Origin: a virus
Lineage: Duplodnaviria > Heunggongvirae > Uroviricota > Caudoviricetes
Length of the DNA stretch: 64,000 nucleotides
IMG/VR virus record: IMGVR_UViG_2925939204_000001
Reading direction: 5' to 3' (one strand)
Made by a program: the position numbers and the translations under genes
The notes under the pieces: model-generated
What the model was told of the DNA's origin: nothing
The model's database searches: none
The model's input: the letters and a program-made list of their open reading frames with translations, nothing else
Part shown: positions 1-64,000 of the stretch, piece by piece
How positions within the stretch are numbered: position 1 is the first letter of the stretch
Layout of the letters: each line of letters starts with the position of its first letter

Positions 1-64
1 GGCATTTGAAAGTGAATCCAGCTCAGGCAGTCGGCTTCTTTCTTGTGTGAGATGTAGCGTATTT

Positions 65-88
65 GCCCATCTTCGGGTGGGCTTTTTT
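65..88 (+). terminator. Rho-independent terminator-like hairpin
   Basis: GC stem GCCCATCTTCGGGTGGGC followed by a T run. Confidence 0.5.
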
Positions 89-548
89 AGGGTTTTCGTC
101 ATGGTTAGCGACTTTGCGGCGGTTTAGAAACCGACCATTAAAGTAAATGCAAACGATGATCTGATGATGGTAGCGGCCTAAGAAGCCTGACGCCACGGGG
201 TATGAGTCGTCCCCCGTCGAAAAATCGACCGCAGAGTGTCCCCGTCTGTGTATTAGGGAACGGGGAGGCATAACAGGCAAGGGCGCTGGTGTGATTAACC
301 AGATGAATGAGAAGGGTCAGGTCTTTCTGGTCAGCGCCCTTACCTGTTACGTCCCTCCCGCGTAACAGCCATTGGTTAATGGCTTTCTGGGATAATGTCT
401 TGTAACGGGTATATCCCGTCATGCTGAAGGCGCTAATCACGCTGGAAGCCAGGGTTGTGCATCCCCTGTTACCGAATTGCAGCCAGGGCGCGGTGCGCCG
501 AAAAGCATACGGAGGTGGAAGCCCTCGCCGGAGACGTACCCGGCAAGT

Positions 549-625
549 GATGGTGTAGCTCAGTAGGATAGAGCAGCAGCCTTCTAAGCTGTCGGTCGGT
601 GGTTCGAATCCACCCACCATCGCCA
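549..625 (+). tRNA. tRNA-Arg (anticodon TCT)
   Basis: Cloverleaf readable by eye: acceptor GATGGTG/CACCATC, D arm TAGCTCAGTAGGATAGAGCA, anticodon loop CTTCTAA, T loop TTCGAAT, encoded CCA. Confidence 0.8.
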
Positions 626-630
626 ATTTA

Positions 631-717
631 GGGGAGTTAGTCCGTAGGGGTAGCGGGGTAGACTGTAAATCTACTGTCATTGCGACTCGGGTGGTTCGAC
701 TCCATCACTCCCCACCA
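631..717 (+). tRNA. tRNA-Tyr (anticodon GTA), type II with long variable arm
   Basis: Acceptor GGGGAGT/ACTCCCC, anticodon stem-loop GTAGA-CTGTAAA-TCTAC, ~15-nt variable arm, T loop TTCGACT, encoded CCA. Confidence 0.75.
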
Positions 718-721
718 AATT

Positions 722-797
722 GCCGGTTTAGCTCAGTTGGTAGAGCAGTCGCTTTGTAAGCGAATGGTCAGCGGTTCGATCCCGTTAACCGGCACCA
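722..797 (+). tRNA. tRNA-Thr (anticodon TGT)
   Basis: Acceptor GCCGGTT/AACCGGC, D arm TAGCTCAGTTGGTAGAGCA, anticodon loop TTTGTAA, T loop TTCGATC, encoded CCA. Confidence 0.8.
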
Positions 798-1252
798 ACA
801 CAACAGGTAAGAGCATTTGTAGAGTTCGACTCTCTACCGTGGGCTTTTTCCCGCGATGCGAGCCATAAATGCTCTTACCGTTGTGATGAAGTGCAGCTCT
901 TTGAAGCAACCAGAAGATAAGCATCTGGCTTCACAACATAAACCGCAGGAACGACCAATAAACGGTAGTCCGTATGGAGAACACCCCGTTGAGGAAGAGG
1001 CCTGGCCGGAACCGTAACCGGCACTACAACGTTGAGAACACTGGCGTAACGGGGTCATATCCCAATCTACGAATAAATGTTGCGTTGCAGCGTGACAACC
1101 AGTGTTCTCAACATTGTGGTGAATGCGCAGGCTGATGCGCGAAAGACATTGCAGCTATTGCGGAAAAGAGCTGTTCGGCGGGGCAATTAAACGCCCGTGA
1201 GAGTCTGAAATAACCGCAAGCCGGAGATCAGCACCGGTCGCCACAATAACGG

Positions 1253-1339
1253 GAGAGTAGGGAGCATGGTGCTCAAGCGGTCTTGAAAACCGTCCCATTG
1301 CGCAAGCGATGATGGTTCGATTCCATTACTCTCCGCCAG
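1253..1339 (+). tRNA. tRNA-Ser (anticodon TGA), type II; atypical D arm
   Basis: Acceptor GGAGAGT/ACTCTCC, anticodon stem-loop GCGGT-CTTGAAA-ACCGT, long variable arm, T arm GATGG-TTCGATT-CCATT, discriminator G, CCA; D stem imperfect. Confidence 0.55.
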
Positions 1340-1498
1340 TGCAACGTTAAGAGTATTTGGCTAATTAAGCGAATGCCGGAAGCAGAACCGGATCACCAAA
1401 TGCGTACAGGCGTCATCGCCGCCCAGCCAGCCAAGTGCTCTTACCATTGCGGTGAATGCGGCTAAGCGCACGCGGAACAGTTAAAACAATCCTCCTTA

Positions 1499-1822
1499 GT
1501 GGTTAAGTCAAACATCCCGGCGTTAATTGTTAACTGGTTAACGTCACCTGGAGGCACCAGGCACCGCAATCTAATAAAGTTTCAAGCAATGGAGTTTTTG
1601 TTGTCAGACTTCAGATATAGATGGTTGTGGAAGGAGAGCCTGTGCATAGTGCAGTTATTTCTTCCGCTATTTGTCTGCTTTGTCATGCTTCCTGAGCTGA
1701 AATACGCAATTTCAGACACTTTAAGCACTATCGTTACTTTTGTGTTTTATCTTTACTTTGATTACTTATTGAGCACTAAAATCAATGAATTATCCGAGGA
1801 AATTCAAGGTGGCTGTAAGTGA
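1499..1822 (+). CDS. hypothetical hydrophobic protein (107 aa)
   Basis: Complete ORF between tRNA genes; hydrophobic stretches; no recognisable motif. Confidence 0.3.
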   Translation: MVKSNIPALIVNWLTSPGGTRHRNLIKFQAMEFLLSDFRYRWLWKESLCIVQLFLPLFVCFVMLPELKYAISDTLSTIVTFVFYLYFDYLLSTKINELSEEIQGGCK

Positions 1823-1950
1823 TGAATTTTTGGGCGTTTGCCGATAAGAACCCTGGTTGGACATTTTTATTTTTGCTGGTGGTTGCATATGGGGTCGAGC
1901 AAGCGGCAAAAGCCTTACGCGGTTCTGGCAAAAAGCGTAAGCGGAATTAA
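1822..1950 (+). CDS. small membrane peptide (42 aa, MNFWAFADKNPGWTFLFLLVVAYGV...)
   Basis: ATG overlaps the stop of the upstream ORF; one predicted TM helix followed by a basic tail; below the ORF-track size cutoff. Confidence 0.3.
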   Translation: MNFWAFADKNPGWTFLFLLVVAYGVEQAAKALRGSGKKRKRN

Positions 1951-1959
1951 CAGTAATCT

Positions 1960-2035
1960 GGCCCTTTAGCTCAGTGGTTAGAGCTGGCGACTCATAATCG
2001 CACGGTCACCGGTTCAAGTCCGGTAGGGGCCACCA
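1960..2035 (+). tRNA. tRNA-Met or tRNA-Ile2 (anticodon CAT)
   Basis: Acceptor GGCCCTT/AGGGGCC, D arm TAGCTCAGTGGTTAGAGCT, anticodon loop CTCATAA, T loop TTCAAGT, CCA; differs from host elongator tRNA-Met. Confidence 0.8.
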
Positions 2036-2488
2036 TATTTGGTTGTAACACGGCGTCTGGCACATGCGTCGTTAGCGGTCTGGTGACGTTAAAGGGGTTA
2101 CCTTTTCCCCTAGCTCAGGCAACAAACCAGGTAGCCGGAATGTGCAAGCCCCGTTCATATGTCGGACCGAGGACTCACCATCCTGGCGATTCGGTGTGAC
2201 AGCCGGAAGAGTACGGCGCACAACAGGAAAAGGCGTTTAATTAACGCGAGCGCCGTTTCCGTTGTGGTAATTGCGGCTATGCGCTCGTGACGAAGCCATT
2301 TTCATTCATTGAGGTTCTGATAAGTGTCGTCGCCGGGCGTGGCTGACCTGGCAGGTGGAGGCACCACCGCCACAACTCCTTTCAATTCATCATATAGCCG
2401 CTCAGGCTGTAACCCTTAATTAATACGAAGTTTCGACATCTCTATCGGTTTAACCGAGAGATGGTCGCGCGTGTAAAAAGGAGACGTT

Positions 2489-3064
2489 ATGTTAATGGCG
2501 AACGATAACGCATATGCAGAAGAAGATCTCATTTTGAGTGACTTCATAGGGAAGCGGGAACGCTGGACCCAAAAGCGAGAGGAACTTTACGCCTCATTAG
2601 TTCGCAAAGGCGTCAATATCGAAACCGCACAGAGCGGCGATATGACAGTGGTAAGCGTTGGATTGCACGGTGTAAGCGTGTCAGCAATCAATCATGAGCC
2701 ATACGTTGCGTTATCCGAGTCAATGGTAAGGTTAGTTAAGTTCCTGAAGTACACAGAAGCGAATAATGTAATCATTGGCAAAAAGAATATCCCTTTTTCC
2801 TCGGCTTTTTACTGGATGATGAAAGGGCTTGATGCCCGGCGGACATCATGGCCTAAAGGGAGCTATATATCGATGTTCCGTGGCAGCATTGGCAGCAAAG
2901 AAAAGCTCTTCGAATTCTTGCCGGAAGAGGCATTCGATATTGTGGAAGGGTGCGATGTGATGGTGATGCCTCGCCTGGTAATGATGAATGGGGATTTACA
3001 GGCGCAGACAGACTGGTTTGCAACTGGTGTGGATATAATCGCGACTGACTGGGAGGCTTTCTGA
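2489..3064 (+). CDS. hypothetical protein (191 aa)
   Basis: Complete ORF with RBS-like AAAAAGGAGA upstream; translationally coupled to the next ORF. Confidence 0.55.
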   Translation: MLMANDNAYAEEDLILSDFIGKRERWTQKREELYASLVRKGVNIETAQSGDMTVVSVGLHGVSVSAINHEPYVALSESMVRLVKFLKYTEANNVIIGKKNIPFSSAFYWMMKGLDARRTSWPKGSYISMFRGSIGSKEKLFEFLPEEAFDIVEGCDVMVMPRLVMMNGDLQAQTDWFATGVDIIATDWEAF

Positions 3065-3456
3065 TGTACGGGACTACCAAATTAAGCACTCAACAGGCCA
3101 CCAATATGGAGTGGTCTATCGCTAACTGTAAGATCGTGTCATGCAATGCCACGCGTACTGATGTGGGCCATAAAAGCACTATAACAGGCTATCTAGTAAT
3201 GACCACCAGGGGGATGAGGGTTAGATTTCGCTGGAAAGCAGAGCAAGTAACGCCATTCAGAGAGCCATCAATGCCGCTGCAGGTTGAGCAGGATTATCTA
3301 TGTTTACCAGAAATAGATGGAGGAATGCTGGTGGAGTCTGATGGTAGTAAGGCTGATTTTGAAGCCAATTTGAAGCTGGCACAGGCCGTAATCAATAGTT
3401 ATCGCGGAAAGTGGATCGCAAAAGTGAAACATGTTGTTCGTTTGTCTCGCTGGTAG
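3064..3456 (+). CDS. hypothetical protein (130 aa)
   Basis: ORF start overlaps upstream stop (TGATG). Confidence 0.5.
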   Translation: MYGTTKLSTQQATNMEWSIANCKIVSCNATRTDVGHKSTITGYLVMTTRGMRVRFRWKAEQVTPFREPSMPLQVEQDYLCLPEIDGGMLVESDGSKADFEANLKLAQAVINSYRGKWIAKVKHVVRLSRW

Positions 3457-3474
3457 CGTTAGGTATTTAATATT

Positions 3475-3490
3475 AATTTTCTAATATAAT
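3475..3490. promoter_or_regulatory. operator-like site (weak copy, TTTTCTAATAT)
   Basis: Variant of the recurring TTTTCTAACA motif, upstream of the 3565 gene. Confidence 0.3.
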
Positions 3491-3564
3491 CATCTTTTTA
3501 CCAGTCTATACAGTTTTAACATTCTCATTATCATCCCCTCGGTCATTTCCTGCCCGGGGGATTA

Positions 3565-3957
3565 ATGGAACAAATCAGCAGCGCAGAAATTGCGGATATC
3601 ATGATCAGGGCTGACTGCTATCTGACAGTCACTGAAATTACCACTCTCGCCAAAGAAAAATACCCTCATCTCCATGTTTCACGAGTAAGTGTAACTAACA
3701 TCATTCGTCATTTTGTTCGTTCAAGCAGGGCAATCTGTGAGCTGGATGATCGTGTGTATCCACGAAAATACTGGCTACATGGTCTAAACGGATATCAGTT
3801 CAAGGTGCGCGGGCGCACGCCTGAATACGGTAGCTTACTGGTTAAAAACTGTAGCAGGAAATCAGTCGAACAGGCGCGAAAAGAGCAACGAGAGCTGGTG
3901 GACATGGCGAATAAGCTGTGGAATGCCGCCGTTAAAAAGCGTGGTGTTGCTTTATGA
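3565..3957 (+). CDS. putative HTH regulator immediately upstream of pacA (Lpa-like by position)
   Basis: 130-aa ORF with HTH-like segment LTVTEITTLAKEKY; position corresponds to the late-promoter activator gene of P1-type phages; preceded by an operator-like site. Confidence 0.4.
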   Translation: MEQISSAEIADIMIRADCYLTVTEITTLAKEKYPHLHVSRVSVTNIIRHFVRSSRAICELDDRVYPRKYWLHGLNGYQFKVRGRTPEYGSLLVKNCSRKSVEQARKEQRELVDMANKLWNAAVKKRGVAL

Positions 3958-5318
3958 GTCTGGTTAATTGGGAGGAGCACCGCGCCCGCTTTATAGCGTT
4001 GCGTGAAGAAAAAGGGATCACTGTAAAGGAATACTGTGAGGAGCATGGCCTTAGCTTCAATACAGCCAGAAAGCATCTCAATATGAAAAAAAATGAGGTG
4101 CGGTCGCAGGTAAAGACAACAAAAAAAAGCACCAAATCACCTGAAAAAAAACGGGCGGGAAGAGCAACAAAAAAGCTGGAAGAGGGTGCAGAAAAAACAA
4201 AATTTACAGAAATTGACAATTCGCAGGGCGCAGGTTCTTTCCGAAGTATGCCGAGAAAGAAAACTTCGGATCATGAAAATAATGCGAATAATAACAATGA
4301 GATAAAAGAATCTGTCAGGAGATCATTGCGCGAAAAAATGGCGAAAATGATCCCCGAAGAAGATAAAAGCGCCCCAAAAATTGAGGGATCTTCTGCAATG
4401 ATCCCCGACGGTGCTGTGCAGCGTGCCACATTGCCCACTACGAATGTGGCTCGCGATATGATGAAGAACGGCGCAGAAGAACACCTGCGGTTAGCAATTC
4501 AAATGGCGCAAGAGCGCGCACTTCAGTATCAAAGCATTGTTGATCAGGAGGCCGAACGTCTACAGGCGGAAATAGACGCCTTGGGCGATAAAGAGCCAGA
4601 AGGAATGCACCCTGGGCAGCGCCTTCTCGGTCTAATCAGTGGCGCGGCCTACTACATGAATGATTTTATCAGTAGGTTGGCAGCTATATATCAGTCCGAA
4701 CAAAAGCTGCGACAGGGGGATGAAAAGCTTCGTCAGAGCGCTCGCCAGCAAGCATTCAAAGAGGCTGAGGCCAGAGAAAAACTCGAATTAGCACGCCTAC
4801 AGGCCGAACAGCGTGGCAAAGAGATTGAATATCGCATTGGCGCTGACGCACGCGCAGCCAGAGTTATCGCCGCCGCTATACGTATGCGTGAGCGCGAGGA
4901 ACTGGATGATATCGGTGTTGCTGAATACATCGAGCGCCAGGGTGTCAGCGTCCCGGCTATCCTCGCGGCGCGCGCGGCGAAAGCTATCACTCTTCTCGAA
5001 CCACCTGTTTCTGACGTCAATGATGTTGATGATGAACAGCTGGACAAAGAGGCAAGGGAGTTTGCAACGCTTCAGGCTAACCATCCGCAATGGCTGGCAG
5101 AGCGCCGGGCGGATGTGGCAACCATTGTTGAAGAATTGGGGTGCGGAGATTACGACCGCAATGGCGAGCGTAAAGCTGGAGAATTCGAGGCCAACGACGA
5201 AGAGCTGGATATTGACCCTTCGGCAACGGCTGAAATTTACGGTGATTATGATGTATCTGATGCAGGGTATGACGCCGGAGATGATGATATCGCGATAGAA
5301 CCGCCGGAGGATGATTAA
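3954..5318 (+). CDS. pacA: terminase small subunit PacA-like
   Basis: 454-aa ORF, N-terminus MSLVNWEEHRARFIALREEKGITVKEYCEEHGL (HTH-like), coupled to the large subunit; GATC-rich cluster inside 5' part. Confidence 0.7.
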   Translation: MSLVNWEEHRARFIALREEKGITVKEYCEEHGLSFNTARKHLNMKKNEVRSQVKTTKKSTKSPEKKRAGRATKKLEEGAEKTKFTEIDNSQGAGSFRSMPRKKTSDHENNANNNNEIKESVRRSLREKMAKMIPEEDKSAPKIEGSSAMIPDGAVQRATLPTTNVARDMMKNGAEEHLRLAIQMAQERALQYQSIVDQEAERLQAEIDALGDKEPEGMHPGQRLLGLISGAAYYMNDFISRLAAIYQSEQKLRQGDEKLRQSARQQAFKEAEAREKLELARLQAEQRGKEIEYRIGADARAARVIAAAIRMREREELDDIGVAEYIERQGVSVPAILAARAAKAITLLEPPVSDVNDVDDEQLDKEAREFATLQANHPQWLAERRADVATIVEELGCGDYDRNGERKAGEFEANDEELDIDPSATAEIYGDYDVSDAGYDAGDDDIAIEPPEDD

Positions 5319-6826
5319 TGGCTGGCGGGCGCAAGATTAAATGCGTCACCAGCGATCCACGCTGGCGCGATATGGTAATCAAATACCGCTACAACTTTAC
5401 CCAGGCTGTTGTCGATATTTTTGGGATGTTCCCCTCCCACCAGCAGCAGCAGATCATTCAGTCAGTGCAGGAAACGGGGAGTAGGACTACCGTCACGTCC
5501 GGACACGGAACGGGGAAGTCGTCCCTTACCGCGATGTTGCTGTTGATTTTTATGATCCTGTTCCCCGATGCCCGTGTCATCATTGTTGCTAACAAGATAG
5601 GCCAGGTAAAAACAGGCGTATTCAAATACGTTAAACAGTATTGGGCGAATGCAGTTAAGCGTCATGGGTGGTTGCAGACCTATTTTGTCCTCTCTGACAC
5701 CATGTTTTATGAGCGCTCCCGTAAGGGGATTTGGGAAGTTCTCTGCAAAGGTTATCGACTCGGCAACGAAGAAGCGCTGGCGGGGGAACACGCGGCACAT
5801 TTGCTTCTAATTCTGGATGAAGCATCTGGTATATCTGATAAGGCGATCGGCGTAATGACCGGTGCTCTTACTGAAGAAGATAACCGGATGTTGATGCTAT
5901 CCCAGCCAACAAGGCCAAGTGGTTATTTCTACGATTCGCACCATTCTCGAGCAAAAACCCCAGACAACCCGAAAGGGATCTGGACAGCAATTGTTCTTAA
6001 CTCGGAAGAATCACCGTTCGTCACACCACAATTCATCAAGCAGAAGCTTCTGGAATATGGCGGGCGCGATTCTATTGAGTACATGGTCAAGGTGCTTGGT
6101 CAGTTCCCACGAGAAATTAACGGCTATTTGCTTGGTCGTGATGAATGCGATCGCGCTGCTCGCCGCAAGGTGTTGTTGGAGAAAAACTGGGGATGGGTGG
6201 CAACGGCTGACGTTGGTAATGGGCGAGATAAGTCGGTCCTCAACATCTGCAAGGTATCTGGTCACAGGGATAAGCGGCGCGTTGTTAACTTTAAGGTAAT
6301 GGAGATGCCTGGCACTATGGACCCATTGGCCTTTGCTGACTTCATATATAACGAATGTACGCCGGAAAAATACCCGAATATAACAATCGCGGTTGATGCT
6401 GATGGTTTTGGTTCTGATACGTGTGCGCAGTTGGTGCGTCGTGGTGCGAACCCGGTACGTATTCGGTGGGGAAAACCCATGTTTGCGAACAAAGACAGGG
6501 AGCGATTTGTTAATCAGCGTGCCTACGCAAATATTATGGCGCGTGATGCCATAAAGTCAGGGCGTATGCGGATAGACAGTGACCCTAAAACGGCAGAGCA
6601 AGCGTCAAAAATCCCCTTTTTACTGAATGAAGAGGGGAAAATGGCGATGATGCGCAAAGAGCACATGCGGCAAAAGCTAAACATCAAATCGCCTGACCGA
6701 TGGGATACCTACTGCTTCACTATGCTGGTGGACTATGTGCCTGCTAATGAAGATATTGGTGCCGAAATGGCAACTTTCCGAGATCAGGTTCTGGCGGATA
6801 TCGAAATGCCGGCTCTGGATATATAA
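5318..6826 (+). CDS. pacB: terminase large subunit PacB-like (ATPase/nuclease)
   Basis: Walker A SGHGTGKS and Walker B LLLILDEAS motifs; 502 aa; overlaps pacA stop. Confidence 0.85.
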   Translation: MAGGRKIKCVTSDPRWRDMVIKYRYNFTQAVVDIFGMFPSHQQQQIIQSVQETGSRTTVTSGHGTGKSSLTAMLLLIFMILFPDARVIIVANKIGQVKTGVFKYVKQYWANAVKRHGWLQTYFVLSDTMFYERSRKGIWEVLCKGYRLGNEEALAGEHAAHLLLILDEASGISDKAIGVMTGALTEEDNRMLMLSQPTRPSGYFYDSHHSRAKTPDNPKGIWTAIVLNSEESPFVTPQFIKQKLLEYGGRDSIEYMVKVLGQFPREINGYLLGRDECDRAARRKVLLEKNWGWVATADVGNGRDKSVLNICKVSGHRDKRRVVNFKVMEMPGTMDPLAFADFIYNECTPEKYPNITIAVDADGFGSDTCAQLVRRGANPVRIRWGKPMFANKDRERFVNQRAYANIMARDAIKSGRMRIDSDPKTAEQASKIPFLLNEEGKMAMMRKEHMRQKLNIKSPDRWDTYCFTMLVDYVPANEDIGAEMATFRDQVLADIEMPALDI

Positions 6827-6853
6827 AGCCCCGCGATGCGGGGCCGGTTGTGA

Positions 6854-7891
6854 TTACCAGAGCTTCGCGGCGTACTGCGTTTGGGGGAATGTGTATCCGT
6901 AACGTTCTTCGATTGCTTTGCCGTATTTTTTACGAGCTTCATTCAGTTTAATGCCGGTCAGGTCGTCTCCAGAGGCCATCATTACGTCTAACAATTCCAG
7001 ATCCATTTTATCCAGCCTTGCCATTGCTTCACGTGATGTACGTATCTTACGCTCAATGATATGGCGAATAGCCGGATCGGCATCCTCCAGCATCTTAGCG
7101 GATTTCTGCTTAAGGCTTTCATTGCGAATATCGATGTTCCTTAAGATGTACGACTTCGCAACATAGCTTGGCTGGTGTTTTTCCAGGTCACGAACACGAT
7201 ATAAGTTAAAATCGCCGAGAAGGCTGCAAGGTACCGATTCGACGCCAGAATAAATTGTAATGCTCCGGCGTTCACCAACATTATTGACAACGGGGATCGT
7301 TGTCTTCGGTAGTCTTGCGAAAACCAATGCACCATGTGCGCCAACTCTAAAGCGAGAAAGGGCATTGCTGCCTTCGATGTTTGTTGTCAGCACAACATCT
7401 GTATATGCCTCTTTACGCGCCCGGTAGATCTCGCCTTCAGGCTCAGCTTCAAAGAAGCGCTGTTCTTCTTCAAGAGCACCTACGATTTGAGAAAAAACCC
7501 TATTTTTCAGGCTTTTCTTTATGATTTTGTCGTATTTTTTGAGCAATTGTTCACGTGTAAATGTACGTGTTGTTGTAGCGCTTTGCACAACAACATGCGT
7601 GCTTTGATTGGTGTCCTCAATGATGAATGGGATCGGAGAATATACAGACTCAACAATGTTCGACGCTTTGCCGTCGGCATCGCGACACATGTCAACGAAG
7701 GCTTTCCATTCAGCAAGACATTTTTCAGCTTCTTCTAATATGTTTTGGTCATGCGTTAATGCAACATGGCGGAATTCCTCGCCAGCATAACTGGTATCAT
7801 GGAAAACAGAGTTTGCGACCACCAGCTCTTTCCACCGTTCAGCGGTTTGCAGGAACCGTTTGTACTCTTTCTCGATCGACTTCTTACTCAT
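6854..7891 (-). CDS. hypothetical 345-aa protein in the position occupied by the c1 repressor gene in P1
   Basis: Complete ORF convergent with pacB, divergent from rox-dre; operator-like motif just upstream of its start; sequence itself not recognised. Confidence 0.5.
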   Translation of the reverse strand: MSKKSIEKEYKRFLQTAERWKELVVANSVFHDTSYAGEEFRHVALTHDQNILEEAEKCLAEWKAFVDMCRDADGKASNIVESVYSPIPFIIEDTNQSTHVVVQSATTTRTFTREQLLKKYDKIIKKSLKNRVFSQIVGALEEEQRFFEAEPEGEIYRARKEAYTDVVLTTNIEGSNALSRFRVGAHGALVFARLPKTTIPVVNNVGERRSITIYSGVESVPCSLLGDFNLYRVRDLEKHQPSYVAKSYILRNIDIRNESLKQKSAKMLEDADPAIRHIIERKIRTSREAMARLDKMDLELLDVMMASGDDLTGIKLNEARKKYGKAIEERYGYTFPQTQYAAKLW

Positions 7892-7906
7892 TATTCCTAC
7901 TCGATT

Positions 7907-7920
7907 TAGTTTTCTAACAT
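7907..7920. promoter_or_regulatory. operator-like site TAGTTTTCTAACAT
   Basis: Copy of the recurring motif, 16 bp upstream of the 6854..7891 start codon. Confidence 0.4.
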
Positions 7921-8101
7921 AAAATTACTATGACAAATTTATGTCGAATAACAGAGTGAGTAAAGGATAGAACTGTGATTTTTTGTCATCAATTTTAGAA
8001 AACCAACTGTATAAACCACACTTCGCAAATTAAAGACCATGAAGGCAACGTGTTACTGGTCAGAATCAATCTGTGATGGATTAAAAAAAATCGCCATTTT
8101 A

Positions 8102-8133
8102 TAACTTTAAATAATTGGCATTATTTAAAGTTA
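8102..8133. other. rox site-specific recombination target (Dre target)
   Basis: 14-bp inverted repeats TAACTTTAAATAAT / ATTATTTAAAGTTA around a 4-bp spacer TGGC; matches the published rox sequence in reverse orientation. Confidence 0.85.
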
Positions 8134-8285
8134 GGCTATAATCATGGGTGGATGATCAGTGTTGACATCACTGAAAATACGTGCCTCGAATCAAAGGTTT
8201 GAATCTTGAAAATTAACTTATAGCTACCCTGTCATTTTTATATTTTTCGCGTAGCGTCATCTGTATATAGAGGTTAAATAGTTTC

Positions 8286-9314
8286 ATGAGTGAATTAATT
8301 ATCTCTGGCAGCTCCAGTGGTTTTCTGCGCAACATTGGCAAAGAGTACCAGGAGGCCGCAGAAAACTTTATGCGGTTCATGAATGACCAGGGGGCTTATG
8401 CGCCGAATACTCTGCGCGACCTCCGGTTGGTGTTTCATTCCTGGGCGCGCTGGTGTCACGCTCGCCAGCTTGCCTGGTTTCCGATCTCACCAGAAATGGC
8501 CCGCGAGTATTTTCTTCAGTTGCATGATGCCGATCTGGCTTCGACCACCATTGATAAGCACTATGCCATGCTTAACATGCTGCTTTCGCAATGTGGCCTC
8601 CCGCCGCTGTCGGACGATAAAAGTGTGTCTCTGGCCATGCGGCGCATCCGGCGCGAAGCGGCAACTGAAAAAGGCGAACGAACAGGCCAGGCTATACCGC
8701 TGCGGTGGGACGATCTGAAACTGCTCGACGTCCTGTTGTCCAGGTCAGAACGGCTGGTGGACCTGCGCAACCGGGCTTTTCTCTTTGTTGCATACAATAC
8801 CCTGTTGCGTATGGCTGAAATGTCCCGCGTGCGTGTTCGCGATCTGGAACAGACTGGTGACACTGTCACGCTACATATTTCACACACGAAGACAATAACG
8901 ACCGCCGCCGGGCTTGATAAGGTGCTTTCCCGTCGCACTACCGCTGTGCTGAATGACTGGCTGGATGTTTCCGGGCTTCGCGAACATCCTGACGCAGTGC
9001 TGTTCCCGCCGATACACCGTAGCAATAAGGCCAGGATCACGACAACGCCCCTTACTGCACCTGCAATGGAGAAAATATTCAGCGACGCCTGGGTGTTGCT
9101 GAATAAAAGAGATGCTACGCCAAACAAAGGAAGATACCGGACGTGGACCGGGCATAGTGCACGCGTCGGGGCCGCTATTGATATGGCTGAAAAGCAGGTG
9201 TCTATGGTGGAGATCATGCAGGAAGGAACCTGGAAGAAACCGGAAACACTTATGCGGTATCTTCGCCGTGGCGGCGTGTCTGTGGGGGCTAATAGCCGCC
9301 TGATGGATTCGTAA
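8286..9314 (+). CDS. dre: Dre tyrosine site-specific recombinase (Cre homologue)
   Basis: 342 aa, N-terminus MSELIISGSS...; Cre-family catalytic region with GHSARVGAA; adjacent rox site. Confidence 0.9.
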   Translation: MSELIISGSSSGFLRNIGKEYQEAAENFMRFMNDQGAYAPNTLRDLRLVFHSWARWCHARQLAWFPISPEMAREYFLQLHDADLASTTIDKHYAMLNMLLSQCGLPPLSDDKSVSLAMRRIRREAATEKGERTGQAIPLRWDDLKLLDVLLSRSERLVDLRNRAFLFVAYNTLLRMAEMSRVRVRDLEQTGDTVTLHISHTKTITTAAGLDKVLSRRTTAVLNDWLDVSGLREHPDAVLFPPIHRSNKARITTTPLTAPAMEKIFSDAWVLLNKRDATPNKGRYRTWTGHSARVGAAIDMAEKQVSMVEIMQEGTWKKPETLMRYLRRGGVSVGANSRLMDS

Positions 9315-9317
9315 ATT

Positions 9318-9331
9318 AAATTTCTAACACA
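9318..9331. promoter_or_regulatory. operator-like site AAATTTCTAACACA
   Basis: Copy of the recurring motif between dre and the next ORF. Confidence 0.4.
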
Positions 9332-9387
9332 TCTTTTTAGATTAACTCCTTTGATGTAAAGTACCCTCGCCTATTTAGGAGGGTGCT

Positions 9388-9732
9388 TTGCAGAGTCAAA
9401 TCACGGAATCAAGACGCTTCAAGGTGGATGGTTACACCGTAACCTTCGCCGCTGGTGTTAAGAACAGTCATGCTGTCGTTGTGTTCGGCATCATGACCGG
9501 GCTTGAGGCCGTTCCTGTGTTTACCCTCGAAAAAAACTGGCGAAATCTGGAGGAAGCAGAAAGCTACGTCCGGAAAGTAACCATCATTGCCGCCGAAAAA
9601 CTCCTGGCCCACTATCAGGAAAATTATCGCACTATGGTCGAGAAGATTAATCTCGCTTTCACTCGCCCCACTACCGGCTTTATTGCACCGGATACTAATG
9701 CAGGTCGATATCCGGCAAGGGGGCGTCGGTGA
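9388..9732 (+). CDS. hypothetical protein (114 aa)
   Basis: Complete ORF downstream of dre. Confidence 0.5.
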   Translation: MQSQITESRRFKVDGYTVTFAAGVKNSHAVVVFGIMTGLEAVPVFTLEKNWRNLEEAESYVRKVTIIAAEKLLAHYQENYRTMVEKINLAFTRPTTGFIAPDTNAGRYPARGRR

Positions 9733-10205
9733 AAACTTATTACACATCTCTGAATTGTTACCCGTCTTCCTATCCAGAATTATCAGGGAAGCTGTTAGCT
9801 CTATTAGCTAAAGCACCTACGGAATGGTTTAAGCCAGTCGTTATCAATCCACACTTCCTGGATTACGGATCTGTTCGCACTCGTAACGAACTCAAAAACC
9901 TACTGGCGCATGGATTCATTCGACACCGTGCCGGGAAAGGCTATCAGTTAGCGATTGCGCCAGAGGAGGCCGTGCGGCTATTCGCATATCGTGACAGCCA
10001 GACAAAAGCTCGGGTAATAGCTCAAATACTTCATAACGGCAGCACCTATGCCCGCCAGTTTGGCGGCGACACGTCGCAGTTCTTGCGGGCGGTGCGATCG
10101 CTGGAGGAGCAAGGAGTTATTGAAAGTTCCTGTCTTCCTGTTCCTACCGTTCCACATATCAAACGTCGGGTTTACACCTTCACGCAGAGAGCTAAAAAAC
10201 AATGA
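9729..10205 (+). CDS. hypothetical protein (158 aa)
   Basis: ORF overlapping upstream stop. Confidence 0.5.
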   Translation: MKTYYTSLNCYPSSYPELSGKLLALLAKAPTEWFKPVVINPHFLDYGSVRTRNELKNLLAHGFIRHRAGKGYQLAIAPEEAVRLFAYRDSQTKARVIAQILHNGSTYARQFGGDTSQFLRAVRSLEEQGVIESSCLPVPTVPHIKRRVYTFTQRAKKQ

Positions 10206-10696
10206 TTTACGTAAAAGTGAAACGCCTACATCCGGCAGCAAAACTTCCAGCTTATGCCACCTCCGGATCGGCGGCGATGGATTTTGAGGCTGTTGAAATA
10301 AAACCATGCGTCGATAGCAATGGTGCAATTTCCTCAAGCTGGTGGGTGTATACCGGACTGGCTATGGAGATCCCGCCCGGCTGGTGTCTGAAACTCTATC
10401 CGCGATCCGGATTGGGCTGCAAAAAACATACTCGCCTGGCTAACTGCGTAGGAATTATCGACTCCGATTATCGCGGCGAAATCATGGCAAAACTGATTAC
10501 TGATCCCGGCGGGGAAGGCGTTTGTCTCAAGCCTGGAATGGCTGTCATGCAAGGAATTTTTGAACGTGTTGAACAAGTCTCACTAGTCGAGGTTGAGGAA
10601 CTCAACGAAACGGAACGTGGTGCTGGTGGCTTTGGTAGCACATCGGAAGGCCACTTTGAAATTAAGCGTTCACCGCTTCAGTACGAAAAGTTATAA
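10202..10696 (+). CDS. dut: dUTP diphosphatase (dUTPase)
   Basis: Trimeric dUTPase motifs RSGLG, GIIDSDYRGE and a C-terminal RG.GGFGSTS-type motif. Confidence 0.85.
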   Translation: MIYVKVKRLHPAAKLPAYATSGSAAMDFEAVEIKPCVDSNGAISSSWWVYTGLAMEIPPGWCLKLYPRSGLGCKKHTRLANCVGIIDSDYRGEIMAKLITDPGGEGVCLKPGMAVMQGIFERVEQVSLVEVEELNETERGAGGFGSTSEGHFEIKRSPLQYEKL

Positions 10697-10710
10697 GCAG
10701 AGAAAAGACT

Positions 10711-11388
10711 ATGAATAACATGGCAACGAAAGAGCTTTTTAAGTTCCTTCCCAAATACAAAGCTCACAAAAACGTTAGTGCATCGAAAATCAAAAATGTT
10801 GTTATTTTCGGAGTAACTGATGCCCCACTTTGGGGCTGCATCGAACTCGTTGAACCAAAAGGGGCAACAGTTTGTGTTGACGCAATGTTTTTACAAAAAC
10901 ACCGACCAAAAACTGGCGGATATCTGATCGTTTATGAAAACGGTTATCTGTTCTATGCCCCGGAGAAACCATTTGAGGAACGCTATGGCCTGGTTAACGA
11001 CGCCTCCAAAAATGGAACCACGGTCATCATTACGGATGACAACGGCGTGATGATTAATCTTACCGGGAGCGTAACTATTTCTGCTGGTGGCATCACCACC
11101 CAGCAAGAAGAAATCGACCTTGAAGCAGCCGACTTTTCTGACGCGCTGATGTGGCTGAAGGATGGCAAGAAAGTTGCTCGACGCGGGTGGAACGGCGAAA
11201 ACCAATTCTGCTGGCTGGTTCCTGAAGGACAGTACCCGGCACGAATGGAAGCCATTAAGGGATATTTCCCCGGCGACCTCGTTCCGTATGGTGCTTATTT
11301 CGCCTTAAAAAATGCACAAGGTGTAGTTGTTCAGTGGGTTCCTTCTGTAGGCGACTTACTGGCATGTGACTGGTTTGTAGTGGAGTGA
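10711..11388 (+). CDS. DUF2829-like phage protein
   Basis: C-terminal segment ALMWLKDGKKVARRGWNG...CDWFVVE resembles the DUF2829 fold as I recall it. Confidence 0.45.
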   Translation: MNNMATKELFKFLPKYKAHKNVSASKIKNVVIFGVTDAPLWGCIELVEPKGATVCVDAMFLQKHRPKTGGYLIVYENGYLFYAPEKPFEERYGLVNDASKNGTTVIITDDNGVMINLTGSVTISAGGITTQQEEIDLEAADFSDALMWLKDGKKVARRGWNGENQFCWLVPEGQYPARMEAIKGYFPGDLVPYGAYFALKNAQGVVVQWVPSVGDLLACDWFVVE

Positions 11389-11394
11389 TTTAAC

Positions 11395-12195
11395 GTGGAA
11401 AATACTAAAACAATTCAATACCGCTTGCGTAATGGCCTGCTGGTGGCTGTTAACGCCGACATGTCACTGCCGTTTGACACGATTGAACGTACTATCATGA
11501 CGTATCTCGGCTTTAATGAAGAGCTGAATGAAGAGCATGGCGTAGCTATATGGAGTGATGCAGAAAGCGGCGTTCATCGTTACATCACCGCCAGGGGTAA
11601 AGACTACTCTCTGGAAGAACTGTTTACCCTTGCACAGTCTTTCGAATGTGTAGCATTAGACATGTTTAATGATCCTGCTATAGCGCAACGACTTATACGC
11701 GAGCTTGGGCTATCCGTTACACCAATTATCTTTAAGAATGGCAGCCTGACTGGCACATGGCGCGTAGAACGCATCTCAAACTACCTTCCATATAACCGAC
11801 AGTTAAATGGAGTAATCTCCGGCGTTAATCAGCCCGTAGCGTGTGAAAATGTAAACCTGGTTGCCGCTGTTTTGGCAACCGCATGTCGTGTTATCGGTTT
11901 GGCTAAACAGGCTTTTATTCATTTCCCAAATGGTGCAGAAGGTAGCGCAGAGATTATCGCGTGTGATTTCGAATTTACCTGGATGCTACGCGAATATCTG
12001 GACCAAACAGTGTTCCGCGCCGAAGAACTGGATATGTATATCACGTCAACGATTCCTGATGATGTGCGTGCTGAAGCAATCGCCACAGCAAGGGCCAAAT
12101 GCCGTGCGGCGATTGCAGAGCAGGCCAAAGAAGAACCGTCCGATGAAGCCGTGGCTGATGTTGAAGCAGAGGTAGCGGAGGATGCTGACGCCTAA
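11395..12195 (+). CDS. hypothetical protein with acidic C-terminus (266 aa)
   Basis: Complete ORF; C-terminal Glu/Asp/Ala-rich tail. Confidence 0.5.
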   Translation: MENTKTIQYRLRNGLLVAVNADMSLPFDTIERTIMTYLGFNEELNEEHGVAIWSDAESGVHRYITARGKDYSLEELFTLAQSFECVALDMFNDPAIAQRLIRELGLSVTPIIFKNGSLTGTWRVERISNYLPYNRQLNGVISGVNQPVACENVNLVAAVLATACRVIGLAKQAFIHFPNGAEGSAEIIACDFEFTWMLREYLDQTVFRAEELDMYITSTIPDDVRAEAIATARAKCRAAIAEQAKEEPSDEAVADVEAEVAEDADA

Positions 12196-12249
12196 AAACA
12201 TCACCGAATTAGCTGGCTGACAGCAGAAAAAATCATTGAGTGATAGTAG

Positions 12250-12280
12250 GAAGCCCGCCTGGTTGAGCGGGCTTCTTTTC
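12250..12280. terminator. bidirectional terminator hairpin between 11395..12195 and doc
   Basis: GAAGCCCGC-CTGGTTGA-GCGGGCTTC stem-loop followed by TTTTC. Confidence 0.55.
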
Positions 12281-12659
12281 AAATATTGGAACCAAATAAT
12301 TCACGTAGTTTTTCCGCTACTGAAGATACGGGGATTTCACCAGTTGCGGCCCCCACCGCAAGTTCCACCAGCACGGGAGAATCATATACCTGTATGCCGT
12401 TACGGCGTAGAAATAGCAGCGCACTGTTTAGCGCGGTACGCTTATTGGCATCATTGAATATATGCCCTCTCGCCGTAGCTACCAGGTAGGTGGCGGAGAC
12501 TTCGAAAAGGTCGGTGATCTCTTCGTAGGCAACTCTGGCCTGAACTCTCCCGATAATGGCCTCTGCCCTACCCGGATCAGACATTCCCGGCAGGCCGCCG
12601 TAGCGGTTTATATTCGCATCATGAAGCGCAATAAGTTCTTCTGGTGATATATGCCTCAT
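12279..12659 (-). CDS. doc: Doc toxin (Fic-fold kinase of the phd-doc addiction module)
   Basis: 126 aa; [17 protein letters not shown]...[13 protein letters not shown] matches P1 Doc as I recall it. Confidence 0.9.
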
Positions 12660-12880
12660 TATCGGTTAACCAGTTCCTTGTTGGTGGAGTCCAGGGTGTC
12701 AAACAGGGATGCAAATTCAGCATCCAGCGCCGCTTTTTTGTAGGCTTCAAAAGTAGCCTTGCTGACAATTACTGCTGGCTCTCGGCCTCTGCGGGTGATT
12801 TCAACCTCTTCCCCGGCTTCAACATTGTTGAGCACTTCAGAAAGGTTGCCGCGCGCGGTACGGAAGTTAATGGATTGCAT
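12659..12880 (-). CDS. phd: Phd antitoxin
   Basis: [39 protein letters not shown]; start overlaps doc; real start taken at the internal Met. Confidence 0.9.
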
Positions 12881-12952
12881 AAACACCTCATGTACTCGTT
12901 ATGTGTACACAACTATAAACTTCACAGGTATAAAGCACCAGCACTTTGCAGC

Positions 12953-13342
12953 TTAAATCACCGGACAATCATCAAATTCCCCACTTCGGGCATCATTGAT
13001 GGCATGAGTGATCACACCAAAAACAGCATTACTGCCCGTGTATCCATCGTCATCTACTGGTAACGCCTCTTTCTTCCCGGTGCTTAAGTCCTCCAGGTGC
13101 TGGCGCGGATACTTCCTGTATCTCTTTATGCGATATTCACCCTCCATAGCGCACACAAGCAGAGAACCATCAACCGGAGTAAGCGAGGAATCAACCACCA
13201 GCAAAGCACCCTGCAATATTCCCTCACGGTGATGGCTGTCTGCCGCCCGCATGAAGTAGGTCGCTGATGGATGCCTGATTAGTTGCTGATCAAGAGAAAT
13301 TCGGCTTTCAACATAATCCGCCGCAGGAGAAGGGAAGCCCAT
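12953..13342 (-). CDS. humD: HumD, UmuD'-like translesion synthesis accessory protein
   Basis: GFPSPAADYVE.RI.L.Q.LI.HPSATYF matches the UmuD core; lacks the UmuD N-terminal extension. Confidence 0.88.
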   Translation of the reverse strand: MGFPSPAADYVESRISLDQQLIRHPSATYFMRAADSHHREGILQGALLVVDSSLTPVDGSLLVCAMEGEYRIKRYRKYPRQHLEDLSTGKKEALPVDDDGYTGSNAVFGVITHAINDARSGEFDDCPVI

Positions 13343-13362
13343 AGCGTTTTACCTCAATGATA

Positions 13363-13378
13363 CTGTTTATTCATACAG
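13363..13378. promoter_or_regulatory. LexA box (SOS operator) upstream of humD
   Basis: CTGT-ttattcat-ACAG matches CTGT-N8-ACAG; 21 nt upstream of the humD start codon. Confidence 0.6.
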
Positions 13379-13379
13379 T

Positions 13380-15300
13380 GTGCGCCGGGAGACCGGTAGA
13401 GATCAAGGGGTGAAAGTCCCCGACCATTGAAGGACCAGCAATCCACAAGGTCCCCGAGTCATGCGTTGCATACCGCGAGGTATGGGGCGAAGCGTTGACA
13501 GGGGTGTTGACAGGCCAGCCATTGAGCCACGAAATGTATATTAAATTACCGGGTGCCGACGTTGTACTGTTAACGGAAGGCAACATCATAGGGTGCGATA
13601 CTGCGAGTGCCACATGGACCCGGCGGGGTCTGAGACCCTGGCATGTCAATACGATCTCTACGCGGGAACCGGGAGATCTCCCCTCTGACCATCTGCCAGT
13701 GTCGGAGATGGCCCGCACCGGGAAGACGAGGAGTCATAGCCGGTGATGTACGGAGAGGAGAAGTCGGACTCGCTCATAGTAGCGGCGAAGCAGGCGAACA
13801 ACCCGAAAGGAGCGGAGTCAGTGGAGCGAAGGAGCGGGGCCAAGGGGAACGCGGAACAGCCACACATGCGCCGGACACAGAGCCGGGAAAGCATGTCACA
13901 GAGGCTGTCACGCGTGCGGGAAGCTGCGAAGCAGCAGAAGAAAGAACGGTTTACAGCATTGTTCCACCTGCTGACAGTCGAAGCACTGGAAGCCGCATTC
14001 CTCTCCCTGAGCAGGAAAGCGGCCGCGGGAGTGGATGGCATCAGGTGGATGGACTACGCCGGAAACATGAAGAACAACATAACAGATCTGCACCGGAGGC
14101 TACATCAGGGCAGCTACAGGGCGCAGCCCGGCAGGCGTCACTACATCCCAAAAGCGGATGGAAAACAACGCCCGCTCGGCATCGCCTCGCTGGAGGACAA
14201 GATCGTCCAGTATGCGCTGGTGAAAATCCTGAACGCAGTCTATGAAAACGACTTTATGGGGTTCTCATACGGGTTCAGACCCGGGCGAAACCAGCACGAT
14301 GCACTGGACGCACTGGCCACAGGGCTGGTACGCACTAACGTAAACTGGGTACTGGATGCCGACATCAGTCAGTTCTTCGACAGGGTGAGCCACGAATGGC
14401 TGATCAGGTTCACAGAGCATCGGATCGGCGACCGGAGGGTAATCAGGCTCATACGTAAGTGGCTCACAGCCGGGACGTCGGAGGAGGGTCAATGGCGAGC
14501 AACGGAGGAAGGCACCCCACAGGGTGCGGTCATCTCACCGCTGCTGGCAAACATATACCTCCACTACGTCTTCGATCTGTGGGCGCATCAGTGGCGACGT
14601 CGCTATGCCACAGGCAATGTGGTAATGGTCAGATACGCCGATGACATCGTCATCGGGTTCGACAAACGATACGATGCCCGGCGCTTCCGTATAGCCATGC
14701 AGCGCAGACTGAGGGAGTTCGGACTCACGGTTCACCCGGAGAAAACCCGTCTGATGGAGTTCGGCCGCTTCGCTGCCGAAAACCGTGCCATCAGGGGAAA
14801 AGGCAAACCAGAAACGTTCAACTTCCTCGGGTTCACGCACATCAGCGGGAAAGATCGCAACGGCAGGTTCATGCTGATACGAAAGACCCGCCGGGATCGG
14901 ATGACGGCAACTCTGAAAGCCATCAAAGACGGTCTGCGAAGGCGCTGGCATTACTCAATCCCCGAACAGGGAAAATGGCTCAGGAGAGTGGTTCAGGGAT
15001 ACCTGAACTATCACTCGGTACCGGGCAACTTCCCCACCATGCAGAAGTTCAGGACACACGTAACAAACCTCTGGCGCCGGGCGCTCAGGCGCAGGAGCCA
15101 GAAGGATGATACGACCTGGACGAAAGCAAACAAACTGGCAGCCGCATGGCTACCAAGGGTTCGGGTTCTTCATCCATGGCCTGTGGAGCGGTTCACCGCC
15201 AGACACCCGAGGCAGGAGCCCGGTGCGTAAATCGCGCACGCCGGGATCTGTGCGGGGGGTATCCGGTAACGGGTATCCCTACCGCGACATACATTGAAAA
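13380..15300 (+). mobile_element. group II intron (bacterial, ORF in domain IV); 3' boundary approximate
   Basis: 5' end GTGCGCC; internal RT/maturase ORF; 34-nt domain V-like hairpin with GUAA tetraloop and 2-nt bulge at 15252-15285 after the ORF. Confidence 0.7.
13743..15230 (+). CDS. group II intron-encoded reverse transcriptase/maturase
   Basis: RT motifs including GTPQGAVISPLLANIYL and YADD; C-terminal maturase region; no Cys-rich HNH endonuclease domain visible. Confidence 0.9.
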   Translation: MMYGEEKSDSLIVAAKQANNPKGAESVERRSGAKGNAEQPHMRRTQSRESMSQRLSRVREAAKQQKKERFTALFHLLTVEALEAAFLSLSRKAAAGVDGIRWMDYAGNMKNNITDLHRRLHQGSYRAQPGRRHYIPKADGKQRPLGIASLEDKIVQYALVKILNAVYENDFMGFSYGFRPGRNQHDALDALATGLVRTNVNWVLDADISQFFDRVSHEWLIRFTEHRIGDRRVIRLIRKWLTAGTSEEGQWRATEEGTPQGAVISPLLANIYLHYVFDLWAHQWRRRYATGNVVMVRYADDIVIGFDKRYDARRFRIAMQRRLREFGLTVHPEKTRLMEFGRFAAENRAIRGKGKPETFNFLGFTHISGKDRNGRFMLIRKTRRDRMTATLKAIKDGLRRRWHYSIPEQGKWLRRVVQGYLNYHSVPGNFPTMQKFRTHVTNLWRRALRRRSQKDDTTWTKANKLAAAWLPRVRVLHPWPVERFTARHPRQEPGA

Positions 15301-15374
15301 GGCATAGTTTGTGAAAGCGGGGTTTGTAGGCGCGCCACGCTGGGGGCTAATCACATTTCTCCCCCATCTTGCCG

Positions 15375-15647
15375 TTATTTTTTTGGTGCATCCTCGTTCT
15401 GATACACCGGATCGCTCCCTTTTGGCAACTGGAGGCTTAACTGCCGATAGTGCCGTAACCGTTCCATGAAATAGGTGCGCAGATTCTCTGGTTGCTCGCG
15501 GGCTACCTGTTCAGCTATGACAGGTATGTTCAATCGCTCTTTGTACGCCACACCGCTGGCAGCCAGATCAACGTTAACCTTATCCCGTTCTTCCTGACTT
15601 TTAGCTGCAATATTCCAATCGTGCATATCAAATCCCATCCAGAACAA
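15375..15647 (-). CDS. hot: Hot, homologue of DNA polymerase III theta subunit (HolE)
   Basis: [33 protein letters not shown] aligns with the HolE core. Confidence 0.8.
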
Positions 15648-16075
15648 TTGCGTAACGACTATTATTTAACCAGCAAAGTAACTTTTAATTTTTTTTCTTT
15701 TCCCATTGATTTTTGTGCACAGCTTATCTGCCTTGCCGTGCGCAGAATCAACTTTTTTCTTCCTGATTTATCCACAAAGTTATGCACTTGCAAGAGGGCC
15801 ATTTTCTAAATATTGTGATGTTTCACAAATGAAATGAATTTTGATTAATGAAGATAAGGAGAAAATTTGAGATGCAATCATGACGTTAATAGATAGGGTC
15901 TGCATTACAGACCCCATCCGCATCAAGGAATTAGCCGTTCCCTGATGTTGTTCCGAAAACATGTGCCGTAAGCTCACGTTAACGACTTTCTTTCACCGAA
16001 TCCAACTATATAGGGGTTGGGTTTCTACGTCAACGTGAGCAAGTGCTCCTTTACATTTGACAAGGAACCACCTTA

Positions 16076-16213
16076 ATGACTGCTTTTTTTCAGTTCCTGA
16101 GTGCATTTTTAGATGCGCCTGTTATTAGCCAGATTCTGGCGATCATCCTCATCATCGTTTTGATTTTGCTTTTAAGGTCAGTAAAAAATGGAATTATGCA
16201 CTGGCTTACTTAA
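16076..16213 (+). CDS. small hydrophobic peptide (45 aa, MTAFFQFLSAFLDAPVISQILAIILIIVLILLL...)
   Basis: Short ORF in the gap between hot and the pmg operon; one TM helix; weak RBS; below the ORF-track cutoff. Confidence 0.25.
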   Translation: MTAFFQFLSAFLDAPVISQILAIILIIVLILLLRSVKNGIMHWLT

Positions 16214-16287
16214 TGTTCAGTGAAACATTAAAATCTCCTTGATGTGGAAACAATCATTTTCTGTATGTGCTGGTGGGTACCTGTAGT

Positions 16288-16650
16288 TCAGCTTTCGTTG
16301 GCATTTAACTTCGTCTTTGCTTTCTCCACCAGCAACTTCCAGATGCCTATTTCATTAGCAGCCGCCTTGATGGCGGCATAAAAAGCATCTTGCTGATCGT
16401 AACGCTGAATCTGTTTTTTCAGTTTTGCCTCCACCAATTTAATTTCATTACGTGCTTTCTGAAGCCGCAGCGCCGCCCGGTTACGTCTGTTCTTGTATAG
16501 CGCGTTAATCTCTGATAATTGCTTTAATTTACCAGCCTGACTGCGGATTATCGCCTCTCTGACTTCTGCCGTGCGTCTCATCTGATCTCTTAAGAGTTCA
16601 CCGTTTTCGATAATTCTTTCAAGGTGTTTGATGTGATCTGCAACTCTCAT
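16288..16650 (-). CDS. hypothetical coiled-coil protein (120 aa)
   Basis: Last gene of the leftward operon; start overlaps upstream stop. Confidence 0.5.
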   Translation of the reverse strand: MRVADHIKHLERIIENGELLRDQMRRTAEVREAIIRSQAGKLKQLSEINALYKNRRNRAALRLQKARNEIKLVEAKLKKQIQRYDQQDAFYAAIKAAANEIGIWKLLVEKAKTKLNANES

Positions 16651-17579
16651 ACTTCACCCTCGCTTGTATCGCCAGCATCCACCAGCGGCAATAAAGCCCT
16701 GGCCATCTTATGAACCAATAGTGCATCAATAATGCCAAGCGTATGCCCCGGCTTAATGTTTAATGCCGCCTCAAGGTGACACCTTTCCAGGCCACTTTTC
16801 TCGGCTTGTTTATGATGATCTGGTGTAATAACGTCGCCCAAAACACGGCTAATTCTTTCTCGTAATTGCTGGGTGCCAGCACACTTGATCGCTGTATCGT
16901 GGAGACGGTTAACCAGTTCGCGATAAACATGCGGCTTAATTCGGATACGTTCACCGGTGACGCCCTTTCCTGGTGCTGGCACCGAACTATCCGGAATATC
17001 CGGATAGTTGCCAGCCTCGTAAGCTACCCGCAGCCAGTGCATGAATGTTTCAGTGGACACACAACCACAGTCCACATCGATTTTCCCGCGTTGCTGTTCC
17101 AGCCATTGCCCAAAATCCAACCTGTAAGTCTTACTTTCAAGTTCATCACCATTGAACTCGACTTTCTGCGACGCTATGAGAGCTGATTCGTATTGTTCGC
17201 GAGTGACAACTGACTGGTATTCATCGCTATCAAGGTCACCAATTGGAAGCTCAATCTCACAACAAAAATTGCGCCCAAAGAAAGTGTCTTTTTTGTGGTC
17301 TGAGCCAAAAGCAAAAGTCGCGCATGGTGCCATTAAATTGACACTGGGTAGGTAACAATAACTCATTCCATCAGGCCACCCGCCGCACTTAGGCAGTTCC
17401 TTCACTAACAAGTCGATAAACTTCATTTTTTTATCATCTTTGCAAGCCGCCAAAGCCATTTGGGCAAGTGCCAATACTTCATCTGCCGTATATCCAGCAC
17501 CGTGACCATACATTTCGATACGGGAAATAATCTCTGATATGCGCTCTTCAGTGATTCTGGTCATTTCTTTTTGCGCCAT
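16647..17579 (-). CDS. hypothetical protein (310 aa); segment PHVYRELVNRLHD...QQLRERISRVLG resembles the C-terminus of 28390..29001
   Basis: Complete ORF, translationally coupled; internal paralogous segment. Confidence 0.55.
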   Translation of the reverse strand: MAQKEMTRITEERISEIISRIEMYGHGAGYTADEVLALAQMALAACKDDKKMKFIDLLVKELPKCGGWPDGMSYCYLPSVNLMAPCATFAFGSDHKKDTFFGRNFCCEIELPIGDLDSDEYQSVVTREQYESALIASQKVEFNGDELESKTYRLDFGQWLEQQRGKIDVDCGCVSTETFMHWLRVAYEAGNYPDIPDSSVPAPGKGVTGERIRIKPHVYRELVNRLHDTAIKCAGTQQLRERISRVLGDVITPDHHKQAEKSGLERCHLEAALNIKPGHTLGIIDALLVHKMARALLPLVDAGDTSEGEV

Positions 17580-17935
17580 TTCTTTTCACATTCCTTAGTC
17601 CATTCTTCAATGTTCATTTTGGCAATATCAGTCATTCCATCACCTAAGAAATACTTTTTCCGGTATGTCTTGCACTTAAACCACACTACAACAGCCACCA
17701 GCCAGAAAATAAAAGGCCATACAGCAATACCAACGACAGCCGCGATAAAGCCCAATAGCCATAAATGAAGCTCTCCAACTTCTGTTTCCGGCAATATTCT
17801 TAAAGAATTAAACAGCAGGATGAACGAATGGTCGTATGCATTGGCAGTATAAGACATGCAATCCATATAATTAAAGTCATAGCCTGCGGCTGCCGCCCAT
17901 AATGGGCGGTCAAGAAAATGTTTTAGTGTCATCAT
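17561..17935 (-). CDS. small membrane protein (124 aa)
   Basis: Two hydrophobic helices (LWLLGFIAAVVGIAVWPFIFWLVAVVVWF). Confidence 0.5.
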   Translation of the reverse strand: MMTLKHFLDRPLWAAAAGYDFNYMDCMSYTANAYDHSFILLFNSLRILPETEVGELHLWLLGFIAAVVGIAVWPFIFWLVAVVVWFKCKTYRKKYFLGDGMTDIAKMNIEEWTKECEKKWRKKK

Positions 17936-17941
17936 ATAAAT

Positions 17942-18331
17942 TTAAGGTTCAGACCAGTTATCTTCAATAGCAATGCTTAATCTTTGTAGCCATTCTGCTA
18001 ATTTCAGCATTGCTTCTCTTTCGCTTAAACCACGAGGAAAATCATCAAGCGAAATTGTTGGCTTGAAGCCCCCGTAATTATCCATTTCAACAGTCAGATT
18101 TTGCTCCAGCACGGTATTCCTTACGCGGCTATTGTGCCGAAGCAAATATACTGAACGTGATTTATTGGTTTTATGGTCAAACTGATATTCGGTAAGTATC
18201 ATCTGGCTTTTGCCATGACTATTACCTCTCCACATACTTACCTCACTTAATAAAACAACTCCATGCGTAGTTGATGATTTTTTCCCACGTAATATAAATC
18301 TGCACTCCGGCAGTAAAACCAAAGCCAACAA
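17942..18331 (-). CDS. hypothetical protein (129 aa)
   Basis: Complete ORF in operon. Confidence 0.5.
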   Translation of the reverse strand: MLALVLLPECRFILRGKKSSTTHGVVLLSEVSMWRGNSHGKSQMILTEYQFDHKTNKSRSVYLLRHNSRVRNTVLEQNLTVEMDNYGGFKPTISLDDFPRGLSEREAMLKLAEWLQRLSIAIEDNWSEP

Positions 18332-18413
18332 TTGCTGAAAAAATCAAAACATTTACTTTTGACATTATAAATTTTCTCTCGGCGTCGTAGGTGATAGCAC
18401 CATAATTGATAAT

Positions 18414-18647
18414 TTAGTGAGTTAGCAGCTCCATTTTTTGGATGATTTCCGCATGAGCATCATCGTTATCAACACTTAACTCGTTTAATGCCTCTCGCAC
18501 TACATCAACTTCTTCTGGTTGGAAGAAGTCATCTCGGTAGTCACCAAATAGAACCGAAACAAGCCTGCCACCAGCAACATCAAGATTGGCGCTAACAGGT
18601 GGCTCTTTGCCATCCTCAAATTCGACTACAAAAGTTAATTTTCCCAT
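18414..18647 (-). CDS. hypothetical acidic protein (77 aa)
   Basis: Complete ORF in operon. Confidence 0.45.
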   Translation of the reverse strand: MGKLTFVVEFEDGKEPPVSANLDVAGGRLVSVLFGDYRDDFFQPEEVDVVREALNELSVDNDDAHAEIIQKMELLTH

Positions 18648-18723
18648 CGTTACCCCCAGAAGATAAAAATAGCGGCAATCGCCATAGCTACGCCTACAAT
18701 CGCAAATGCTTCAGGCCAGCTTA

Positions 18724-18984
18724 TTACCTCACCTCCAGTCTCCATACCGCCTGACCAATCCGGCTGGCATGGGTATCTTTGGATACTGTTCCATCTTTAG
18801 CCATCTCCATAAGAATTTTGCGCAAATCTGCCGAACGCCATTCTTCATCAGGAAATTCCTTCTCCATTGCCAACCGCAGATTCCAGGTTGCCATCCTGAA
18901 TGGATATTTCCCGCCGAGAGCTTTATCTTGCAGGGCAGCCCGGGAACGCATCACCTGCAAAACCTTCTCTTTTACATCCATCAT
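18724..18984 (-). CDS. hypothetical protein (86 aa)
   Basis: Complete ORF; start overlaps upstream stop. Confidence 0.45.
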   Translation of the reverse strand: MMDVKEKVLQVMRSRAALQDKALGGKYPFRMATWNLRLAMEKEFPDEEWRSADLRKILMEMAKDGTVSKDTHASRIGQAVWRLEVR

Positions 18985-19856
18985 TTCGCCTCCTGCGGCG
19001 GTTCTGGTAGAGGCATCCAGTGGGTTACACCGCCAATTGGCTCATCGTCGTCGTACTCCAATGCGGCTATATAGAACCCGTCACGACGAGAATAAGAAAT
19101 CCCGGACATTACAATGCCATCCGAAACAACAATAATGTCACCCGTTTCTTTCGGCATTCGCTCACTACAGCTTATCCAACCATCCGGAGTTACCGGAGAG
19201 TTGCCCGATAGTGCATTCTGCTCCAGTGATGCTTTTACAAACCACGCTGCCTGAACTATAACGCCATGAATCCAGCGCAAATCAGCATCGCGATCTTTCT
19301 TTTTCATCTTTTCGCCACTTAAGGCCTTGCTTATGTGGCTGCGTACCAGGTCTTCATGTAATTCCTTCGCCTCCTCAATGGTGAAACCACCAGGCAGAAG
19401 AGCCGGAGTTACCGGAGAGCTGGTTGACGCTTCCGGGATTTCCCGAAAATTATTGGTTGACGAATCTTTATTTTCCCGAAAGTTTCCGGACTGAAGCATG
19501 GCTTCGCGGCAATCGTTCCAGCCTGTAGCGTATGCAGCCGCTTTGCTGCTGCCTTCAACTGGCGCATCCTGCCAATACATTTCTTCCGGCACTATCGGCG
19601 CTGGAGGGGCGGCAAATAGATATCCGCCAAAGTCAGGAAGCTCTCTAATGGCCTGTACGAATTTTTGTTTGCCTACGTCAACTCCTAATGGGTAATGAGC
19701 TATAATCTTTGCCACCGGCTCTGCTGCCAGTGATGCCAGAGCAATTCGTGCCAGTTCTTCCGCTTCTTCTGCTGGCAGTACAACGTTGCTACCCGGTCCG
19801 TATGTTTCGCGCCACTGCTTGATTGTCAGTAGTCGATCTTTGGCAATAGTGGTCAT
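18981..19856 (-). CDS. hypothetical protein with DUF551-like C-terminus (291 aa)
   Basis: C-terminal ...WISCSERMPKE...HWMPLPEPP pattern; N-terminal region similar to the N-terminus of 21139..21591. Confidence 0.5.
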   Translation of the reverse strand: MTTIAKDRLLTIKQWRETYGPGSNVVLPAEEAEELARIALASLAAEPVAKIIAHYPLGVDVGKQKFVQAIRELPDFGGYLFAAPPAPIVPEEMYWQDAPVEGSSKAAAYATGWNDCREAMLQSGNFRENKDSSTNNFREIPEASTSSPVTPALLPGGFTIEEAKELHEDLVRSHISKALSGEKMKKKDRDADLRWIHGVIVQAAWFVKASLEQNALSGNSPVTPDGWISCSERMPKETGDIIVVSDGIVMSGISYSRRDGFYIAALEYDDDEPIGGVTHWMPLPEPPQEAK

Positions 19857-20368
19857 GCCGCGTTTCCTTCTTTCTTATTAACAATTACACCGTCATATAT
19901 TTCATTAAGGTGCCCTCTCAACTCCATACGCCTTAATGCAGATAACATGTAATCGCATTCAACCTGCTTATTTCCAGTAAATGGCTTATCGTCAGGATTA
20001 CCCCAACAGCAATTACCCTTGGGCCACCCATGTACTTTCCGTACTCTTCCGTTAACAACGTGAAGTAATCCCCAGCCAGGTGGTAAATCCTCAATTGAAA
20101 TAATTCCCGGCTCACTAATAAAGAATCGCCAGTCGCCCATTCCAAGAGACGGATTTTTACGAAAACGCTTTTTTCTATCTGCCAACAAGTCAGCACGAGA
20201 ACATTTCGCCTCTATCAGGCATGATGCTGAATTTCTGAATCCCATAGCATCTGGCTGTTCTCCGGTACTGGTTACAGCTATAAAGCGGTCATGAAAACAA
20301 ACCTTGAACCCGTTGCGCTTAAGGAACTTGTACGCAATCTGACAGAGTTCGCGGTGTGTTAACGCCAT
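19853..20368 (-). CDS. putative PD-(D/E)xK-type nuclease-like protein
   Basis: Segment TGEQPDAMGF...SCLIEAKCS fits a PD...(D/E)xK core; start taken at internal Met after the overlapping upstream ORF. Confidence 0.45.
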   Translation of the reverse strand: MALTHRELCQIAYKFLKRNGFKVCFHDRFIAVTSTGEQPDAMGFRNSASCLIEAKCSRADLLADRKKRFRKNPSLGMGDWRFFISEPGIISIEDLPPGWGLLHVVNGRVRKVHGWPKGNCCWGNPDDKPFTGNKQVECDYMLSALRRMELRGHLNEIYDGVIVNKKEGNAA

Positions 20369-20369
20369 A

Positions 20370-20558
20370 TCACTCTCCTTTAGTGCGCAAGTGGTTTTTC
20401 CAGCGGTTTTGCGCCGCGCTGGGCTTTTTGCAAAAACCACAATCCATCATCCCGTAATATTTCATCAACCCCATCCGTCGGTTGCTGAGTCTCACCCACT
20501 GCCAGACGCCAGGAGCGTTTCTACGAACTAACAGAATCTTTGCTTTACGGTTTTTCAT
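20370..20558 (-). CDS. small basic protein (62 aa, MKNRKAK...)
   Basis: Complete ORF; a second MKNRKAK-initiated short ORF lies at about 20570-20740 on the same strand. Confidence 0.35.
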   Translation of the reverse strand: MKNRKAKILLVRRNAPGVWQWVRLSNRRMGLMKYYGMMDCGFCKKPSAAQNRWKNHLRTKGE

Positions 20559-20891
20559 CTTACAGCGTACCCTTTCTTCCGCCTGTTCTGTGACGCAGTA
20601 GGCTTACGCTTTGCGGCAAAAGCCACCTGACCAAATGGATGGAGTACCGCTATCTTATGGTTGCTAATAACCAGCTCCACCACACGCACAGGTCGCTGTA
20701 AAAAAAGTCGTTTTGCCTTACGGTTTTTCATCGCTTTGCTCTCCTGCGTTTCTTTGCTGCACGCCGAGCCGCCGCGATACCAGTACGACGCTTTGATGCA
20801 GGAATACCGGTTCCATCAGAAAAGACATGCGACTTTATGAGTGATGTTGACGCCCAAAGGCGAATTGGGTGTGGAAGCAAGCCGAAGAACA

Positions 20892-21137
20892 CTATCTGCA
20901 TTTCACACCACCATTTGTATTCGGTGAGCTATTTACTTCTTTCGCGTTAGCTTTGCGCTCAGCTTCACGAATGGTATAAGCAATGTCATTTAGCATTATG
21001 ACCGACGCGAGGATGTTGCTATGCAGTTGTTCTTCAACGCGGTGCAGCACCACTATTAAATCAGGATGCTCTCTTTCAAACTTTGCACGCTCAATCTGCC
21101 ACAGATTGGCAGCTTCTAACGTTTTATTAGTCGCCAT
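20892..21137 (-). CDS. hypothetical protein (about 81 aa)
   Basis: ORF in operon; start set at internal Met (MATNKTLEAANLW). Confidence 0.4.
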   Translation of the reverse strand: MATNKTLEAANLWQIERAKFEREHPDLIVVLHRVEEQLHSNILASVIMLNDIAYTIREAERKANAKEVNSSPNTNGGVKCR

Positions 21138-21138
21138 A

Positions 21139-21591
21139 TTATTCTCCTTTTTCTTTAAGCATGGCCGCGCGGCAGGCATTCCACCCCTTCACATAACCGA
21201 ACGCCATCAACTGATCACTCATGGCGGGCAGCATTGTGTGGGTCGTACTGATTTCTTCCGGCACTACCGGCGCTGGCGGGGCGATGCGTCCAAGCAACTT
21301 ATTTACCTCTTTCGCCATCGCGTCATATTTATCTAAATGGCGATTAGCTTCTAAGCAGACTCGGCGCATCTGATCTGAGTTAACTCGTTTAACTGGATCT
21401 GCTTCCAGCGATGCCAGCGCCAACTTGAACGCCTGAAGCTCAATGGCACTGTTGGTATCCAGTCCAAACGGTAATTCATCACGATTGGCTTCGTATTCAG
21501 CGATAGTTTGCTTCAGCCATTCTTTGGTTAGTTCAGCCATATCCCTAATTCCCCTTGATGCTGACTTTGACGCCAACCTTGCGAATCTCAT
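21139..21591 (-). CDS. hypothetical protein (150 aa)
   Basis: Complete ORF in operon. Confidence 0.5.
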   Translation of the reverse strand: MRFARLASKSASRGIRDMAELTKEWLKQTIAEYEANRDELPFGLDTNSAIELQAFKLALASLEADPVKRVNSDQMRRVCLEANRHLDKYDAMAKEVNKLLGRIAPPAPVVPEEISTTHTMLPAMSDQLMAFGYVKGWNACRAAMLKEKGE

Positions 21592-22204
21592 CGGCGCATC
21601 TGTTCACGATACTCCGGTGAAACTCACAAAAAATTTTCGCCGACTGCGGCCCTAATGGGTGAACATCGTGCGCACGCGGCAGTACAACCTCCCGTGCTTC
21701 CAGTTCTGCTATGCGATTCTCTGCGGATTCCAGCTTCTCGCGCATATCGTCAACGTACTCGACCAGAGATCCGCCAGCAGGAATTTCGCACTCCTCGACC
21801 AGTTGGAAGTAGATATCAGCTGCGGCCCGTGTGTTGCTATGCCTAGCGTCGCCCATCTCACCTTCACGAAGAGCATCGCGTTCGGCGGTAAGATTGGCTA
21901 TTTTGCTGTCTTTGCCTTCCAGCTCAACGCGCAGCTTCCCTACCGTTAGCGCAATATCCTCGTTCTCCTGGTCGCGGCATTTTATGTATTGCTGGTTTCT
22001 TTCCCATTCATCCAGTAGTGCCAGCACGGTTTCTGGTCCGGTCAGAAATTTGAAGGCGTTGAGCGCATCAATATCCACACCGTAATCCTTAAGTTCCTGT
22101 TCAGTTAACAAATCATCATCAGCTGGCAACATTAACAGGCGTTCCATTGCTGGAATTGCACGTTCCGCCACCTCACGCAGTGCCTGGTAATTAATTTCGC
22201 TCAC
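21545..22204 (-). CDS. hypothetical protein, paralogue family A ([26 protein letters not shown]...)
   Basis: 219 aa; N-terminal ~90 aa near-identical to 27107..27592. Confidence 0.55.
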   Translation of the reverse strand: MSEINYQALREVAERAIPAMERLLMLPADDDLLTEQELKDYGVDIDALNAFKFLTGPETVLALLDEWERNQQYIKCRDQENEDIALTVGKLRVELEGKDSKIANLTAERDALREGEMGDARHSNTRAAADIYFQLVEECEIPAGGSLVEYVDDMREKLESAENRIAELEAREVVLPRAHDVHPLGPQSAKIFCEFHRSIVNRCADEIRKVGVKVSIKGN

Positions 22205-22613
22205 TGGATGACTCCTTTACGAAGCTGTTCAGCGATATCTTCGAGAACGCCATCAGAGAATGAGCGGTCAAAATCTCCTTCCGGCGCATTAGCCATAAAC
22301 TCAGTAGAGGTAAGAATCATCCTGGCAATATCCGCGGCGTTCTTCGCAGTATCATCAATAAAACCAGCTACCCAGGCAGCCAGCATTCTGTTCGCCACAA
22401 AGTAGGCGCCTTCCTTGCGTGCTTCAGTCTTCACTTCAGCCAGGAAAGCGTCGGTGGCTGACATATTTCCTGTTGCCTTCATGGCCTTCAAAATAACCAG
22501 AACGCCATCTTGCCCTACCAACTCGGAGATAATCTCAGTGTTGTCGCCAACAACCTCACAGAATGCCTGAACAGCTTTACGAGCAAGTGCATTCTCCGCC
22601 GCCAGCGCCGCGC
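21916..22613. repeat. ~700-bp direct repeat, copy 1 (partner at 27304..28002)
   Basis: Long near-identical runs visible by eye, e.g. CTGGATGACTCCTTTACGAAGCTGTTCAGCGATATCTTCGAGAACGCC at 22204 and 27592. Confidence 0.8.
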
Positions 22614-22860
22614 ACTTGGCCTCAAGAGCGGCAACCACTTCCTGATGGTCTTTGTACTTAACGTATGAGCCGGAGATGTCATCACCTTCGGTGTTTAGCC
22701 ATGCGTCATTGCAATTCACTGCGTAGGTTCTGATGCTCATGCTGATGCTCTCCCGCCCCTGACAGACGCCAGGCCAGTCAATAAAGTATCCGCAATGCCT
22801 ACCCTCAGACGTGCGCGCAGGATAAATGCCGTTATGACCGGCAAAATATATGCTACCCAT
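22201..22860 (-). CDS. hypothetical protein, paralogue family B
   Basis: 219 aa; C-terminal ~115 aa near-identical to 27589..28086. Confidence 0.55.
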   Translation of the reverse strand: MGSIYFAGHNGIYPARTSEGRHCGYFIDWPGVCQGRESISMSIRTYAVNCNDAWLNTEGDDISGSYVKYKDHQEVVAALEAKCAALAAENALARKAVQAFCEVVGDNTEIISELVGQDGVLVILKAMKATGNMSATDAFLAEVKTEARKEGAYFVANRMLAAWVAGFIDDTAKNAADIARMILTSTEFMANAPEGDFDRSFSDGVLEDIAEQLRKGVIQ

Positions 22861-22905
22861 TCATCTTGCGTTGCCTGGTCCGCCGCCTCGCGCAGTTCTT
22901 GATAG

Positions 22906-23502
22906 TTAATTTTGCTCACTGGTTGCCCCCTGAATACGCTTAAACTCGATTACCCATACCCACGGGTTAGATAGCCAGTTATCCTGCCCGTAAATACTGC
23001 GCCAGATATCACCAAAACCAACGCGATAAACAGCTTCAGGTGGCGTAATCTTGTACGTCGCCGGAGTTGCGCCTTCTGCTTTAGCATCTGCCTCGCTCAT
23101 GTCACGCAGCCGTTCCACACGCACGTCGGTAATTTCCAGAAGAATGCGCGATGCCCAGCGCGGCATGTGAATTGATGGCGTCCACTTTTCTGATACTGGT
23201 TTATTACAAACATCGACCGGAACCCGGTGCGTTTGTTCTGTCCAGGAGTTACGCACGCTTGCGCGATAAACCAGCGTTGCGACGTCCGTCGCTTTGCCAT
23301 GTACCCGGTAGGTTTCGCGAACCCAAATACGATCGCCCGGTTGACCATATGGACAATGCTTGGCAAACAACTCTGCGGCAACTGCTCGTCCATAGAATTT
23401 TTCTTCAACAATCCTGCGAGTCTGTGTTTTATTCCCGCCAAGAATTGCCCGGACCATCTCATCGTTAAAAATCATCCCGCGTTCTTTCATTTTTTGATCC
23501 AC
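22906..23502 (-). CDS. hypothetical protein (198 aa)
   Basis: Complete ORF in operon. Confidence 0.5.
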   Translation of the reverse strand: MDQKMKERGMIFNDEMVRAILGGNKTQTRRIVEEKFYGRAVAAELFAKHCPYGQPGDRIWVRETYRVHGKATDVATLVYRASVRNSWTEQTHRVPVDVCNKPVSEKWTPSIHMPRWASRILLEITDVRVERLRDMSEADAKAEGATPATYKITPPEAVYRVGFGDIWRSIYGQDNWLSNPWVWVIEFKRIQGATSEQN

Positions 23503-23506
23503 TCCA

Positions 23507-24502
23507 TCAGTTATTGAACGTGATCACTCCGCGCTCGATGGCGAAGTCGAAAAGCTGGTTGGCGGCTACGTAAAGGCGTATGCCATGTGCTTTTTCCCAT
23601 GCCCGGACATCGTTTTCTGCGCTTCTGGCGCATTCATCGCAAAGAGGAACGGCCCAGCGATCGTGTTCGTTTAACGAGCGGGCGCGGTACATGAACGGGT
23701 GATTAACTTTGCCTCCGCATCCGATGCACGGACGAGAAATCACAAACCGGAGATAAGCCGGGCTTTTACCGAGAACCGCTTTTGGTCGGCGCATATACAG
23801 CAGGCCGGAATCCTCATCTACAGACAGGTTGACGATCTGCTCTGCGGTTATGTCCACCAGCTCACGGGTGCTGTGCTCCCAGGTGATATCCGATTCTTTC
23901 AGTGTGCCGGTAGGGATTTCCTGTTTTGGCTGACAAAATGCAATGCGACCGGCTTCATCTGGCAGCTCGTCTTTCAGATTCCGGCGAATGGCCCAAAAAG
24001 TGAGTTCAACCATGCTCAGATCGCGTTCTGGCGGTAGTTTTAACTCGCTCGCAGCCCAGTTCATAACCCAGTTGGCACGATTCAGGGATAACTGGTCATC
24101 CAGCTTGCCGTACCCCTTCATCATGTATTCCGCATCATGCTTCCAGCACAGGCGAACGGCAGAGCCGTTATAGAAATGAGTGGTTAGCTGGTGGCTGCAA
24201 TCGCGCTTATCGTGCGCCTGGCAATCGTGGATATTGGAACTTACCCAATGAACAAGCGAATCTTCACCGCCTAATGCGTTAAATACGCGCTCGCTTTGAA
24301 AAAATGCTTTCAGAGACTGGTTGGCAACCAGCGAATAGTTCAGATCCACTACGCCATCTGGCGTGTTTTCAGCCTGTTCGCGCGGAAGTGGAGAGATAAT
24401 GAAACGGCGACCTGCGCCAATGTAGTTGCTGGTGGGCTTGTCTACCGGAAAGACAGCCACACCAGCTCCGTTTACGAAATGAGGTGTGATTATTGCACTC
24501 AT
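23507..24502 (-). CDS. hypothetical protein with C-terminal Cys cluster (331 aa)
   Basis: CIGCGG...CDEC pattern near C-terminus suggests a zinc-binding module. Confidence 0.5.
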   Translation of the reverse strand: MSAIITPHFVNGAGVAVFPVDKPTSNYIGAGRRFIISPLPREQAENTPDGVVDLNYSLVANQSLKAFFQSERVFNALGGEDSLVHWVSSNIHDCQAHDKRDCSHQLTTHFYNGSAVRLCWKHDAEYMMKGYGKLDDQLSLNRANWVMNWAASELKLPPERDLSMVELTFWAIRRNLKDELPDEAGRIAFCQPKQEIPTGTLKESDITWEHSTRELVDITAEQIVNLSVDEDSGLLYMRRPKAVLGKSPAYLRFVISRPCIGCGGKVNHPFMYRARSLNEHDRWAVPLCDECARSAENDVRAWEKAHGIRLYVAANQLFDFAIERGVITFNN

Positions 24503-24542
24503 AATGTATACCGACTCTGTTTTGTTCCGAGCGGTACAATAA

Positions 24543-24576
24543 TATGTTAGAAAACTAAAATCAATGTTCTAACACG
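24543..24576. promoter_or_regulatory. paired operator-like sites (TATGTTAGAAAACTAAAAT and TGTTCTAACAC)
   Basis: Two copies of the recurring motif in opposite orientation, upstream of the 23507..24502 gene. Confidence 0.4.
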
Positions 24577-24599
24577 TATTGAGTGCGTAAATGATTTGA

Positions 24600-25292
24600 T
24601 CAGACTTTAAGCTGCCCTCCCTTCACATGCATTAGCGTCAGATTTCCGCAAAAAACCGCGCCCGTGTCTATGTAGTGCTGATTCCAGTATGCTTTTGGTC
24701 TTCGTACCGGTGTGTGCCCAAAGATAAAGCGATCTGCGCCTGTGATTTCTCCACCAATGCCATCTATCGAATCACCGACGCGACTGCGCGACCAGACAAC
24801 ATCAAAAAGCGACACATCCTTACCGAACTGGTACTCTCCACCTGGATAGTCGGCATGGGCTATAACGATAGTTTCATGCCCGGTGTTCAGCTCAATGATA
24901 TAGGGCAGACGCTTTACCAGCTCCACCAGCGCCCTGGCTAATATTTCCTGATCAGTGTCCAGCATGAAGAACCATTGACCGCCATTCATTAGCCAGTTAT
25001 TCACATTGCCTGCGGGACTTAACGCATCGATCATTAATCGCTCGTGGTTTCCCATAACCGACCGAAACCAGGGCATCTGCAATAGCTCTAGGCATTCAAC
25101 ATTTTCGGTGCCGCGATCGATAAGGTCGCCAACCGATATCAGTAAATCCTGTGTCGGGTCAAAATCCACACGATGGAGTTCATTCATAAGTAGGGTGCAG
25201 CAACCGTGCAAATCACCAACAACCCATATGTTTCTGTAGCCTGAACCATCAATACGGCTATATAAATTCACTTCATGCAGCGCCTGATTCAT
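24600..25292 (-). CDS. Ser/Thr protein phosphatase (lambda-PPase / PrpA-like metallophosphatase)
   Basis: Metallophosphatase motifs GDLHG, GDLIDRG, GNHE. Confidence 0.8.
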
Positions 25293-25600
25293 GCGGCAAC
25301 CTTCTCCCGCAGCCAGATACAAACCGGGCCATCTTCAGTGTCATGAATAGAGCCTACAAACCATCCTTCGCCCTCTGGTCGCTCTGGTTCCCAGGCGGCA
25401 ATATCGGGACCATCTGCGTCCAGATTAAAATCATCTTCATCCATACTGCGAATAGTCCACTGAAGATTATTTTCCTTCATCCAGGCGTCAAATTCCTCAG
25501 TGGATATATATTCACGACCTGCGCAAAACTTTTCATACTCCGGATGTGTCCAGCAGCCATATTCATCACGTTCTACCGGCATTTCTTTAATTGTGTTCAC
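25289..25600 (-). CDS. hypothetical protein (103 aa)
   Basis: Complete ORF; coupled. Confidence 0.5.
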
Positions 25601-25821
25601 TCTTCATCCTCCAAATCAGCAACCGCGTCCATCACATCAGAACCGCGAATAACTTCAAAAGCGCGGCAGGCCATTTGAAATACCCGTTGCTCTTGCGGGT
25701 GCGGAGACTCCCAATATTTGAAGCCTGGGCGATGCGTGTACCCCATCATGGAATAAAAATCGCCAGCAAGTTCAATCGCGGCATCAACAAGTTCGCGATT
25801 TGTCATCGTCTGTTCTGTCAT
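25597..25821 (-). CDS. hypothetical protein (74 aa)
   Basis: Complete ORF; coupled. Confidence 0.45.
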   Translation of the reverse strand: MTEQTMTNRELVDAAIELAGDFYSMMGYTHRPGFKYWESPHPQEQRVFQMACRAFEVIRGSDVMDAVADLEDEE

Positions 25822-26093
25822 TTGGTTTTATCCTGTCTGAACATCACTATCATCAGGTCGCCTTTTGTCGCTATCCTCGCTGTTGTGCCTGGTTCAATGC
25901 TGCCAAGTTCAAATGCGTCATAGAACGCTTCTAATGCCTTCTGGCGTAGTTCCTGTTTGCGCCGTTTTTTCCACTGTTTCAGGAAAATGGAACCCAGCCA
26001 TCGCCATGTACGGGACATGATGTAAAGCCAACCGAGAAGTGCCAGACCGGAATTTAGGAGCGTATCGATCGTTATTGTCGTGTCGATATTCAC
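25818..26093 (-). CDS. small membrane protein (91 aa)
   Basis: Hydrophobic helix LLNSGLALLGWLYIM. Confidence 0.45.
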   Translation of the reverse strand: MNIDTTITIDTLLNSGLALLGWLYIMSRTWRWLGSIFLKQWKKRRKQELRQKALEAFYDAFELGSIEPGTTARIATKGDLMIVMFRQDKTK

Positions 26094-26785
26094 TGGCTGC
26101 CTCCTCTTCGAAGCTCATCGGCAAAGTCAGTTGCATGTTCACCGAGTAGTTTCCAGTTATCGCGTATATCAGATGCAAGCGACTGTTCGGATTTTGAGTT
26201 ACATTTCTGTGCAAACATCTCCAATCCCTGCGCCCGGACTTCAGCCAGGAAAGCATCAGTGGTTGGCGTTTCAGGTATCTGTCTCCTCATCCGTTCTATT
26301 GCATGATTGAACCCGAAGTCTTCCGCGAGAGATACGTCATCCATATTGTCATTGTCATCCTCAATATCCCGTGATTCTGGAATTGCAGACTTTATTCCCG
26401 CATTCTCCGCCGCCAGCGCCGCGCAATTACCCTCCAGCTCTGCAATGCGCTGTTTTGCGGCATCAAGTTCAATCGATAATTTTTCCAACTGCTCTTTATG
26501 CTTCTTGTATTCCTGATATGCGTGCCAGGACTGACCTTTGCGCACACTATCAGTAATATCAGTAATCTGTTCTGGTGTTAGCGTGGTCAGTGGCTGTGCT
26601 GGGAAAATCAGCACTTTCCCGGAATCCCAATCAAAACCAGCGTGAATTGACTGAACCTCAACTGAAGGTGTTGAACCAATGCTGCCAGGCGAATGAACAA
26701 CGATCGTTACATCCATATCGCGACGATGGCTGTGGTTGTTGGACAAAATACGATTCACCAACTCAGAAAATTTGGAAAATTTCAT
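26090..26785 (-). CDS. hypothetical protein with coiled-coil segment
   Basis: Contains the LAAENA motif shared with the paralogue-B family; start set at internal Met overlapping upstream stop. Confidence 0.5.
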
Positions 26786-27138
26786 GCTGATTCCCTTTGA
26801 TCTTCCTGGATAATGTTGTTGCAATCTTTCACGCACTCGTTGCAGATGAAAGCGTTGTCCCCGGCAATTAACTTTTTAACGGTGTGCTGGGATTTGTTGC
26901 AGAAGCTGCAATAAAGCGTTGGACTGGCTGATACGGATGGTGCGCCAGATGTCAGCCGCGCGATGTCGTTCTTGCGACGCAATATCACACGGCTGCACTC
27001 AACCAGCATCTCCGGGGATATACCCTCCTCCGTGGCGAGCGCCTCCAGACGTTCGAGCAAGCGAAATACTTTTTCCTGGGTGATTGCATAATGCGATGTG
27101 GCCATCTCACTCTCCTTTGATGCGAATGCCTGTTGCAA
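26782..27138 (-). CDS. small protein with ClpX-type zinc-binding domain
   Basis: [29 protein letters not shown] closely resembles the ClpX N-terminal C4 zinc-finger (LYCSFCGKSQHEVRKLIAG...ICDECV); no AAA+ module. Confidence 0.6.
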
Positions 27139-27592
27139 TGCTGTTTATGATGCTGTCAGTGCATGGGGTAGAAAGCTGGGCATCTCCAGCAATTTTCATG
27201 ACCTCAACATCTGCATATCGAATACCGAGGTGTATCAGACCGGCTATGCCTGACTTAAGCCGAGCATTTTCCATAAATAGAACTTTTGCCCGCTGTTTTT
27301 CTGCTTCAAGCTCAACGCGCAGCTTCCCTACCGTTAGCGCAATATCCTCGTTCTCCTGATCGCGGAGTTTGATGTATTGCTGGTTTTTTTCCCGTTCATC
27401 CAGTAGTGCCAGCACGGTTTCTGGTCCGGTCAGAAATTTGAAGGCGTTGAGCGCATCAATATCCACACCGTAATCTTTAAGTTCCTGTTCACTTAACAAG
27501 TCATCATCAGCTGGCAACATTAACAGGCGTTCCATTGCTGGAATTGCACGTTCCGCCACCTCACGCAGTGCCTGGTAATTAATTTCGCTCAC
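27107..27592 (-). CDS. hypothetical protein, paralogue family A (second copy)
   Basis: 161 aa; N-terminus near-identical to 21545..22204. Confidence 0.55.
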
Positions 27593-28002
27593 TGGATGAC
27601 TCCTTTACGAAGCTGTTCAGCGATATCTTCGAGAACGCCATCAGAGAATGAGCGGTCAAAATCTCCTTCCGGCGCATTAGCCATAAACTCAGTAGAGGTA
27701 AGAATCATCCTGGCAATATCCGCGGCGTTCTTCGCAGTATCATCAATAAAACCAGCTACCCAGGCAGCCAGCATTCTGTTCGCCACAAAGTAGGCGCCTT
27801 CCTTGCGTGCTTCAGTCTTCACTTCAGCCAAGAAAGCGTCGGTGGCTGGCATATTTCCTGTTGCCTTCATGGCCTCCAAAATAACCAGAACGCCATCTCT
27901 CCCAACCTCCTCACAGATAACCTCAGTGTTGTCGCCAACAACATCGCAGAATGCCTGAACTGCTTTACGAGCCAGCTCATTCTCCGCAGCCAGCGCCGCG
28001 CG
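27304..28002. repeat. ~700-bp direct repeat, copy 2 (partner at 21916..22613)
   Basis: Same near-identical runs as copy 1. Confidence 0.8.
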
Positions 28003-28086
28003 CTCTTTCTCAAGTCGGGAAATTTCCGTTACATACTCAGCGTTACGCTCTGCCAGTTGTGCGGGCGTTAAACCTTCAGACTTCAT
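27589..28086 (-). CDS. hypothetical protein, paralogue family B (second copy)
   Basis: 165 aa; C-terminus near-identical to 22201..22860. Confidence 0.55.
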   Translation of the reverse strand: MKSEGLTPAQLAERNAEYVTEISRLEKERAALAAENELARKAVQAFCDVVGDNTEVICEEVGRDGVLVILEAMKATGNMPATDAFLAEVKTEARKEGAYFVANRMLAAWVAGFIDDTAKNAADIARMILTSTEFMANAPEGDFDRSFSDGVLEDIAEQLRKGVIQ

Positions 28087-28393
28087 ACACTCTCCTTTCG
28101 AAATAAACGTACTGATTAATCATGCCCAGGGGCATTTCGAGTTTTTCCGCGATCTCACGGCGGGGAACACCACACTGATGAAGCTGCCGTGCCAGTTCTA
28201 TATCGCTCTGCCGGTATTTGGTTGACGGATGAAAGTCTCCTTTCAGAATCATGCTGATCCCCAGCTCCCGCGCTTTAGTCCTGACGGCATCACCGGTACG
28301 ACCGATCAGCTTCCCAATACTCTCTACCGTCATAGTTCCGGCGCACTGGCGGAGTATCATGATTTCTGCCCTTCCCCATCCCAGCCAGCTCAC
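28076..28393 (-). CDS. putative HTH DNA-binding protein (105 aa)
   Basis: HTH-like segment ESIGKLIGRTGDAVRTKARELG. Confidence 0.45.
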   Translation of the reverse strand: MSWLGWGRAEIMILRQCAGTMTVESIGKLIGRTGDAVRTKARELGISMILKGDFHPSTKYRQSDIELARQLHQCGVPRREIAEKLEMPLGMINQYVYFERRVYEV

Positions 28394-29001
28394 GCAGAAC
28401 TCCTTCTAACCAAAAGAACGCCATCTTCAGAAACAACGTTGCAGGACTTCAGGTAATTCATTGCCTCTTTCGGTAATGGATTCTTTGGATCGGCGTTTGC
28501 CAGGGATTTCGATAACCTCATGATAAATTTGATCATTACCTTCTGGCGGAGCTTGTGCTCATGAGATAAAGAAAGGTAATAGGAAATGGTATGGGCTAAA
28601 CGCTCACGAAGCTGTTCTGTGCCGTGATATACAGCAGCGATATCACGCAGTGCATTGACCAGTTCCCGGTAAATATGCGGAGCAACCTGGCATTCAATGT
28701 TGGTTGGTGACTCATAAATTACAGTCAGCCCCAGCTTTTCAGCCAGCGCGTGCTCTGCACGAGCACCAACCGAATCTTCCCATCGATTGAGCAAATAGAT
28801 CGCATCAGCAGAACGCACCATTGCCAGGCAAATATCCATGTATTCACTCTGACAAAGGCCACCAGGTAACACAGCTGGATTCAGAACGATATGCCCTTCA
28901 GCCATCAACTCGCTCGCTTTCGCATTAAACGCCGCACGGTTGTAATCTGGATAACCTGTCATCGGCCCCGCGATGTAAATTTTCAAAACACGTTTCACCA
29001 T
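28390..29001 (-). CDS. nucleoside 2-deoxyribosyltransferase-like (Rossmann-like) protein
   Basis: N-terminal KIYIAGPMTGYPDYNRAAF...VLNP pattern; start set at internal Met; first gene of the leftward operon. Confidence 0.45.
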   Translation of the reverse strand: MVKRVLKIYIAGPMTGYPDYNRAAFNAKASELMAEGHIVLNPAVLPGGLCQSEYMDICLAMVRSADAIYLLNRWEDSVGARAEHALAEKLGLTVIYESPTNIECQVAPHIYRELVNALRDIAAVYHGTEQLRERLAHTISYYLSLSHEHKLRQKVMIKFIMRLSKSLANADPKNPLPKEAMNYLKSCNVVSEDGVLLVRRSSA

Positions 29002-29193
29002 CAAAATTTCCCCAGAATCGTGACGCAAAACATAAGCACTGCGAAAAGCTCAATACCAAGCTCAAGTAGCGCCAACGCCCCGAAAACCAACACATAGAAC
29101 AGGCCAATCTCATTCACAGATGGCTGGTGGATCGCACTTAAAGCTATAAGCATCATGTCCTCCAAACATTTATCAGTGATGATATTAATGTTT

Positions 29194-29230
29194 TGTGTTA
29201 GAAAATCAATTTTGAATATCTAACAGTTTT
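29194..29230. promoter_or_regulatory. paired operator-like sites in the divergent promoter region between the pmg operon and ref
   Basis: TGTGTTAGAAAATCAAT and ATATCTAACAG copies of the recurring motif. Confidence 0.4.
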
Positions 29231-29273
29231 GATCAATCATAGAAAAATCGTTGAAAAGTAAGAGACTGCCATC

Positions 29274-29852
29274 ATGCAGAAACAGAGCTATTGGGAGAAA
29301 CAGAGACAAAAAGCCATGCAAAAATTGGCTGACTCAGCCTGGCGAGAGGAACAAAGGGCAAAGCGCCTTCAACAAGCTCAACGCCAGCAGCAGCGAGCGA
29401 GAGAAAAAGCCGCATCGCCTGAATATCGGCAAAAGAAAATTGAAAAAGCAAAGCAATATGAACAGCGGAGAAAAGATAAAGCTGTATCCGCTCCGTCCAA
29501 AAAAACACGCACGTCACGCGGCCTGAAAGGCAGATCACTCACAGCCGATGAACGCCGGATACAGACCGCTATCGGTGCTCTCCCCTGCATTGCCTGCCAT
29601 ATTCACGGGCAACATAGCCCAGTGGTATCCCTGCACCATATCTTCGGGAGAACGGCAGAGAACGCGCATAAATATGTCCTCCCTTTGTGTAAATGGCACC
29701 ACCAGTACGCAGCGCCAGCCGAGGTCAGAGAACAATATCCCTGGCTGGTCCCTGTTCATGCTGACGGAAAAATAGGCGGAAAAGCAGATTTCATGCGGCA
29801 CAATGCCGATGAAATGACGTTGTATCAGATGGCGATTGAGTTGATAAATTAG
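29274..29852 (+). CDS. ref: Ref-like HNH endonuclease (recombination enhancement function)
   Basis: Lys/Arg/Gln-rich N-terminal ~80 aa then Cys/His-rich HNH-like core CIACHIHGQHSPVVSLHHIF...CKWHH; architecture matches P1 Ref. Confidence 0.6.
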   Translation: MQKQSYWEKQRQKAMQKLADSAWREEQRAKRLQQAQRQQQRAREKAASPEYRQKKIEKAKQYEQRRKDKAVSAPSKKTRTSRGLKGRSLTADERRIQTAIGALPCIACHIHGQHSPVVSLHHIFGRTAENAHKYVLPLCKWHHQYAAPAEVREQYPWLVPVHADGKIGGKADFMRHNADEMTLYQMAIELIN

Positions 29853-29863
29853 TTTTCTAACAT
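29850..29863. promoter_or_regulatory. operator-like site TAGTTTTCTAACAT
   Basis: Copy of the recurring motif just downstream of ref. Confidence 0.4.
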
Positions 29864-30456
29864 TTTAAGTTGAATTGAAAAACTCTCCGATGTACATTCA
29901 CTACCGATTGGCACACCGGTCAACTTTTTGAGACAAACTGTTTAGTTTTTCGTATTATTGCCTCCGCCATACCTATGGCGGTGCAATATAGGTGGCTGAA
30001 AAGCCCCCGTTGACTCACGGTGTTCCAGCCTTTATTGCGCCGCCACCAGACCGTGGAACAGTCGATGGCGGCTCCGAAAGCAAGGAGTCACAACACTATG
30101 AACAACTACAGTCTTTTCCCATCACTCGTCGTCCACCACTCACGCGATAATCTGCATTCTTTACTCGCGCTGGGGGTGTCAAAATGACTGTTCGCTACCT
30201 CAACTTTCAAATCAAGAACATTACTGGCGGTTGCTATGACTGGTTTGTCACTCTCGGAAAAGAAGTGATCACCGGGAAGCTGGATGAAGTGAAAGCTAAA
30301 GCAATGGCCTACGCCTGCAAGCAAGCCCGGAAGAAATCCGCCAAAGCATAAAATACTGACTGTTGCGCCCTGGCATTATCGTGGGGTATATTTCTACGGC
30401 ACCTTAGAAAAACGGGTGCCGGGATTGGAACCCCGGATAATGCAAAAGGCGACACA

Positions 30457-30478
30457 GACGCCGAAAGCGTCTTTTTTT
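30457..30478 (+). terminator. Rho-independent terminator
   Basis: GACGCCGAAAGCGTC hairpin followed by TTTTTTT. Confidence 0.6.
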
Positions 30479-30479
30479 G

Positions 30480-30640
30480 TGTCATGCCATCGCACAGCCA
30501 TACGTAGCGTTTAGCTCAGAGATCAATGGTAGTGCTGGCTGGGCTGCCGAAAGGCAGGCCGGTTCCCTTTTGCGCCGGTAGTTCCAACCCAGTCAGTGCT
30601 ACCGCCATTGAGATTGGAACCTCACGCGGTAGCTCCTTAA
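30480..30640 (+). ncRNA. putative c4-like antisense RNA / immI leader region
   Basis: Non-coding leader upstream of an icd-ant pair with short mutually complementary elements (GTTCCAAC at ~30579 and TTGGAAC at ~30613) near the icd RBS; boundaries not determined. Confidence 0.3.
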
Positions 30641-30663
30641 ATTAGCAAAAGGAGGCTGCCATT

Positions 30664-30879
30664 ATGGCTACTACCCCTACCCCAACTCATTCTGAATTTA
30701 TCTGGCGTTTCTATTCCTGCCAAAAACACCTCTATATCTGCGTCATGGCTGCTACCGAAGCAGAAGCGCGCTCATACCTTCCCGAAGAACCCTGCATTTT
30801 TGCTGCTCGCTTCACTCTTGATGCGATGGAGATCCTCAATTACTGGAATCTGCCGATGAACTGCGTGGAGGTGCACTGA
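30664..30879 (+). CDS. Icd-like small protein (71 aa)
   Basis: Small ORF directly upstream of and coupled to the antirepressor gene; paralogue of 51308..51523. Confidence 0.5.
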   Translation: MATTPTPTHSEFIWRFYSCQKHLYICVMAATEAEARSYLPEEPCIFAARFTLDAMEILNYWNLPMNCVEVH

Positions 30880-31820
30880 TGAATCTGTCCATCTCTCAAA
30901 AAGCGACAATGACCAGTATTGAGATCGCGGAACTGGTAGGTAAGCGTCATGATAATGTGAAGCGTACCATTGAAGTATTAACTAAAGGTGGTGTCATTCA
31001 ATTTCCTCAAATTGAGGAAATTGAAAATAAACAATCAGTTGGCCCTCGTCGATTTTCCAAGGCTTACATCTTTGAAGGCGAACAAGGCAAGCGTGACAGT
31101 ATCATTGTCGTCGCACAGCTTTCTCCCGAATTTACCGCCCGGCTGGTGGACCGCTGGCGCGAACTGGAGAATGCCCGGGTACAGTTAAAATCAAAAGCCG
31201 AAATCCTGGCTGAAATGGCGCAAATGCATCTTGAGCATGAACGCCGGATCAACGCCGTAAATGCCCAGGTAGCCGAGGTATCAGCACAAGTATCGATGGT
31301 CGCTGAAACACTCGAGCAAATAAAGAAGGGCAATATTCCGGAAGGCTACATTGGCTACCGCCAGCTGGCTGCGAAATGTGGCCTGACTGAAGCCAAATGC
31401 CGAAACCTGGTCAACGCTTACCGGATTCCCACCGATACGCATGAGTTTTTAACTCCCGATGGTTTGCTTGCGCGACGCTCCATTGTGGCCCTGGCCCCCT
31501 TCCGGAAAGCCTTTAAGCAGGTGATGTCGGAGGCAGAACCACGCAATAAACGCTGGTATCATCCAAAGATGGGGATGTTTCAGGCAATCCACCATCCTGT
31601 GCCTGAAAGCCCAAAGGATAATCTGTCACTACATACCGCCAGAGAGAAGATCAGGACTGGATACGCAACAGTGTGTCGTCGTTCTTCCTGGCCTGAAGGT
31701 ATATGGGTGTGGCCCGAAGGTGGATCACGAAAGCACTGGCGCACCATCCGTGACGGGAAAATCCATGCTATTGATTTAGCTCCAGAGGATGTTATTGCTA
31801 TGGACTGGATTGTTAGTTAA
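30879..31820 (+). CDS. antirepressor-like protein (Rha-type N-terminal domain, shared Ant C-terminal domain)
   Basis: N-terminus TSIEIAELVGKRHDNVKRTIEVL resembles phage Rha regulatory domain; C-terminal ~210 aa near-identical to 51523..52521. Confidence 0.6.
   Translation: MNLSISQKATMTSIEIAELVGKRHDNVKRTIEVLTKGGVIQFPQIEEIENKQSVGPRRFSKAYIFEGEQGKRDSIIVVAQLSPEFTARLVDRWRELENARVQLKSKAEILAEMAQMHLEHERRINAVNAQVAEVSAQVSMVAETLEQIKKGNIPEGYIGYRQLAAKCGLTEAKCRNLVNAYRIPTDTHEFLTPDGLLARRSIVALAPFRKAFKQVMSEAEPRNKRWYHPKMGMFQAIHHPVPESPKDNLSLHTAREKIRTGYATVCRRSSWPEGIWVWPEGGSRKHWRTIRDGKIHAIDLAPEDVIAMDWIVS
31185..31820. repeat. ~635-bp direct repeat, copy 1 (partner at 51887..52521)
   Basis: Near-identical DNA across the 3' two-thirds of both ant genes. 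Confidence 0.85.
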
Positions 31821-31879
31821 ATGCTGCATCCCCGGCGACGCCGGGGATTTAACTGCCAAATAATCGGATTATCCGCACG

Positions 31880-32191
31880 ATGAAAAAAATAGATTTCACT
31901 TATTCTGCCGCCACACTTGAGCGGCGCTTCACCCTCATTAGAGAGTTGGAACTGTCAAAAGTCTGGTATCAAATCCTACTGGATGAAGAGTTTTCACTGA
32001 TGGTTATAGCAGAAAAATTGGCTATGCCTAATGACCGGCACAAGGTCATAGCCAGCCTCGATCTGGTGACAAACAGATACTGGGAAACAGAGGAACTACA
32101 TGAGGCGGGAGTAATTCGTGACCTGATGGAGAATTCCGTTCCCCGCCGCTATCGTGCAGGGAACGGCATCTCCGTGGTTAAAGGTGTTTAA
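31880..32191 (+). CDS. hypothetical protein (103 aa)
   Basis: Complete ORF after terminator hairpin CCCCGGCGACGCCGGGG. Confidence 0.45.
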   Translation: MKKIDFTYSAATLERRFTLIRELELSKVWYQILLDEEFSLMVIAEKLAMPNDRHKVIASLDLVTNRYWETEELHEAGVIRDLMENSVPRRYRAGNGISVVKGV

Positions 32192-32580
32192 AGCTCACCT
32201 GCGCGCTGTTTTTCAAGCACAGATTTAACATTTGGCGCTTTCCCTTTAAAAGAATGGAAAGTGCCACATTTTTCTGTTTTAACCTCGCGCAGAGCTTCGC
32301 CATCGGCGTTCTGCCATTGATGGGATAATGTCATATCACCGCGAGAAGGAACATCCAGCGAGTACAGCGTGTAAGTTCCCCCCATCTCCGCATACTCCTG
32401 GAACACATAGCTCATTACGTCAGATTCAGTTTTTCGGTGTGCGTTATCAACCTTATTCCCATTCAGAAATATGGCATCTGGATAGATTTTTATATCAAAC
32501 CTACCGCACTTAACTTGTAAATTTCCGGCGCTCGCGATCAAAGGGAAAGACGCCAGTAAAGCAATAGCCAATCTTTTCAA
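32188..32580 (-). CDS. secreted protein with N-terminal signal peptide (130 aa)
   Basis: MKRLAIALLASFPLIASA signal-peptide-like N-terminus. Confidence 0.5.
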   Translation of the reverse strand: MKRLAIALLASFPLIASAGNLQVKCGRFDIKIYPDAIFLNGNKVDNAHRKTESDVMSYVFQEYAEMGGTYTLYSLDVPSRGDMTLSHQWQNADGEALREVKTEKCGTFHSFKGKAPNVKSVLEKQRAGEL

Positions 32581-32600
32581 TTCTGCCTCCGCTGCGTAAC

Positions 32601-33224
32601 TTATTGCCCGTATTTTTTACACCATTGCTCTGCCATTTGTTTGGCTAAAGGCCCGGCTACTGCACTGTATTCTGCTGTTTTACTTTGCACACATGAAGCA
32701 GATGGTTTTTTATTTCGCTGCTCGGTTAGTTTGCGCTCATAAGCCATCATGCTATCGAACCCGGCAATATCACTTTGGCGAAGCATTCCCTTTTTAACCA
32801 AAAATTGCTGCCCCTCGGGCACCAGCGCAAGCATAAAAAGTGGTTGTAATAACTCACCTAATCCTTGCTGGCGATACACTTCGAATTGCTGCCATCCCTG
32901 ACTTAATCTGGAAAGAGTATCTTTGGTTGAATAACCTGTTTTTGTTATAGCTTTGTCCGTCAGATATGCTGTATATGCAAAAACGCAAAAGTCAGTTTTA
33001 CCAATAAACTGAGTTCCAACAGGCCGTAATGGAATGCCCTCTCTCTTGCAAAAGTCCATAATTGCCGCTTGTGAATGATCCCCACCAGCGTTATTCATAA
33101 CCTGCTGCCCTGCCCTGAATTGTGCAGGTAACGCAGTTGCATTGGCTGTATTAACAGATACGCATCCCAACATAGCCGCGAGCGCGGTCCCTAAAACCCT
33201 TAACTTCACTACACCGTCCTTCAT
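32601..33224 (-). CDS. secreted/periplasmic protein with signal peptide (207 aa)
   Basis: N-terminal hydrophobic region ending ...VNTANA. Confidence 0.5.
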   Translation of the reverse strand: MKDGVVKLRVLGTALAAMLGCVSVNTANATALPAQFRAGQQVMNNAGGDHSQAAIMDFCKREGIPLRPVGTQFIGKTDFCVFAYTAYLTDKAITKTGYSTKDTLSRLSQGWQQFEVYRQQGLGELLQPLFMLALVPEGQQFLVKKGMLRQSDIAGFDSMMAYERKLTEQRNKKPSASCVQSKTAEYSAVAGPLAKQMAEQWCKKYGQ

Positions 33225-33492
33225 GTAAACAAAATGAAGTTTTATGTTACAAAAACAATCAACTACATCAACATGATTTAGGCCAAATTTCGGTCAAAAA
33301 ATAAAATCCACAAAAAGTGGTTGACACTATTTTGGAAATCACAAACTGCACATAATCCATCGCGCTAACGGCTCCCGTTGAAGGTTCTTTTGACGATTAA
33401 CTTTCAGCCGAAGCGCGGTAGGGAGTCATAACGCCAAAGCAGGCCGCCATGTGCGGCCTTTTTTTGTATCCGTCATCCGTGGAGGAAGGACA

Positions 33493-34146
33493 ATGGAAAA
33501 GATCGCAATATTCAGCCTGACCACCAGCAAGCCTCAAATGCTCACTGCAATACTGAAAGACGGTGCTCTCATTATTAACGAAGTAAAACCCCTTCCCGCG
33601 TCAGCATTGGAGCAAAAGCAAAAAATTCCTCCAGCCATAGCAGCCCTGCGGAAAAGCAAATTTAAGGTACTGGTAGACGAAATTACGCCAACGATCTCCG
33701 CTGGCACCGGAGCAAGCCAGGTGACTCTCAAGACCCGTCATGCCGATGGCAGAGCAGCAATCATCGTCGGGATGGAAAGATACAGAGAGTTAAAACTCCA
33801 GAAGCTATTATCCCTGCCGCAAAATAACAAAGGTGCTTTCGAAATCCCCGACTCTATCGTTGATACCGAATACAACGGTAACGGAGAAGAAGTCTACAGG
33901 GTGAACTGGCAGGATATCAGGCCGGAGCATATTCTGATGATCCTGTGTTGCTACGCGACCGTATACCACAACGTTGCCAGTGCGGATTACGTAGAGCAGA
34001 TGACCGGTACAGTCGATAAAGAGCAAAAAACAGGCATACTCGCTTCGTTCCTTTCCATTATTGGGCATGAAAAAGTTAAAGCAGGCACCTCCCAGCCAAA
34101 GTCACTGGCTGGGAAAGAAGTTGATGAAGATACCGTGATACTTTGA
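33493..34146 (+). CDS. hypothetical protein
   Basis: ORF with GGAGGAAGG RBS before the ATG at 33493. Confidence 0.5.
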   Translation: MEKIAIFSLTTSKPQMLTAILKDGALIINEVKPLPASALEQKQKIPPAIAALRKSKFKVLVDEITPTISAGTGASQVTLKTRHADGRAAIIVGMERYRELKLQKLLSLPQNNKGAFEIPDSIVDTEYNGNGEEVYRVNWQDIRPEHILMILCCYATVYHNVASADYVEQMTGTVDKEQKTGILASFLSIIGHEKVKAGTSQPKSLAGKEVDEDTVIL

Positions 34147-34474
34147 TCACATTAGTAGCTTTGTTAACTCCCTCAATACCAGGTAGAAGAGTAACAAAAA
34201 TATTGACGCGAGTATTTGAGTGGTCAATGAAGCGTTCATAAACAGATCAATTAGCATTAATAATTCGAAGATAACATCCATGTCATTCACTCCGTTTAAT
34301 TTTTAATCTAATGCCAGCAAATGAAGCTGGCCCCCGCATAAAGATTAATGAAAGTCACTTGTCACCAGTGAGGGGATTTATGAACCACATCCCCCTGAAC
34401 TGGTGGCCTGTCTGTTTCTCGCATTTCACACCCTGCATACAGTTTCCCCCAGGTTATGACTGAGAGGCTTTGTT

Positions 34475-34804
34475 ATGGGCTATAGCAGACTCGACGATAG
34501 GTACATTGAAGACGATATTTTTCGTGCGCTGTTTCACCAGGAAATGATTAAGCGGGTATCGGAGTATCACTCTGATAATTTCCAGTACACGATAAAGATT
34601 GATGAAGTATATCGTTCAGACCTTGCAGCCTACAGGGCGTATGGCAATGCAGATTTGCGCTGGGTATTCCGGGTGCTGGTGGGCCATGAGTCAGAAATGG
34701 AAGAAATGCCCGCCGGGACCACGTTAACTCTTCCTGATGTGGCATGGCTGAGGAACAAGATCCGTGATTACGCGAGCGCGGAACCGGAGATAGAAAATGC
34801 CTGA
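34475..34804 (+). CDS. hypothetical protein (109 aa)
   Basis: Complete ORF, coupled to the next. Confidence 0.45.
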   Translation: MGYSRLDDRYIEDDIFRALFHQEMIKRVSEYHSDNFQYTIKIDEVYRSDLAAYRAYGNADLRWVFRVLVGHESEMEEMPAGTTLTLPDVAWLRNKIRDYASAEPEIENA

Positions 34805-35990
34805 TTTCCTGAAAAACCAGGACGGGCGCTATATCACTGACGGCCTGTCCTCTAAGGACTTCACGCGTTTATTCGAGCTTATCAGGAAAGAACAAACCCG
34901 TAAGCGCCGACAAGCTCACCGGACGCTGACGCCAGGTAGACTGAGGAACAAATCCGCCGAAGATATTCTCAAGTTAGGGAAGAAAAAAGGCGGCACGTTC
35001 TTCACGCGAGACGACCTGAAAGGTTTCGAAAAGCTACGGAGTAAAACGCGCGAAAAATATGACAGCAAGACGGCTGGCATCACATACGCCCAGCTGGTGG
35101 CATCCAGCCAGGCAATCGATATTAAGCGTGCAAATAACGCCGTGGATGACGGATCTGGTATCAAAAGAGCTACACCCGTATCTCTTCGCCACAACGTGAT
35201 TAATATCCGCGTAGAAGCATCGGATATATCCGTCCACCAGCACCATATCGTCCGGATACGCTTTGAAGAATGGGATCAGATGGTCGATAACATCGCAGAA
35301 GACGATAAATCAGCTCTGAAAATCACTAAATCACTGTGCGCCGGGCGGGTGTCTTTCGATTGTGACTGTGGTCGTCATCAATACTGGTATCGTTACATCG
35401 CTACTGCGGGTAACTTTGCCCTGGCCCCGCCAAAAGAATACGCCTATCCAAAAGTTCGCAACCCGAAGCTGCAAGGCGTCGCCTGTAAACACGTGATCCA
35501 CTCAATGACGCGGTTACAGTCCGCCAGTTGGCAAATGAGTATTGCTCGTGCGCTACAAAAGGCTGCAACGCAAATTGCATTTGGTGACGATCGCCGCCGT
35601 ACAACCAAACACTTCTCAAAAGAAGACGAGAAGGAGTTTAATCGCAATCGTAGCAGTAAAACGAACGTTGAAGCCGCCAAACGCGAATGGAGGCTCTATC
35701 AGAAGCGCCAGGCAGCTTTAAGTACAAAACTGGCAAAGGACAACGGCAAGATCGACAAACTACGTGACCAATTGACCAAGGCCAGAAAGTTGTCAGATGC
35801 ACAGAAAAAACGGGCGGCAGCAAAAGAAGCGGCCTTGCAACGTGAGAAACAGAAAAACAAGGAGCTTCAGCAACGCCTTGCCGATCAGTTCGCACTGAAG
35901 AAGCAGGCGTTCATTGATGCGCTTGTCATGGCTGGAACACCACCAGCACAAGCTGAAAAAATGTTCATGGAGTATGTAAAAAAAGCATAA
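34797..35990 (+). CDS. hypothetical protein with Lys/Arg/Glu-rich coiled-coil C-terminus (397 aa)
   Basis: Complete ORF; Cys/His cluster CDCGRHQYW...CKHVIH mid-protein. Confidence 0.55.
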   Translation: MPDFLKNQDGRYITDGLSSKDFTRLFELIRKEQTRKRRQAHRTLTPGRLRNKSAEDILKLGKKKGGTFFTRDDLKGFEKLRSKTREKYDSKTAGITYAQLVASSQAIDIKRANNAVDDGSGIKRATPVSLRHNVINIRVEASDISVHQHHIVRIRFEEWDQMVDNIAEDDKSALKITKSLCAGRVSFDCDCGRHQYWYRYIATAGNFALAPPKEYAYPKVRNPKLQGVACKHVIHSMTRLQSASWQMSIARALQKAATQIAFGDDRRRTTKHFSKEDEKEFNRNRSSKTNVEAAKREWRLYQKRQAALSTKLAKDNGKIDKLRDQLTKARKLSDAQKKRAAAKEAALQREKQKNKELQQRLADQFALKKQAFIDALVMAGTPPAQAEKMFMEYVKKA

Positions 35991-36023
35991 ACCACACATA
36001 GCCTAGCTGCCTAGGCTAGGCTT

Positions 36024-36752
36024 TCATCTTTTTGAAAAATCAATTTCCGTTTTATCAAATAAATTTGAAATATCAGCAACCAATTTATTAAAATCATGAT
36101 CGCCATTATAAAGCGAAGTCTTCTTTATTGCCATTACAAAATCATATAACTTTTCTGGGGAGTCAATACCAACCCCTCTACTTTTAAAAAGCTCAATGAT
36201 AACTCCAACATCATCATATAATAACTTTATTGCCGCCATAATCTCTTTTTGCTGCCTAAGCAATCTCTCAAGTTCATTTTTATTTTCATCCATAATTCTT
36301 TTGTTGAATTGTGTATCATTAATACTTTTTATTATTTCAGCCTCTTTTATTTGCAACGCCTTTCTTTTATTTTGATCCATGTCAGCATCCAAATACCTTA
36401 TCTCTGTGTATATTTTACTTGTTAGCTTTGATACGCAAAGAGTGACAATCGGAGCTGCAATTGATGCAATAATTCCAAAAATAAATGGCAAGAAAAAATG
36501 ATAAAACCAAGGAGACAAAACGCCTTCATAAACTAGAGGAATCTTACCTCCAACAAATGTTACAGATAAAGTATATAGGATATCATCCTTTGACTTCATC
36601 AATATTAGTATATCTTTCCAATTAATAATTAGAAAAGAAATTAATATATATGCAAACACTTTATTAAAAAGCTTGTCTTTTATGGCATCTCCAAAAGATA
36701 CTTTGATTAGATCATTTTCAGTCAATTTTTCTGTTGATGAATCTGTATTCAT
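36024..36752 (-). CDS. AT-rich membrane protein, candidate defence/abortive-infection effector
   Basis: 242 aa; two hydrophobic helices then coiled-coil region; gene visibly much more AT-rich than neighbours; last gene of a minus-strand cluster. Confidence 0.55.
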   Translation of the reverse strand: MNTDSSTEKLTENDLIKVSFGDAIKDKLFNKVFAYILISFLIINWKDILILMKSKDDILYTLSVTFVGGKIPLVYEGVLSPWFYHFFLPFIFGIIASIAAPIVTLCVSKLTSKIYTEIRYLDADMDQNKRKALQIKEAEIIKSINDTQFNKRIMDENKNELERLLRQQKEIMAAIKLLYDDVGVIIELFKSRGVGIDSPEKLYDFVMAIKKTSLYNGDHDFNKLVADISNLFDKTEIDFSKR

Positions 36753-36814
36753 ATAAACTACCGTGATTTCTAATATCTATTTTATGAAAATAGCTGTCAT
36801 CCAGACCGCCAAAC

Positions 36815-37174
36815 TCAAATACCAACCAAGCTTTCAAGAGGAATGCCAAACTGGGAATGTAAACGGCGAATCATAGGTAACGTCAAATTTCGTGTCCCAT
36901 TTAGCACTTCGTAAACACGATTTGACTTACCAATCGCCGGCTCCAGATCCTTCACGGTCAGCCCTTGCTGTTCCATACGGAATTTAATGGCCTCAATAGG
37001 TGATGGTGGCTCAATTGGGTAATGTTTTTTCTCGTACTCCTCAATGAGAAGACTCATAACCTCAAAGAAATCACCTTCCGGAGTATTCATTTCCGGTTCG
37101 TTATCGAACATCGGTTCGACCGCACGCAGTGCGGCCTCATAATCTTGTTCTGTACGGATAGGTTTAATGTTCAT
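36815..37174 (-). CDS. HigA-family HTH antitoxin-like protein (second copy, C-terminal HTH)
   Basis: C-terminal LTVKDLEPAIGKSNRVYEVLNGTRNLTLPMIRRLHSQFGIPLESL resembles E. coli HigA-type antitoxins; no cognate RelE-like toxin directly upstream. Confidence 0.65.
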   Translation of the reverse strand: MNIKPIRTEQDYEAALRAVEPMFDNEPEMNTPEGDFFEVMSLLIEEYEKKHYPIEPPSPIEAIKFRMEQQGLTVKDLEPAIGKSNRVYEVLNGTRNLTLPMIRRLHSQFGIPLESLVGI

Positions 37175-37230
37175 TAATTACAAAGGAAAGCCCACTTGCT
37201 AAGTGGGCTTTTTGTATGTGTTTTACTATA

Positions 37231-37569
37231 TCAGGCTGCTTTTTTATTCAGGTTCCGCTGAGAAATAAATTTTTCAGCAGTATTGATACGACTTAACTCT
37301 TCCTGGACGCGCATATCATTTTCGACTTCCCACAGATCTACTGCGGTCTGAAGATTAATCCAAAAATCTACAGAAGTATCGAATGCTTTTGCCAGGCGAT
37401 ATGCCATATCCATCGTTAGCTTACGATTGTTATTAACAAGAGCGCTTACGGTGTTACGATGAACATGAAGTATTTCTGCTAACTCGTTGATCTTCAGCTC
37501 TAACGGCTCCAGGTATTCGTACAGCAGGATATCACCTACGGTCGTCGGTTTTCTGGTTGCCTGTTTCAT
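37231..37569 (-). CDS. higA: HigA antitoxin (XRE-family HTH)
   Basis: TVGDILLYEYLEPLELKINELAEILHVHRNTVSALVNNNRKLT; immediately downstream of the higB-type toxin gene. Confidence 0.75.
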   Translation of the reverse strand: MKQATRKPTTVGDILLYEYLEPLELKINELAEILHVHRNTVSALVNNNRKLTMDMAYRLAKAFDTSVDFWINLQTAVDLWEVENDMRVQEELSRINTAEKFISQRNLNKKAA

Positions 37570-37639
37570 TTTTTGCCCTTACTAGCGTGCGTATTAAGTG
37601 GACTCTGGTCAGAACCCGGTCCGTAACCGGGTATCTGTT

Positions 37640-37942
37640 TTAGTATTTGTGAGGGTCGAGATACAAGTCCTCGGCCTTTCCGTTAACCCACTTAAAAATT
37701 AACCTATATTGCTTATTCACCCTTACTGATGAATAGCCATTTAGCTTCCCTGACAGTTCCTCATACCGATTACCTGGTGGTGATCTTAAATCCTTACAGG
37801 TAGTTGCGGCATTGATAATGTCCAACTTCCGTGACAATGTCATATGAATATCAGGAGGTATCTTTCTATGTGGTGTTGAAAATTCAAAAAAATCATCAAG
37901 CCACGCATCCCTGAAATCCTTTATGTTAATTTTTTTGGTCAT
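37640..37942 (-). CDS. higB: HigB toxin (RelE/ParE superfamily)
   Basis: 100 aa; C-terminal YRLIFKWVNGKAEDLYLDPHKY resembles the HigB killer-protein core; toxin-first gene order. Confidence 0.75.
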   Translation of the reverse strand: MTKKINIKDFRDAWLDDFFEFSTPHRKIPPDIHMTLSRKLDIINAATTCKDLRSPPGNRYEELSGKLNGYSSVRVNKQYRLIFKWVNGKAEDLYLDPHKY

Positions 37943-38104
37943 TAGTCATTTGATCCTCCGTGATGATTACCGAATGCCATAACTATAGCGCACCGTTGCA
38001 CTGTGCGCAAGTGCATTTTATGAATTCCCCCTCCTTCATCCAAAATCACAATCTCCCGAAAATCTTCCTTTCGATACCTGACAGATCGACCTTTGAGGAT
38101 GCTT

Positions 38105-38896
38105 ATGGGCCGTTTTGACGAATGGTTTGCTGACGATGCAAACCTGGCAAGTAAGGAGTCAGAACATGACAGCACGCAGAGAGAAACGCCAGCGCCGATT
38201 GAAGCGAATGCAGGAGGCGCGCCGGAACATGGCAATACCGGTTCGGATTCATTCAGCATTCTGGAAGAGCAACCCGCCGCCAAAGCTGATAGCCATGATA
38301 ATTTTGCTGATAGCAACGGTGGCCTTACTCCGGATGCTGGCGAATCAGATATAGCCATACTTCCATCTTCCCTGGCTGGCAGAGAACCGACTCCACAGTT
38401 AAAAGCACGCTATAACGGGCATAAAGCCTTTAACGACCAAATCCGCGCAGACTGGATGCTGATTATTGAATCCAGCCCAGACGCGTTTCAGGCTCTCTTA
38501 TATCGACCAGATGTTGGCACATATGGGGTAGTCAGCGACGAAACAGGAGAAGAGTCATTCACTGAACTGGATAACAACCAACGCGAACTGACTTACCAGG
38601 AACCTGAAATCGTTTATGTGCTGGATAACCCTGACGGGCGTGACTCTTTCCATGCGATTGACGCAGACGGTGAGCAGGATGGCTTAACCGATGATGTTCT
38701 GATTCTGCGTATTGCAGCAAATAACGTCCCCGTCGGCTCAATTCTTGAATGGAATGAAGAGATGGTAAACGGCGTAGCGCGCCGCTGGTGGTACGTGCAC
38801 CGTATTTTTAGCTACGGCACACAGCATGTTGGTTCGCTTTACTACTGCATACCTGCCAGGAATTTTGATACGACTCAAAACGGAGTGATCGAATGA
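38105..38896 (+). CDS. putative virion/baseplate protein; true start uncertain
   Basis: Long ORF with ordered C-terminal half; N-terminal ~100 aa low-complexity and overlapped out of frame by a strongly-initiated small ORF (38166..38354). Confidence 0.45.
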   Translation: MGRFDEWFADDANLASKESEHDSTQRETPAPIEANAGGAPEHGNTGSDSFSILEEQPAAKADSHDNFADSNGGLTPDAGESDIAILPSSLAGREPTPQLKARYNGHKAFNDQIRADWMLIIESSPDAFQALLYRPDVGTYGVVSDETGEESFTELDNNQRELTYQEPEIVYVLDNPDGRDSFHAIDADGEQDGLTDDVLILRIAANNVPVGSILEWNEEMVNGVARRWWYVHRIFSYGTQHVGSLYYCIPARNFDTTQNGVIE

Positions 38897-39660
38897 CTTC
38901 AAATAAAACCCTCCTGGCGCGAACAGGTGAATGGCAAACCTCACGTACAGGAAAATTCCAGACCACGGGCTTTGAAAACGTGGATAACGCGTTTGCGACG
39001 CTAATCAGCAACATTTTTTCTGATATCTTACTGGTGGCCCCCGCGCCGGAAGAAAAACGCTTTGCGTCATTCCTGAATCGTCCACCAGCAGAGCGTGTCT
39101 ATGTGGCCCGTTTCGACAATGCGATCGAGTTTCTTAAAGCAGTTCGTCGCGCAAATGCCGGGCAAGGGAGAAAACCTGAAAACCAGAACATTAACCGGGA
39201 TGCTCTCCCCCTGGTCAATATCTCACGCACTATGGATATCAATTATATCAACGATGATCAGCAGATTGACCGCAAAAAAGTAGCCAGTTTTTGCGAACCG
39301 GATACCGGAATGCCTTTAGCAGAACTGGAATACACCCAGGCCATTCTGACGTATGACGTTACGTTAATGGCAACTGATAAAGCGACCATGAGTCTGATGT
39401 GTAATTCGCTGGGCGCACGGCTTCGCCTGATGACAGGTACACAATTTGAAGCAACCACTCACCTTGTTCGTGTCCCGGTCCCGCTGATTTGCTCGATACA
39501 GGATGCCAAAGAAGTCGGCTTTACGGATGTTTCAGCACCAATTGGAGAAGAGCGTATTTATGCCACACAAGCGCCGATAAGTGTGATTGCAGACGTGATC
39601 ACAGCATGGGAGTTGGACGCAAAACGTATTATTACCGAAACCTCGATATCTATGGGGTGA
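38893..39660 (+). CDS. putative virion/baseplate protein (255 aa)
   Basis: Coupled ORF in a structural gene cluster. Confidence 0.5.
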   Translation: MTSNKTLLARTGEWQTSRTGKFQTTGFENVDNAFATLISNIFSDILLVAPAPEEKRFASFLNRPPAERVYVARFDNAIEFLKAVRRANAGQGRKPENQNINRDALPLVNISRTMDINYINDDQQIDRKKVASFCEPDTGMPLAELEYTQAILTYDVTLMATDKATMSLMCNSLGARLRLMTGTQFEATTHLVRVPVPLICSIQDAKEVGFTDVSAPIGEERIYATQAPISVIADVITAWELDAKRIITETSISMG

Positions 39661-39663
39661 TAA

Positions 39664-40644
39664 GTGGCCCAGGAGTTACAACAATATTTTCTACAGTCAG
39701 TGCTCATTAACGATAACAAAGTGCCACGAGACTGGATTTTTACCGCAGTATATGTAGAAAAAACCAGCCTCAAAGCCCCTTTGCTAAAACTGGAAATTCA
39801 TGACGCTACCGGCACCGTAATTGATGACTGGAAAGCCAAATACGGTGCATCGCTGGTGGCTGAAATGGGCGATCCAAACGGTAATGCAGGCACTTTTAAA
39901 ACAGATTTCTTTGTTACGTCTGCAATGCTGGCTGGTGATGTTGTTACCGTTATTGCTGTCAGTGAAGACGTGCGCAGGTTTAAGATCCCCTCCCCGCGCA
40001 CAAATTTACATACCAACAAAACACCAGACGCTATATTCAAGGCATATTCCGGCAAACTTAAAATTACCAGCAGCGTGCTAAAACGCGCAGTTACATATCA
40101 TCTGAATGCCGGTGACAAACCGTCAAAAATGCTTTCGGAGATAGCGCGAGACAAAGGTGCATTGTGTTGGGTATGTCGGGGGGAATTTAACTTTTACACC
40201 CTGGCTGATCTGATGAAGCAAACGCCATCATTTACCTACGAGGGGAATAACCCTAAAGCAGAATACACTTTGTCCAAAATGCGCCTACTCCAACAGGAAC
40301 ATGCGACAACAGCAAAGAATCAATATCGTTTTGTTGGGTATTCCATGACCGATGGCTACGTCGAATATGGCGATAGCTCACTCCCAGTGCGTTATATATC
40401 CGACTCTGATATGGAAACTCTTCGCAATATGCAGCTGTCTCTCGTCCCCAAAATGGATATAGAAGTCGCAGGCAATCCTGATATAAAACCGGGGATGGTA
40501 ATAGAGATTATCGTATACCGCTATGACCAGGAAAACCGCATTGATGAATCAATGCCCCGTAAGCTGATAGTAAAAAATGTTGCGCACTTTGAGGACCGCG
40601 TAGGCTACACAACACGAATGATATTGGGAGTGCCTAACAAATGA
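39664..40644 (+). CDS. putative baseplate protein (326 aa)
   Basis: Coupled ORF directly upstream of a gpV-like spike gene. Confidence 0.5.
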   Translation: MAQELQQYFLQSVLINDNKVPRDWIFTAVYVEKTSLKAPLLKLEIHDATGTVIDDWKAKYGASLVAEMGDPNGNAGTFKTDFFVTSAMLAGDVVTVIAVSEDVRRFKIPSPRTNLHTNKTPDAIFKAYSGKLKITSSVLKRAVTYHLNAGDKPSKMLSEIARDKGALCWVCRGEFNFYTLADLMKQTPSFTYEGNNPKAEYTLSKMRLLQQEHATTAKNQYRFVGYSMTDGYVEYGDSSLPVRYISDSDMETLRNMQLSLVPKMDIEVAGNPDIKPGMVIEIIVYRYDQENRIDESMPRKLIVKNVAHFEDRVGYTTRMILGVPNK

Positions 40645-41294
40645 AGCGTAGAGCGCAAATTGTTGGAACTGTGCACCCGGCAGGGCTTATGCGTGCTCAA
40701 GTCCGTGTTTTACCTGACTGGAATGGCGTTCCTGATGACGATCTACCCTGGGCGGAATACCAGTTACCCATCGGGAACGCTTTTGTACCTACAGTCAAAG
40801 GTGACCTGGTCTGGGTAGAGTTTCCTTATTTAGATGTTAACGGTCGAATAGACACCAGACGCCCAATGATAGTTGGTGCCGCTCAGGATGCACCGGGAGG
40901 AATTCCAAACGTTGCACCAGAAGCATCTGGTAAAGGCAACGGCTGGACGCCGCCGGAAGTAGATGGAGCACCTCCCCGCCCCCAAATCTCAGCAACGAAA
41001 GACTTCGTTATTCACCGCAACAATATTCTTGAAGTACGAACTGCTGGTGGCGGCTATGAAATTGCCAATACGGCAGCAGGCTCAAGGATTGGCATGAATG
41101 AGTCCGGGCAGATATATATCATTGGTCCGGCTGATGTAATCGTGAATGCAGGAGGGAGTGTTAACGTCAAATCAGCCAACAACATCAATGTTAATGGGGA
41201 AAATATAGCTGTCACCGCTAACGGAGACATAGCTTTCAAGGCAGGAGGAACCTTTCAGGCCACTGCTGGCAACTTCGATTTCAAGAAAGGATAG
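40641..41294 (+). CDS. baseplate spike/hub protein (gpV-like)
   Basis: Size and Gly-rich repetitive beta-strand C-terminal region typical of gpV/gp5-type spike proteins. Confidence 0.45.
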   Translation: MKRRAQIVGTVHPAGLMRAQVRVLPDWNGVPDDDLPWAEYQLPIGNAFVPTVKGDLVWVEFPYLDVNGRIDTRRPMIVGAAQDAPGGIPNVAPEASGKGNGWTPPEVDGAPPRPQISATKDFVIHRNNILEVRTAGGGYEIANTAAGSRIGMNESGQIYIIGPADVIVNAGGSVNVKSANNINVNGENIAVTANGDIAFKAGGTFQATAGNFDFKKG

Positions 41295-41304
41295 AAAATG
41301 CACC

Positions 41305-41346
41305 CATTTGTGTTAGATAATTAATATGTATTTTCTAACACAAATG
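41305..41346. promoter_or_regulatory. inverted pair of operator-like half-sites (CATTTGTGTTAGA ... TCTAACACAAATG)
   Basis: Perfect 13-bp inverted repeat with 16-bp AT-rich spacer directly upstream of hrdC. Confidence 0.5.
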
Positions 41347-41353
41347 GTGAGAC

Positions 41354-42259
41354 ATGAGATCAGTCGCTTTCAAAAATATCTTCATCTATCGTCTTTCACG
41401 CGAAGTTAGCTGGGATACTGCAGAAGTAAATGCAGCCCTTAGCAAGTTTGTGTTTACCCCATGCGGTTCTCAGGATATGGCTAAAGCTGGTTGGACCTCC
41501 GTTCTTGGTGACAACCTCACCCATGAATACCAGGGTTTTCTTCTGATACAGCATAAACGAGAGGAAAAAATCCTACCTTCTCAAGTGCTCAAAGAAGAGT
41601 TACAGAAAAAAATCCTGACACTTGAAGAAGAGCAAGACAGAAAGCTGAAGAAGACCGAAAAAGATTCGCTGAAGGATGAAGTGCTTCACTCTCTTCTTCC
41701 TCGTGCTTTCACGAGAAAATCACTCGCCAAAATCCTGATCGACCGCAGCAACCATCTGGTATTCGTTGAGGCAAGCAGCGCCAAAAAGGCAGAGGACCAG
41801 CTGGCTTTATTGCGAAAATCGCTCGGCAGCCTGCCTGTCATTCCATTCACACCACGCGAACCGCTGGAAATTACAATGACCGAGTGGTTTAAAAACGGCT
41901 TCCCTGCCGGATTTACAGCAGGTGAAGACGCCACATTAAAGGGTCTGCTCGATAATGGTGGTGCCGTTCGCTGCAACAAAGTTGATCTACAGTCCGACGA
42001 GATTATGTCTCACATTGAGGCGGGGAAAGTAGCTACGACCGTTGCAATTAACTGGATGGACCGCGCGTCGTTCAGAGTCAACGATGATATGAGTATCAAA
42101 GCCCTGACATTCTGTGATGATCTCTATGACCAGAACGACGATATCGACCGGGAGGATGTAGCACAACGATTTGATGCTGATTTCGTGCTCTTTACGGGCG
42201 AATTATCTGCACTGTTTAACGCGCTGGTGGAGGCCATTGGCGGTGAAGCAGAACGTTAA
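41354..42259 (+). CDS. hrdC: RdgC homologue (recombination-associated protein)
   Basis: Collinear similarity to E. coli RdgC, e.g. [60 protein letters not shown]. Confidence 0.85.
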
Positions 42260-44399
42260 CCTTCGATATGGTTCAGTTTGCAGTGGAATTGAAGCCGCGA
42301 GCATTGCCTGGGAACCGTTGGGTATGCGTCCGGCGTGGTTTGCTGAAATTGAGCCTTTTCCATCTGCCGTTCTTGCGCACCGCTGGCCTCATATCGCCAA
42401 CCTTGGCGATATGACAAAACTTGCCAAAAAAGTCCTGGCTGGGGAAATCGAATCCCCTGATGTGCTCGTCGGGGGAACACCTTGTCAGGCATTCAGTATC
42501 GCGGGATTACGTGGTGGGCTTGATGATGAGCGCGGCGCGCTAACTTTGAAGTATGTGGAGCTTGCAAATGCAATTGACGACAAACGGTCTGAGTCCTTCC
42601 TCAAACCGACAGTTATCGTCTGGGAAAATGTCCCAGGAGTCCTGTCATCGGCAGATAACGCCTTCGGATGTTTCCTTGCCGGATTGGCTGGAGAAGATGC
42701 ACCATTTGAACCAGGTGATCGACCTGAATCAGGAAAAAGTAACGCGTTCTGGCGGTGGGATGGCAAAACCGGTTGCCATGCTCCAAAGTGGCCGCAGTGT
42801 GGTTGTATTTATGGACCGCAGCGAAAGGTGGCCTGGAGAATACTTGATGCCCAATACTTCGGAGTGGCACAACGACGCCGACGCGTGTTTGTTGTCGCAA
42901 GTGCTCGAACAGACCTCGATCCCGCAACGGTACTTTTTGAGTTCGAAGGCGTGCGCCGGGATATTGCGCCGAGCAGAGGCGAGGGGAAGGAAGTTGCCGG
43001 AAATGTTGGAAATGGCATTAAAAGCGGGAGCCATTGGGATAACCCTGTAAATCCTCACCCGACACTTGCCCGATCGCACAATACCGGCGGGACGGGTGCA
43101 AGCAACCAGGAGATTTTTTCACAGCGCGGAAGTGGGCTTGTCGGTGCTTACCGGATGGTAGCATTTGGTGAGTATGCGGATGATGAGGCGGCTTCCACGG
43201 TCAAGGCCAGAGATTTTAAGGATGCAACCGACCTGGCTGTTTTTGACAGTGCGAACGTCGGAGTGGCAGTACGTCGCTTAACGCCTGTCGAGTGCGAACG
43301 CCTGCAGGGCTTTCCTGACGGGCACACGTTGATCCCTACGGAAAAGCGTAAAAAAGTTTCTTCAGATGAACTGGCATACCTTCGCAATCACTATCCAGAT
43401 TTAAGCGAAGAAGAGGCCGCGATGCTTGCAGCTGACGGACCGCGTTACAAAGCGATCGGCAACAGCATGGCAGTTCCTGTTATGCAATGGATAGGGTGTC
43501 GCATTCTTGCGACCGTAGCGGATAAACAGCAAAAAACAATAAATACCATTACCTACACAAGAAAACTCCGGACTCCGGATGAATATGAACGCCCAATATT
43601 CAAATGGGTAGGCGGTAAATTCTCAGAGTTGCCTACAGTGCTTGAGCATCTACCACACGGCAAGCGGTTAATAGAACCATTCGTTGGTGGCGGTTCCGTA
43701 TTTACGAATGCAGGATTTCGCCACAACCTGCTTAATGATATTAACGGTGACCTGATTAACTTCTATCAGACATTGCAGCGAGAGGGACATTCGCTCGTCA
43801 CGCTGGCATATAGTTTTTTCAAAAATTACAACAACGCTGACGCTTACCTCGAAGTGCGCGAGGCATTTAACAGAGGAAAGTATGACCAGCTACATCATGC
43901 TGCCGCCTTTTTGTACCTTAATCGGCACTGTTTTAATGGCGTAACGCGGTACAACCAAAATGGCGAGTTCAACGTGGGGTATGGCAAATACAAAGCGCCC
44001 TACTTCCCACATGCAGAGATGGAGGCATTTTTGGCTGATGACGTACTCAAAAACACGTCCTTTGTATCAGGTGACTTTGCTGGCGTCATCGAGGCGGCTG
44101 GTGAAGGCGATGTGATTTTTTGCGATCCGCCGTATGAACCGCTGCCGGATACAGAAGGGTTTACCAGTTATTCAGGAAATAGCTTCCGTTTCGACGAACA
44201 GAAACGGCTGGTATCTCTATTGGTGGAAGCCCACCAGCGCGGCGCTAAGGTAGTGATAACAAATAGTGGTGCGCCAAACATCCGTGAACTATATGAACGA
44301 AACGGGTTTAAAGTACATCATATGGCAGCCAGACGGTCGGTGTCCTGCAAGGCGTCAACACGTGTAGTTGCTAACGATATAATTGCAATAATGAAGTAA
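42171..44399 (+). CDS. dmt: bifunctional DNA methyltransferase Dmt (N-terminal C5-cytosine MTase, C-terminal Dam-like N6-adenine MTase)
   Basis: C5-MTase motifs GTPCQAFS and ENVPG; Dam-type DPPY motif in C-terminal half; real start probably near GTG 42243 just before the hrdC stop. Confidence 0.85.
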
Positions 44400-44404
44400 A
44401 AAAC

Positions 44405-44435
44405 GCCGCAGTAGCGGCGTTTACTTTTTTATGTG
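44405..44435. terminator. bidirectional terminator between dmt and glnS
   Basis: AACGCCGC-AGTA-GCGGCGTT hairpin flanked by A and T runs. Confidence 0.55.
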
Positions 44436-44447
44436 GCGAAATACCTA

Positions 44448-46109
44448 TTAACCTAACTTCGCCCAGGTATCACGCAGCCCAACGGTGCGGTTAAATACCG
44501 GTTTTTCCGCCGTAGAATGGCGGCTGTCGAGGCAGAAATAACCTTCACGCTCAAACTGGAATGCTTTACCCGCTACCGCTTCTTTCAGCGACGGTTCAGC
44601 AAAACCCTGTTTGATCACCAGCGATTCCGGGTTAATCACCGACAGGAAATCATCCGCAGCACCTGGGTTCGGCACGCTGAACAGACGATCGTACAGGCGG
44701 ATTTCAACCGGCAGCGCATGTGCCGCGCTCACCCAGTGAATAACGCCTTTCACTTTACGACCATCTGCCGGATCTTTGCTTAAGGTGTCGGCGTCATAAG
44801 TACAGAAGATGGTGGTGATATTGCCTTCGGCATCTTTCTCCACGCGTTCAGCCTTAATGACGTAAGCATTACGCAGACGCACTTCTTTACCCAGCACCAG
44901 ACGTTTGTACTGCTTGTTAGCTTCTTCGCGGAAATCGGCGCGGTCGATCCAAATCTCACCGCTAAACGGCACCTGACGGCTACCCATTTCCGGTTTGTTT
45001 GGATGGTTCGGCATGGTGACCATTTCGCCTTCGCCCTGGTAGTTTTCGATAACCAGTTTCACCGGATCGATAACCGCCATTGCGCGCGGCGCATTTTCGT
45101 TGAGATCTTCACGGATGCAGGATTCCAGCGACGCCATCTCAATGGTGTTGTCCTGCTTGGTCACGCCGATGCGTTTGCAGAACTCACGAATAGAAGCCGC
45201 AGTGTAACCACGACGACGCAGACCGGAAATGGTCGGCATACGCGGGTCATCCCAGCCTTCAACGTGCTTGTCGGTCACCAGCAGGTTCAGCTTACGCTTG
45301 GACATCACAGTGTATTCCAGATTCAGGCGCGAAAATTCGTACTGGCGCGGGTGAACAGGAATGGTGATGTTGTCCAGTACCCAGTCATACAGACGACGGT
45401 TGTCCTGGAACTCAAGCGTACACAGAGAGTGCGTAATACCTTCCAGCGCATCGCTGATGCAGTGGGTGAAGTCGTACATCGGGTAGATGCACCACTTGTT
45501 GCCAGTCTGGTGATGTTCAGCAAACTTAATGCGGTACAGCACCGGGTCGCGCATCACGATAAACGGCGAAGCCATGTCGATTTTCGCACGCAGGCAGGCT
45601 TTACCTTCTTCAAAACCACCGGCACGCATTTTTTCGAACAGCGCCAGGTTCTCTTCAACGCTGCGGTCGCGGTACGGGCTGTTTTTACCCGGCTGCGTCA
45701 GGGTGCCGCGGTATTCGCGGATCTGTTCCGGCGTCAGTTCGTCAACATACGCCAGGCCTTTGTTGATCAGTTCAACAGCATAGGCATGGAGTTTGTCAAA
45801 ATAATCGGAGGAGTAACGGATGTTGCCAGACCAGTGAAAACCTAACCATTCAACGTCGTTTTTAATCGACTCGACGTACTCGATATCTTCTTTTACCGGG
45901 TTAGTGTCGTCGAAACGCAGGTTGCACTGGCCTTTATAGTCCTGGGCGATCCCGAAGTTCAGGCAGATAGATTTCGCATGACCAATATGCAGATAGCCAT
46001 TCGGTTCCGGCGGGAAACGGGTATGTACTGTGGTGTGCTTACCACTGGCCAGATCTTCATCGATGATCTGACGAATAAAGTTAGTCGGGCGGGCTTCTGC
46101 CTCACTCAT
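44448..46109 (-). CDS. glnS: glutaminyl-tRNA synthetase
   Basis: 553 aa with class I HIGH ([11 protein letters not shown]) and KMSKS (VMSKR) motifs; full-length match to E. coli GlnRS as I recall it. Confidence 0.95.
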
Positions 46110-46377
46110 TGTGGATTCCTCAAAGCGTAAACAACGTATAACAGCGTATGATCTTATAAGCCGAATAGGCTGACAACCACTAGTTGATTAGAAATTACTT
46201 TCTATCGTTATTTCAATAATGAGCTTTTTCATGAAGCCCACTTTTGCGCATAAGTAAATTAATGACAAATGGTACACAATTGGAACCAAAAAGGATGTAA
46301 AGGTGCACCAAATTAGTGGTGTATTGGTGCACCTTTGGTTCAAGACTTTTTAAGTTCTAAAACCAACCTGAAAGACT

Positions 46378-46665
46378 TTATTTTGCTTCCTCAGACTCCG
46401 CTAACATGAGGATAGCATGGCGGATCATATTCAATTTGCTGCGATTATGCTTTTTGCTCAACGCATCAAGTACCTGGTACTCGTATTCATTGAAACCAAC
46501 ACGAATAGATTTAAAATCACGTGGAGCGTCCTTATCGAGCACTTTGTTGTCTTCTGGTTGCTCACCCGGCACCAAATCAGCCTTACTTGCAAAATCCTCA
46601 ATTCGGCGTTCAAGATCGGGGTCTTTTACTTCGGGGGCTTTTACCGATTTACGAGGCTTAATCAC
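46378..46665 (-). CDS. ParG-like centromere-binding protein (ribbon-helix-helix)
   Basis: 95 aa; basic flexible N-terminus and C-terminal RHH-like segment; immediately downstream of, and overlapping, the ParF-like ATPase gene. Confidence 0.5.
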   Translation of the reverse strand: MIKPRKSVKAPEVKDPDLERRIEDFASKADLVPGEQPEDNKVLDKDAPRDFKSIRVGFNEYEYQVLDALSKKHNRSKLNMIRHAILMLAESEEAK

Positions 46666-47329
46666 TTAATAACTCCTTAACCAACATCTGGATTTCACCT
46701 TTAGCTTTCCCGTTGTCCATCTCAACAACGCCCTTCCCTTCAGCCATGCAATCGCGGTAAACCTTACGATCACGAATGATGGTTTTCAGCAACTTCAGTT
46801 GCGGATATTCAGCCAGGTACTCTTTGGCCTCATTGGTTTCATTCACAACCGGATTGGATGGGGCCATTGTTAAGACTGCGAACGCCTTAATGCTAGGATT
46901 AGGCATCAGGTCCAAAGCCTCTTCAAACACTTCAACAAAGTGTGCCAGCGTGTCTAAATCTGGTTGAGATGGTCTGAATGGGACCAACACAATATCTGCA
47001 GCGGTTATGCCTGTACGCATCTCTTTGCTATCGCGCCCGGCTGTATCAACAACAACAAATTCATAACGCTTATCCAGATCGAGAAGTGTTTCTCGAATAT
47101 TACCAAACTTCTGGACACAATGAATTACAGGAGAAACCTCTGCCGTGTTACGGTCAGCTGCCCAGCGGGCAGCTGTTCCTTGCTTGTCTGCATCTAGTAA
47201 CACTACATCCTTATTTGCGCGGGCAAGCTCCGCACAGATGTTTACGCTTGTGGTTGATTTTCCACAGCCACCTTTTTGGCTGACTACCAATATAATCATA
47301 TCCGTTCCTCGGTGTGATTTTGGTATCAA
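46658..47329 (-). CDS. ParA/ParF-family partition ATPase (small type Ib)
   Basis: Deviant Walker A VVSQKGGCGKST; probable real start at internal Met (MIILVV...). Confidence 0.8.
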   Translation of the reverse strand: MIPKSHRGTDMIILVVSQKGGCGKSTTSVNICAELARANKDVVLLDADKQGTAARWAADRNTAEVSPVIHCVQKFGNIRETLLDLDKRYEFVVVDTAGRDSKEMRTGITAADIVLVPFRPSQPDLDTLAHFVEVFEEALDLMPNPSIKAFAVLTMAPSNPVVNETNEAKEYLAEYPQLKLLKTIIRDRKVYRDCMAEGKGVVEMDNGKAKGEIQMLVKELLSD

Positions 47330-47580
47330 AACGGTTCCAGATAAGAGCCTTTTTGATGCGGGACAGGCTCTATAATGGAGTCATGAATGTTTGGCAAAGT
47401 ATAACATCAATCAGACCAAATACACCTTATATTGCATCCTATTTAACACGAAATCAGCCCTAAATTGGAACCAGATACAAAATTGCACCATAACAGCACC
47501 TAAATGGTGCCAGTTCAACACTAATTAGACACCATTAAGGCACAAAAAGGGCTGCAATTTGCAGCCTTAAACCAGCACAT
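47330..47580. repeat. iteron-like repeat cluster upstream of the ParF-like gene (putative centromere/operator)
   Basis: Repeated AAATTGGAACCA / AAATTGCACCAT / AAATGGTGCCAG units; related units also at 46241-46320 and 50255-50300. Confidence 0.4.
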
Positions 47581-47586
47581 CTTCTG

Positions 47587-47931
47587 TCAATCAGGTAGAG
47601 AGTCAGCCAGATTGCGCGCCGACGCGCTTTTGGCAACAACTTGCTCCTTCACTGGCTCAATGGAGGCAGGGCGCTCCTCAACCGCAGCTGGTAGTTCCAG
47701 GAAGGATGCCAGCATTTTTCGGATCAGCTCCGGGTTATTGTCTTCGGTCAGCAGGGAAGCCAGTAATCCTGGAAGCCTGCTATCGACTTCTCCCAGCGCA
47801 AGCCCTGCCAACAATGCAGTTCTTGCCATATCGCTATGTTTTTTTATCTTCTCGCTCGCCGCCTTTTCATTGGCATAAGCCTCTGGGCGAAGATAAATCA
47901 TCACTTTCTTACGTTCCTGAGACATGGACAT
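47587..47931 (-). CDS. ParR/StbB-like partition adaptor (114 aa)
   Basis: Small protein directly downstream of the ParM-like gene; assignment by position and size. Confidence 0.45.
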   Translation of the reverse strand: MSMSQERKKVMIYLRPEAYANEKAASEKIKKHSDMARTALLAGLALGEVDSRLPGLLASLLTEDNNPELIRKMLASFLELPAAVEERPASIEPVKEQVVAKSASARNLADSLPD

Positions 47932-47937
47932 ACCTCG

Positions 47938-48918
47938 TTAACCGATTGCTTTCAGGCCATGAACAAGAGCAAGTTGCGGGTCATCCGCCACGAAGAAACG
48001 GTCATCACGAATATTAACTTGCTCGCGAATTGCATCTGCCACCAGCGGTGCGCCACCACCGATCACCATGACATGCGTATATCCTTTAAAGTCGCCAATC
48101 ACATCAAGAACGCGGGTACGCAGACGGTCAATGCTTGCGGCAATGGCCTTTTTCACATCACCAATCGCTGATGGGTCATTGATATTGTCGTTCAGATAAT
48201 CTTCATCGTGGCGGTTAATAATGAGCTGATCAACATTGTAATTTGACGTTTCGGTATTGGCTCTGGCAAGTGCTTGCCTTACTTCCCTGGTAACCAGAGA
48301 GACGCCAAGATTCGAATCGCCAAAAACACGGGAAACTGCCGTCATTTGCCCGGCGACCATTGAAACATCAAGGGTAGTTCCACCCAAATCGACGATAAGA
48401 ATAGAATGGGCAGGGTTCAGATTGTCGCACAGGCCAATTCCTGCCGGAATAGACTCCGGTCGTACCGTAACTTTCTTAATCGTGAACACATTGCCTTTAT
48501 TCAGCGTGACGGGGCGCATAAGGCTGGCTTTCTTGCGCTCGATGTTATCGAGATTGTATTGCGCGTCGTCGTCGTAAAACTCCGCCAGAGGCAGCGTGAC
48601 CACAATTTCTACTTCCTGCGGCTCAATGCCACTTGTCAGCAGGGCATGGTGAACAGCCAGGACGTTAAGCGGGCTGTATTGCCATTCCACGTTATTCGTC
48701 GGCAGAACATCTGGCGAGATCAAATCATACGAATACTTTTCGTCGTCAATGACATAGTTAAACGGCTTGCCAGCACCAAATGTTGCTGACCATCCGCGCT
48801 TAAAGCTGTTAGGGCTGATGTGAGTGCGAGTTTCCCCGTCGTGCTCCCACAGCATTTTGATATTGGTTGAACCATCATCGATAAAAATGCGCATCTTCTT
48901 GCTCCACTTCTGAGACAC
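47938..48918 (-). CDS. parM: ParM/StbA actin-like partition ATPase
   Basis: Actin-fold phosphate motifs IFIDDGSTNIK and LIVDLGGTTLD, GGGAP near C-terminus. Confidence 0.75.
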   Translation of the reverse strand: MSQKWSKKMRIFIDDGSTNIKMLWEHDGETRTHISPNSFKRGWSATFGAGKPFNYVIDDEKYSYDLISPDVLPTNNVEWQYSPLNVLAVHHALLTSGIEPQEVEIVVTLPLAEFYDDDAQYNLDNIERKKASLMRPVTLNKGNVFTIKKVTVRPESIPAGIGLCDNLNPAHSILIVDLGGTTLDVSMVAGQMTAVSRVFGDSNLGVSLVTREVRQALARANTETSNYNVDQLIINRHDEDYLNDNINDPSAIGDVKKAIAASIDRLRTRVLDVIGDFKGYTHVMVIGGGAPLVADAIREQVNIRDDRFFVADDPQLALVHGLKAIG

Positions 48919-49090
48919 ATTTGAGAATCAAAATGTAATTTTAAAAGAGAAGCACCCAAAAATCCACACCAAACGAGATAAAGAAGAGCGATTGTTGAGT
49001 TTATTTTGAGAATATCTTGATCACCCACCGAATGATGGTCTGACAGTGAGATTTATTTGAGAACGAATTGAGAATGCAAAAATATTCCGA
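48919..49090. repeat. parC-like centromere/promoter repeats upstream of parM
   Basis: Five TTGAGAA(T/C) units between 48920 and 49076. Confidence 0.4.
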
Positions 49091-49160
49091 AATTTAACTC
49101 TCCGTTTGAATGACGAAATAACAAAGTGATGACAATAGGAGGATAACCAGGAGGTGAAGA

Positions 49161-49445
49161 ATGAGCGCAATAGCCACCAGCGACACCCTTTGTTCTGGTC
49201 ACGGAGGATTTCCGCCGCGACTGGTAGCTGAAACCGTTCCCTGGTTCACCGTTAACGGTAAGCCAGTTGTTGTAGATGGTGCCATGTTTCCCAGTCACAC
49301 TGACGGTAACAGTGCACATCCAGGGGCAGCTGTATCGACGCGAGTATGGTTTTCGATAGGTGGAAAGGGAGTTGTCTGTGTAGGCGATCCGCTTTCTTGT
49401 GGTTCTGTTATCGCCAACGGCGAGGATATTTTTCAGGTTGCATAA
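49161..49445 (+). CDS. PAAR-like spike tip protein
   Basis: 94 aa Gly-rich protein with CSGHGG...VNGKPVVVDGA...CVGDPLSCGSV pattern reminiscent of PAAR repeats. Confidence 0.45.
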   Translation: MSAIATSDTLCSGHGGFPPRLVAETVPWFTVNGKPVVVDGAMFPSHTDGNSAHPGAAVSTRVWFSIGGKGVVCVGDPLSCGSVIANGEDIFQVA

Positions 49446-50251
49446 TGCTTGATTCAATAGGTGAAGTTAAAGCCTTCAAAATTCTGTCAGATGCCGGTAT
49501 CTCTACACCAGAATCTATAACCATAAGCCGGGCAGCTTCTGTAAAAGCCTCATCGCTCGCCAGCGCCATACAGGGAATAGTTCACGCCGATAAAACCTAT
49601 CCTGATTCTGTTTCGGCCTGGACTACTCAATTGCTTGGCTTTTCTGAACAGCTCAATGAGGCCAGCAAAGCGTCTTCATCACTGGCTGATTCTCTTTCCC
49701 CATACACCAAGCCATCAGAGCTGTTACAGATGAAGATTGGCTGGGAATGCTACGCAAAAGGTAACGAGCTGACCCCCATACCTGCTTTCGCCCTTGTTGA
49801 GGGAATGGGGAATGTTTCCATTCCGCAATCTCTAACGGACGCATTGACGGCGCTAAAACTTGATGCTCTGAAAACCGCCATGAACGCCATTAACGCAAAA
49901 ATTGAAGCTGCCGGAAGTGCTGGTGGTGGTGATAGCAATGGTGGACAGGGTGGTGCTGGGGGCGCTCAGGCTCCAGTCATTACTCAGGATGAAATTGATG
50001 CTTTACGGGAAGCAGTGACAGCCGCCGAAGCTTTACTCTCCGAAATTAACTCAGCAAGTGAGAGTGTCGTAGCCCTTACAGGTCGCATTAAAACGTCAAC
50101 CACTCAGGCAACCAAAGGTTTAGAGAACGCTGTCGCCATCACGTTAACTGGTTCTCTACTGGATGATGCAGTAATGAGTCCGGCACTCAGTTTAATCATG
50201 CCACAAGGCGTTATCGATGCGCTCCAAAAGAACACCAAAAAGGAACCATAG
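49445..50251 (+). CDS. hypothetical protein (268 aa), Ala/Ser-rich
   Basis: ATG overlaps the stop of the PAAR-like gene (TAATG). Confidence 0.5.
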   Translation: MLDSIGEVKAFKILSDAGISTPESITISRAASVKASSLASAIQGIVHADKTYPDSVSAWTTQLLGFSEQLNEASKASSSLADSLSPYTKPSELLQMKIGWECYAKGNELTPIPAFALVEGMGNVSIPQSLTDALTALKLDALKTAMNAINAKIEAAGSAGGGDSNGGQGGAGGAQAPVITQDEIDALREAVTAAEALLSEINSASESVVALTGRIKTSTTQATKGLENAVAITLTGSLLDDAVMSPALSLIMPQGVIDALQKNTKKEP

Positions 50252-50306
50252 CAACACCACTTAGGCACACAAAAGGATGTAAATTGGCACATGTTTAACA
50301 CCAAAA

Positions 50307-50780
50307 ATGAACCTGAAGAGGATGGTTTTGAAAAAGATAATTTTGATTGTAATTGCGCTTTTAGCCATTTCTGGAATTTACCGAACAACGACGGCAGTTA
50401 TCGAACACATCAGGTATGTCCGATCGCTTGAAGACTCAAAATCACAACTGGAAAGCACGAACAACACGCTTTCTGCCGCATTACAGTTAAGTGAGAACGC
50501 TCGCTCAGCCATGCTGACCGAAAACGAAAGAATTAAAGCACTGGAAAAGGAGTACCAGCGCAAAACAGCAGAACTGAATGCCAACCTAATCAAACAACGA
50601 GAGGAAAGCCAGAATGAAATCACTCGCCTTGAAAATGCGTTACGCCGTGCTGGGATTAACGATGTGCGTGTGCCTGATGACGTTATCAGGATGCAGCGGG
50701 AACGGGCAAAAGCCATCAACCAGCGTGCCAGTGAAAATTACCGTAGAAGCCACCAGCAAGCCGCAGGCAAATCTGATTGA
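50307..50780 (+). CDS. Rz-like i-spanin
   Basis: N-terminal TM anchor then coiled-coil periplasmic domain; contains an embedded out-of-frame lipoprotein ORF. Confidence 0.5.
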   Translation: MNLKRMVLKKIILIVIALLAISGIYRTTTAVIEHIRYVRSLEDSKSQLESTNNTLSAALQLSENARSAMLTENERIKALEKEYQRKTAELNANLIKQREESQNEITRLENALRRAGINDVRVPDDVIRMQRERAKAINQRASENYRRSHQQAAGKSD

Positions 50781-50940
50781 TTACTCCCCTTGTTTAGTGC
50801 CAGAGGACACGCCAGTGCTGTTAAACAAGTATCCGACATACGCTGAACAGTTATTCAGCACGATCGACGAATGCAACCAACGAAACGCACTGAATAACCA
50901 AAGAAACAGGGAGATTTGGGAAGGGAAGGGGCGGCAGTGA
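50614..50940 (+). CDS. Rz1-like o-spanin lipoprotein (overlapped architecture)
   Basis: Lipobox LSGC after signal peptide; starts inside the Rz-like gene in another frame and extends beyond it. Confidence 0.45.
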   Translation: MKSLALKMRYAVLGLTMCVCLMTLSGCSGNGQKPSTSVPVKITVEATSKPQANLIDYSPCLVPEDTPVLLNKYPTYAEQLFSTIDECNQRNALNNQRNREIWEGKGRQ

Positions 50941-50966
50941 GCTTCACAAAATCTATATAGCTATTT

Positions 50967-51003
50967 TATGTTAGAAAAATAATTTGAATTTTCGAACATA
51001 AAC
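50967..51003. promoter_or_regulatory. paired operator-like sites (TATGTTAGAAAAATAAT and variant TTTTCGAACAT)
   Basis: Copies of the recurring motif upstream of the second immI-like module. Confidence 0.35.
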
Positions 51004-51134
51004 AATAAAATAAATCATCAAAAATTTGATGTTGATCTTCCATGTTTTCAGGCTTATATTCACGCCGTTGCAGCAAATTCTGCGACCGGGTTTAGCAGCC
51101 TGAATGTACATGCGGACAACCGCAGATATCCGAT

Positions 51135-51300
51135 ATTGCGGTATTTTTGTGTCCGTAAAACCATGTTACGCCCGAATTATGGTGGGGCGTGATGGGGAGG
51201 CTTCGGCCTGCTGGTTTCATGTACGCCAGTCTGCTAACCCCGTCACGTCCTGCCACCCGTTTAGCAGCGGGTAGCAGGTTGTTAAACCTGTACATGAGGC
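51135..51300 (+). ncRNA. putative c4-like antisense RNA / immI leader region (second copy, different sequence)
   Basis: Same architecture as 30480-30640: hairpin with T run at ~51101-51130, then leader with self-complementary TGTACA-containing elements near the icd RBS. Confidence 0.25.
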
Positions 51301-51307
51301 CGTAACT

Positions 51308-51523
51308 ATGGTTAATGCCAATCCTTGCGCACGCCCGGAATTTATCTGGCGCTTTTATTCCTGCACAAAACACACCTACATCAGCGTAATGGCAGCTACT
51401 GAGGCTGAAGCGCGTTCATTTCTTCCTACAGATCCATGCATTTTTGCCGCTCGCTTTAAACTCGATGCTCTGGACGTTTTGACCTACTGGAACCGCCCAA
51501 TGAACTGCGTGGAGGTGCATTAA
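51308..51523 (+). CDS. Icd-like small protein (71 aa)
   Basis: Paralogue of 30664..30879 (shared EFIWRFYSC...VMAATEAEARS...PCIFAARF...NCVEVH). Confidence 0.5.
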   Translation: MVNANPCARPEFIWRFYSCTKHTYISVMAATEAEARSFLPTDPCIFAARFKLDALDVLTYWNRPMNCVEVH

Positions 51524-52521
51524 TGGACGCAGTAACTATCAATAACAAACCATTCCCGACTCTCGAATATAAAAATCAGCGTGTAGTGACCTTTGAGATG
51601 ATTGATGAGGTGCACGAACGTGTTGATGGGGCAGCCAGGGGAACATTTAAGCGAAACAGAAGTCGTTTCATTGAAGGGGTGGATACTTATGTTATTGATT
51701 ATTCTGAAAAGGGCTTTTTAAGCCCATTTGGAATTGATGTCCCCCCGCGCGGTTTGCGCGTGTTCACTGAGTCCGGCTATCTGATGATTGTTAAGTCATT
51801 CAATGACGATCTGGCCTGGCAAGTGCAACGTGAGCTGGTAAACAGCTATTTTCGTATTAAGCAATTAATACCGGAGCACTCACCGCTAAAATCAAAAGCC
51901 GAAATCCTGGCCGAAATGGCGCAAATGCATCTTGAGCATGAACGCCGGATCAACGCCGTAAATGCCCAGGTAGCCGAGGTATCAGCACAAGTATCGATGG
52001 TCGCTGAAACACTCGAGCAAATCAAGAAAGGCAATATTCCGGAAGGCTACATTGGCTACCGCCAGCTGGCGGCGAAATGTGGCCTGACTGAAGCAAAATG
52101 TCGCAACCTGGTCAACGCTTACCGGATTCCCACCGATACGCATGAGTTTTTAACTCCCGATGGTTTGCTTGCGCGACGCTCCATTGTGGCCCTGGCCCCC
52201 TTCCGGAAAGCCTTTAAGCAGGTGATGTCGGAGGCAGAACCACGCAATAAACGCTGGTATCATCCAAAGATGGGGATGTTTCAGGCAATCCACCATCCTG
52301 TGCCTGAAAGCCCAAAGGATAATCTGTCACTACATACCGTCAGAGAGAAGATCAGGACTGGATACGCAACAGTGTGTCGTCGTTCTTCCTGGCCTGAAGG
52401 TATATGGGTGTGGCCCGAAGGTGGATCACGAAAGCACTGGCGCACTATCCGGGACGGGAAAATCCATGCTATTGATTTAGCGCCAGAGGATATTGTTGCT
52501 ACGGACTGGATTGTTAGTTAA
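51523..52521 (+). CDS. antirepressor-like protein (KilA-N/Bro-N-type N-terminal domain, shared Ant C-terminal domain)
   Basis: N-terminal ~110 aa unrelated to 30879..31820; C-terminal ~210 aa near-identical. Confidence 0.6.
   Translation: MDAVTINNKPFPTLEYKNQRVVTFEMIDEVHERVDGAARGTFKRNRSRFIEGVDTYVIDYSEKGFLSPFGIDVPPRGLRVFTESGYLMIVKSFNDDLAWQVQRELVNSYFRIKQLIPEHSPLKSKAEILAEMAQMHLEHERRINAVNAQVAEVSAQVSMVAETLEQIKKGNIPEGYIGYRQLAAKCGLTEAKCRNLVNAYRIPTDTHEFLTPDGLLARRSIVALAPFRKAFKQVMSEAEPRNKRWYHPKMGMFQAIHHPVPESPKDNLSLHTVREKIRTGYATVCRRSSWPEGIWVWPEGGSRKHWRTIRDGKIHAIDLAPEDIVATDWIVS
51887..52521. repeat. ~635-bp direct repeat, copy 2 (partner at 31185..31820)
   Basis: Near-identical DNA with a handful of substitutions. 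Confidence 0.85.
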
Positions 52522-52556
52522 TTACTGTTGCCCCGGCCTGTCCGGGGCTTTCGTGA

Positions 52557-52961
52557 CTAAAAATCTGTTCGCTGTCGCCATGCGTTTTTTAACTCAGGAA
52601 TATCCGCCATTTCAATTAACTTGCGAAGTCCAGCACTGACTTTCCCATTGCCAACCATAGCAAGCCAATCTCTTACTGCTTTCGGCATGTAGAGCGTTGC
52701 AGTTACCGGCTCTTCAACCCTGGCAGGACATCCGCATACAGGCCATTTAACTGATTCCATAACTTCGGATGCCGGGGTGAGGGCGGGGACATTGAGTATA
52801 TCTCTACCAGAAAACTGGATAACGATCCGTTCAGCGAGCGAGAGTATCTCACTTTCGGCAAGAATTGATGCCAACTGCGCCTCAACAAGAAAGCGACTTG
52901 TTGTGTTCAGAGAGTGGCTCTTAGCGCCATTTTTATACGAAACAAAGATTCGATACGCCAT
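52557..52961 (-). CDS. hypothetical protein (134 aa)
   Basis: Complete ORF; operator-like motif just upstream of its start. Confidence 0.45.
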   Translation of the reverse strand: MAYRIFVSYKNGAKSHSLNTTSRFLVEAQLASILAESEILSLAERIVIQFSGRDILNVPALTPASEVMESVKWPVCGCPARVEEPVTATLYMPKAVRDWLAMVGNGKVSAGLRKLIEMADIPELKNAWRQRTDF

Positions 52962-52974
52962 AACTCTAATGATT

Positions 52975-52993
52975 TGTGTTAGAAAACTAAAAT
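52975..52993. promoter_or_regulatory. operator-like site TGTGTTAGAAAACTAAAAT
   Basis: Copy of the recurring motif in the divergent region between 52557..52961 and 53120..54817. Confidence 0.4.
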
Positions 52994-53119
52994 TAAATCA
53001 CATAACAACATGCGTGTTAATAGATTTTATTTTACTAAACCTATTGACTAAATCACAAAGTAGGTATTGTTAGCCCGTCAAAAGAACCTTCACGCCGCGC
53101 CCGAATTTAGGGCTTAACC

Positions 53120-54817
53120 GTGAATAAAAACATTCAGCCAGCTCGTGATCGCGAGCGCGAGATTATGAATCGGGCGGCAAGCGTCATGGCTATGACCGTC
53201 GATCCGACCACCGATGCAGCAGGCAACATGATTGCTGACCAGGCAGTAATGATGGAAAACCTGGATAAAGCAATCCAGAAAGTGCCTATGTTTGAAGGCG
53301 TAAATCCAGAGGTCGCTCGTCAGATCACTGGTGGGTGGGCTATGTCTCTGCATGAGTATAAACGTCAACATGGTCATTACCCGGCAAGTGACATCCTGGC
53401 GAACGCACACATGGCTCTTGAGCGCCTGATGACTGAATGTGCCAGTGATACCCATGAAGGCACGGGTAAGGCAATGTTTGAGTCTGTCGCGCAATCAATG
53501 CGTAGCTCTGACGGCGTAATGAAAGTTGCTCAATATGCTGCTCTAATTCTGCCTGCCTCTCTGGGCGCTGCTACCAGTGATGCCTGTACTTTTGTTCCTT
53601 GTGATCGTGACGAGTCAAATATTTATGAACTGGTCAACGTAGCAGGCACAAAATTCGGCACCTTCAAACAAGGTGACGAACTGAATATGCAGTCAGCTGG
53701 TGTTTATTCTCAAATGAAGCGCCTGTATACCCTTTCCACTAAAGGGGATGGCAGCACCAAAACCTTCCAGTTCGACATCCAAAATTTTGAGGGACAATCC
53801 TGCCCGCTTCGCGCTGGTTATAACAAACTGCTGATCAACCGCAAACCGTCCAAAGTTGACGACGGCGATGGCAACCTTTATTTCAATGCTAAAGACAGCA
53901 AAGGTAATGCTTTCTCAGCGACTGCCAAAGTTGCCTATGACACTGGTGTCATTGACATTACATTTACCCAGGCTCCGCCAGTAGGTACTGAAATTGCTGT
54001 TCAGGTCGAAATTAACATCGAGCGCAATCCAAGCCTGATTCCGGTGATCAACCAGGCTATGCGTAAGTACGAAGTTCGTCCGTCCCAGTACGTACTTGCT
54101 TCCGAACACACGGTAATGTCCGCATCCGATTTAAGCCGTGAGCACGGCCTTGAATTAGCGGCACTTCAGTTCTCCGCGATGCGTAACTGGATCTCCCATG
54201 AAACCGACATCATGCGTCTGCGCACCCTGGTATTCCATACCGTTTATGGTCGTGAATTTGATGTGGCTCTGCCGGAAGCTCAAAACTATGAGTCCTGGGT
54301 CGGCCTCCTGCGTCACGCAGTAAACGCTCTGTCTCAAGAAATGGCAAATCGTACCCTGACAACGGGTATTCGTGGCGGCTTTGCTGGTAGTGACGCCGCG
54401 AACTTCCTGCGCTCTCTGCCTCCACAGCACTTCCAGATCGCACCAGGTTACGTTCAGTCGCCGTATGTACAGTACATCGGCACCCTGTTTGGCACGATTC
54501 GTATTTACGAAGTGCCGCAACCTGTCTGTGAGCAATTCCTGGCACAGGGATATGACTTCGGGCTGGATGACATCTTCTTCTATGGGCGTGGCGAAGGCAT
54601 CGGTAAAGCCGGTCTGATTGCTGGTGATGCAGTCCCAGCAATCCCTTACGTTCACGAAACCAATCCGTCTCTCGTTAACCGTACCACTCTCTGGGGCAGT
54701 GCCATCAACGAAGTACATCCTCGCAACGGTGAAAACTACTTCACCCGCCTGCGTCTGACTCGTGCCAAAGAAGGTGCTATCGACATGCTGACAGGCAAGG
54801 TTAACGAAAAAAAGTGA
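53120..54817 (+). CDS. large virion structural protein (565 aa; head-protein size class)
   Basis: First gene of a rightward structural cluster; no motif recognised by eye. Confidence 0.45.
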   Translation: MNKNIQPARDREREIMNRAASVMAMTVDPTTDAAGNMIADQAVMMENLDKAIQKVPMFEGVNPEVARQITGGWAMSLHEYKRQHGHYPASDILANAHMALERLMTECASDTHEGTGKAMFESVAQSMRSSDGVMKVAQYAALILPASLGAATSDACTFVPCDRDESNIYELVNVAGTKFGTFKQGDELNMQSAGVYSQMKRLYTLSTKGDGSTKTFQFDIQNFEGQSCPLRAGYNKLLINRKPSKVDDGDGNLYFNAKDSKGNAFSATAKVAYDTGVIDITFTQAPPVGTEIAVQVEINIERNPSLIPVINQAMRKYEVRPSQYVLASEHTVMSASDLSREHGLELAALQFSAMRNWISHETDIMRLRTLVFHTVYGREFDVALPEAQNYESWVGLLRHAVNALSQEMANRTLTTGIRGGFAGSDAANFLRSLPPQHFQIAPGYVQSPYVQYIGTLFGTIRIYEVPQPVCEQFLAQGYDFGLDDIFFYGRGEGIGKAGLIAGDAVPAIPYVHETNPSLVNRTTLWGSAINEVHPRNGENYFTRLRLTRAKEGAIDMLTGKVNEKK

Positions 54818-54964
54818 TGGTGGCGAACGTGTCGGTATCACCAACGTCACTTGACGTAGATGAAGGTGAAACTATCGCCGCGAACACTTCAAAGGCACAG
54901 AAAAAAACAAAGCAGAAGTAAGGCAAAAACACGCCCCTGATTAAGGGGCGGTAAGGAGAAAAAA

Positions 54965-55243
54965 ATGGCAAACATTCAAGTAACTATCACGCCACCTGAC
55001 GCAACAGACAAATCTTTCACTGTTGAGTCAGATCACCCTGATATTGTCCAGGTTGATGGCACTACATGTACCGCTCTTAAGGCCGGGCAGGCAGTGCTGA
55101 CAATCAAAACAAATGACGGCAATAAAACCGCACAGTGCACAGTCACTGTTAGGGAGGCACATAAAAGCGTAAGCACCGTCAGTGTTGAACCAACTACGAA
55201 AGAAGTAACTGTAGGCGATAACTTCACGGTAAGCGAATCCTGA
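54965..55243 (+). CDS. Ig-like (Big_2-type) domain protein, possible decoration protein
   Basis: 92 aa with Thr/Val-rich beta-strand pattern VTITPPDATDKSFTVESDHPDIVQVDG typical of bacterial Ig-like domains. Confidence 0.5.
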   Translation: MANIQVTITPPDATDKSFTVESDHPDIVQVDGTTCTALKAGQAVLTIKTNDGNKTAQCTVTVREAHKSVSTVSVEPTTKEVTVGDNFTVSES

Positions 55244-55310
55244 TCAGAGGCTGCCCATTAACCGTGGGCAGCCTTGCCTCGTTCTCTCGCTTTAGAGGAT
55301 AAGAACCAGC

Positions 55311-56969
55311 ATGAATAAGATTAGTTTTTCGGTAGGGCAGGCAGCTGGCGTTGCTGTAATGTCAGTAAATGCTGACGCTAACCTCACCAATACCAGCGGT
55401 GGCGCATCCGTCTTTGCTGGGCTTGTAATATCGCGTCGTGGCGCACCGGGTAAGGTACTGAAAGTTGACGATACGACTTATCAAAGCGTATTAGGTTCAC
55501 CGATTCACCCTCGCCTGGGCGCGGCATTTGAACCATATCGCCACGTGGAGCGTGCAGTAAAAGGCGGCTCTGGATATGTCGTTCGAGTTTGCGCTAAAGA
55601 CATGAAGGTGCCGGGTATTTCTGTTTCCGTTGTGGGCAAAGCAAAAGCGGCAAAGGCGAGCAAAGAACTTTCCGTTGAACCTACTGAAACCACAGCAAAT
55701 CTAGGTGACACATTAAGCGTTGGTGTTGCTCCAACTGCAACGACTCAATCAGTGACCTTCACACCCAAAGAGACGCCCCAGATTAAAGGTGGAGAGAAGG
55801 CATTATTCTTCATCAAAGATGGTGATGCATCTCAAAATCGCACGTTATCACTAACTCGCGATGATGAAGAAAGCAAACTCTTTACGCTGACGCTGAAAGA
55901 AAAACAAACCGATGGGTCCATTGAGGTGCTGGAAAGCCACCAAGTGTCTTTCAATCCAGAAGGCACCAACGACATGGGCCAACCAGCATGGATTCCGACA
56001 CTGCTTGAAAGCCAGTCCGCTCGCATTGGTGCCGTACTGGCAGATAATGCAGAAGCATCCGCTGCTCAACTCATTTTTGAGGATGTGGCTTTTGAAGGTG
56101 GTACTGATGGAAATCTGTCCGAAATTGCCGCTGCAGACTATCTGGAAGCATTAAAGGTTCTCGAAGCTTCAGAGGTTAATTACACCGCATTGCTGTCATT
56201 GGGTTGTTATGACGCATCCGCCTTAGCCGCAATCAAAAAGCTGGCTGAAGATGTTCGCGTAGACATGTTCTATGACCTGAAGGGCAACCAGACACCTGAA
56301 AACGCTATTTCAGAAGCGAAAAGCCATAGTTTTGGCGGCTCACATCAACCAAGCCGTTACTACTTCCCGCTCTCCTGCCGAGATACTTTCACTGGAATGA
56401 ATGTCGTCTATGGCATTAGCTGCGACGCATTCGTAGCGAAGGCAAAAGGAGTGGCGCTGGTACCGGATGTTGGTGGTTGGCATTACGCACCGGCAGGTAT
56501 ATCACGCGCGATTATTGATCGACAGAACATTGCCCGAATTCCAAATATCGGTGCAGTTGATCGTGAAGCGTTCGTTCTTGCGCGCATTAATCCAGTTTCA
56601 GTTGCTGCTGACGGGTCCGTTTACATTGACGACTCTTTAACAACTTACAGCAAAAACAACTATCTGCGATTCCAGCATGTGTCTTCCTTGATGAACGCCA
56701 TCGCCAGAGATTTCTATGAAGTAGCTCAGGCGATTAAGCACGAACCGGATGGCATTACCAAAGAAGCGCTAATGAAAGCAATGACTGAATTGCTTGACCG
56801 TTACGTTGCAGCCGGTGCGCTGGTTACTCCACGTGACAAGTCCCAGGGTGAAGATCCATATGTTGTTCAGGTTGTCCAAAAGGACATCGATCTGTGGGAA
56901 GTGCCCTGGTCTGTTTGTCCGACCGGTACAGCTCGCCGAATCGCCGGTAAGCCAATTCTGATGCGCTGA
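55311..56969 (+). CDS. putative contractile tail sheath protein
   Basis: 552 aa; N-terminal pattern ...SVFAGLVISRRGAPGKVLKV... resembles sheath N-termini. Confidence 0.45.
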   Translation: MNKISFSVGQAAGVAVMSVNADANLTNTSGGASVFAGLVISRRGAPGKVLKVDDTTYQSVLGSPIHPRLGAAFEPYRHVERAVKGGSGYVVRVCAKDMKVPGISVSVVGKAKAAKASKELSVEPTETTANLGDTLSVGVAPTATTQSVTFTPKETPQIKGGEKALFFIKDGDASQNRTLSLTRDDEESKLFTLTLKEKQTDGSIEVLESHQVSFNPEGTNDMGQPAWIPTLLESQSARIGAVLADNAEASAAQLIFEDVAFEGGTDGNLSEIAAADYLEALKVLEASEVNYTALLSLGCYDASALAAIKKLAEDVRVDMFYDLKGNQTPENAISEAKSHSFGGSHQPSRYYFPLSCRDTFTGMNVVYGISCDAFVAKAKGVALVPDVGGWHYAPAGISRAIIDRQNIARIPNIGAVDREAFVLARINPVSVAADGSVYIDDSLTTYSKNNYLRFQHVSSLMNAIARDFYEVAQAIKHEPDGITKEALMKAMTELLDRYVAAGALVTPRDKSQGEDPYVVQVVQKDIDLWEVPWSVCPTGTARRIAGKPILMR

Positions 56970-57006
56970 TTTATAACCCCCGCTAAATGATGCGGGGGAG
57001 AGAGGT

Positions 57007-57747
57007 TTGAATATGAAAAATTATACTGCTGATCCGTTTATGCGTGCGATTTTCGGTTCTGGCTGCTTTGAAAGCGGTGATAAATCCACTCAGGACAATA
57101 ATGATAACGCCATGCTGGAAAGCGCAGGACAGAAAGGAAAGGACACTCAACCAAAGCCCAAAGACGACATTGAAACCGCGATGATGGAAGCGGTTGAATC
57201 CCGTGCACAAGGTGATATGCGCAGCCTGGCAGCGTCCATGCTTGCTGGTTGGGTTGAAGATGGTGATCCGGAGGCTGACTCATTTGATGCATTAGCAATC
57301 ACTATGGCTGGCCTGGCTGATATCGATGAAGGCACCGATTTCACCGATGAACAAATCGATGCTTATAACGATGCTCTCGCAGCTCTTGCTGATGCAGCTG
57401 TTGCGCTTGGCGCTGATCAGGACGATGTAACCGAAATGATCGACGATGAAGATGACTCAGCTGCCGAACGTGTTTATGACGCTCTTTCCGAAAGCGACAC
57501 CGACATGATGGAAACAGCTATTGCCATTTACACCGTTGCTGGTGGTGATAGCGCAATGCTGGAAGCGGTACGTAAAAAAGTGGTTCGTGATGGCAAGGTT
57601 ACCATCATCCGTAAACGCCCGCGTCCTCGCCGCATGACGTCATTGCAAAAACAGGCGCTGAAAAAAGCACGCCGCAAAGCACATACATCCGTAGCGAATA
57701 TCAACCGCAAAAAATCAATGCGCATTCGCAAAAAACGCGGTTTGTAA
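57007..57747 (+). CDS. acidic protein with basic C-terminal tail (246 aa)
   Basis: Asp/Glu-rich body and KKARRKAH...RKKRGL tail; in structural cluster. Confidence 0.5.
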   Translation: MNMKNYTADPFMRAIFGSGCFESGDKSTQDNNDNAMLESAGQKGKDTQPKPKDDIETAMMEAVESRAQGDMRSLAASMLAGWVEDGDPEADSFDALAITMAGLADIDEGTDFTDEQIDAYNDALAALADAAVALGADQDDVTEMIDDEDDSAAERVYDALSESDTDMMETAIAIYTVAGGDSAMLEAVRKKVVRDGKVTIIRKRPRPRRMTSLQKQALKKARRKAHTSVANINRKKSMRIRKKRGL

Positions 57748-57795
57748 GTGACATAGGCCGCCTGCAAAGGTGGCCTCTACCTGGGAGAAATAGCT

Positions 57796-58392
57796 GTGTA
57801 TTGCGGAGCAAGTTTAGCTGATGGCATAAGCCCTTTTTTAAAGGTTTATATTATAAACGAGTCCAATACAGATATGGTGGTCGGCTATATTGGAGAAGGT
57901 TCGTCGGCGGAATTAGCATCACTATGGCAATCCCCATTTGAAGATAAAGCTATGGGAAGTTTGTTAGGCTCAATTAGTGAAGCAGCGTCATCATTTGCCA
58001 GCATAGTTCAAAATTTAAGTGGACTGACAAGCAAAAGCCGATTCAATTCCACGTTAATCTGGGAAGGACAACAGCCACCAGAGTTCAATCTTGTGCTGGA
58101 TTTCTTAGCAACATCCAATGCAAAAATTGAAGTTAATGACGCAATTACAACCTTATTGAAAATGGCCTCTCCAGAGTTAAATGACGTTGCGCCAATGGGA
58201 AGGATTCCTGAAACAGTCACAATTAATATTGGCAGAAACGTCCTGCTAACTGGCGTTGTTATCAAAAGCGTGAGTTACCAACTGGACGCCCCGCGCACAC
58301 CAGAAGGCTATTTCACTCATAACACGGTAACCCTGCAATGCAGCGGTAATACATCGATCAACCGTAGCAATATCTCATCTGTTTTTGTGTAG
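57796..58392 (+). CDS. putative virion protein
   Basis: ORF in structural cluster; true start possibly at internal Met. Confidence 0.45.
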   Translation: MYCGASLADGISPFLKVYIINESNTDMVVGYIGEGSSAELASLWQSPFEDKAMGSLLGSISEAASSFASIVQNLSGLTSKSRFNSTLIWEGQQPPEFNLVLDFLATSNAKIEVNDAITTLLKMASPELNDVAPMGRIPETVTINIGRNVLLTGVVIKSVSYQLDAPRTPEGYFTHNTVTLQCSGNTSINRSNISSVFV

Positions 58393-58400
58393 GAGTATTT

Positions 58401-58892
58401 ATGTCCGGTTTTGCAAATACAAAAGCCGATATGGCCTTTCTAAAATCCCGGTTTAATAAAAACCTGGCTGCAGGCGAAAAACTTATTGGTTCTGAATATT
58501 GGATGACCATTAAGGGTTACGAACATCTGTCTGTACTTGTTCGTTCCACTCAGTTACCAGAAATGACACGCGAAGATGTGGAGGATTACGCCCCTGGCGG
58601 CATGAAATTCAACCAGCACGGACCATTACGCAACTCTGGTGAATTTCAGGTCACATGCGCGGAAACTATCGAAGGCGCAGTTCTCGCCGCTGTAAAACAG
58701 ATGGTATACGGAAAAGAATATCTGGAAATTACCTTACAGGCGGCGGCTGAATCGAATAGCGGTAACCATAAAGGTCTGATCCGCACATATTCTCATTGCA
58801 AAGTGTATTCCGACGCCGTGGACTTCTCATCCGAAGACGTAACGGCGGTCGTTAAACCTTCCCTGCGCATTGTTTACAACTGGGCGGAATAA
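58401..58892 (+). CDS. putative tail tube-size protein (163 aa)
   Basis: Size and position downstream of the sheath-like gene. Confidence 0.4.
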   Translation: MSGFANTKADMAFLKSRFNKNLAAGEKLIGSEYWMTIKGYEHLSVLVRSTQLPEMTREDVEDYAPGGMKFNQHGPLRNSGEFQVTCAETIEGAVLAAVKQMVYGKEYLEITLQAAAESNSGNHKGLIRTYSHCKVYSDAVDFSSEDVTAVVKPSLRIVYNWAE

Positions 58893-58946
58893 TCCCTATC
58901 CCGCCCTTGTGGCGGGAACATCCTTGTTATTGAGTTGTAGGCAACA

Positions 58947-59498
58947 ATGACACCAATTGAATTATTAGAAAGCGTTAAAGAGCGATTTAATCCGCTGCTT
59001 GTGCGTGAAGAAGAAACGTTGAAAGCATTCCTGATCAAAGCTCTGACCACGTATCAGGACAGGGCAGGGGTAGTGAAAACGTTAAAACTTGAAAAAGCTG
59101 GTGGTACTGCAATCCCGTTGCCAGAAGATTATCTCTCTTTGGTTCATGTTACCGACAACAACGGCTTGTTGGTCTATTCGGATGAATTATCCGGATTTAT
59201 TGAATTAGAACTAACAGGTTCAGAACGCTGGCCTTTTCGAATGCTGTATCTGGTTAATCTACGCGACAGAGAGCTGGATGAATGGCAAGTGCCTCCTGCA
59301 ATCATTGGAATGCTGGAGGAATATCTGGAGGCGCTTATCAATGTAAGAAATGTCGCCCGGCAGCGTAGAGCGTCCATCGACGGGAAATTTGACTACTCCG
59401 ATCTGCCCGATGAAGCCACGCTATATGCCCGCGTGCAGGAGATTGAGGAAAAAATGTCCTCAAACCGGGCCATTATTCCGGGGGCTACCATTTTTTAA
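58947..59498 (+). CDS. putative virion protein (183 aa)
   Basis: ORF in structural cluster. Confidence 0.45.
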   Translation: MTPIELLESVKERFNPLLVREEETLKAFLIKALTTYQDRAGVVKTLKLEKAGGTAIPLPEDYLSLVHVTDNNGLLVYSDELSGFIELELTGSERWPFRMLYLVNLRDRELDEWQVPPAIIGMLEEYLEALINVRNVARQRRASIDGKFDYSDLPDEATLYARVQEIEEKMSSNRAIIPGATIF

Positions 59499-59513
59499 CG
59501 CTGGAGGCGCAGA

Positions 59514-60221
59514 GTGAGTATTTTCAGCAGCGTTGGTAGAACGTTGACCACCGCATTGTCATTTAACACGAAATCATTCACCAGCAACCTCATTAGCGAC
59601 ATTCTTGATAAAGCCATATCAGGCGGCGGGGTAAGCGGGAATTACAGTAGCGATATTGCCTACGGGAAAAATATTGTTGCTGCCGCTATGCGTATCCGTT
59701 ACGCCCAGGGGTGGCAGTGGACCGTTGAAGTGGATGGTCTGAACGGCTTCGATATGTTCGTGAAGGATATCACCTACAGCAGTGGGAACATCGAGACAGA
59801 AAGCAAGGTGATCGGCAGCGTAGAATTCAGCAAGCCAACCTATGTTAGCGCCGGACCGGTCACTATGACCGTGAGGGATACCGAAGATGGCAAGATCATG
59901 GACTGGTTCAAAGAGCGTCGTTCTCGTGTAACAAATCCTGATGGAACAATAAACCTTCCTCCGGAATATCTGATGAAAATCCGTGTCTACCGGGTAACTC
60001 AGGACGGCGGAAAAGAACTGGAAGAAGAAATGCGCGTATTTCCTACTCAACTTGGGGAAATCACCCGCTCACGTGATCAGGTGTCAGAGTTCTTGTCATA
60101 CCCAATCACTTTCCAGAAATACACATCCGCAGGCTCAGGTGTTTCTGCTTTGGTCAACGGTGCCGCTGGCATGGCTACAAGTGCGTTAAAGGGGGCTGTG
60201 AGTGGAGTGATCAAATTCTGA
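59514..60221 (+). CDS. putative virion protein (235 aa)
   Basis: ORF in structural cluster. Confidence 0.45.
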   Translation: MSIFSSVGRTLTTALSFNTKSFTSNLISDILDKAISGGGVSGNYSSDIAYGKNIVAAAMRIRYAQGWQWTVEVDGLNGFDMFVKDITYSSGNIETESKVIGSVEFSKPTYVSAGPVTMTVRDTEDGKIMDWFKERRSRVTNPDGTINLPPEYLMKIRVYRVTQDGGKELEEEMRVFPTQLGEITRSRDQVSEFLSYPITFQKYTSAGSGVSALVNGAAGMATSALKGAVSGVIKF

Positions 60222-60299
60222 ATAGCTTTAATTATGTGTGCTGGAGGGTTGCTCATTTCCCGTCAGCACCCACGACCTCAACGATAGCGGGTAGGGAAG

Positions 60300-60606
60300 G
60301 TAGCGCAATGTTGAGGGCATTTTTTACATCATCAATCCATCAGCAATGAAGGCATTCTTTACATATTTCAATAATATCAATCAGTTAACACAGTGAATGA
60401 TAATAAAAAAGCGCAATAAGAATGCACGATACGCACGATATTGGTTGAGGGCGATTTTTACATAATCCTTACATATCAATATGTTATATAAAAACACAAC
60501 TTGCTAATAACGAGATACATGCAATTAAGATGTAAAAATTGCCCTCAATTGCCGATCGTTAAGGGCAAATTCTACACCTTGAGAGGGGTGTAAAAATTGC
60601 CCTTAA
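60300..60606. repeat. incA-like iteron array downstream of repA
   Basis: About six 19-bp units related to TTGAGGGCAAATCTTACACC in both orientations. Confidence 0.55.
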
Positions 60607-61391
60607 GACTGCTGATAGGTAAATTTTATCCTGGTAACTTTGCCGCCTTCCGTCACCTCTGAGAAGACTATTTTCATTTTTGTATTTTTTTCAATCTCTG
60701 CTACAGCCTTCGTTAAAAAACTTCTCTTAAATTCGGCATACCGCTGATAGCTTTTTGGTAACCCATAACGCTCCCGCATCCATTCGACGCCAAGTATGGC
60801 AAAGCCGCTTCCATCATCCTTCCTGTACTGGCATAAGGACTCATAAAGCCGCATAGAATAAGGATTTGTAAGGCGAGATACTTCGGTAAAATTCAGCCTT
60901 GTGAATCTCTTATCAAGCAGAGTAAAAAACGGCATGAGATATGGATTAAGATGAATAATGTAAGTCCCGCGCCGTGGTGAATAGGCATCCTTAATCATCC
61001 AGGGATAAGACTCATAACTGTCTTCTGATTCGGTCGATTCATCAGGGTTATATATCGTAACTTTCTTCTCGCTAAGACCTGAAATGGCCTTACGAATATC
61101 CTTGCTGGCTTCAGCAGAGGGCAAATTATACATCTCTGCATATTCGTTGACCGTCAACTCACAGGCACCTGAACCAAGAACGCCATCCTTAGAAGCATAG
61201 CGAAGTCTTCCCACCACAATAAACAACAGTCGCTTTTGGTCGCGAGTCAGGTGATAAGCAGCCTCCGTGATCTCATTGGCTTGTGCCAGACTACGACTAA
61301 TAGGTGTCGCTGACTCAATCAGGCTGACGGCTTTTGCTGTTAATTCCGCTCTGTTCATAACCCTGTGTGATCCTTCAAATGGTGAGGGCAA
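60603..61391 (-). CDS. repA: iteron-binding plasmid replication initiator RepA
   Basis: ORF bracketed by iteron arrays on both sides as in the P1 R replicon; probable real start at internal Met (MNRAELTA...) since the first iteron overlaps the upstream codons. Confidence 0.7.
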   Translation of the reverse strand: MPSPFEGSHRVMNRAELTAKAVSLIESATPISRSLAQANEITEAAYHLTRDQKRLLFIVVGRLRYASKDGVLGSGACELTVNEYAEMYNLPSAEASKDIRKAISGLSEKKVTIYNPDESTESEDSYESYPWMIKDAYSPRRGTYIIHLNPYLMPFFTLLDKRFTRLNFTEVSRLTNPYSMRLYESLCQYRKDDGSGFAILGVEWMRERYGLPKSYQRYAEFKRSFLTKAVAEIEKNTKMKIVFSEVTEGGKVTRIKFTYQQS

Positions 61392-61500
61392 TTTTTACAC
61401 CACTTTGAGGGCAATTACTACACCTTTTGAGGGCAAATCTTACACCTTCTGAGGGCAAATCTTACACCGATCGTATTTAATTGAGGGCAAATCTTACACC
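61383..61500. repeat. incC-like iterons (5 direct copies of TGAGGGCAA(A/T)TNTTACACC)
   Basis: Five ~19-bp direct repeats at roughly 22-23 bp spacing immediately upstream of repA. Confidence 0.65.
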
Positions 61501-61660
61501 AGCCTCCTCTACAGCCCGCGCCACTACTGGCCCCAGCGACGCCTAAAAAGGATCTAAAAAGGATTAAAAATGGAAAAAGGTTTATAAAAATACTCTGTGG
61601 ATATGTGAGTAGCGTCACTTAAGGTGTAAAAATCACCCTCAATAATCGCTTCTCGACCGG
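61500..61660. other. putative plasmid origin region (oriR-like)
   Basis: AT-rich segment with GATC sites, DnaA-box-like TGTGGATAT and one inverted iteron, adjacent to incC-like iterons. Confidence 0.4.
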
Positions 61661-61746
61661 CAAAGATCTTCATTCAATCCCCATCGCAAATCACACACTC
61701 CCTATCCTCTGGAAAATGAACAGATACCTGCTTTTCGGAGGAATAA

Positions 61747-62568
61747 TTGAACATTCCAAAATTCCCATTGCCTTCCCGTCCTGAGACAGAAATTCAGTTC
61801 CACGCCCCTACCGTGAAGGATGCGCTGAAATATTCTGACCTGAACCCGGCAGAAGATGAGGCAACGACTACAGAGTACCTTAACTCTATGCAGGATGGTG
61901 AAATTAACGACAGTGCTAACTGGACAGTTCAGGACCGCAGAACTGCTCTTTGGTGGATATTTGTTAATTCGCGCCCCGATGCAGTAATGACCTACTCCTA
62001 TGAGTGCAGTCACTGCGGTAATACGCATCATGCAGATATTAACCTGAGCGACCTGGCCCAAACAGTAGAAATACTCACTGTACCTCCTTACGTGAAAACC
62101 AACGTACCAGTAAATGGAGTACCAACTGACTGGATACTTAAACCATTAACCGGGAAAGGCGCGGAACTCCTTGAACGAATGCGAGCGTCACTTCCTGATA
62201 TGAAAACTCCCGAATACAGTGCTGGCGTAGCACGGATGCGAATTGCTGAACTCGCTTTATGCACGGCGCTTGAAGACGATCCGGAGGACTTCACGCAGGC
62301 CGCTAACCGACGCTTTGACATCATTGAAAGCATGGCGCTTGAAACCGAATTTACCCCGCTTGTGGCTCGCATACAGCTTATGCAAAAAGACCTACGCCAC
62401 GGCCTGAAAATGTCTATTGAGAGAGGCTCAAGCCGACTGATCCTGCCTCCGCAACATTGCAAAAACGCTAAGGAGGGTGCAGATGTGACAACCACACTGT
62501 ACGTCCCCTTTCTCAATAGAGAGTTTATCCCATCAATTAGATCTGAATGGATGGCTAACCATTATTAA
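61747..62568 (+). CDS. hypothetical protein (273 aa)
   Basis: Complete ORF next to the origin. Confidence 0.5.
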   Translation: MNIPKFPLPSRPETEIQFHAPTVKDALKYSDLNPAEDEATTTEYLNSMQDGEINDSANWTVQDRRTALWWIFVNSRPDAVMTYSYECSHCGNTHHADINLSDLAQTVEILTVPPYVKTNVPVNGVPTDWILKPLTGKGAELLERMRASLPDMKTPEYSAGVARMRIAELALCTALEDDPEDFTQAANRRFDIIESMALETEFTPLVARIQLMQKDLRHGLKMSIERGSSRLILPPQHCKNAKEGADVTTTLYVPFLNREFIPSIRSEWMANHY

Positions 62569-62622
62569 CAACCTGACTCTGTATGGATATCAGCCCGTTA
62601 GTGACGTTGAACAATTGCCACA

Positions 62623-64000
62623 ATGGCGAGCACTCCATATGTCAAAAGCCCTGGAAGAAAAATACAAAGCTCAAGCCGGGAAACGTTGATCGCCGCTGGC
62701 AAAAGAGAGGTTATTTTGAAAGAGAATAAAGACCGTATCGCAATAATTGACGCTATTCAGGGGGCGAGCACAAACGAACTTAACGCTCTTGCTGAGATCA
62801 AAGACGCCATTCTCTCTGGTAGAGGGTCTATAACTCAACTTGGTGAAAATCAAGGTAATGTAAGTCAAAGACTATCCCGTAGACTCATAGCAAGCGAACC
62901 CTATGTCTCTGATGATGCCAAGAATACCCAAGCTAACCCATATATAAAACGCCTTCCGATGAAAAAAGGGAGGACGCAGATCAACAACGGAGAAGAACGT
63001 CTCATTGTTGCAACCAACACATCAGAGCGCGTTCATTTTGCGTCATCACGCCAGTCAGCCCAAAAGTTGAAAGGTTCTGTGCCAGTAGCCGCTAATTCTG
63101 CTCCTCTTGAACCACAATCCCCCCAAAGCCAAAAAGGACCGCTTCGGGATAGTAACGGACGCTTTGTATCCCAGAAAAACAACGAAGATATAGCCAGAAA
63201 AAAAGAATGGCAGAAAGCACGTAAGGCTGACGCCAAACTACAAGAAGGCTTCCTCCGAAAATTAGGCTCCATTATAGGGGTAGATGGCAATCAGTCTTCC
63301 AGTGAAGAGTCTTTAACAGATGCCGCAGGTGTTGGCGCTGGTGGTCCGTTGTGGATGGCTGCTCGCGGCATGTACGACATTACTAAAGAGATCACAGGTA
63401 AAGCAGAATCTCTTAAAGAATGGGTAGAAAAGGGGAAAGGTGAGGCTTCACCTTCGAAAGCGACATCTCCAGCTATCACTTATCCGGCGGTGGTGAACAC
63501 TCAAAAAGCAACCTCTGCAACAGCATTTAATACTGCTGTTGAGACAAAATCAGCACAAGCAGTAGAAGAGCAAACAAAAATTCTTCAGACCAATGACAAC
63601 AAAATCATTGATGGTCTGGAAAATGTCTCCGACGAAGTAGTTAAGCTACGCAAATCAGTATCTTCTGGGGATAAGTTCGGCTTAAGTGATCTCTGGAAAA
63701 ATCGAGCAAGCAGAAGAAATAAAATCAATATTGGCGATCAGGCTGGTAAAAATAAACGGAACAAACCGAAAAGGAAAGGTCGCAATCTGGGGAAAAAAGC
63801 CCTTTCTGTTGGTGAAAAAGCCGCTGCCGGAACCGCTGCTGCTGGAGCTGGTGCCGGAGCTGCAAAGGCTGTTAAAACAAAGGTTAGTAAAGCCAAAGAC
63901 ATCAGCACCACAAGCGACGCATCTAAGGGTATTGCTAAAGAAACAAAAAACACAACAAAGGCAGTTAAGCCAGCAGGTGTTGTTGCCGAAGAGGCCACAA
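62623..64000 (+). CDS. hypothetical protein, 3'-truncated by window end (Ala/Gly/Lys-rich C-terminal region)
   Basis: Open frame from ATG 62623 to the window edge with no stop; absent from the ORF track for that reason; antisense ORFs in the track look spurious. Confidence 0.5.
   Translation, partial: MASTPYVKSPGRKIQSSSRETLIAAGKREVILKENKDRIAIIDAIQGASTNELNALAEIKDAILSGRGSITQLGENQGNVSQRLSRRLIASEPYVSDDAKNTQANPYIKRLPMKKGRTQINNGEERLIVATNTSERVHFASSRQSAQKLKGSVPVAANSAPLEPQSPQSQKGPLRDSNGRFVSQKNNEDIARKKEWQKARKADAKLQEGFLRKLGSIIGVDGNQSSSEESLTDAAGVGAGGPLWMAARGMYDITKEITGKAESLKEWVEKGKGEASPSKATSPAITYPAVVNTQKATSATAFNTAVETKSAQAVEEQTKILQTNDNKIIDGLENVSDEVVKLRKSVSSGDKFGLSDLWKNRASRRNKINIGDQAGKNKRNKPKRKGRNLGKKALSVGEKAAAGTAAAGAGAGAAKAVKTKVSKAKDISTTSDASKGIAKETKNTTKAVKPAGVVAEEAT

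Follow-up and report, generated by a model that had tools for sequence, protein, structure and literature searches.

Covarying hairpins interspersed with the tRNA genes of a D6/P1-like plasmid-prophage as likely RNase III processing signals

The 64,000-nucleotide stretch of viral DNA analysed here (IMG/VR record IMGVR_UViG_2925939204_000001; hereafter the window) belongs to a D6/P1-like plasmid-prophage, and public databases already contain plasmids that are 99.6% identical to it across positions 1-2500, with roughly 1,100 related plasmids in all. ARAGORN predicts five tRNA genes near its start, all on the + strand: tRNA-Arg (anticodon TCT, 549-625; 72.1 bits with the Rfam tRNA model), tRNA-Tyr (GTA, with a long variable arm, 631-717; 41.9 bits), tRNA-Thr (TGT, 722-797; 67.2 bits), tRNA-Ser (TGA, with a long variable arm and a short D loop, 1252-1338), and a tRNA with a CAT anticodon, called Met/Ile-cat by ARAGORN (1960-2035; 64.7 bits). 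These are exactly the five genes named in a preliminary description of the locus; ARAGORN rejects neither the Ser nor the Tyr call, and the Arg, Tyr, Thr, and CAT genes exceed the gathering score of the Rfam tRNA model (29 bits). The best Rfam match of tRNA-Ser is to the clan-mate tRNA-Sec model, at 43.5 bits, which is under that model's gathering score of 47. tRNA-Ser(TGA) is also called by ARAGORN in D6 and P7, being annotated in the D6 but not in the P7 record, and the rV5-like phage phita32 has an annotated tRNA-Ser at a position matching that of the window gene.

The tRNA content of the locus differs among close relatives. Window positions 1949-2220, which hold the CAT tRNA, are 91% identical to a P1 stretch containing trnI, and on sequence grounds the CAT tRNA is the orthologue of trnI, which the P1 record gives as tRNA-Ile2 with 89% identity to Escherichia coli ileX. 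P1 has three tRNAs (Asn, Thr, and CAT), the number given for it in the preliminary description; where P1 and D6 have Asn-Thr, the window has Arg-Tyr-Thr. The tRNA-Arg gene is identical to the tRNA-Asn(GTT) at the orthologous position in D6 and CMS-2020a in its acceptor stem, T arm, and flanks, and differs from it in the anticodon arm and D loop. D6 and P1 lack tRNA-Tyr, and the tRNAs that flank its place meet there at a CCA-A junction. Codon usage accounts for the Arg, Ile2, Thr, and Ser tRNAs, but not for Tyr; a Tad2-like anti-defence gene adjoins the tRNA locus. A role of the tRNAs against tRNA-cleaving host defences, raised in the preliminary description, is conceivable. A literature search on ileZ/argN/argO gave no result.

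Five hairpin units, all on the + strand, are interspersed with these genes. U0 (262-358; inverted repeat I1), the most diverged copy, lies upstream of the tRNA block. U1 (799-896) comprises a stem (799-885) and a tail, with a T-arm-like hairpin in its interior, U2 (1022-1144) a stem (1022-1121) and the tail GGTGAATGCGCAGGCTGATGCGC, U3 (1340-1473) a stem (1340-1454) and a tail, its interior carrying a 65-nt module common to lambda, and U4 (2219-2288) a stem (2219-2268) and the tail GGTAATTGCGGCTATGCGC. The predicted stems measure approximately 24 (U0), 21 (U1), 26 (U2), 21 (U3), and 18 bp (U4), and are broken by nothing beyond single bulges or 1x1 mismatches. Compared with dinucleotide shuffles, the folds are stable, with values of -48.3 kcal/mol (z = -5.3) for U0, -42.0 (z = -7.8) for U1, -47.9 (z = -8.3) for U2, -40.4 (z = -3.5) for U3, and -23.1 (z = -5.5) for U4. 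A covariance model, R1, scores the units at 31.5 (U0, + strand), 61.3 (U1), 66.5 (U2), 42.3 (U3), and 60.2 bits (U4), values that follow by construction, since its seed took in four of the five window units and, for the remaining one, a locus identical to it in sequence; independent support for family membership comes from pattern searches, a repeat finder, and matches outside the seed in Qin and in an rV5-like phage. No further units were found in the rest of the 64 kb window.

The preliminary description had noted a motif of ~25 nt recurring four times, each copy preceded by a long inverted repeat. The motif is a real repeat, but the inverted repeat does not precede it; rather, the motif consists of the inverted repeat's own 3' arm and a short tail. 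The sequence GCTCTTACCRTTGYGGTGAA occurs with up to 3 mismatches at 871-890, 1104-1123, and 1437-1456, against a chance expectation of 0.02, and the fourth copy (2249-2287; direct-repeat family D1) is 74% identical to the reference copy. All four copies are confirmed, and U0, lying ahead of the tRNAs, brings the number of units to five.

Several smaller elements accompany the units. A small hairpin, GCCGGA-N-CCGGC (527-550, + strand; direct-repeat family D3), precedes units or tRNAs and recurs at 1005-1028, 1375-1398, and 2202-2225; the tRNA block lies between its first copy and the U1 5' arm. An STnc100-like structured leader (1448-1568, + strand) starts in the U3 tail and precedes a small ORF. 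It matches Rfam RF02076 at 39.4 bits, where the gathering score is 47, with the alignment confined to model positions 31-147 of 206, and so falls short of a full STnc100 small RNA. The repeat tail, made up of GGTGAATGCG and a small hairpin, and the next 100 nt after U3 align with the STnc100/PasD family, a marker of lambdoid prophage regions (bioRxiv 10.64898/2026.05.13.724894); the differences are that the long hairpin lies outside the model and that the window element is a leader ahead of ORFs. As read from the sequence, an STnc100-like element also lies between dicF and dicB in the K-12 Qin prophage; phage Evi has one between DicF and kil, and in P1 and D6 one stands ahead of tciA. A second, weaker leader, recognised by sequence reading and folding (GTTGTGG ... 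GGAGGCACCACCGCCACAAC; 2262-2376, + strand), follows U4 and precedes the Tad2-like ORF; it has no Rfam match, and positions 2248-2376 give blastn matches among the viral loci compared.

Upstream, a terminator scan of the equivalent locus (L128:1065-1082) identifies an intrinsic terminator-like hairpin with a T run at 65-82 (+ strand), in the part of the locus annotated in P1 as a dicF-like region, and no consensus promoter was found between this hairpin and the tRNAs. The dicF-like region was rejected as DicF, since the RF00039 model hits neither the window (E up to 1) nor the loci of P1 and D6 (E up to 0.1). Two small hydrophobic ORFs from the ORF list, 1589-1822 (77 aa) and 1819-1950 (43 aa), both on the + strand and without a Pfam match, occupy the site (1589-1950) at which P1 and D6 have tciA/B/C; relatives carry as cargo at this site either tciABC or an ORF whose annotation is SPFH-domain protein or serine protease.

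The window shares with the P1, P7, and D6 tRNA loci its operon position and the order of unit, tRNA block, units, tRNA-Ser (present or absent), unit, cargo ORFs, and CAT tRNA. It lacks tciA, unlike P1 and D6, and lacks ban downstream, like D6. The preliminary description would have been undermined had the repeats been absent from related genomes, but units are found in P1, P7, D6, RCS47, and SJ46: U0 lies at the same place in all five, and U4 is also found in D6. Between P1 and the window the U3 tail is common while the 5' arms and interiors differ, and tRNA-Ser is present or absent there. A published account of D6-like plasmids gives four tRNAs and says nothing of repeats. On the explanation of the hairpins preferred below, the P1 ORF plp, which overlaps them in the antisense direction, is unlikely to be a gene.

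The units belong to a wider hairpin family, in which a conserved stem of 19-25 bp with a bulged A, its arms ending in CAYAAC / GUUGYG, encloses a variable interior. The interiors are unrelated in sequence, range from 9 to 176 nt, and fall into at least 41 unrelated families. Carriers comprise P1, P7, D6, rV5-like phages, lambda, and at least 120 viral contigs, and matches outside the R1 seed include a unit in the K-12 Qin prophage and a copy in an rV5-like phage. The usual context of a unit is 3' of the antiterminator Q and 5' of the holin; the lambda unit directly follows tR'. Window positions 1363-1427, in the U3 interior, share 98.5% identity with lambda 44866-44930. An rV5-like phage has this module too, there closed by another, complementary stem. 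The U2 3' arm and tail have matches at 41 lambdoid loci. No Rfam family covers the hairpins in the window, the lambda Q-S region, 18 lambdoid loci, P1, or D6, no RefSeq E. coli annotation lies beneath the hairpin matches, and the arm sequences were found neither in the literature searched nor in the text of the Pas small-RNA preprint. The family is a conserved element, unannotated in the sources examined, in lambda, P1, and many prophages. Its units are not specific to tRNA loci: just 22 of 117 lie within 1.5 kb of a tRNA (the other 95 do not), and no tRNA was found in the 1.8 kb scanned around the lambda unit.

The hairpin structure is under selection. Across 40 units 93.9% of cells pair, compared with at most 66.5% in slid controls, and 9 of 19 pairs have changes on both sides, a number reached by none of 500 shuffles. 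The AT-rich copy in an rV5-like phage has other bases with pairing kept. A count over 64 distinct stems gives 1042 Watson-Crick, 81 G.U, and 15 A.C cells; the excess of G.U over A.C agrees with folding of the + strand, its ratio being somewhat inflated because the strand picked by the model is the better-pairing one. With R1, all five window units score highest on the tRNA strand, and in the family as a whole the strand of the unit is identical to that of the tRNA in 22 of the 22 units within 1.5 kb of one; ~77% of flanking ORFs are co-oriented. tRNA ends adjoin the arms, either 1 nt ahead of the 5' arm, as does the CCA end of tRNA-Thr at U1, or at the end of the 3' arm.

These properties bear on whether the units act solely as DNA-level module boundaries at which phages exchange cassettes, either through homology held in common or as sites for some recombinase, with no RNA function. 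Homology between relatives stops sharply at the arm ends, as module boundaries would predict, and interiors and tails occur in varying combinations: lambdoid units combine one interior with different tails and one tail with different interiors, the cargo between units differs among P1, P7, D6, RCS47, SJ46, and the window, and the many unrelated interior families fit the same picture. However, an inverted repeat is needless for simple homology, and a purely DNA-level role leaves unexplained the compensatory changes that keep pairing in diverged copies (including the AT-rich rV5-like copy), the 81 to 15 preponderance of G.U over A.C, and unit orientation that always follows the tRNAs; we regard it as unlikely that such boundaries are the whole explanation. 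A boundary role is compatible with an RNA role, and our preferred explanation takes it as a side effect.

Hairpins that lie between cassettes, with extrahelical bases and a variable interior, also recall integron attC sites, here for tRNA cassettes, or transcription terminators/attenuators. Either identity appears highly improbable. The arm ends, (C)ACACAAC / GTTGTGG, break the attC core sites RYYYAAC / GTTRRRY, and neither in the window nor in lambda is there an integrase gene next to the units; the attC reading was rejected on both counts. The stems continue into GGTGAATGCG and not into a T run, and the terminator scan flags only the unrelated hairpin at 65-82 and, weakly, the apical stem of the unit equivalent to U4. 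The intrinsic terminator reading, which calls for a G+C-rich stem followed by a T run, was likewise rejected.

The preliminary description had offered processing signals, degenerate tRNA remnants, or small RNAs as possible identities, and had pointed to a T-arm-like hairpin in one unit. That hairpin is present in U1 (GTAGAG-TTCGACT-CTCTAC, 819-837), and T-arm-like hairpins occur in nine of 74 distinct units, all on the + strand, with none on the - strand and 0.03 per shuffle round; in several units the element stacks on the conserved stem, resembling a T arm on an acceptor stem. Decay of former members of the tRNA cluster, or other tRNA-like leftovers, might account for such elements in U1 and the eight other units. 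Yet 88% of distinct units have no T-arm-like element, ARAGORN and Rfam (E up to 1) report the window units as no tRNA, the conserved part is the stem, which is unlike any tRNA arm, and most of the family has no tRNA within 1.5 kb, the lambda unit having none in the 1.8 kb scanned, all of which make a tRNA origin very unlikely.

The units might instead give rise to small RNAs, as their precursors or scaffolds, in which the stem would serve as a clamp and the loop as a fast-evolving regulatory small RNA, sponge, or tRNA-like decoy. The hypervariable interiors and the + strand bias of the T-arm-like hairpins would fit, as would the overlap of the tail with the STnc100-like element and the location of units 3' of pR', a known site of prophage small RNAs (PMC4104026; bioRxiv 10.64898/2026.05.13.724894). 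However, the interiors are little structured (mean fold z of -0.43, near the value of their reverse complements), some units have almost no interior (e.g. U4, a 9-nt case), a terminator after the unit is missing in most units, and no Rfam small-RNA family matches them, and we consider a precursor or scaffold function unlikely. Interiors as structured cargo RNA were rejected, since they are no more structured than shuffles.

An experimental clue to what the stems may do comes from the K-12 Qin prophage, which has a unit between ydfC and dicF (locus L130, positions L130:19170-19294). This non-seed copy is a diverged, weak match to R1 (24.4 bits, E = 7e-6) with its 3' arm at L130:19239-19258. One preprint describes a 190-nt DicF species that is absent without RNase III, with a 5' end between positions 813 and 814 (bioRxiv 10.1101/2023.04.14.536235, citing Faubladier 1990). 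By computation, a 190-nt RNA stopping at the terminator T run (L130:19440) starts at 19251, and adding 813 to the predicted dicBp start (TTGACC-17-TAATCT, ~L130:18438) also gives 19251. By our own coordinates, the RNase III-dependent 5' end of DicF thus maps inside the 3' arm of the Qin unit, a position calculated from the length reported for the RNA and from a transcription start that is itself a prediction. One genome-wide RNase III map has only a weak site in the dicF-dicB leader (26 reads).

The Qin DicF processing site resembles the window units in its stem base (CAYAAC ... GUUGUG), bulge, AAG-N-GC / GC-N-CUU core, variable loop, position in a phage early operon, and an STnc100-like leader further downstream. 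It differs in having no adjoining tRNA, and the RNA released is the precursor of the small RNA DicF. The dicBF literature examined contains no description of the Qin unit as a member of a repeat family. Phage Evi has a true DicF (76.4 bits) and an STnc100-like leader but no R1 hairpin, so DicF and the hairpin need not occur together. The stems of 18-26 bp are near the ~22 bp that an RNase III dimer accommodates, and agree with the near-continuous duplex of two helical turns or so (~20-22 bp) expected of an RNase III site (PMC6212723). Having a K-12 copy where, by these coordinates, a mapped RNase III cut falls suggests that the repeats are most likely RNA processing signals, and not junk or dead tRNAs; among the identities proposed earlier, processing signals are favoured by the covarying hairpins, their placement on the tRNA strand, and the RNase III-dependent end in Qin.

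Our preferred explanation, which we consider reasonably probable, is that the hairpins are RNase III processing hairpins which separate tRNA, leader, and mRNA modules, and which also serve as joints for cassette exchange. From the sequences we infer that the window copies are transcribed, cut by RNase III, and of consequence for tRNA maturation. The five tRNAs and five hairpins probably lie on one + strand polycistronic transcript, and the tRNA-hairpin operon would be the counterpart of the C1-controlled ban operon of P1; a search of the D6 locus for the P1 C1 operator consensus gave no match at up to 3 mismatches. Each hairpin would present a double-stranded RNA stem of ~18-26 bp of conserved sequence, with a bulged A and a variable loop, and host RNase III would cut the stem, parting the tRNA blocks from one another and from downstream leaders and mRNAs. 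Such a cut would leave short single-stranded tRNA trailers that could be trimmed by 3' exonucleases, and 5'-monophosphate ends on the downstream pieces, with RNase P expected to make the tRNA 5' ends. At the DNA level, the same hairpins may provide stretches of homology for swapping tRNA, small-RNA, and cargo cassettes, a role proposed because many phages with little else in common share the conserved stem sequence. Weighing against the processing explanation, the stem sequence is conserved beyond what RNase III needs, which suggests a further sequence-specific partner, or upkeep by recombination; so do the weakness of the Qin match and the terminator-like hairpin at 65-82, with no consensus promoter found between it and the tRNAs.

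The proposed arrangement has parallels in known systems. The phage T7 RNase III sites R0.3, R0.5, R1, R1.1, and R1.3 lie between the early genes and split one long transcript. By description they are, like the window units, repeated hairpins with related sequences and internal loops that cut a phage transcript into functional RNAs; in contrast, they part protein-coding messages and are without a hypervariable interior. In bacterial rRNA operons with spacer tRNAs, RNase III acting on long stems and RNase P together dissect a mixed transcript; there the stems form from sequences flanking a whole rRNA, whereas in the window units the stem closes a short, mostly unconstrained loop. The phage T4 tRNA gene cluster contains the stable RNAs species 1 and 2, which by description are similar: structured RNAs other than tRNAs, transcribed and processed together with the phage tRNAs.

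A more ambitious proposal, and one we think rather improbable, is that the hairpins constitute a phage-wide RNA cassette system whose excised loops are effectors traded together with tRNA genes in a counter-defence island. RNase III would then excise the variable loops as discrete small RNAs, and the loops, including the tRNA-like T-arm modules, would evolve fast and act either on tRNA-targeting enzymes, as decoys, or on host small RNAs, as sponges. Through recombination at the conserved stems, phages would exchange effectors and tRNA genes, and the tRNAs together with the Tad2-like gene would form an RNA-and-protein counter-defence island.

If the preferred explanation of RNase III processing hairpins that double as joints for cassette exchange is correct, it would give a function to a conserved element in the stretch after pR', a site of insertion for toxin genes, tRNAs, and small RNAs. 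It would account for the release, from a single transcript, of phage tRNAs that lie among leaders and mRNAs, and would show, with cassettes bounded by conserved stems, why tRNA repertoires vary between close relatives.

The ~25-nt motif that the preliminary description placed between the tRNAs is a real repeat, but it forms the 3′ arm plus tail of a long hairpin, and we found five such hairpins where four repeats had been counted: U0 (262–358), U1 (799–885), U2 (1022–1121), U3 (1340–1454) and U4 (2219–2268). Their predicted stems are 18–26 bp long, with fold z-scores of −3.5 to −8.3. A covariance model built from the hairpin family found U0–U4 and no other convincing match in the 64 kb; because its seed included four of these units and a locus identical in sequence to the fifth, the window unit scores follow by construction. 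The common stem, CACAAC-A-GGTAAGAGCATTG ... CAGTGCTCTT(T/A)CCGTTGTG, has a bulged A, a frequent U·U mismatch and a conserved U·G pair; in many units the tail GGTGAATGCGCAGGCTGATGCGC comes next. A different, small hairpin, GCCGGA-N-CCGG(C), occurs four times (527–550, 1005–1028, 1375–1398 and 2202–2225), each copy shortly 5′ of a hairpin unit or tRNA. The P1 locus (L001) contains the ORFs plp and upl (L001:2118–2687); the window counterpart of plp (771–1145, − strand), antisense to the tRNA-Thr 3′ end and to U1 and U2, carries an in-frame stop and an indel. Judged from sequence, plp is probably not a gene, and perhaps neither is upl.

Across 40 units, 93.9% of cells were paired and 9 of 19 pairs had changed on both sides, a level reached by no shuffle; a control with slid registers gave at most 66.5% pairing. 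The 64 distinct stems (from 122 units) comprised 1042 Watson-Crick, 81 G·U and 15 A·C cells. Interiors range from 9 to 176 nt, the 72 distinct ones group into 41 or more unrelated families, and no notable structure was seen in them (mean z = −0.43).

The units recur in related genomes, with four in P1, five in D6, four in P7, five in RCS47 and three in SJ46, and an exact IMG/VR search with 15 nt of the 5′ arm returned at least 120 contigs, mostly of ~40 kb. At loci with nameable flanking genes, units lie 3′ of the antiterminator Q gene and 5′ of the holin gene, an interval known to harbor morons and small RNAs after pR′ (PMC4104026). In lambda, the same hairpin directly follows the tR′ terminator (lambda 44788–44864) and precedes 65 nt (lambda 44866–44930) that are 98.5% identical to the U3 loop (window 1363–1427). 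This non-coding module (AATTAAGCGAATGCCGGAAGCAGAACCGGATCACC...) is also present 3′ of tRNA-Ser in rV5-like phages, enclosed there by a different complementary stem; in an rV5-like lytic phage, an AT-rich unit copy sits between tRNA-Tyr and tRNA-Ser. No Rfam family matched the units of the window, lambda, 18 lambdoid loci, or the P1 and D6 loci, no RefSeq annotation was present at the E. coli copies, and none of the papers searched contained the arm sequences. The family is one of widespread hairpins without an Rfam match, and without annotation where checked.

All 22 units with a tRNA within 1.5 kb lie on the strand of that tRNA, with the tRNA CCA end 1 nt 5′ of the 5′ arm, or the tRNA 5′ end at the 3′-arm end. 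The element is not confined to tRNA loci, as just these 22 of the 117 units have a tRNA at that distance. A T-arm-like hairpin (G-TTCRANN-C, stem of at least 4 bp) adjoins either arm in a real minority of units, namely 9 of 74 distinct units on the + strand and none on the − strand (shuffles, 0.03 per round), and is too rare for the family to consist of degenerate tRNA remnants. An unannotated stretch of the rV5-like phage phita32 (L131:2966–3062), between tRNA-Ser and tRNA-Thr, combines a 7-bp acceptor-like stem (GCTAGGT/ACCTAGC) with a T arm (GGTGGTTCGATTCCATC) and a D-arm-like hairpin, but its anticodon region is odd. Window stretches 92–189, 1205–1250 and 2127–2237 are shared, as non-coding sequence, with 18, 11 and 13 fetched lambdoid loci, respectively, and 76–181 weakly matches the permuted tmRNA model, with a score of 24 bits (E = 0.04) that lies far under gathering.

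The proposed five-tRNA set is upheld by ARAGORN, including the Ser and Tyr calls: tRNA-Arg-tct (549–625), tRNA-Tyr-gta (631–717), tRNA-Thr-tgt (722–797), tRNA-Ser-tga (1252–1338) and tRNA-Met/Ile-cat (1960–2035), all on the + strand. Four of the five score well over threshold with the Rfam tRNA model; the tRNA-Ser gene appears under tRNA-Sec, a clan-mate model, with 43.5 bits where that model asks for 47. ARAGORN finds the same tRNA-Ser in D6 and P7, and the D6 record annotates it, noting that tRNAscan-SE did not call its amino acid. The CAT tRNA is, by sequence, the orthologue of P1 trnI (tRNA-Ile2, 89% identical to ileX in the P1 record), the surrounding stretch (1949–2220) being 91% identical to that of P1 with trnI. 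In 48 long window ORFs, AGA, AGG, AUA, ACA and UCA occur at 6.3, 6.4, 10.1, 13.8 and 12.6 per thousand codons, which is roughly two- to fivefold E. coli usage, and codon supply therefore explains the Arg, Ile2, Thr and Ser tRNAs. It does not explain tRNA-Tyr, because UAU and UAC are not enriched in these ORFs.

The tRNA block differs among P1/D6-like relatives (Asn-Thr, Arg-Tyr-Thr or Asn-Tyr-Thr), and the window set is an already known type of variation among these elements. The tRNA-Arg(TCT) occupies the position orthologous to tRNA-Asn(GTT) of D6 (L002:1549–1624) and CMS-2020a (L129:2502–2576). Acceptor stem and flanks are identical, and the T arm equals that of CMS-2020a; the differences lie in the 17-nt anticodon arm and the D loop, which in tRNA-Arg(TCT) reads GGA, giving A20, the principal identity element for ArgRS. 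The pattern suggests a tRNA identity switch through anticodon-arm replacement. In the D6 record (NC_050154.1), the three listed tRNAs are on the other strand from that called by ARAGORN, and a CAT tRNA (L002:3240–3315) is missing; the P7 record (AF503408.1) lacks the tRNA-Ser (L125:2595–2681).

The first 3.6 kb of the window match D6 (95.8% identity over 86%) and, piecewise, P1 and P7, while 1–2500 is 99.6% identical to E. coli and Salmonella plasmids. The P1 counterpart is the beginning of the ban operon, with C1-controlled promoters and the order tRNA-Asn, tRNA-Thr, tciABC, tRNA-Ile2, ban (P1 record); other genes hold the ban position in D6 and the window. An intrinsic terminator-like site (65–82) lies 5′ of the entire tRNA cluster, and a scan of the equivalent locus found no consensus promoter between it and the tRNAs. 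The P1 record names this stretch dicF-like; the DicF model has no match there. Directly 3′ of the last hairpin and leader, an ORF (2489–3064, + strand; D6 orf6) carries a Tad2-like Thoeris anti-defence domain (PF11195; E = 1e-9; 39.1 bits, cutoff 25), so the tRNA locus adjoins a probable counter-defence gene.

A diverged unit lies between ydfC and dicF in the E. coli K-12 Qin prophage (L130:19170–19294, 24.4 bits, E = 7e-6) and folds as a hairpin (z = −3.3). Published work shows that a 190-nt DicF species is RNase III-dependent, with its 5′ end mapped between transcript positions 813 and 814, and that the 53-nt form subsequently needs RNase E (Faubladier et al., 1990, as cited in bioRxiv 10.1101/2023.04.14.536235). 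A 190-nt RNA whose 3′ end lies at the terminator T run (L130:19440) would start at 19251; the predicted start TTGACC-17-TAATCT (~L130:18438) plus 813 likewise gives 19251, a cleavage coordinate derived here from the predicted start and the reported RNA length, and the 3′ arm of the unit spans 19239–19258. The same STnc100-like leader lies 3′ of U3 in the window and 3′ of dicF in Qin, where one RNA-seq survey reports a weak RNase III-sensitive position in it. A second weak unit (L130:11141–11228, − strand, 20.9 bits, E = 7e-5), between cspB and essQ, occupies the Qin late-leader position.

The window stems are probably RNase III substrates in a polycistronic transcript, and we infer that the window copies are cleaved. 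Cleavage would detach tRNA blocks from adjacent modules, leave short trailers that exonucleases could trim, and give downstream leaders 5′-monophosphate ends; the early RNase III sites of T7 and rRNA operons that contain spacer tRNAs follow the same logic. The arms are also where homology among relatives breaks. At U3, P1 and the window have the tail in common and differ in 5′ arms and interiors, with no tRNA-Ser there in P1; in lambdoid units, one interior can be joined to different tails and one tail to different interiors; and the stretches between units hold variable cargo, namely tciABC, small ORFs, or an ORF that carries the annotation SPFH-domain protein or serine protease. Among the options raised in the preliminary description, that of processing signals fares best: we favor reading the repeats as RNase III-type processing signals that double as recombination joints.

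Follow-up and report, generated by a model that had tools for sequence, protein, structure and literature searches.

The window, by which we mean the whole stretch of 64,000 nucleotides analyzed here, belongs to a D6-like phage-plasmid, a mosaic relative of phage D6. Its c1 gene, encoding the predicted master repressor, is flanked by pacB and a Cre-like recombinase gene, as in P1, in the order lpa-pacA-pacB-c1-rox-dre (Table 1). The first-pass annotation had proposed this product as the repressor of the system, and the complete identity to D6 C1, the match to PF27008 (Phage_P7_repressor_C1) in homologues and the synteny all agree with that prediction. The relationship to P1 C1 is distant (21% identity over 240 aa; BLASTP E 2e-8), and the D6-type C1 is ~60 aa longer at the C-terminus. 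In contrast to P1, the region upstream of c1, ~200 bp up to rox, is too short to hold a coi gene, and two immI (C4-icd-ant) modules are present. The window Lpa shares 31% identity with P1 Lpa.

Table 1. Repressor and target genes, motif sites and late promoters in the window (bits for operators refer to the 24-nt matrix)
Feature	Position	Strand	Score or match	Context
Operator A, degenerate inverted partner	3457-3466	-		20-bp offset from A
Operator A, core TTTTCTAATA	3477..3486	+	26.9 bits	78 nt upstream of lpa
lpa, late-promoter activator	3565..3957	+	PF25716 BPP1_LPA, E 5e-57
c1, predicted master repressor, 345 aa	6854..7891	-	D6 C1, 100% identity
Operator B, core TTTTCTAACA	7910..7919	+	28.9 bits	19 nt from c1 ATG
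Operator B2, weak core TTTTCTAAAA	7993..8002	-		co-oriented with c1
Operator C, core ATTTCTAACA	9320..9329	+	26.4 bits
Operator pair D	24545-24554, 24565-24574	-, +	29.2 + 23.3 bits	upstream of pdcB
Operator pair E	29196-29205, 29216-29225	-, +	30.5 + 13.5 bits
Operator F	29853..29862	+	26.6 bits	directly past ref stop codon
C4 antisense RNA, immI module 1	30522..30609	+	RF01695, 76.7 bits
icd, module 1	30664-30879			after C4
Rha-type antirepressor, module 1	30879-31820		PF09669	after C4
Operator G, weak core TTTTGTAACA	33245..33254	-	21.3 bits
Late promoter AAATCACAnACT-N3-TAnnnT	33336..33356	+		upstream of mat
Late promoter, same type	38043-38063	+		gene 7 operon
Perfect 14-bp arms	41304-41317, 41334-41347			upstream of hrdC
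Operator pair H	41311-41320, 41331-41340	-, +	28.9 + 27.1 bits
Operator pair I	50969-50978, 50989-50998	-, +	31.6 + 25.2 bits
a1b1, immI module 2	51054-51106
C4 antisense RNA, immI module 2	51175..51260	+	RF01695, 71.7 bits; RF03163
icd-like, module 2	51308-51523			after C4
ORF6N protein, module 2	51523-52521		PF10543	after C4
Operator J	52977..52986	-	30.6 bits	D6 counterpart kept, 28.6 bits
Late promoter, same type	53050-53070	+		capsid gene 23
Late promoter, same type	61688-61708	+		pmgB-sit
Exact TTTTCTAACA (core starts)	7910, 24545, 29196, 29853, 41331, 50969, 52977	+, -, -, +, +, -, -
Further TTTTCTAACA copies, at most one mismatch	3477, 7993, 9320, 24565, 33245, 41311, 50989, 45631	+, -, +, +, -, -, +, (none)

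The core TTTTCTAACA occurs seven times in the window, with 0.20 copies expected, and none of 100 shuffles reached that number. Allowing one mismatch raises the count to 15, and 14 of these copies are intergenic, with ~89% of the window coding by a greedy ORF mask; the sole coding copy (45631) lies within glnS, and a count by locus gives 10 intergenic against 1 coding (binomial p ~1e-9). Motif discovery on intergenic regions, which had been suggested as a check, took the form of an unbiased 9-mer count over the 43 intergenic segments: TTTCTAACA ranked first, being found in 8 segments with all 8 of its copies in the window intergenic, and no other recurrent intergenic word fit for a C1 operator emerged. 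The 24-nt matrix (aAATTAgTTTTCTAACAyAAAa), built from 13 window sites, scores these training sites at 21-32 bits, with the background below them; the best non-training match is 29216+, the partner of 29196, at 13.5 bits, and an unrelated coding match at 36276 reaches 13.4 bits. Every site listed in the first-pass annotation, which had placed the motif at nine or more promoter regions, exists, the total being 10 intergenic loci; the coordinates given there are starts of a longer motif, 2-3 nt ahead of the core.

All sites but the c1-proximal operator B point to the downstream gene. At operator A, TCTAA.A and an upstream CGTTA are kept in relatives with 51% and 44% C1 identity. Operator B faces away from c1 and forms the only invariant 10-column run (TGTTAGAAAA) in an alignment of the c1-upstream regions of four elements (C1 identity 44-100%). 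The weak operator B2 abuts a predicted -35 (TTGATG-17-TATCCT), and its position is occupied by TTTTCTAAAC in pK91 and by a perfect TTTTCTAACA in L014 and L015. Operator C lies just past the dre stop, upstream of the orf117..dut..isaA operon, and a post-recombinase site is also found in pK91, L014, L015, Leclercia, Citrobacter, and Pantoea. The minus core of pair D is flanked by a predicted -35 TTGATT and -10 TATTGT, and pair E separates ref (PF16786) from the divergent orf88..ppp operon, with operator F followed by small ORFs, an isrK-like RNA, C4 RNA, icd, and ant. The GTG (33209) of a simB-like gene lies 35 nt downstream of operator G, whose D6 equivalent scores 21.2 bits. Pair H is inside a palindrome (41304..41347), 13 nt upstream of hrdC (RdgC; PF04381), and sites upstream of rdgC recur in Leclercia, Citrobacter, and Pantoea. 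Pair I lies upstream of the second immI module (a1b1, C4 RNA, icd-like, and an ORF6N antirepressor-like gene), its plus core bracketed by a predicted -35/-10 (TTGAAT-16-TAAAAT), and operator J precedes orf52 by 15 nt, divergent from the capsid gene.

The earlier statement that several sites form inverted pairs holds, with four clear divergent pairs (D, E, H, and I) sharing an identical 20-bp core offset, and a fifth, degenerate pair upstream of lpa. The perfect inverted repeat described upstream of hrdC is present as well, but its arms measure 14 bp rather than 13 bp. In the inverted pairs, one half-site faces no gene. Around the motif, only weak sigma-70 promoters are predicted (8-9 of 12 matches), and a stricter promoter tool found almost none there; the register of the core relative to the predicted -35/-10 elements varies, as expected of an operator rather than of a promoter element.

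P1 carries 22 dispersed asymmetric 17-bp C1 operators, and its C1 controls RepL and Lpa (PMC8546580); the experimentally mapped C1 operators annotated in AF234172 served as the comparison set; both sources confirm the P1 consensus given in the first-pass annotation, ATTGCTCTAATAAATTT. The named P1 operators include Oref, Omat, Oc4, OrepL, Odmt, Oban, OpmgR, OpmgT, Olpa, and Oc1, and the distribution in the window mirrors this regulon, as had been proposed, with sites at orthologous positions and co-oriented with the genes. Counterparts are shared at lpa (Olpa), c1 (Oc1), ref (Oref), and hrdC-dmt (Odmt); the orf88..ppp side of pair E corresponds to Oppp, operator F to Omat, which likewise overlaps the ref stop, and the c4-icd-ant sites, present twice and each followed by a C4 RNA, to Oc4. 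Beyond the stretch covered by the window, D6 has sites at pmgR-pmgS that correspond to OpmgR and a weak site (16.1 bits) upstream of repL that corresponds to OrepL. The orf52 and simB-like loci are without a clear P1 counterpart. Both systems also have homologous repressor genes at equivalent genomic locations, numerous single asymmetric sites dispersed across a plasmid-prophage of ~90 kb, and an orientation toward the downstream gene, which nearly all annotated P1 operators have.

The two operator types are nevertheless distinct. The best alignment of the D6-type and P1 matrices has both in one orientation and is centered on a common TCTAA, with the flanks differing (TTT-TCTAA-CA in the window vs TGC-TCTAA-TA in P1). 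Sites in D6 match the window type and those in P1 do not: with the P1 matrix, the window scores no higher than 12.9 bits, vs 17.8-26.9 bits in P1, and the best D6-type score in P1 is 14.3 bits, vs 21-32 bits in the window, so that neither the window nor P1 contains operators of the other type. The window pairs are divergent, whereas P1 Oban, the one annotated divalent operator, is convergent with a 6-bp overlap. Repressor homology, dispersed operators, operator positions, and the tracking of repressor lineage place the system among P1-type ImmC regulons, whereas by operator sequence it falls outside the P1/P7 type, TCTAA alone being common; the failure to match ATTGCTCTAATAAATTT points to a P1-like working system with a different immunity specificity.

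The motif also shifts with the C1 clade across five other phage-plasmids, its positions being kept. As a positive control, the unbiased word count returned the known operator, TGCTCTAAT, from P1; it gave TTTCTAACA from D6, ATTCTAAGG for the plasmids of Leclercia and Citrobacter, and ATTCTAAAT for that of Pantoea, and all these variants contain TCTAA. In every one of these elements, sites lie upstream of c1, just past the recombinase gene, and upstream of ref and rdgC. Overall, among nine elements, four motif classes follow four C1 clades. C1 identity is 68% between D6 and pK91, 49% between Leclercia and Citrobacter, 34-35% between Pantoea and either of these, and ~20% between P1 and all others, and TCTAACA is kept by D6-clade elements at 68%, 51%, and 44% identity. 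Since Lpa is lineage-divergent, too, covariation alone cannot tell C1 from Lpa; the two are told apart because of the site positions and a separate late motif.

Judged from the sequences, the motif (~17-24 bp) is very probably the operator of the D6-type C1 encoded in the window, and the circuit would be a diverged copy of the P1 immunity circuit, adding one more member to a known class of systems. The master repressor with diverged specificity that had been postulated is thus supported by C1 homology, site positions, and clade covariation. The possibility that the motif instead serves D6-type phages as their Lpa-dependent late-promoter element, equivalent to the P1 -22 box, had already been considered less likely, and we regard it as extremely unlikely. 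Both are recurrent intergenic elements of P1-family phages, a changed box would be expected given the divergence of Lpa, a TAnnnT-like hexamer comes after several of the sites, and the orf52-upstream site overlaps a P1-like ATGTGATTT-N5-TAGTTT arrangement. However, D6-type late promoters bear a different box, AAATCACAnACT-N3-TAnnnT, a much better candidate of which the window has four copies with at most one mismatch, all on the plus strand upstream of late operons; in D6 and the window, this box precedes the morphogenesis and other genes orf16, prt, ddrB, R-S, pmgB-sit, gene 23, gene 7, and mat, which include orthologues of those behind P1 LPpro, LPs, LPsit, LP23, and LPmat. The TTTTCTAACA sites, in contrast, precede early and immunity genes, lpa and c1 included, form inverted pairs with one half facing no gene, lack a fixed spacing to a -10, and show no similarity to the -22 box or to the fixed 4-nt gap of the Lpa-dependent P1 promoters (AAGTGACTT-N4-TANNNT). 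One perfect copy of the P1-type element is present in the window, at 34342-34360 (-).

It is somewhat less improbable, but still very unlikely, that the motif is a core element shared by early promoters, or that it is bound by another phage-encoded regulator co-inherited with c1, with C1 binding elsewhere. Sites co-oriented with genes, some just 13-21 nt from the start codon, and the TAnnnT hexamer that many of them have, as TAGTTT at the 5' edge or as TAACAT within the core, would suit such a role, but P1 operators contain promoter hexamers, too (e.g., TTGCTC and TCTAAT), the register to -35/-10 candidates varies, half-sites of the pairs face away from any gene, the positions coincide with mapped P1 C1 operators, and no alternative recurrent intergenic word is available as a C1 operator. 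A site for a protein of the Escherichia coli or Salmonella host, such as a nucleoid protein or Tus, is an exceedingly remote prospect, even with the site being AT-rich and the c1-proximal copy, read toward c1 (TATGTTAGAAAACTAAA), loosely resembling TerB (TATGTTGTAACTAAA): P1, which has the same hosts, is without such a site, and the motif varies with the C1 clade among Enterobacterales elements. Moreover, the resemblance to TerB is no better than chance matches elsewhere in the window, and the operators lack GTTGTAAC, the strictly conserved core of Ter sites, which also feature a C(6) lock and give polar fork arrest.

With the motif taken as the C1 operator, we propose a scheme in which binding, stoichiometry, promoter occlusion, cooperativity, and autoregulation are all inferred; what the sequences show is the sites, where they lie, that they are conserved, and that they change along with the C1 clade. 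In the plasmid-prophage state, C1 would occupy ~15 asymmetric sites in 10 promoter regions, with the core in the -35/-10 spacer or over the -10 blocking sigma-70 RNA polymerase. The putative targets are lpa, ref, orf52, and the simB-like gene, together with hrdC-dmt, both c4-icd-ant antirepressor modules, the early operons pdcB..pmgU and orf88..ppp, and the orf117..isaA operon. The c1 promoter and leader lie between two convergent sites, ~90 bp from each other, through which c1 would be autoregulated. For the five paired loci, the fixed 20-bp offset of the divergent half-sites, two helical turns, would let two C1 molecules sit on the same DNA face, and such pairing probably confers cooperative, tighter repression. 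Inactivation of C1 by antirepressors would release lpa, presumably the key target linking C1 loss to late expression, and Lpa would then turn on the AAATCACAnACT-N3-TAnnnT promoters.

The C1 protein itself may have a fold like that of the bacterial replication-terminator protein Tus, in which DNA-binding interdomain beta-strands join two alpha/beta domains. In Foldseek searches of the PDB with two AlphaFold models of C1, E. coli Tus was the sole match (E 2e-7 to 2e-5 over 273-311 columns), with a TM-score of only 0.35-0.43. At the sequence level, pairwise comparison of C1 and Tus gave no significant similarity, phmmer being borderline vs shuffles, and the profile signal was weak (hhalign P 0.003); the Pfam Ter model (PF05472) matched 2 of 73 family members, at E 0.012 or weaker and far below the gathering score, and did not match the window C1. 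C1 would also differ from Tus in repressing transcription at many promoters. Nonetheless, both recognize or are predicted to recognize an asymmetric site, and both are largely confined to Enterobacterales. In both cases, a site lies directly upstream of the protein's own gene, TerB, within the tus promoter, ending 10 nt ahead of the tus ATG and operator B lying at the distance from c1 given in Table 1, an arrangement that is autoregulatory in tus and predicted to be so for c1.

Recurrence of an intergenic motif, partly in inverted pairs, had been proposed in the first-pass annotation from the sequence alone, and every particular of that proposal was confirmed. Seven exact copies of the core TTTTCTAACA are present in the window, against 0.20 expected, and 15 copies are found when one mismatch is allowed, the sole coding one being located at 45631, within glnS. 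By a greedy ORF mask, 89% of the window is coding. An unseeded count of every 9-mer over the 43 intergenic segments ranked TTTCTAACA first, with occurrences in eight segments and all eight of its window copies being intergenic. The consensus of the extended motif is aAATTAgTTTTCTAACAyAAAa, and a 24-nt matrix trained on the sites gives them 21-32 bits; the highest-scoring site not used for training is 29216 on the plus strand (13.5 bits), the partner of 29196. Divergent inverted pairs with a core offset of exactly 20 bp are found at four loci (24545/24565, 29196/29216, 41311/41331, and 50969/50989), with a fifth, degenerate 20-bp pair at the lpa locus; the hrdC pair lies inside a palindrome with perfect arms of 14 bp. 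These D6-type sites are predicted C1 operators, at which we infer binding and repression from sequence. A second recurrent word, TGATGGATT, was dropped owing to its modest enrichment (32 copies against 19.5 expected at one mismatch) and inconsistent placement.

Megablast groups the window with Escherichia phage D6, at 97-98% identity across long stretches. The blastn map depicts a mosaic, mostly colinear with D6 in reverse orientation, in which replacements or insertions occupy approximately 13.4-23.5 kb, 42.3-43.6 kb, and 50.9-52.6 kb. Gene coordinates were transferred from the D6 annotation (Table), with Pfam additionally confirming a Rha-type antirepressor and an ORF6N protein. Neither D6 GenBank record carries annotation of operators or promoters.

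Table. Predicted C1 operators, late-promoter boxes, genes, and RNAs, in window coordinates unless D6 is named
Feature	Position	Strand	Context	P1 counterpart or source
Predicted operator	3477		upstream of lpa	P1 Olpa
Predicted operators	7910 and 7993		adjoining c1	P1 Oc1/Ocoi group
Predicted operator	29216		faces ref	P1 Oref
Predicted operator	29196		heads divergent operon ending in ppp	P1 Oppp
Predicted operator	29853		on ref stop codon	P1 Omat, overlapping P1 ref stop
Predicted operators	29853 and 50989		upstream of two immI modules	P1 Oc4
Predicted operators	41311/41331		upstream of hrdC-dmt	P1 Odmt
Predicted operators	D6 10315 and 9066		by pmgR/pmgS, outside window	P1 OpmgR
Predicted operator	D6 21260		before second icd-ant, outside window	P1 Oc4
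Predicted operator, weak	D6 22460		before repL, outside window	P1 OrepL
D6-type late box	33336-33356	+	upstream of mat	
D6-type late box	38043-38063	+	upstream of gene 7 operon	
D6-type late box	53050-53070	+	upstream of capsid gene 23	
D6-type late box	61688-61708	+	upstream of pmgB-sit	
D6-type late box, possible	49116-49136	+		
P1-type late promoter	34342-34360	-	AAGTGACTT-tcat-TAATCT, only perfect copy in window	
lpa	3565-3957			D6 annotation transfer; Pfam confirms Lpa
pacA	3954-5318			D6 annotation transfer
pacB	5318-6826			D6 annotation transfer
c1	6854-7891	-		D6 annotation transfer
rox	about 8102-8133			D6 annotation transfer
dre	8286-9314			D6 annotation transfer
ref	29274-29852			D6 annotation transfer; Pfam confirms Ref
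mat	33492-34146			D6 annotation transfer
hrdC	41354-42259			D6 annotation transfer; Pfam confirms RdgC/HrdC
Capsid gene 23	53120-54817			D6 annotation transfer
C4 antisense RNA	30522-30609		immI module 1	Rfam
C4 antisense RNA	51175-51260		immI module 2; a1b1 target 5' of it	Rfam

Phage P1 carries 22 dispersed asymmetric operators, and its RepL and Lpa are under C1 control (PMC8546580). Comparison with the operator sets of D6 and P1, the latter extracted together with the late promoters as curated features of AF234172, showed that the sequences differ, whereas the placement matches (Table). P1 operators are ATTGCTCTAATAAATTT-like, and the P1 operator matrix yielded no sites in the window or in D6 (best scores of 12.9-13.0 bits vs 17.8-26.9 in P1); reciprocally, the D6-type matrix found none in P1 (best, 14.3 bits), in agreement with the diverged specificity originally suggested. 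Operon content suggests two further correspondences: site 9320 may match P1 Ossb (an operon with isaA vs ssb-isaA in P1), and 24545 may match OpmgT (pdcB..pmgU vs pmgT-pmgU). As in P1, the asymmetric site is directed at the downstream gene, with the c1-proximal site being the sole exception. In P1 itself, directly 5' of Olpa (about 42891-42920, corresponding to record positions 89891-89920), we observed TGTTAGATAA, identical to the D6-type half-site at window 41311-41320 in the plus-strand reading; together with Olpa, it forms TTAGA-N9-TCTAA and may be the remnant of a site pair once present at lpa.

To follow the motif across C1 clades, we searched PLSDB with tblastn, which identified C1 matches in 148 plasmids, falling into identity classes of about 100, 90, 80, 70, 68, and 24-30%, and ran the identical unseeded intergenic word count on each representative element. 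The positive control, P1, returned the known operator core TGCTCTAAT as the top 9-mer; D6, like the window, returned TTTCTAACA, both Leclercia pE1_003 and a Citrobacter plasmid returned ATTCTAAGG, and Pantoea pPSP-26e returned ATTCTAAAT, tied at seven segments with the terminator-like AAAAAAGCC, with the Pantoea 8-mer core ATTCTAAA (10 segments) ranking alone. Each element has copies preceding c1, ref, and rdgC/hrdC, and directly following the Cre-like recombinase gene. The C1 proteins are 68% identical between D6 and pK91 and 49% between Leclercia and Citrobacter; Pantoea C1 is 34-35% identical to the latter two, D6 C1 is 27-29% identical to those of Leclercia, Citrobacter, and Pantoea, and P1 C1 is about 20% identical to all others compared. 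Within the D6 clade, where C1 identity drops to 68% (pK91), 51%, and 44% (two further elements, L014 and L015, respectively), TTTTCTAACA or TCTAACA is retained at the sites by c1, by lpa, and after the recombinase gene. When the c1-upstream regions of the four D6-clade elements are aligned (62% mean column identity), TGTTAGAAAA is the only run of ten invariant columns, and upstream of lpa, TCTAA.A and its partner CGTTA are invariant. The five operator matrices align best in the same orientation, centered on TCTAA. Such behavior would not be expected of a host-factor site, as P1 and D6 share hosts.

The alternative that TTTTCTAACA is a late-promoter element, already considered less likely at first pass, is made very unlikely by a separate, much better candidate for the late box. 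P1 late promoters conform to AAGTGACTT-N4-TANNNT. In D6, the second most widespread intergenic word (8-mer count) is TGTGATTT, which in gene direction reads AAATCACAnACT-N3-(T/C)AnnnT and is present upstream of orf16 (lysis), prt-pro, ddrB, R-S-U, and pmgB-sit, as well as gene 23, the gene 7 operon, and mat, loci that include orthologues of those served by P1 LPmat, LP23, LPsit, LPs, and LPpro. In the window, this box occurs four times with at most one mismatch, each time on the plus strand. Because the AAATCACAnACT box precedes late genes, the late element differs from TTTTCTAACA, which marks early and immunity genes, including lpa. The D6-type box, AAATCACAnACT-N3-TAnnnT, differs from the P1 box as well and lacks annotation in the D6 records; AAGTGACTT was rejected as the general late element of the window given its single perfect copy. 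Downstream of that copy come a hairpin and a hydrophobic ORF of 44 aa (34146-34280, minus strand; D6 orf77), convergent into the 3' end of mat; the ORF may encode a small late membrane protein. In L015 (Logan SRR12267734 contig), a second recurrent intergenic word, AAGTGTGAAG, is found in four segments (near 334, 4456, 4868, and 9561) and may be the late-promoter box of that lineage.

How C1 might act at the predicted operators is suggested by their position relative to promoters. A strict sigma-70 consensus scan around the sites was nearly empty; a relaxed scan, with weak promoter calls of only 8-9 of 12 matches, placed the core within the -35/-10 spacer, with TTGAnn as the -35 (pdcB, orf88, ref, and immI-2), or over a TAACAT -10 with TTGAnn 16 nt upstream (post-ref and simB-like). 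The register thus varies as among the P1 operators, annotated as overlapping the -35, spacer, or -10, and would fit promoter occlusion, whereby repressor bound at the core blocks the promoter, rather than a promoter element. At c1, a co-oriented site abuts a candidate -35 and a second site, in inverted orientation, is found 16-19 nt from the ATG. A distance of about 90 bp between these sites is shared by all four D6-clade elements, a conserved architecture suggestive of autoregulation. Divergent pairs with the 20-bp offset are restricted to the D6 subclade, being absent from P1, Leclercia, Citrobacter, and Pantoea, and would place two C1 molecules on one DNA face, suggesting cooperativity. A link between these pairs and the C-terminal extension of D6-type C1 was rejected because C1 of Leclercia, Citrobacter, and Pantoea has the extension without the pairs.

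The P1 operator is bound by P1 C1 as a monomer. By sequence, C1 has no relative in the PDB. Foldseek searches of the PDB matched only the Escherichia coli replication-terminator protein Tus, both with an AlphaFold2 model built on a 9-sequence alignment (pLDDT 78.8; E 7e-7 to 2e-5, probability 1.00, 273-306 columns; next match, E 0.05) and with one from a more diverse 14-sequence alignment (pLDDT 84.9, pTM 0.53, 5/5 models >80; E 2e-7 to 3e-6, 303-311 columns; next match, E 0.17). The TM-scores are low (0.32-0.43), which may reflect different domain orientation or a looser relationship. Sequence comparison points weakly in the same direction. At 50% identity, the C1 family forms 83 clusters in a set of 1.84 billion proteins, and hhalign of 73-88-sequence C1 profiles against Tus (P 0.003-0.007) pairs C1 86-196 with Tus 146-268, matching R113/E114 to R183/D184, L140/E143/F147 to L212/E215/I219, P151 to P223, and R157/R159 to K229/K231; apart from P151, which is identical in the window C1, these C1 residues are invariant in alignments of close homologues. 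The shallow 9-sequence profile gave no match to Tus, pairwise phmmer of Tus with the C1 family was borderline against shuffles, and among sub-threshold Pfam matches PF05472 (Ter) had the most members, 2 of 73, tied with Enkurin (best E 0.012).

Tus similarly reads an asymmetric site and is autoregulated via TerB, whose end lies 10 nt upstream of the tus ATG. Each system combines a site directly upstream of its own gene with dispersed sites, oriented in the case of the operators. At the DNA level, the c1-proximal operator resembles TerB no more than expected by chance in the window, and full-text searches of the open literature returned nothing relevant on a Tus-C1 link. We regard fold-level homology as about as likely as not, and the fuller proposal, that C1 repressors (PF27008) from P1/D6-type phage-plasmids and enterobacterial Tus are homologous, monomeric Tus-fold proteins reading asymmetric sites, as plausible but on balance slightly doubtful. 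If it holds, c1-operators and tus-TerB/Ter would be two forms of a single ancestral system, in which Tus may have been domesticated from a phage-plasmid repressor or the descent may have run the other way. C1-operator complexes might then also block polymerases or helicases in an orientation-dependent manner, which would account for the strict operator orientation. A Tus fold would also provide the first structural frame for a long-studied repressor and a testable clue to how the Tus-Ter fork trap arose.

Dispersed operators under a C1 master repressor are a classical kind of system. To our knowledge, the predicted D6-type operator consensus, site list, and paired architecture, together with the putative clade-specific operator series and D6-type late box, are new, an earlier description being possible; full-text searches with the motif string returned nothing relevant. 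Phage-plasmids of the D6 type occur commonly in E. coli and Salmonella, and D6 is heteroimmune to P1; the operator set and late box let the early/late regulon, and therefore heteroimmunity with P1, be annotated directly. Across C1 clades, the TCTAA center remains constant and the flanks change, a probable natural series of orthogonal repressor/operator pairs that could be used to dissect DNA reading by this non-HTH family or to build orthogonal switches.

Since pK91 (NZ_CP029965.1, S. Typhi) is a conjugative plasmid with only a D6-like remnant, its comparison was limited to the c1 region. This IncFIB plasmid, with BREX, qnrS1, and blaTEM-1, carries the remnant at 53942-78973 (hot, humD, phd-doc, isaA, dut, recombinase, and c1; IS26 truncates pacB); its c1-proximal operator is intact, so a repressor gene may persist without its phage. 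In the window, the stretch at 13.4-23.5 kb (~10 kb), largely missing from D6, has no C1-type operators and contains group II intron domains (13413-13638, plus strand; RF02005, 186.6 bits), with a 495-aa ORF downstream (13743-15230, plus strand). The immI modules (30399-30609 and 51054-51260, plus strand) are preceded by an isrK-like RNA (RF01394; module 1) and the a1b1 target element (RF03163; module 2), and have unlike antirepressors, Rha-type (30879-31820) and ORF6N-type (51523-52521); the second module differs in position from D6. Five tRNA genes (RF00005) are clustered at 549-2032 on the plus strand, adjoining tciA/tciB homologues as in D6.

Follow-up and report, generated by a model that had tools for sequence, protein, structure and literature searches.

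The 345-residue protein encoded at positions 6854-7891 (minus strand) of a 64,000-nucleotide stretch of viral DNA, hereafter the window, is very probably the C1 master repressor of a D6-like plasmid prophage of the P1 family, through which the element would be repressed and rendered immune. Sequence relationship, genomic position, predicted fold and a putative operator regulon all favour the divergent C1-type immunity repressor that an earlier note on this DNA had offered as one of two possibilities, and point to a repressor function. The identification is already known and, for annotation, brings nothing new; the proper label for the gene is C1-family prophage repressor. What may go beyond the existing annotation is a map of the operators and regulon of D6, the change of operator that accompanies a highly divergent C1, and the prediction of a Tus-like fold.

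The c1 gene and its genomic setting

The open reading frame proposed for this segment is real. It begins with an ATG directly preceded by an AGGA ribosome-binding site, which is kept in relatives, and its product is 100% identical to AAV84948 (AY753669) and to D6_1 (ASR76322; MF356679), as revealed by megablast and by tblastn against phage records. The first of these is labelled [quoted passage not shown] and the second "prophage repressor, similar to P1 gene C1". The gene had been described as unrecognised, a view that does not hold: GenBank annotation of the identical protein as c1 or prophage repressor dates from 2004, and the literature on D6-like plasmids calls it a C1 homologue (PMC6799933). 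In that work, D6-like plasmids of Salmonella were reported to contain an immC-like region with a homologue of the C1 master repressor, as well as two c4/icd regions, and Lxc was undetected (PMC6799933). The literature searched contained no experimental paper on D6 C1.

By the same megablast and tblastn comparisons, the c1 neighbourhood corresponds to immC of Escherichia phage D6. Taken in full, the window is not D6 itself but represents a mosaic D6-like element, with blocks of 93-99% identity and several segments replaced or inserted. The c1 gene shows no difference from that of D6, and its flanks (pacB, rox and dre) are identical in kind. Phage D6 is said to have been described by Sauer and McDermott in 2004 and by Gilcrease and Casjens in 2018. 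Among the plasmids of PLSDB, 148 bear this c1 gene; the protein is found at 95% identity or above in about 77 plasmids, and the gene is intact, at 68-100% identity, in about 130 from Escherichia, Salmonella and Shigella. Remoter versions of C1, with 24-30% identity, occur in PLSDB plasmids of Leclercia, Citrobacter, Pantoea and Xenorhabdus. The gene, the parts of its product and the surrounding features are as follows.

3954-5318: terminase small-subunit gene (terminase small-subunit PHROGs)
5318-6826 (plus strand): pacB, terminase large subunit (terminase large-subunit PHROGs); left neighbour, converging on c1
6845-6827 (minus strand): intrinsic-terminator-like G+C-rich hairpin and T-run between the converging c1 and pacB
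6854-7891 (minus strand): c1, ATG start, 345 aa; very probable D6-type C1 repressor
Residues 1 to ~240 of the c1 protein: conserved C1 core, predicted to be Tus-like
Residues ~241-345 of the c1 protein: C-terminal domain, helical, confined to a long subclass
8102-8133: rox site, so labelled in AY753669, with the structure of a perfect 14-4-14 inverted repeat; target of the Dre recombinase and boundary of the immC-like region
8286-9314 (plus strand): dre, tyrosine recombinase homologous to Cre (Phage_integrase domain); right neighbour

The location of the gene between pacB and rox-dre, given in the earlier note, was confirmed, both neighbours being as named according to PHROGs, the 14-4-14 repeat and the Phage_integrase domain. 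As expected of the P1 C1-type family, c1 lies between pacB and the recombinase site and is transcribed towards pacB, the terminator-like hairpin and T-run occupying the 27-bp gap between c1 and the pacB stop. The pacA-pacB, c1, rox-dre layout is the same as in P1, with c1 in the same slot and orientation.

In P1 immC, coi, which encodes the C1 inactivator, and imcB/imcA lie directly upstream of c1 and are co-transcribed with it, whereas all are absent from the D6-type region. This absence, likewise noted earlier, was borne out: the 210-bp spacer between c1 and rox contains no coi-sized ORF, the only one present encoding 33 aa (7939-8040, minus strand), and tblastn searches of the window and of the complete D6 genome with Coi, ImcA and ImcB returned no match better than E 1.8. 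The 33-aa ORF was rejected as an imc analogue; part of it falls in DNA that relatives do not conserve. Searches for Lxc, the Bof corepressor, gave E values of 0.8 or worse (tblastn, window and complete D6 genome), and orf13 of D6, which occupies the position of P1 lxc downstream of ulx, displays no similarity to Lxc. The C-terminal domain of D6 C1 was tested, and rejected, as a fused Coi or Lxc and as a paralogue of another protein of the element. SOS induction of P1 is thought to be exerted via LexA, which has a site in the promoter of coi (PMC4713147). The sole LexA-type box (CTGT-N8-ACAG) in the 64 kb adjoins a umuD-like gene, and LexA control taking the place of the LexA-regulated coi was rejected, this one box not being near c1 or immI.

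Relationship to the C1 repressor of P1

Pairwise BLASTP alignment of the 345-residue protein with P1 C1 (NC_005856) revealed 21% identity over 240 aa (E 2e-8). Both proteins match phrog_1678 end to end (2.8e-170 for the D6-type protein and 2.6e-140 for P1 C1) and have PF27008 as their precomputed Pfam label. The 345-residue protein remained without a match in the local Pfam-A copy because PF27008 is newer than that copy. The NCBIfam model NF041318 ("phage_rep_C1") matches residues 7-240 (E 8.9e-6) with 25.4 bits, a score that falls short of the equivalog cut-off of 500 bits, which stands for the same function and specificity as P1 C1, while P1 C1 scores 607. Judged from sequence comparison, the D6 protein truly belongs to the C1 family, as a remote member and not as an equivalog of P1 C1.

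These results bear on several earlier statements. The earlier note could assign the protein to no family, whereas PHROG 1678, PF27008 and NF041318 all tie it to P1 C1. Homology to a non-regulatory enzyme family and a separate c1 elsewhere had been named there as findings that would refute the interpretation. No enzyme family was matched in Pfam or NCBIfam, and no second c1 is present in the window or the complete D6 genome, where tblastn with P1 C1 returned this gene as the sole match (E 6e-6). A repressor of the lambda cI or LexA-like kind (HTH_3/XRE plus S24) was considered and rejected, there being no such Pfam or NCBIfam domain and the modelled fold being different.

A D6-type profile searched against 1.84 billion representatives identified 83 proteins that form two length classes. 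Members of the long class (~345-380 aa) match the profile end to end, while in those of the short class (~250-290 aa) the match is restricted to profile positions 5 to ~245. The short class includes P0082, which is 53% identical to P1 C1, and a phmmer search restricted to the core also recovers P1-type proteins. A joint alignment revealed 15 columns invariant across both classes (Y10, F13, D32, G37, R41, P86, P88, I90, L140, R157, R159, V183, G187, Y214 and C222). The final 105 residues are confined to the long subclass, which comprises 24 of the 111 collected proteins. D6 C1, with 345 aa, is 62 aa longer than P1 C1 (283 aa), and it ends in a structured helical C-terminal domain, in contrast with the disordered basic tail of P1 C1.

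Operator motif and candidate regulon

The P1 operator consensus, ATTGCTCTAATAAATTT, is asymmetric (PMC8546580). This sequence, the recognition of which characterises P1/P7 immunity specificity, is missing from the 64 kb even when up to 3 mismatches are allowed. The window displays another asymmetric motif, the 15-mer ATGTTAGAAAACTAA, at 7 sites with 2 mismatches or fewer (0.12 expected). There are 15 half-sites at 13 bits or above, compared with 1.2 in shuffles, and 5 loci present inverted half-site pairs 2 bp apart (0.01 expected). The D6 motif consensus is (A/G)TGTTAGAAAA(C/T)TAA, and it is found singly or in inverted pairs. The complete D6 genome contains about 21 half-sites, some of them near repL and the other immI module. 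This resembles P1, for which 22 operators are reported (PMC8546580) and in which asymmetric operators are similarly dispersed, single or in inverted overlapping pairs. The sites in the window are listed below.

3456-3487: predicted bivalent operator, 78 nt upstream of lpa (3565)
7920-7906 (minus strand): proximal c1 half-site, ATGTTAGAAAACTAA, 14 nt upstream of the c1 ATG
7992-8006 (plus strand): distal c1 half-site, ATTTTAGAAAACCAA, inverted, 71 nt from the proximal site, between c1 and rox
9316-9330 (minus strand): half-site just past the dre stop, preceding the operon that comes next (9388 onward)
24544-24575: predicted bivalent operator upstream of a pdcB-like DUF968 gene (24502-23507, minus strand)
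29195-29226: predicted bivalent operator upstream of ref (29274-29852, plus strand), in an intergenic region common to ref and a divergent operon
29849-29863 (minus strand): half-site where ref ends, ~660 bp before the first C4 RNA module
41310-41341: predicted bivalent operator immediately upstream of hrdC/rdgC (41354-42259, plus strand), the first gene of the hrdC-methylase operon
50968-50999: predicted bivalent operator upstream of the second immI-like module
52976-52990 (plus strand): half-site 15 nt upstream of a 134-aa ORF (52961-52557, minus strand), between this ORF and the capsid gene

The operator-like motif that the earlier note had placed upstream of the c1 start thus exists and, with 7 sites against 0.12, is far in excess of expectation, but it lies 14 nt and not 16 bp from the ATG. 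Dispersed asymmetric sites, single or inverted, in front of c1, lpa and ref are the arrangement known from P1, whose record (NC_005856) has C1 operators annotated before lpa and c1 and in which ref, dmt and kilA are under C1 control (PMC4713147). Likewise, D6 C1 would have c1, lpa and ref among its targets, to which the immI modules and the dmt-containing operon can probably be added. The predicted lpa operator stands at the relative place of P1 Olpa and contains a perfect TATAAT (3485-3490). Structural (late) operons are devoid of the motif except for one site in the spacer beside the capsid gene. A late-promoter element is an unlikely reading of the motif; the -22 box of P1 LPpac differs, and the sites are at early genes.

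Comparison with relatives revealed how the motif varies with the protein. Where C1 is 81% and 70% identical, the proximal c1 site is almost unchanged and forms a conserved island, and the core of the distal site, TTTTCTAA, is conserved, while much of the remaining c1-rox spacer has diverged. A Leclercia plasmid with a C1 of 30% identity has, in place of the D6 motif, the sequence A(C/T)(C/A)NTAATTCTAA(G/C), which is located at matching places: before c1, flanking the recombinase gene on both sides, before ref and before rdgC. The operator layouts of P1 (ATTGC-TCTAA-TAAATTT), D6 (TTAGTTT-TCTAA-CAT) and Leclercia (NTAAT-TCTAA-G) have a TCTAA core in common, which is the only part of the P1 consensus to recur in the D6 sequence. 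As a feature shared by the three operator types, this core is suggestive. A description of the D6 operator may be in print already.

Two of the motif sites (29849-29863 and 50968-50999) accompany immI-like modules, each of which comprises, as in P1, a C4 RNA, an icd-sized ORF and an antirepressor gene.

30522-30609: C4 RNA of the first immI-like module
30664-30879: first icd, an icd-sized ORF after the C4 RNA
30879-31820: Rha-type antirepressor (Phage_pRha) of the first module
51054-51106: c4 targets of the second immI-like module
51175-51260: C4 RNA of the second module
51308-51523: second icd, an icd-sized ORF
51523-52521: ORF6N-type antirepressor of the second module

The two antirepressors, Rha-type and ORF6N-type, belong to different families and, unlike those of P1, are not of the Ant1/2 type.

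Predicted fold, alternative readings and mode of action

Neither the protein nor the family profile retrieved anything meaningful from PDB sequences, and no solved structure of a C1 relative was identified in this way. An AlphaFold2 model of D6 C1, built from a shallow alignment of 19 sequences (mean pLDDT 84.9), displays an alpha+beta core at residues 1 to ~232 with two long beta-hairpins (strands 99-112 and 155-171), followed by a long helical hairpin (233-270 and 276-307) and three short helices (316-342). Foldseek, as an independent method, revealed four matches at E of 0.001 or below, all of them Tus-Ter complexes (E 3.6e-8 to 2e-6, probability 1.00; next match E 0.086). The model of a P1-type C1, a protein 98% identical to P1 C1 (pLDDT 78.6), presents the same order of secondary-structure elements with a disordered tail at the end, and matches Tus alone (E 3.3e-9 to 1.1e-8; next 0.11). 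The comparison of predicted structures that the earlier note had recommended gives the same predicted fold for both proteins.

The Tus structures matched are those of E. coli Tus (PDB 1ECR and 4XR0-2), aligned over ~205-310 positions, with modest TM-scores (0.34-0.47) and high rmsd. A high rmsd would be expected if an apo two-domain model is set against a DNA-clamped crystal structure, and is also a reason for caution. Both C1 models, as predictions, display the two-domain alpha+beta architecture of Tus, which is the sole significant structural match for either. No sequence similarity is detectable: Tus was not found by the family-profile search of PDB sequences, and when the C1 family was aligned with E. 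coli Tus by hhalign the probability was 5%, which is not significant. By sequence, C1 does not belong to the Tus family. The functions also differ, Tus arresting replication forks and C1 repressing transcription. No paper linking C1 and Tus was found in the literature searched, the coverage of which was incomplete, and the link may have been made in other places, such as the Pfam entry PF27008.

Tus and P1 C1 are both monomers that bind asymmetric sites of ~17-23 bp, and the fold match would thus be mechanistically sensible. Tus was reportedly shown by Kamada et al. in 1996 to be a monomer that reads the asymmetric Ter site via interdomain beta-strands, and P1 C1 is said, after Eliason and Sternberg in 1987, to bind asymmetric 17-bp operators as a monomer. 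If the Tus fold holds, it would explain that C1 lacks a helix-turn-helix and acts as a monomer on asymmetric sites. It is an even question whether C1-type repressors of P1 and D6 are Tus-fold proteins in which one subunit clamps an asymmetric operator by interdomain beta-strands, keeping a TCTAA-type core and deriving specificity from the flanks, and whether the long subclass has swapped the Coi/Lxc layer for a C-terminal helical domain. The Tus-like fold, as modelled, appears to be the most interesting by-product of the analysis and would concern the whole C1 family and not this gene in particular.

Three other readings were weighed against a C1 repressor acting through the motif. The second possibility of the earlier note, an unrelated gene that has replaced the immC cassette while immunity is supplied elsewhere, might draw on the empty local Pfam-A result, the absence of coi and imcAB and the additional 62 aa of the protein. 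It is scarcely credible, and is rejected by the homology to P1 C1, since several independent searches and the shared PF27008 label tie the two proteins together, their predicted folds are alike and the complete D6 genome contains no other C1 homologue. It is very unlikely that the protein is a C1 homologue which has ceased to be the lysogeny repressor and serves as a site-specific DNA-binder for the control of replication forks or plasmid maintenance, with lysogeny ensured by another factor. Tus as the sole structural match, the absence of the P1 partners Coi and Lxc (for Lxc see also PMC6799933) and the fact that no functional study of D6 C1 was found in the literature searched are consistent with such a role. 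However, the motif sites lie beside the starts of c1 and of the kinds of gene that C1 targets in P1 (lpa, ref, immI and repL) and their arrangement is not one of polar barriers about a terminus; the P1 C1 model shares the Tus-like fold, yet P1 C1 is a proven repressor (PMC8546580); and the gene remains intact, at 68-100% identity, in the ~130 D6-like plasmids.

The remaining reading accepts the gene as a repressor and assigns the ATGTTAGAAAACTAA motif to another regulator, such as a late-promoter element, a host factor or a factor linked to Ant or Icd. The motif is indeed A+T-rich and located in A+T-rich intergenic DNA, it has the TCTAA core alone in common with the P1 operator, and binding by C1 is what we infer. 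This reading is nevertheless unlikely. The sites are positioned just upstream of lpa, c1 and ref, as are P1 C1 operators, and avoid the structural operons except for the one spacer site by the capsid gene, while the -22 element of P1 late promoters is different. Their asymmetry, their occurrence as single sites or inverted overlapping pairs and their number (~21 against 22 in P1; PMC8546580) also argue for C1, as does the covariation with the protein, the motif being unchanged where C1 is 70-81% identical and altered at matching positions where it is 30% identical.

Under the preferred reading, that of a C1 repressor acting through these sites, D6 C1 would grip each 15-mer via a Tus-like two-domain clamp, presumably as a monomer, and paired sites would accommodate two C1 molecules. 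Binding would occlude promoters, as suggested by the TATAAT inside the lpa operator, and would block those of lpa, ref, the hrdC-methylase, repL and immI operons and c1. Late-gene activation, lytic replication and antirepressor expression would thus be shut off and lysogeny kept, with c1 probably autoregulated through its two upstream sites. D6-type immunity would be distinct from that of P1, and the element should be heteroimmune to P1 because its operator differs from the P1 consensus. Since Coi, ImcAB and Lxc are missing, derepression is expected to occur via the two C4-RNA-controlled antirepressor modules, in which the Rha-type and ORF6N-type Ant proteins would be the agents of release. 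The ~105-aa helical C-terminal domain may provide a surface for antirepressor docking or for oligomerisation; as a guess, it is the most likely site, and this is the weakest step of the scheme.

Phage-plasmids of the D6 kind are frequent in E. coli and Salmonella, and the defined operator motif would allow their immunity type to be read from sequence. The predicted regulon map covers c1, lpa, ref, the hrdC-methylase operon, the two immI modules and repL. A Tus-like fold, if true, would suggest in structural terms how asymmetric operators are read by C1. With a C1 switch that operates without Coi, ImcAB and Lxc, D6-like elements would represent the P1 decision circuit in a naturally minimal form.

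The immI-like modules and the LexA-type box

The window contains two immI-like modules, in each of which a C4 antisense RNA is combined with an ORF of icd size and a gene for an antirepressor:
30399-31820, first immI-like module
51054-52521, second immI-like module

The two antirepressors are of distinct families, Phage_pRha in one module and ORF6N in the other. Phage D6 has other DNA at the place of the second module; the stretch 50931-51887 finds no counterpart there in D6, and 51887-52551 is similar to the antirepressor of the other D6 module. Directly upstream of the first C4 RNA, positions 30399-30477 match the Hfq-binding sRNA family isrK (62.5 bits, above the gathering score).

The humD/umuD-like gene (12953-13342, minus strand) has the sole LexA-type box of the window, CTGTTTATTCATACAG (13363-13378), on its upstream side. 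In P1 the coi promoter is reported to be LexA-controlled, whereas within the window no LexA-type box is found near c1 or the immI modules.

Segments absent from D6 and the tRNA cluster

Just past the umuD-like gene, a segment absent from D6 carries a group II intron together with a reverse-transcriptase ORF:
13413-13638, group II intron (Rfam D1-D4-6, 187 bits)
13743-15230, reverse-transcriptase ORF of 495 aa (RVT_1)

A segment of ~6.5 kb (17016-23504), also absent from D6, contains small early-region genes, among them those for DUF551 and Ead/Ea22-like proteins and several ORFs that have no Pfam match, and looks like typical mosaic cargo. The D6 annotation places three tRNAs in the area that corresponds to 549-2032, one of them flagged as odd by the annotators. 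The window contains a cluster of four tRNA genes there:
549-622, tRNA
631-714, tRNA
722-794, tRNA
1960-2032, tRNA

C1-type operators and candidate genes of the repressor circuit

Comparison of window 7880-8140 with relatives L007 and L009 revealed that the c1-proximal operator is almost unchanged where the C1 allele has 81% or 70% identity. Two further elements upstream of c1, apart from the operators, are invariant: the 11-bp block TCCTTTACTCA and a run of CAAAAAA, for which a promoter or another binding site are candidate roles. The Leclercia plasmid pE1_003 (loci L008 and L012), whose long-type C1 is 30% identical, displays a recurring motif of another sequence, A(C/T)(C/A)NTAATTCTAA(G/C), at positions corresponding to the D6 operators, namely before c1, ref and rdgC and on both flanks of the recombinase gene:
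L008:3536-3549, motif site
L008:4589-4602, motif site
L008:4923-4936, motif site
L012:3146-3159, motif site
L012:9557-9570, motif site

This motif shares the core TTCTAA with the D6 operator and TCTAA with the P1 operator.

Outside the window, D6 orf13 (L006:6550-6810, 86 aa) is found where P1 has lxc, with ulx and darB just upstream of it. Its product is of about the same length as Lxc (82 aa) and displays no similarity to it by BLASTP; orf13 could be unrelated to lxc or a positional analogue of this corepressor gene.

A 134-aa ORF (52557-52961, minus strand; D6 orf52) that has no Pfam match is preceded, 15 nt upstream of its start, by a near-perfect operator half-site of the C1 type (52976-52990). 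Because of this placement, the ORF is an uncharacterised gene that probably comes under C1 control.

Follow-up and report, generated by a model that had tools for sequence, protein, structure and literature searches.

The presence of a short palindromic site beside a Cre-family recombinase gene raises the question of which of two related systems a P1-family phage-plasmid carries, the Cre/loxP system of phage P1 or the Dre/rox system of phage D6, and of what the answer implies for the annotation of the rest of the element. Dre is a heterospecific homologue of Cre that works without accessory proteins, and the Dre/rox system, characterised since 2004, is a standard tool of genome engineering. 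The locus considered here belongs to a virus of the Caudoviricetes (IMG/VR record IMGVR_UViG_2925939204_000001), of which a stretch of 64,000 nucleotides was analysed; this whole stretch is referred to below as the window. A first-pass annotation, made from the sequence, had called the site rox, the adjacent gene dre and the element as a whole D6-like. Having followed up each of these calls, we consider it very likely that the locus is the Dre/rox module of a D6-type (P1g2) phage-plasmid, situated between c1 and the early genes (Table 1). The identification of Dre and rox proper is confirmed, and it brings nothing new about Dre/rox itself.

Table 1. Features of the Dre/rox locus and of the wider window, in window coordinates
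Feature	Position	Strand	Basis and remarks
lpa, late activator	3565-3957	+	ORF; collinear with D6 at 98%
pacA, terminase	3954-5318	+	ORF; collinear with D6 at 98%
pacB, terminase	5318-6826	+	ORF; collinear with D6 at 98%
c1, prophage repressor of D6 type, 345 aa	6854..7891	-	99.5% DNA identity to D6 c1, which its record annotates as C1; divergent from dre
rox recombination site	8102..8133	no strand	Left arm 8102-8115 (14 bp), asymmetric spacer TGGC 8116-8119, right arm 8120-8133 (14 bp)
Sigma-70 promoter-like site facing dre	8115..8142	+	-35 TTGGCA 8115-8120, 16-nt gap, -10 TATAAT 8137-8142; 11/12 consensus
Conserved untranslated block directly upstream of the dre start	8220..8273	+	Contains CTACCCTGTCATTTTT, TTTTTCGCGTAGCG and TATATAGAG
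dre, Cre-family tyrosine recombinase, natural Dre allele, 342 aa	8286..9314	+	Identity to D6 Dre, Pfam, catalytic residues, dN/dS
Group II intron	13413 to ~15290		No D6 counterpart
Accessory block, ~8 kb	15.3-23.5 kb		Missing in D6
Small ParA-like ATPase	46658-47329	-	ParA/CbiA/MipZ families; locus equivalent to D6 orf58-60
StbB	47587-47931	-	PF10784 (3e-11); locus equivalent to D6 orf58-60
ParM/StbA	47938-48918	-	PF06406 (2e-69); locus equivalent to D6 orf58-60
Plasmid replicon, RepA and iterons GAGGGCAAATnnTACACC	60299..61503	-	Five tandem iterons 61384-61503, more copies 60299-60607
Rep_3 RepA	60603-61391	-	PF01051 (3e-29), PF21205 (1e-15); equivalent to D6 orf42

The site itself is composed of two 14-nt arms that form an inverted repeat of perfect complementarity with 4 nt between them, TAACTTTAAATAAT TGGC ATTATTTAAAGTTA (the whole 32 nt being TAACTTTAAATAATTGGCATTATTTAAAGTTA). 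It is identical at 32 of 32 positions to nucleotides 4909-4940 of the D6 record AY753669.1, which are annotated there as a misc_recomb feature, "region of crossover (rox) site for Dre recombinase." It likewise agrees, natural flanking A and G included, with the published rox sequence "(A)TAACTTTAAATAAT TGGC ATTATTTAAAGTTA(G)" (PMC3082901), and the architecture of rox has been described as 14-4-14, that is, 14-bp arms and a 4-bp spacer (PMC4777119). The often-cited rox with a GCCA spacer is the opposite strand of the TGGC form. At up to three mismatches the window contains a single copy of rox, where 100 shuffles give an expectation of zero. A search for loxP-like sites at the same tolerance was empty across the window, bearing out what had earlier been judged by eye, and a single lox-arm-like 13-mer in the window is at chance level. 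As such, the reading of the site as an exact rox, not loxP, stands. When genomes chosen one per species were searched for the rox arms, the only match was in a Clostridia MAG. This match is an AT-rich perfect palindrome with no Dre homologue nearby, and because a palindrome needs only 14 independent matching bases it was rejected as a chance occurrence.

The protein points in the same direction. The window holds only one Cre-family gene, and its product aligns without gaps to D6 Dre at 334 of 342 residues (97.7%), compared with 41.1-41.6% identity to Cre of P1, P7, SJ46, RCS47 and their relatives (41.3% for P1 Cre). The pairwise alignment thus clearly favours Dre over Cre, and the assignment of the 342-aa ORF to Dre is upheld at about 98% against 41%. 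Pfam recognises the phage-integrase catalytic domain (PF00589) and the N-terminal SAM-like domain (PF02899). The best relatives in the PDB are all Cre, with E-values of about 1e-69, and the PDB copy searched held no structure of Dre. Aligned with Cre and Dre, the protein retains all six catalytic residues unchanged: R175, K202, H290, R293, W316 and Y325, the equivalents of Cre R173, K201, H289, R292, W315 and Y324. Moreover, Cre positions 43, 259 and 263 are reported to discriminate rox from loxP, the residues in Dre being R, P and K (PMC7438526), and the window protein is of the Dre type at all three (R44, corresponding to Cre position 43, P259 and K263). One might still suppose that the element has Cre/loxP as in P1, or a Cre-like recombinase specific for lox sites, and that the likeness to rox is superficial; the protein is after all a homologue of Cre, and the order lpa-pacA-pacB-c1-site-recombinase is common to P1. 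An exact rox, no loxP within three mismatches, Dre-type discriminating residues and 98% identity to Dre as opposed to 41% to Cre leave this supposition with almost no probability.

Comparison with the named systems places the module accordingly, within Dre/rox on all the sequence characters compared. It shares with the Dre/rox system of phage D6 (AY753669.1, MF356679.1) the 32-bp site and its flanks, the recombinase length of 342 aa, the distance of 152 bp from rox to the ATG, the gene order and the backbone, and differs from it by eight amino acid changes, a hyper-divergent 55-bp patch in dre (8801-8855), an additional group II intron and an accessory block. With the Cre/loxP system of P1 (NC_005856) it has in common the enzyme family, the catalytic hexad and a position beside c1 and the pac genes, and by analogy the roles in dimer resolution and cyclisation are presumably the same. 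In contrast, P1 loxP has a 13-8-13 layout where rox has 14-bp arms and an asymmetric 4-bp center, and P1 has an arrangement of cre promoters and the Oc1e operator in place of which the window has a promoter-like site inside rox. Close to it, too, are the P1g2 phage-plasmids of E. coli and Salmonella (for example NZ_CP066033 and pYU39_89; PMC10879196, PMC6799933), which measure about 86-97 kb, carry c1-rox-dre at 95-97.4% DNA identity and share Rep_3 with iterons, ParM/StbB, and phd-doc and higBA-type addiction modules. Two sister lineages, represented by pSa44-CIP-CRO (MH430881) and IMG/VR 3300009011_000012, have identical 14-bp arms and, 3 bp past them, the same -10 element. Identity of their recombinases is about 91% and 71%, and the spacers are TAGT or TAGC, where the window keeps TGGC.

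Since Dre and rox are so widely used in the laboratory, an engineered cassette or vector contamination of an assembly could in principle account for an exact rox beside a dre gene. The DNA argues otherwise. The window gene is 95.3% identical to D6 dre rather than 100% (4.7% divergence), and its product is a natural allele that differs from the canonical laboratory Dre by eight substitutions: G11S, H102Q, M174L, S177A, I179M, I182V, G185R and D188E. The natural flanks, the promoter region and c1 are all present, the 56 kb of phage DNA in which the module sits are D6-like and collinear with D6, and no vector backbone, selection marker or codon-optimised dre was seen beside the site. The locus is also found elsewhere in public data. 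Of the plasmids in PLSDB, 193 carry the c1-rox-dre region, as do 154 of 5,426 complete E. coli genomes, and the carriers are almost always plasmids of 86-97 kb. Among the PLSDB and RefSeq complete E. coli records the identity in this region reaches at most 97.4%, whereas 7,029 bp of the window are matched at 100% identity in two draft assemblies, GCA_013011205.1 and SRR13619167 (a Logan contig). Several independent NCBI assemblies contain the window allele of dre on contigs of plasmid size, together with an identical rox in the corresponding place. This is a natural sequence, one that public assemblies already contain, and an artificial origin can be given hardly any weight. Indeed, the exact window protein is present on at least 1000 public contigs, the named ones coming from E. 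coli and Salmonella Derby, compared with nine for canonical Dre; the form that predominates in nature appears to be the window allele and not the laboratory Dre.

The eight substitutions are not evenly spread. The two dre genes differ at 48 nucleotides, corresponding to 37 synonymous and 8 non-synonymous codons, and the resulting dN/dS of 0.061 implies that dre is under purifying selection. Divergence is clustered, however, with about 15-16 of the nucleotide differences in one patch of about 55-57 bp (8801-8855), and six of the eight amino acid changes fall in codons 174-188 (within a 19-codon patch, 172-190), next to the catalytic R175. This patch resembles a short tract introduced by gene conversion from a donor outside the lineages sampled; none was found among those that are 92% and 71% identical. 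None of the eight substitutions affects the three residues that discriminate rox from loxP. The changes within the patch are conservative (M/L, S/A, I/M, I/V, D/E, G/R), and three of them shift toward the residue found in Cre. Position 177 of Dre is the counterpart of Cre A175, which packs beneath the specificity helix J (PMC7438526); owing to this packing, a quantitative difference in activity from laboratory Dre is possible, and the putatively gene-converted patch so close to the active site might alter activity. A stronger version of this argument would hold that the window Dre has drifted to altered or lost activity through the substitutions at 174-188 and that site and gene are a relic. 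The clustering of six of the eight changes beside R175, and the match of position 177 to a residue that packs on the specificity helix, would fit such a history, yet the changes are conservative, three of them in the direction of Cre, the reading frame is unbroken and the ratio dN/dS is as low as 0.06. Nor does a decaying gene behave like an allele present on at least 1000 contigs, against nine for canonical Dre, with an intact rox always alongside. We consider a relic very improbable; judged from its sequence, the window dre is an intact allele with all catalytic and rox-discriminating residues in place.

Whether the module can speak for the rest of the window depends on the backbone. When the D6 genome is reverse-complemented, the window follows it along one collinear path, from D6 position 8398 to 1 and then from 91159 to 43202, over about 56 kb; the D6 record is linearised exactly at rox. 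The alignment to D6 covers 49,693 of the 64,000 bases (78%) at a mean identity of 96.5%, compared with 8,910 bases (14%) at 85% for P1, where no alignment crosses rox or dre. For ORFs with homologues in both phages, D6 gives a median amino acid identity of 98.8% and P1 one of 44%; the ORFs with P1 homologues number 30. At the protein level, the set of virion, lysis and immunity genes is P1-like, and in the D6 record the collinear genes are annotated "similar to P1 gene …". The window also encodes two C4 antisense RNAs. Among P1-like phage-plasmids, D6 is the reference for subgroup P1g2 (PMC10879196), and D6-like plasmid prophages have been documented in Salmonella and E. coli (PMC6799933; PMC11165635). 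Comparison of the window with both genomes thus substantiates the earlier claim of a D6-type P1-family phage-plasmid, and on sequence grounds the backbone is assigned to that type (P1g2). The occurrence of the identical locus on contigs of 42-104 kb is consistent with a circular plasmid-prophage state.

Mosaicism is nevertheless real, and it invites the alternative that only immC, rox and dre derive from D6 while the rest is of P1 type (P1g1), in which case the site would not anchor the window. About 14 kb, or 22% of the total, has no alignment to D6; the group II intron and the accessory block are part of it. ORFs 12279-12659 and 12953-13342, which sit in a segment that matches the humD-phd-doc region of P1, resemble P1 slightly more than they do D6. 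Part of 15372-17022 and the dmt segment at 42260-43568 match P1 and have no D6 counterpart, and the interval 12289-25000 partly matches P1-like phages at 95-97%. These are small modules, and apart from them the notion of a P1 backbone finds no support: the collinearity with D6, the coverage and the median identities given above all run against it, and the structural, replication, partition and immunity genes all track D6. We regard a P1-type backbone as very unlikely. "D6-like" is, accordingly, a label for the backbone and no guarantee gene by gene.

The first-pass annotation had further cautioned that expectations based on P1 need not hold for this element, a caution borne out on several counts. 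The window differs from P1 sensu stricto (Punavirus P1, P1g1) in all four of the characters compared, namely loxP/Cre, C1 and its operators, the rep-par region and DNA similarity. The window C1 is 21% identical to that of P1, and the 17-bp operator consensus of P1 C1 (ATTGCTCTAATAAATTT) has no match in the window at up to three mismatches. A local Pfam search gave no hit to C1 or to either of the two ORFs that follow dre, while precomputed Pfam assignments place PF27008 at the c1 of the identical public locus. The contiguous repA-incA-parA-parB-parS region of P1 was not found in the window; repA, placed with its iterons among structural genes, lacks an adjacent P1-style parAB, and the partition locus, which combines ParM/StbB of type II with the ParA-like protein, occupies 46.7-48.9 kb, so that about 12 kb, with capsid and sheath genes, separate it from repA. 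Clustered TGATCA/G hexamers of the P1 pac type were not found in pacA. Upstream of c1, the genes lpa-pacA-pacB stand in an order common to D6 and P1, and the complete order lpa-pacA-pacB-c1(-)-rox-dre-orf2-orf3-dut is identical to that of D6. Unlike in P1, cra, coi and imcA/imcB are absent from between c1, rox and dre.

Also present in the window is a candidate operator motif of the D6-type C1, aaATTagTTTTCTAACA.

The mechanism that we would propose for the module follows that of its relatives. One Dre monomer would bind each 14-bp arm, a tetramer would bring two rox sites into synapsis, and Tyr325 would catalyze sequential strand exchange via a Holliday intermediate across the central TGGC. 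In the plasmid-prophage, such a reaction would convert dimers to monomers for stable inheritance; on infection, it could circularise the injected, terminally redundant DNA whenever rox falls within the redundancy. Both roles, dimer resolution and cyclisation, are inferred by analogy, and cyclisation is the weaker of the two because no P1-type pac cluster was found in pacA. The difference in DNA identity to D6 between c1 (99.5%) and dre (95.3%), together with left flanks that differ in some contigs, had prompted the idea that lineages were joined by recombination at rox. In the alignment of the lineages, about 100 bp between the region upstream of c1 and rox are hypervariable and there is no clean breakpoint at the site, and we make no such claim.

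The leader of dre offers a further, more speculative feature. A sigma-70 promoter-like site faces dre in such a way that its -35 hexamer, TTGGCA, is made up of the last base of the left arm of rox, the spacer and the first base of the right arm, and its -10 hexamer, TATAAT, starts 3 bp past rox. It is the sole sigma-70 match of at least 11/12 in the 64-kb window on either strand; shuffled sequence yields one 11/12 match about once per window, so that the case for this predicted promoter, which we infer from the sequence, is one of position and conservation and not of statistics. Conservation was assessed in an alignment of the leaders of five Dre lineages whose recombinases are 71-100% identical. 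Across all five, the rox arms are invariant while the spacer is TGGC, TAGC or TAGT. The distance to the -10 element is constant in four diverged lineages, the hexamer being TATAAT, or TATGAT in one, and the adjacent DNA diverges. A second conserved element, the untranslated block just ahead of the start codon, is kept even in the lineage with the 71% identical recombinase, where neighboring intergenic DNA again diverges.

Taken at face value, this arrangement would have dre transcribed from a promoter whose -35 element lies inside the recombination site. Dre bound at rox would then occlude the promoter and shut off its own gene, and it is plausible, given this overlap, that Dre is subject to negative autoregulation through the rox-embedded promoter. 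A comparable autoregulatory loop is known for resolvases of the Tn3 family; to our knowledge, none has been described for Cre/lox. Put together with the observations on the allele, this yields a composite reading in which the crossover site of D6-type elements doubles as a Dre-repressed promoter of its own recombinase, the window allele is the predominant one in nature, and the gene-converted patch may alter activity. We hold this composite tentatively and think it somewhat doubtful as a whole.

For the annotation of this and related elements, the consequence of a D6-type anchor is practical: loxP, P1 C1 operators, a P1 pac and a repA-parAB arrangement should not be expected, and D6 should be taken as the reference. 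The rox-embedded promoter, the dominant allele, the spacer variants and the candidate C1 operator are modest leads and not discoveries. To those who engineer recombinases they may be of minor value, in the form of an eight-residue difference between natural and laboratory Dre, of spacers that vary while the arms are constant, and of the promoter-like overlap. For the biology of the phage-plasmids themselves, if the promoter is indeed built into the crossover site, the natural spacer variants TGGC, TAGC and TAGT would alter recombination compatibility and promoter strength together.

Identity to D6 drops near the c1-rox-dre junction (window 6854-9314), falling from 99.5% in c1 (5 mismatches in 1038 positions) to 92.8% in the rox-dre spacer and 95.3% in dre, and the roughly 100 bp leading from the c1 upstream region to rox are hypervariable between lineages. 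Much of the divergence in the recombinase is concentrated in codons 172-190 (window 8801-8855), where 16 of 55 bp differ from D6, against about 3% elsewhere in the gene. Synonymous divergence from D6 in this patch exceeds one (dS >1), and six of the eight amino-acid changes that distinguish the window's Dre from that of D6 fall within it. The patch looks like a short gene-conversion tract, although a search of the Dre lineages at 92% and 71% identity turned up no donor.

The recombination site itself also varies in nature, with the 14-bp arms unchanged and the spacers differing. The canonical TGGC spacer is present in 21 of 23 IMG/VR contigs. The plasmid pSa44-CIP-CRO carries TAGT beside a frameshifted dre of about 91% identity, one IMG/VR contig has TAGC with a recombinase of 71% identity, and GGGG was found in one contig. 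A scan for the rox arms in one genome per species returned a single match, at 6381-6412 of an 8-kb locus (L011) from an uncultured Clostridia metagenome-assembled genome (OZ007016.1). This match sits inside a longer perfect AT-rich palindrome with TAAT at its centre and the locus has no Dre homologue, and it was judged to be a chance match. The c1-rox-dre region has matches at 158 places in complete E. coli genomes, 5 of them chromosomal and not plasmid-borne, and one contig in the cluster sharing the window's exact Dre protein is 822 kb long; these may represent integrated D6-like elements.

Features located in the window and rox variants at compared public loci.
Feature	Position	Strand	Match or evidence
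tRNA cluster: Arg(TCT), Tyr(GTA), Thr(TGT), Ser(TGA), Met/Ile2(CAT)	549-2035	+	
225-aa ORF, two genes past dut	10711-11388	+	PF11195 (Tad2-like)
group-II-D1D4-6	13413-13638	+	Rfam, 186.6 bits
RT/maturase ORF, 3' of the group-II-D1D4-6 match	13743-15230	+	TIGR04416, E 4.6e-112
C4 antisense RNA genes (n=2)	30522-30609; 51175-51260	+	
a1b1 target element	51054-51106		
isrK-like sRNA match	30399-30477		
TTTTCTAACA motif sites	3477, 7910, 7993, 9320, 24545-24574, 29176-29205, 29853, 41311-41340, 50969-50998, 52977		
rox variant, L010 (pSa44-CIP-CRO, MH430881.1)	1297-1328		
rox variant, L017 (public locus)	3706-3737		
rox variant, L024 (public locus)	12405-12436		

Several other segments set the window apart from D6. 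A group II intron lies within the D6-like backbone (window 13413-15290, plus strand), a position at which D6 has no counterpart whatsoever (alignment gap, window 13380-15288). Part of window 8118-33000 is matched at 99% or better by no fewer than 3,437 plasmid records, the majority from Klebsiella, and the intron may be the source of these matches. The dmt region (42127-44352) likewise diverges from D6, where the annotation gives dmt a resemblance to P1 dmt in the C-terminal half of the latter alone. Because the alignment to D6 is interrupted across 42260-43568 and P1 dmt matches at 92% across 42127-42973 and at 71% across 43254-44352, the window's dmt seems both fuller and more P1-like than that of D6. 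At the tRNA cluster, the D6 annotation lists only Ser, Thr and Asn, and window 692-1578 within this region has just 86% identity to D6. The Pfam assignment of the 225-aa ORF was precomputed on a 100%-identical public locus (L035), and about 235 bp at window 10773-11007 do not align to D6. Tad2-like proteins are an anti-Thoeris sponge family.

The two C4 antisense RNA genes indicate two immI-like icd/ant modules, and the D6 annotation likewise holds two icd/anti-repressor pairs. One C4 module is accompanied by an a1b1 target element; an isrK-like sRNA match precedes the other on its 5' side. With respect to repressor binding, the motif (aaATTag)TTTTCTAACA is over-represented in the window, with 15 sites where 5.4 would be expected (0 of 100 shuffles), and is frequently arranged as the palindrome TGTTAGAAAA-N10-TTTTCTAACA. 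Sites lie 5' of lpa, c1, ref, hrdC and c4 RNA, while others coincide with the ref stop codon or fall between ppp and pdcB, the last of these being only a rough counterpart of P1 Oppp. This placement parallels that of the P1 operators Olpa, Oc1, Oref, Omat, Odmt and Oc4, and the TTTTCTAACA motif is placed here as a candidate D6-type C1 operator, one that would stand in place of the missing P1 consensus.
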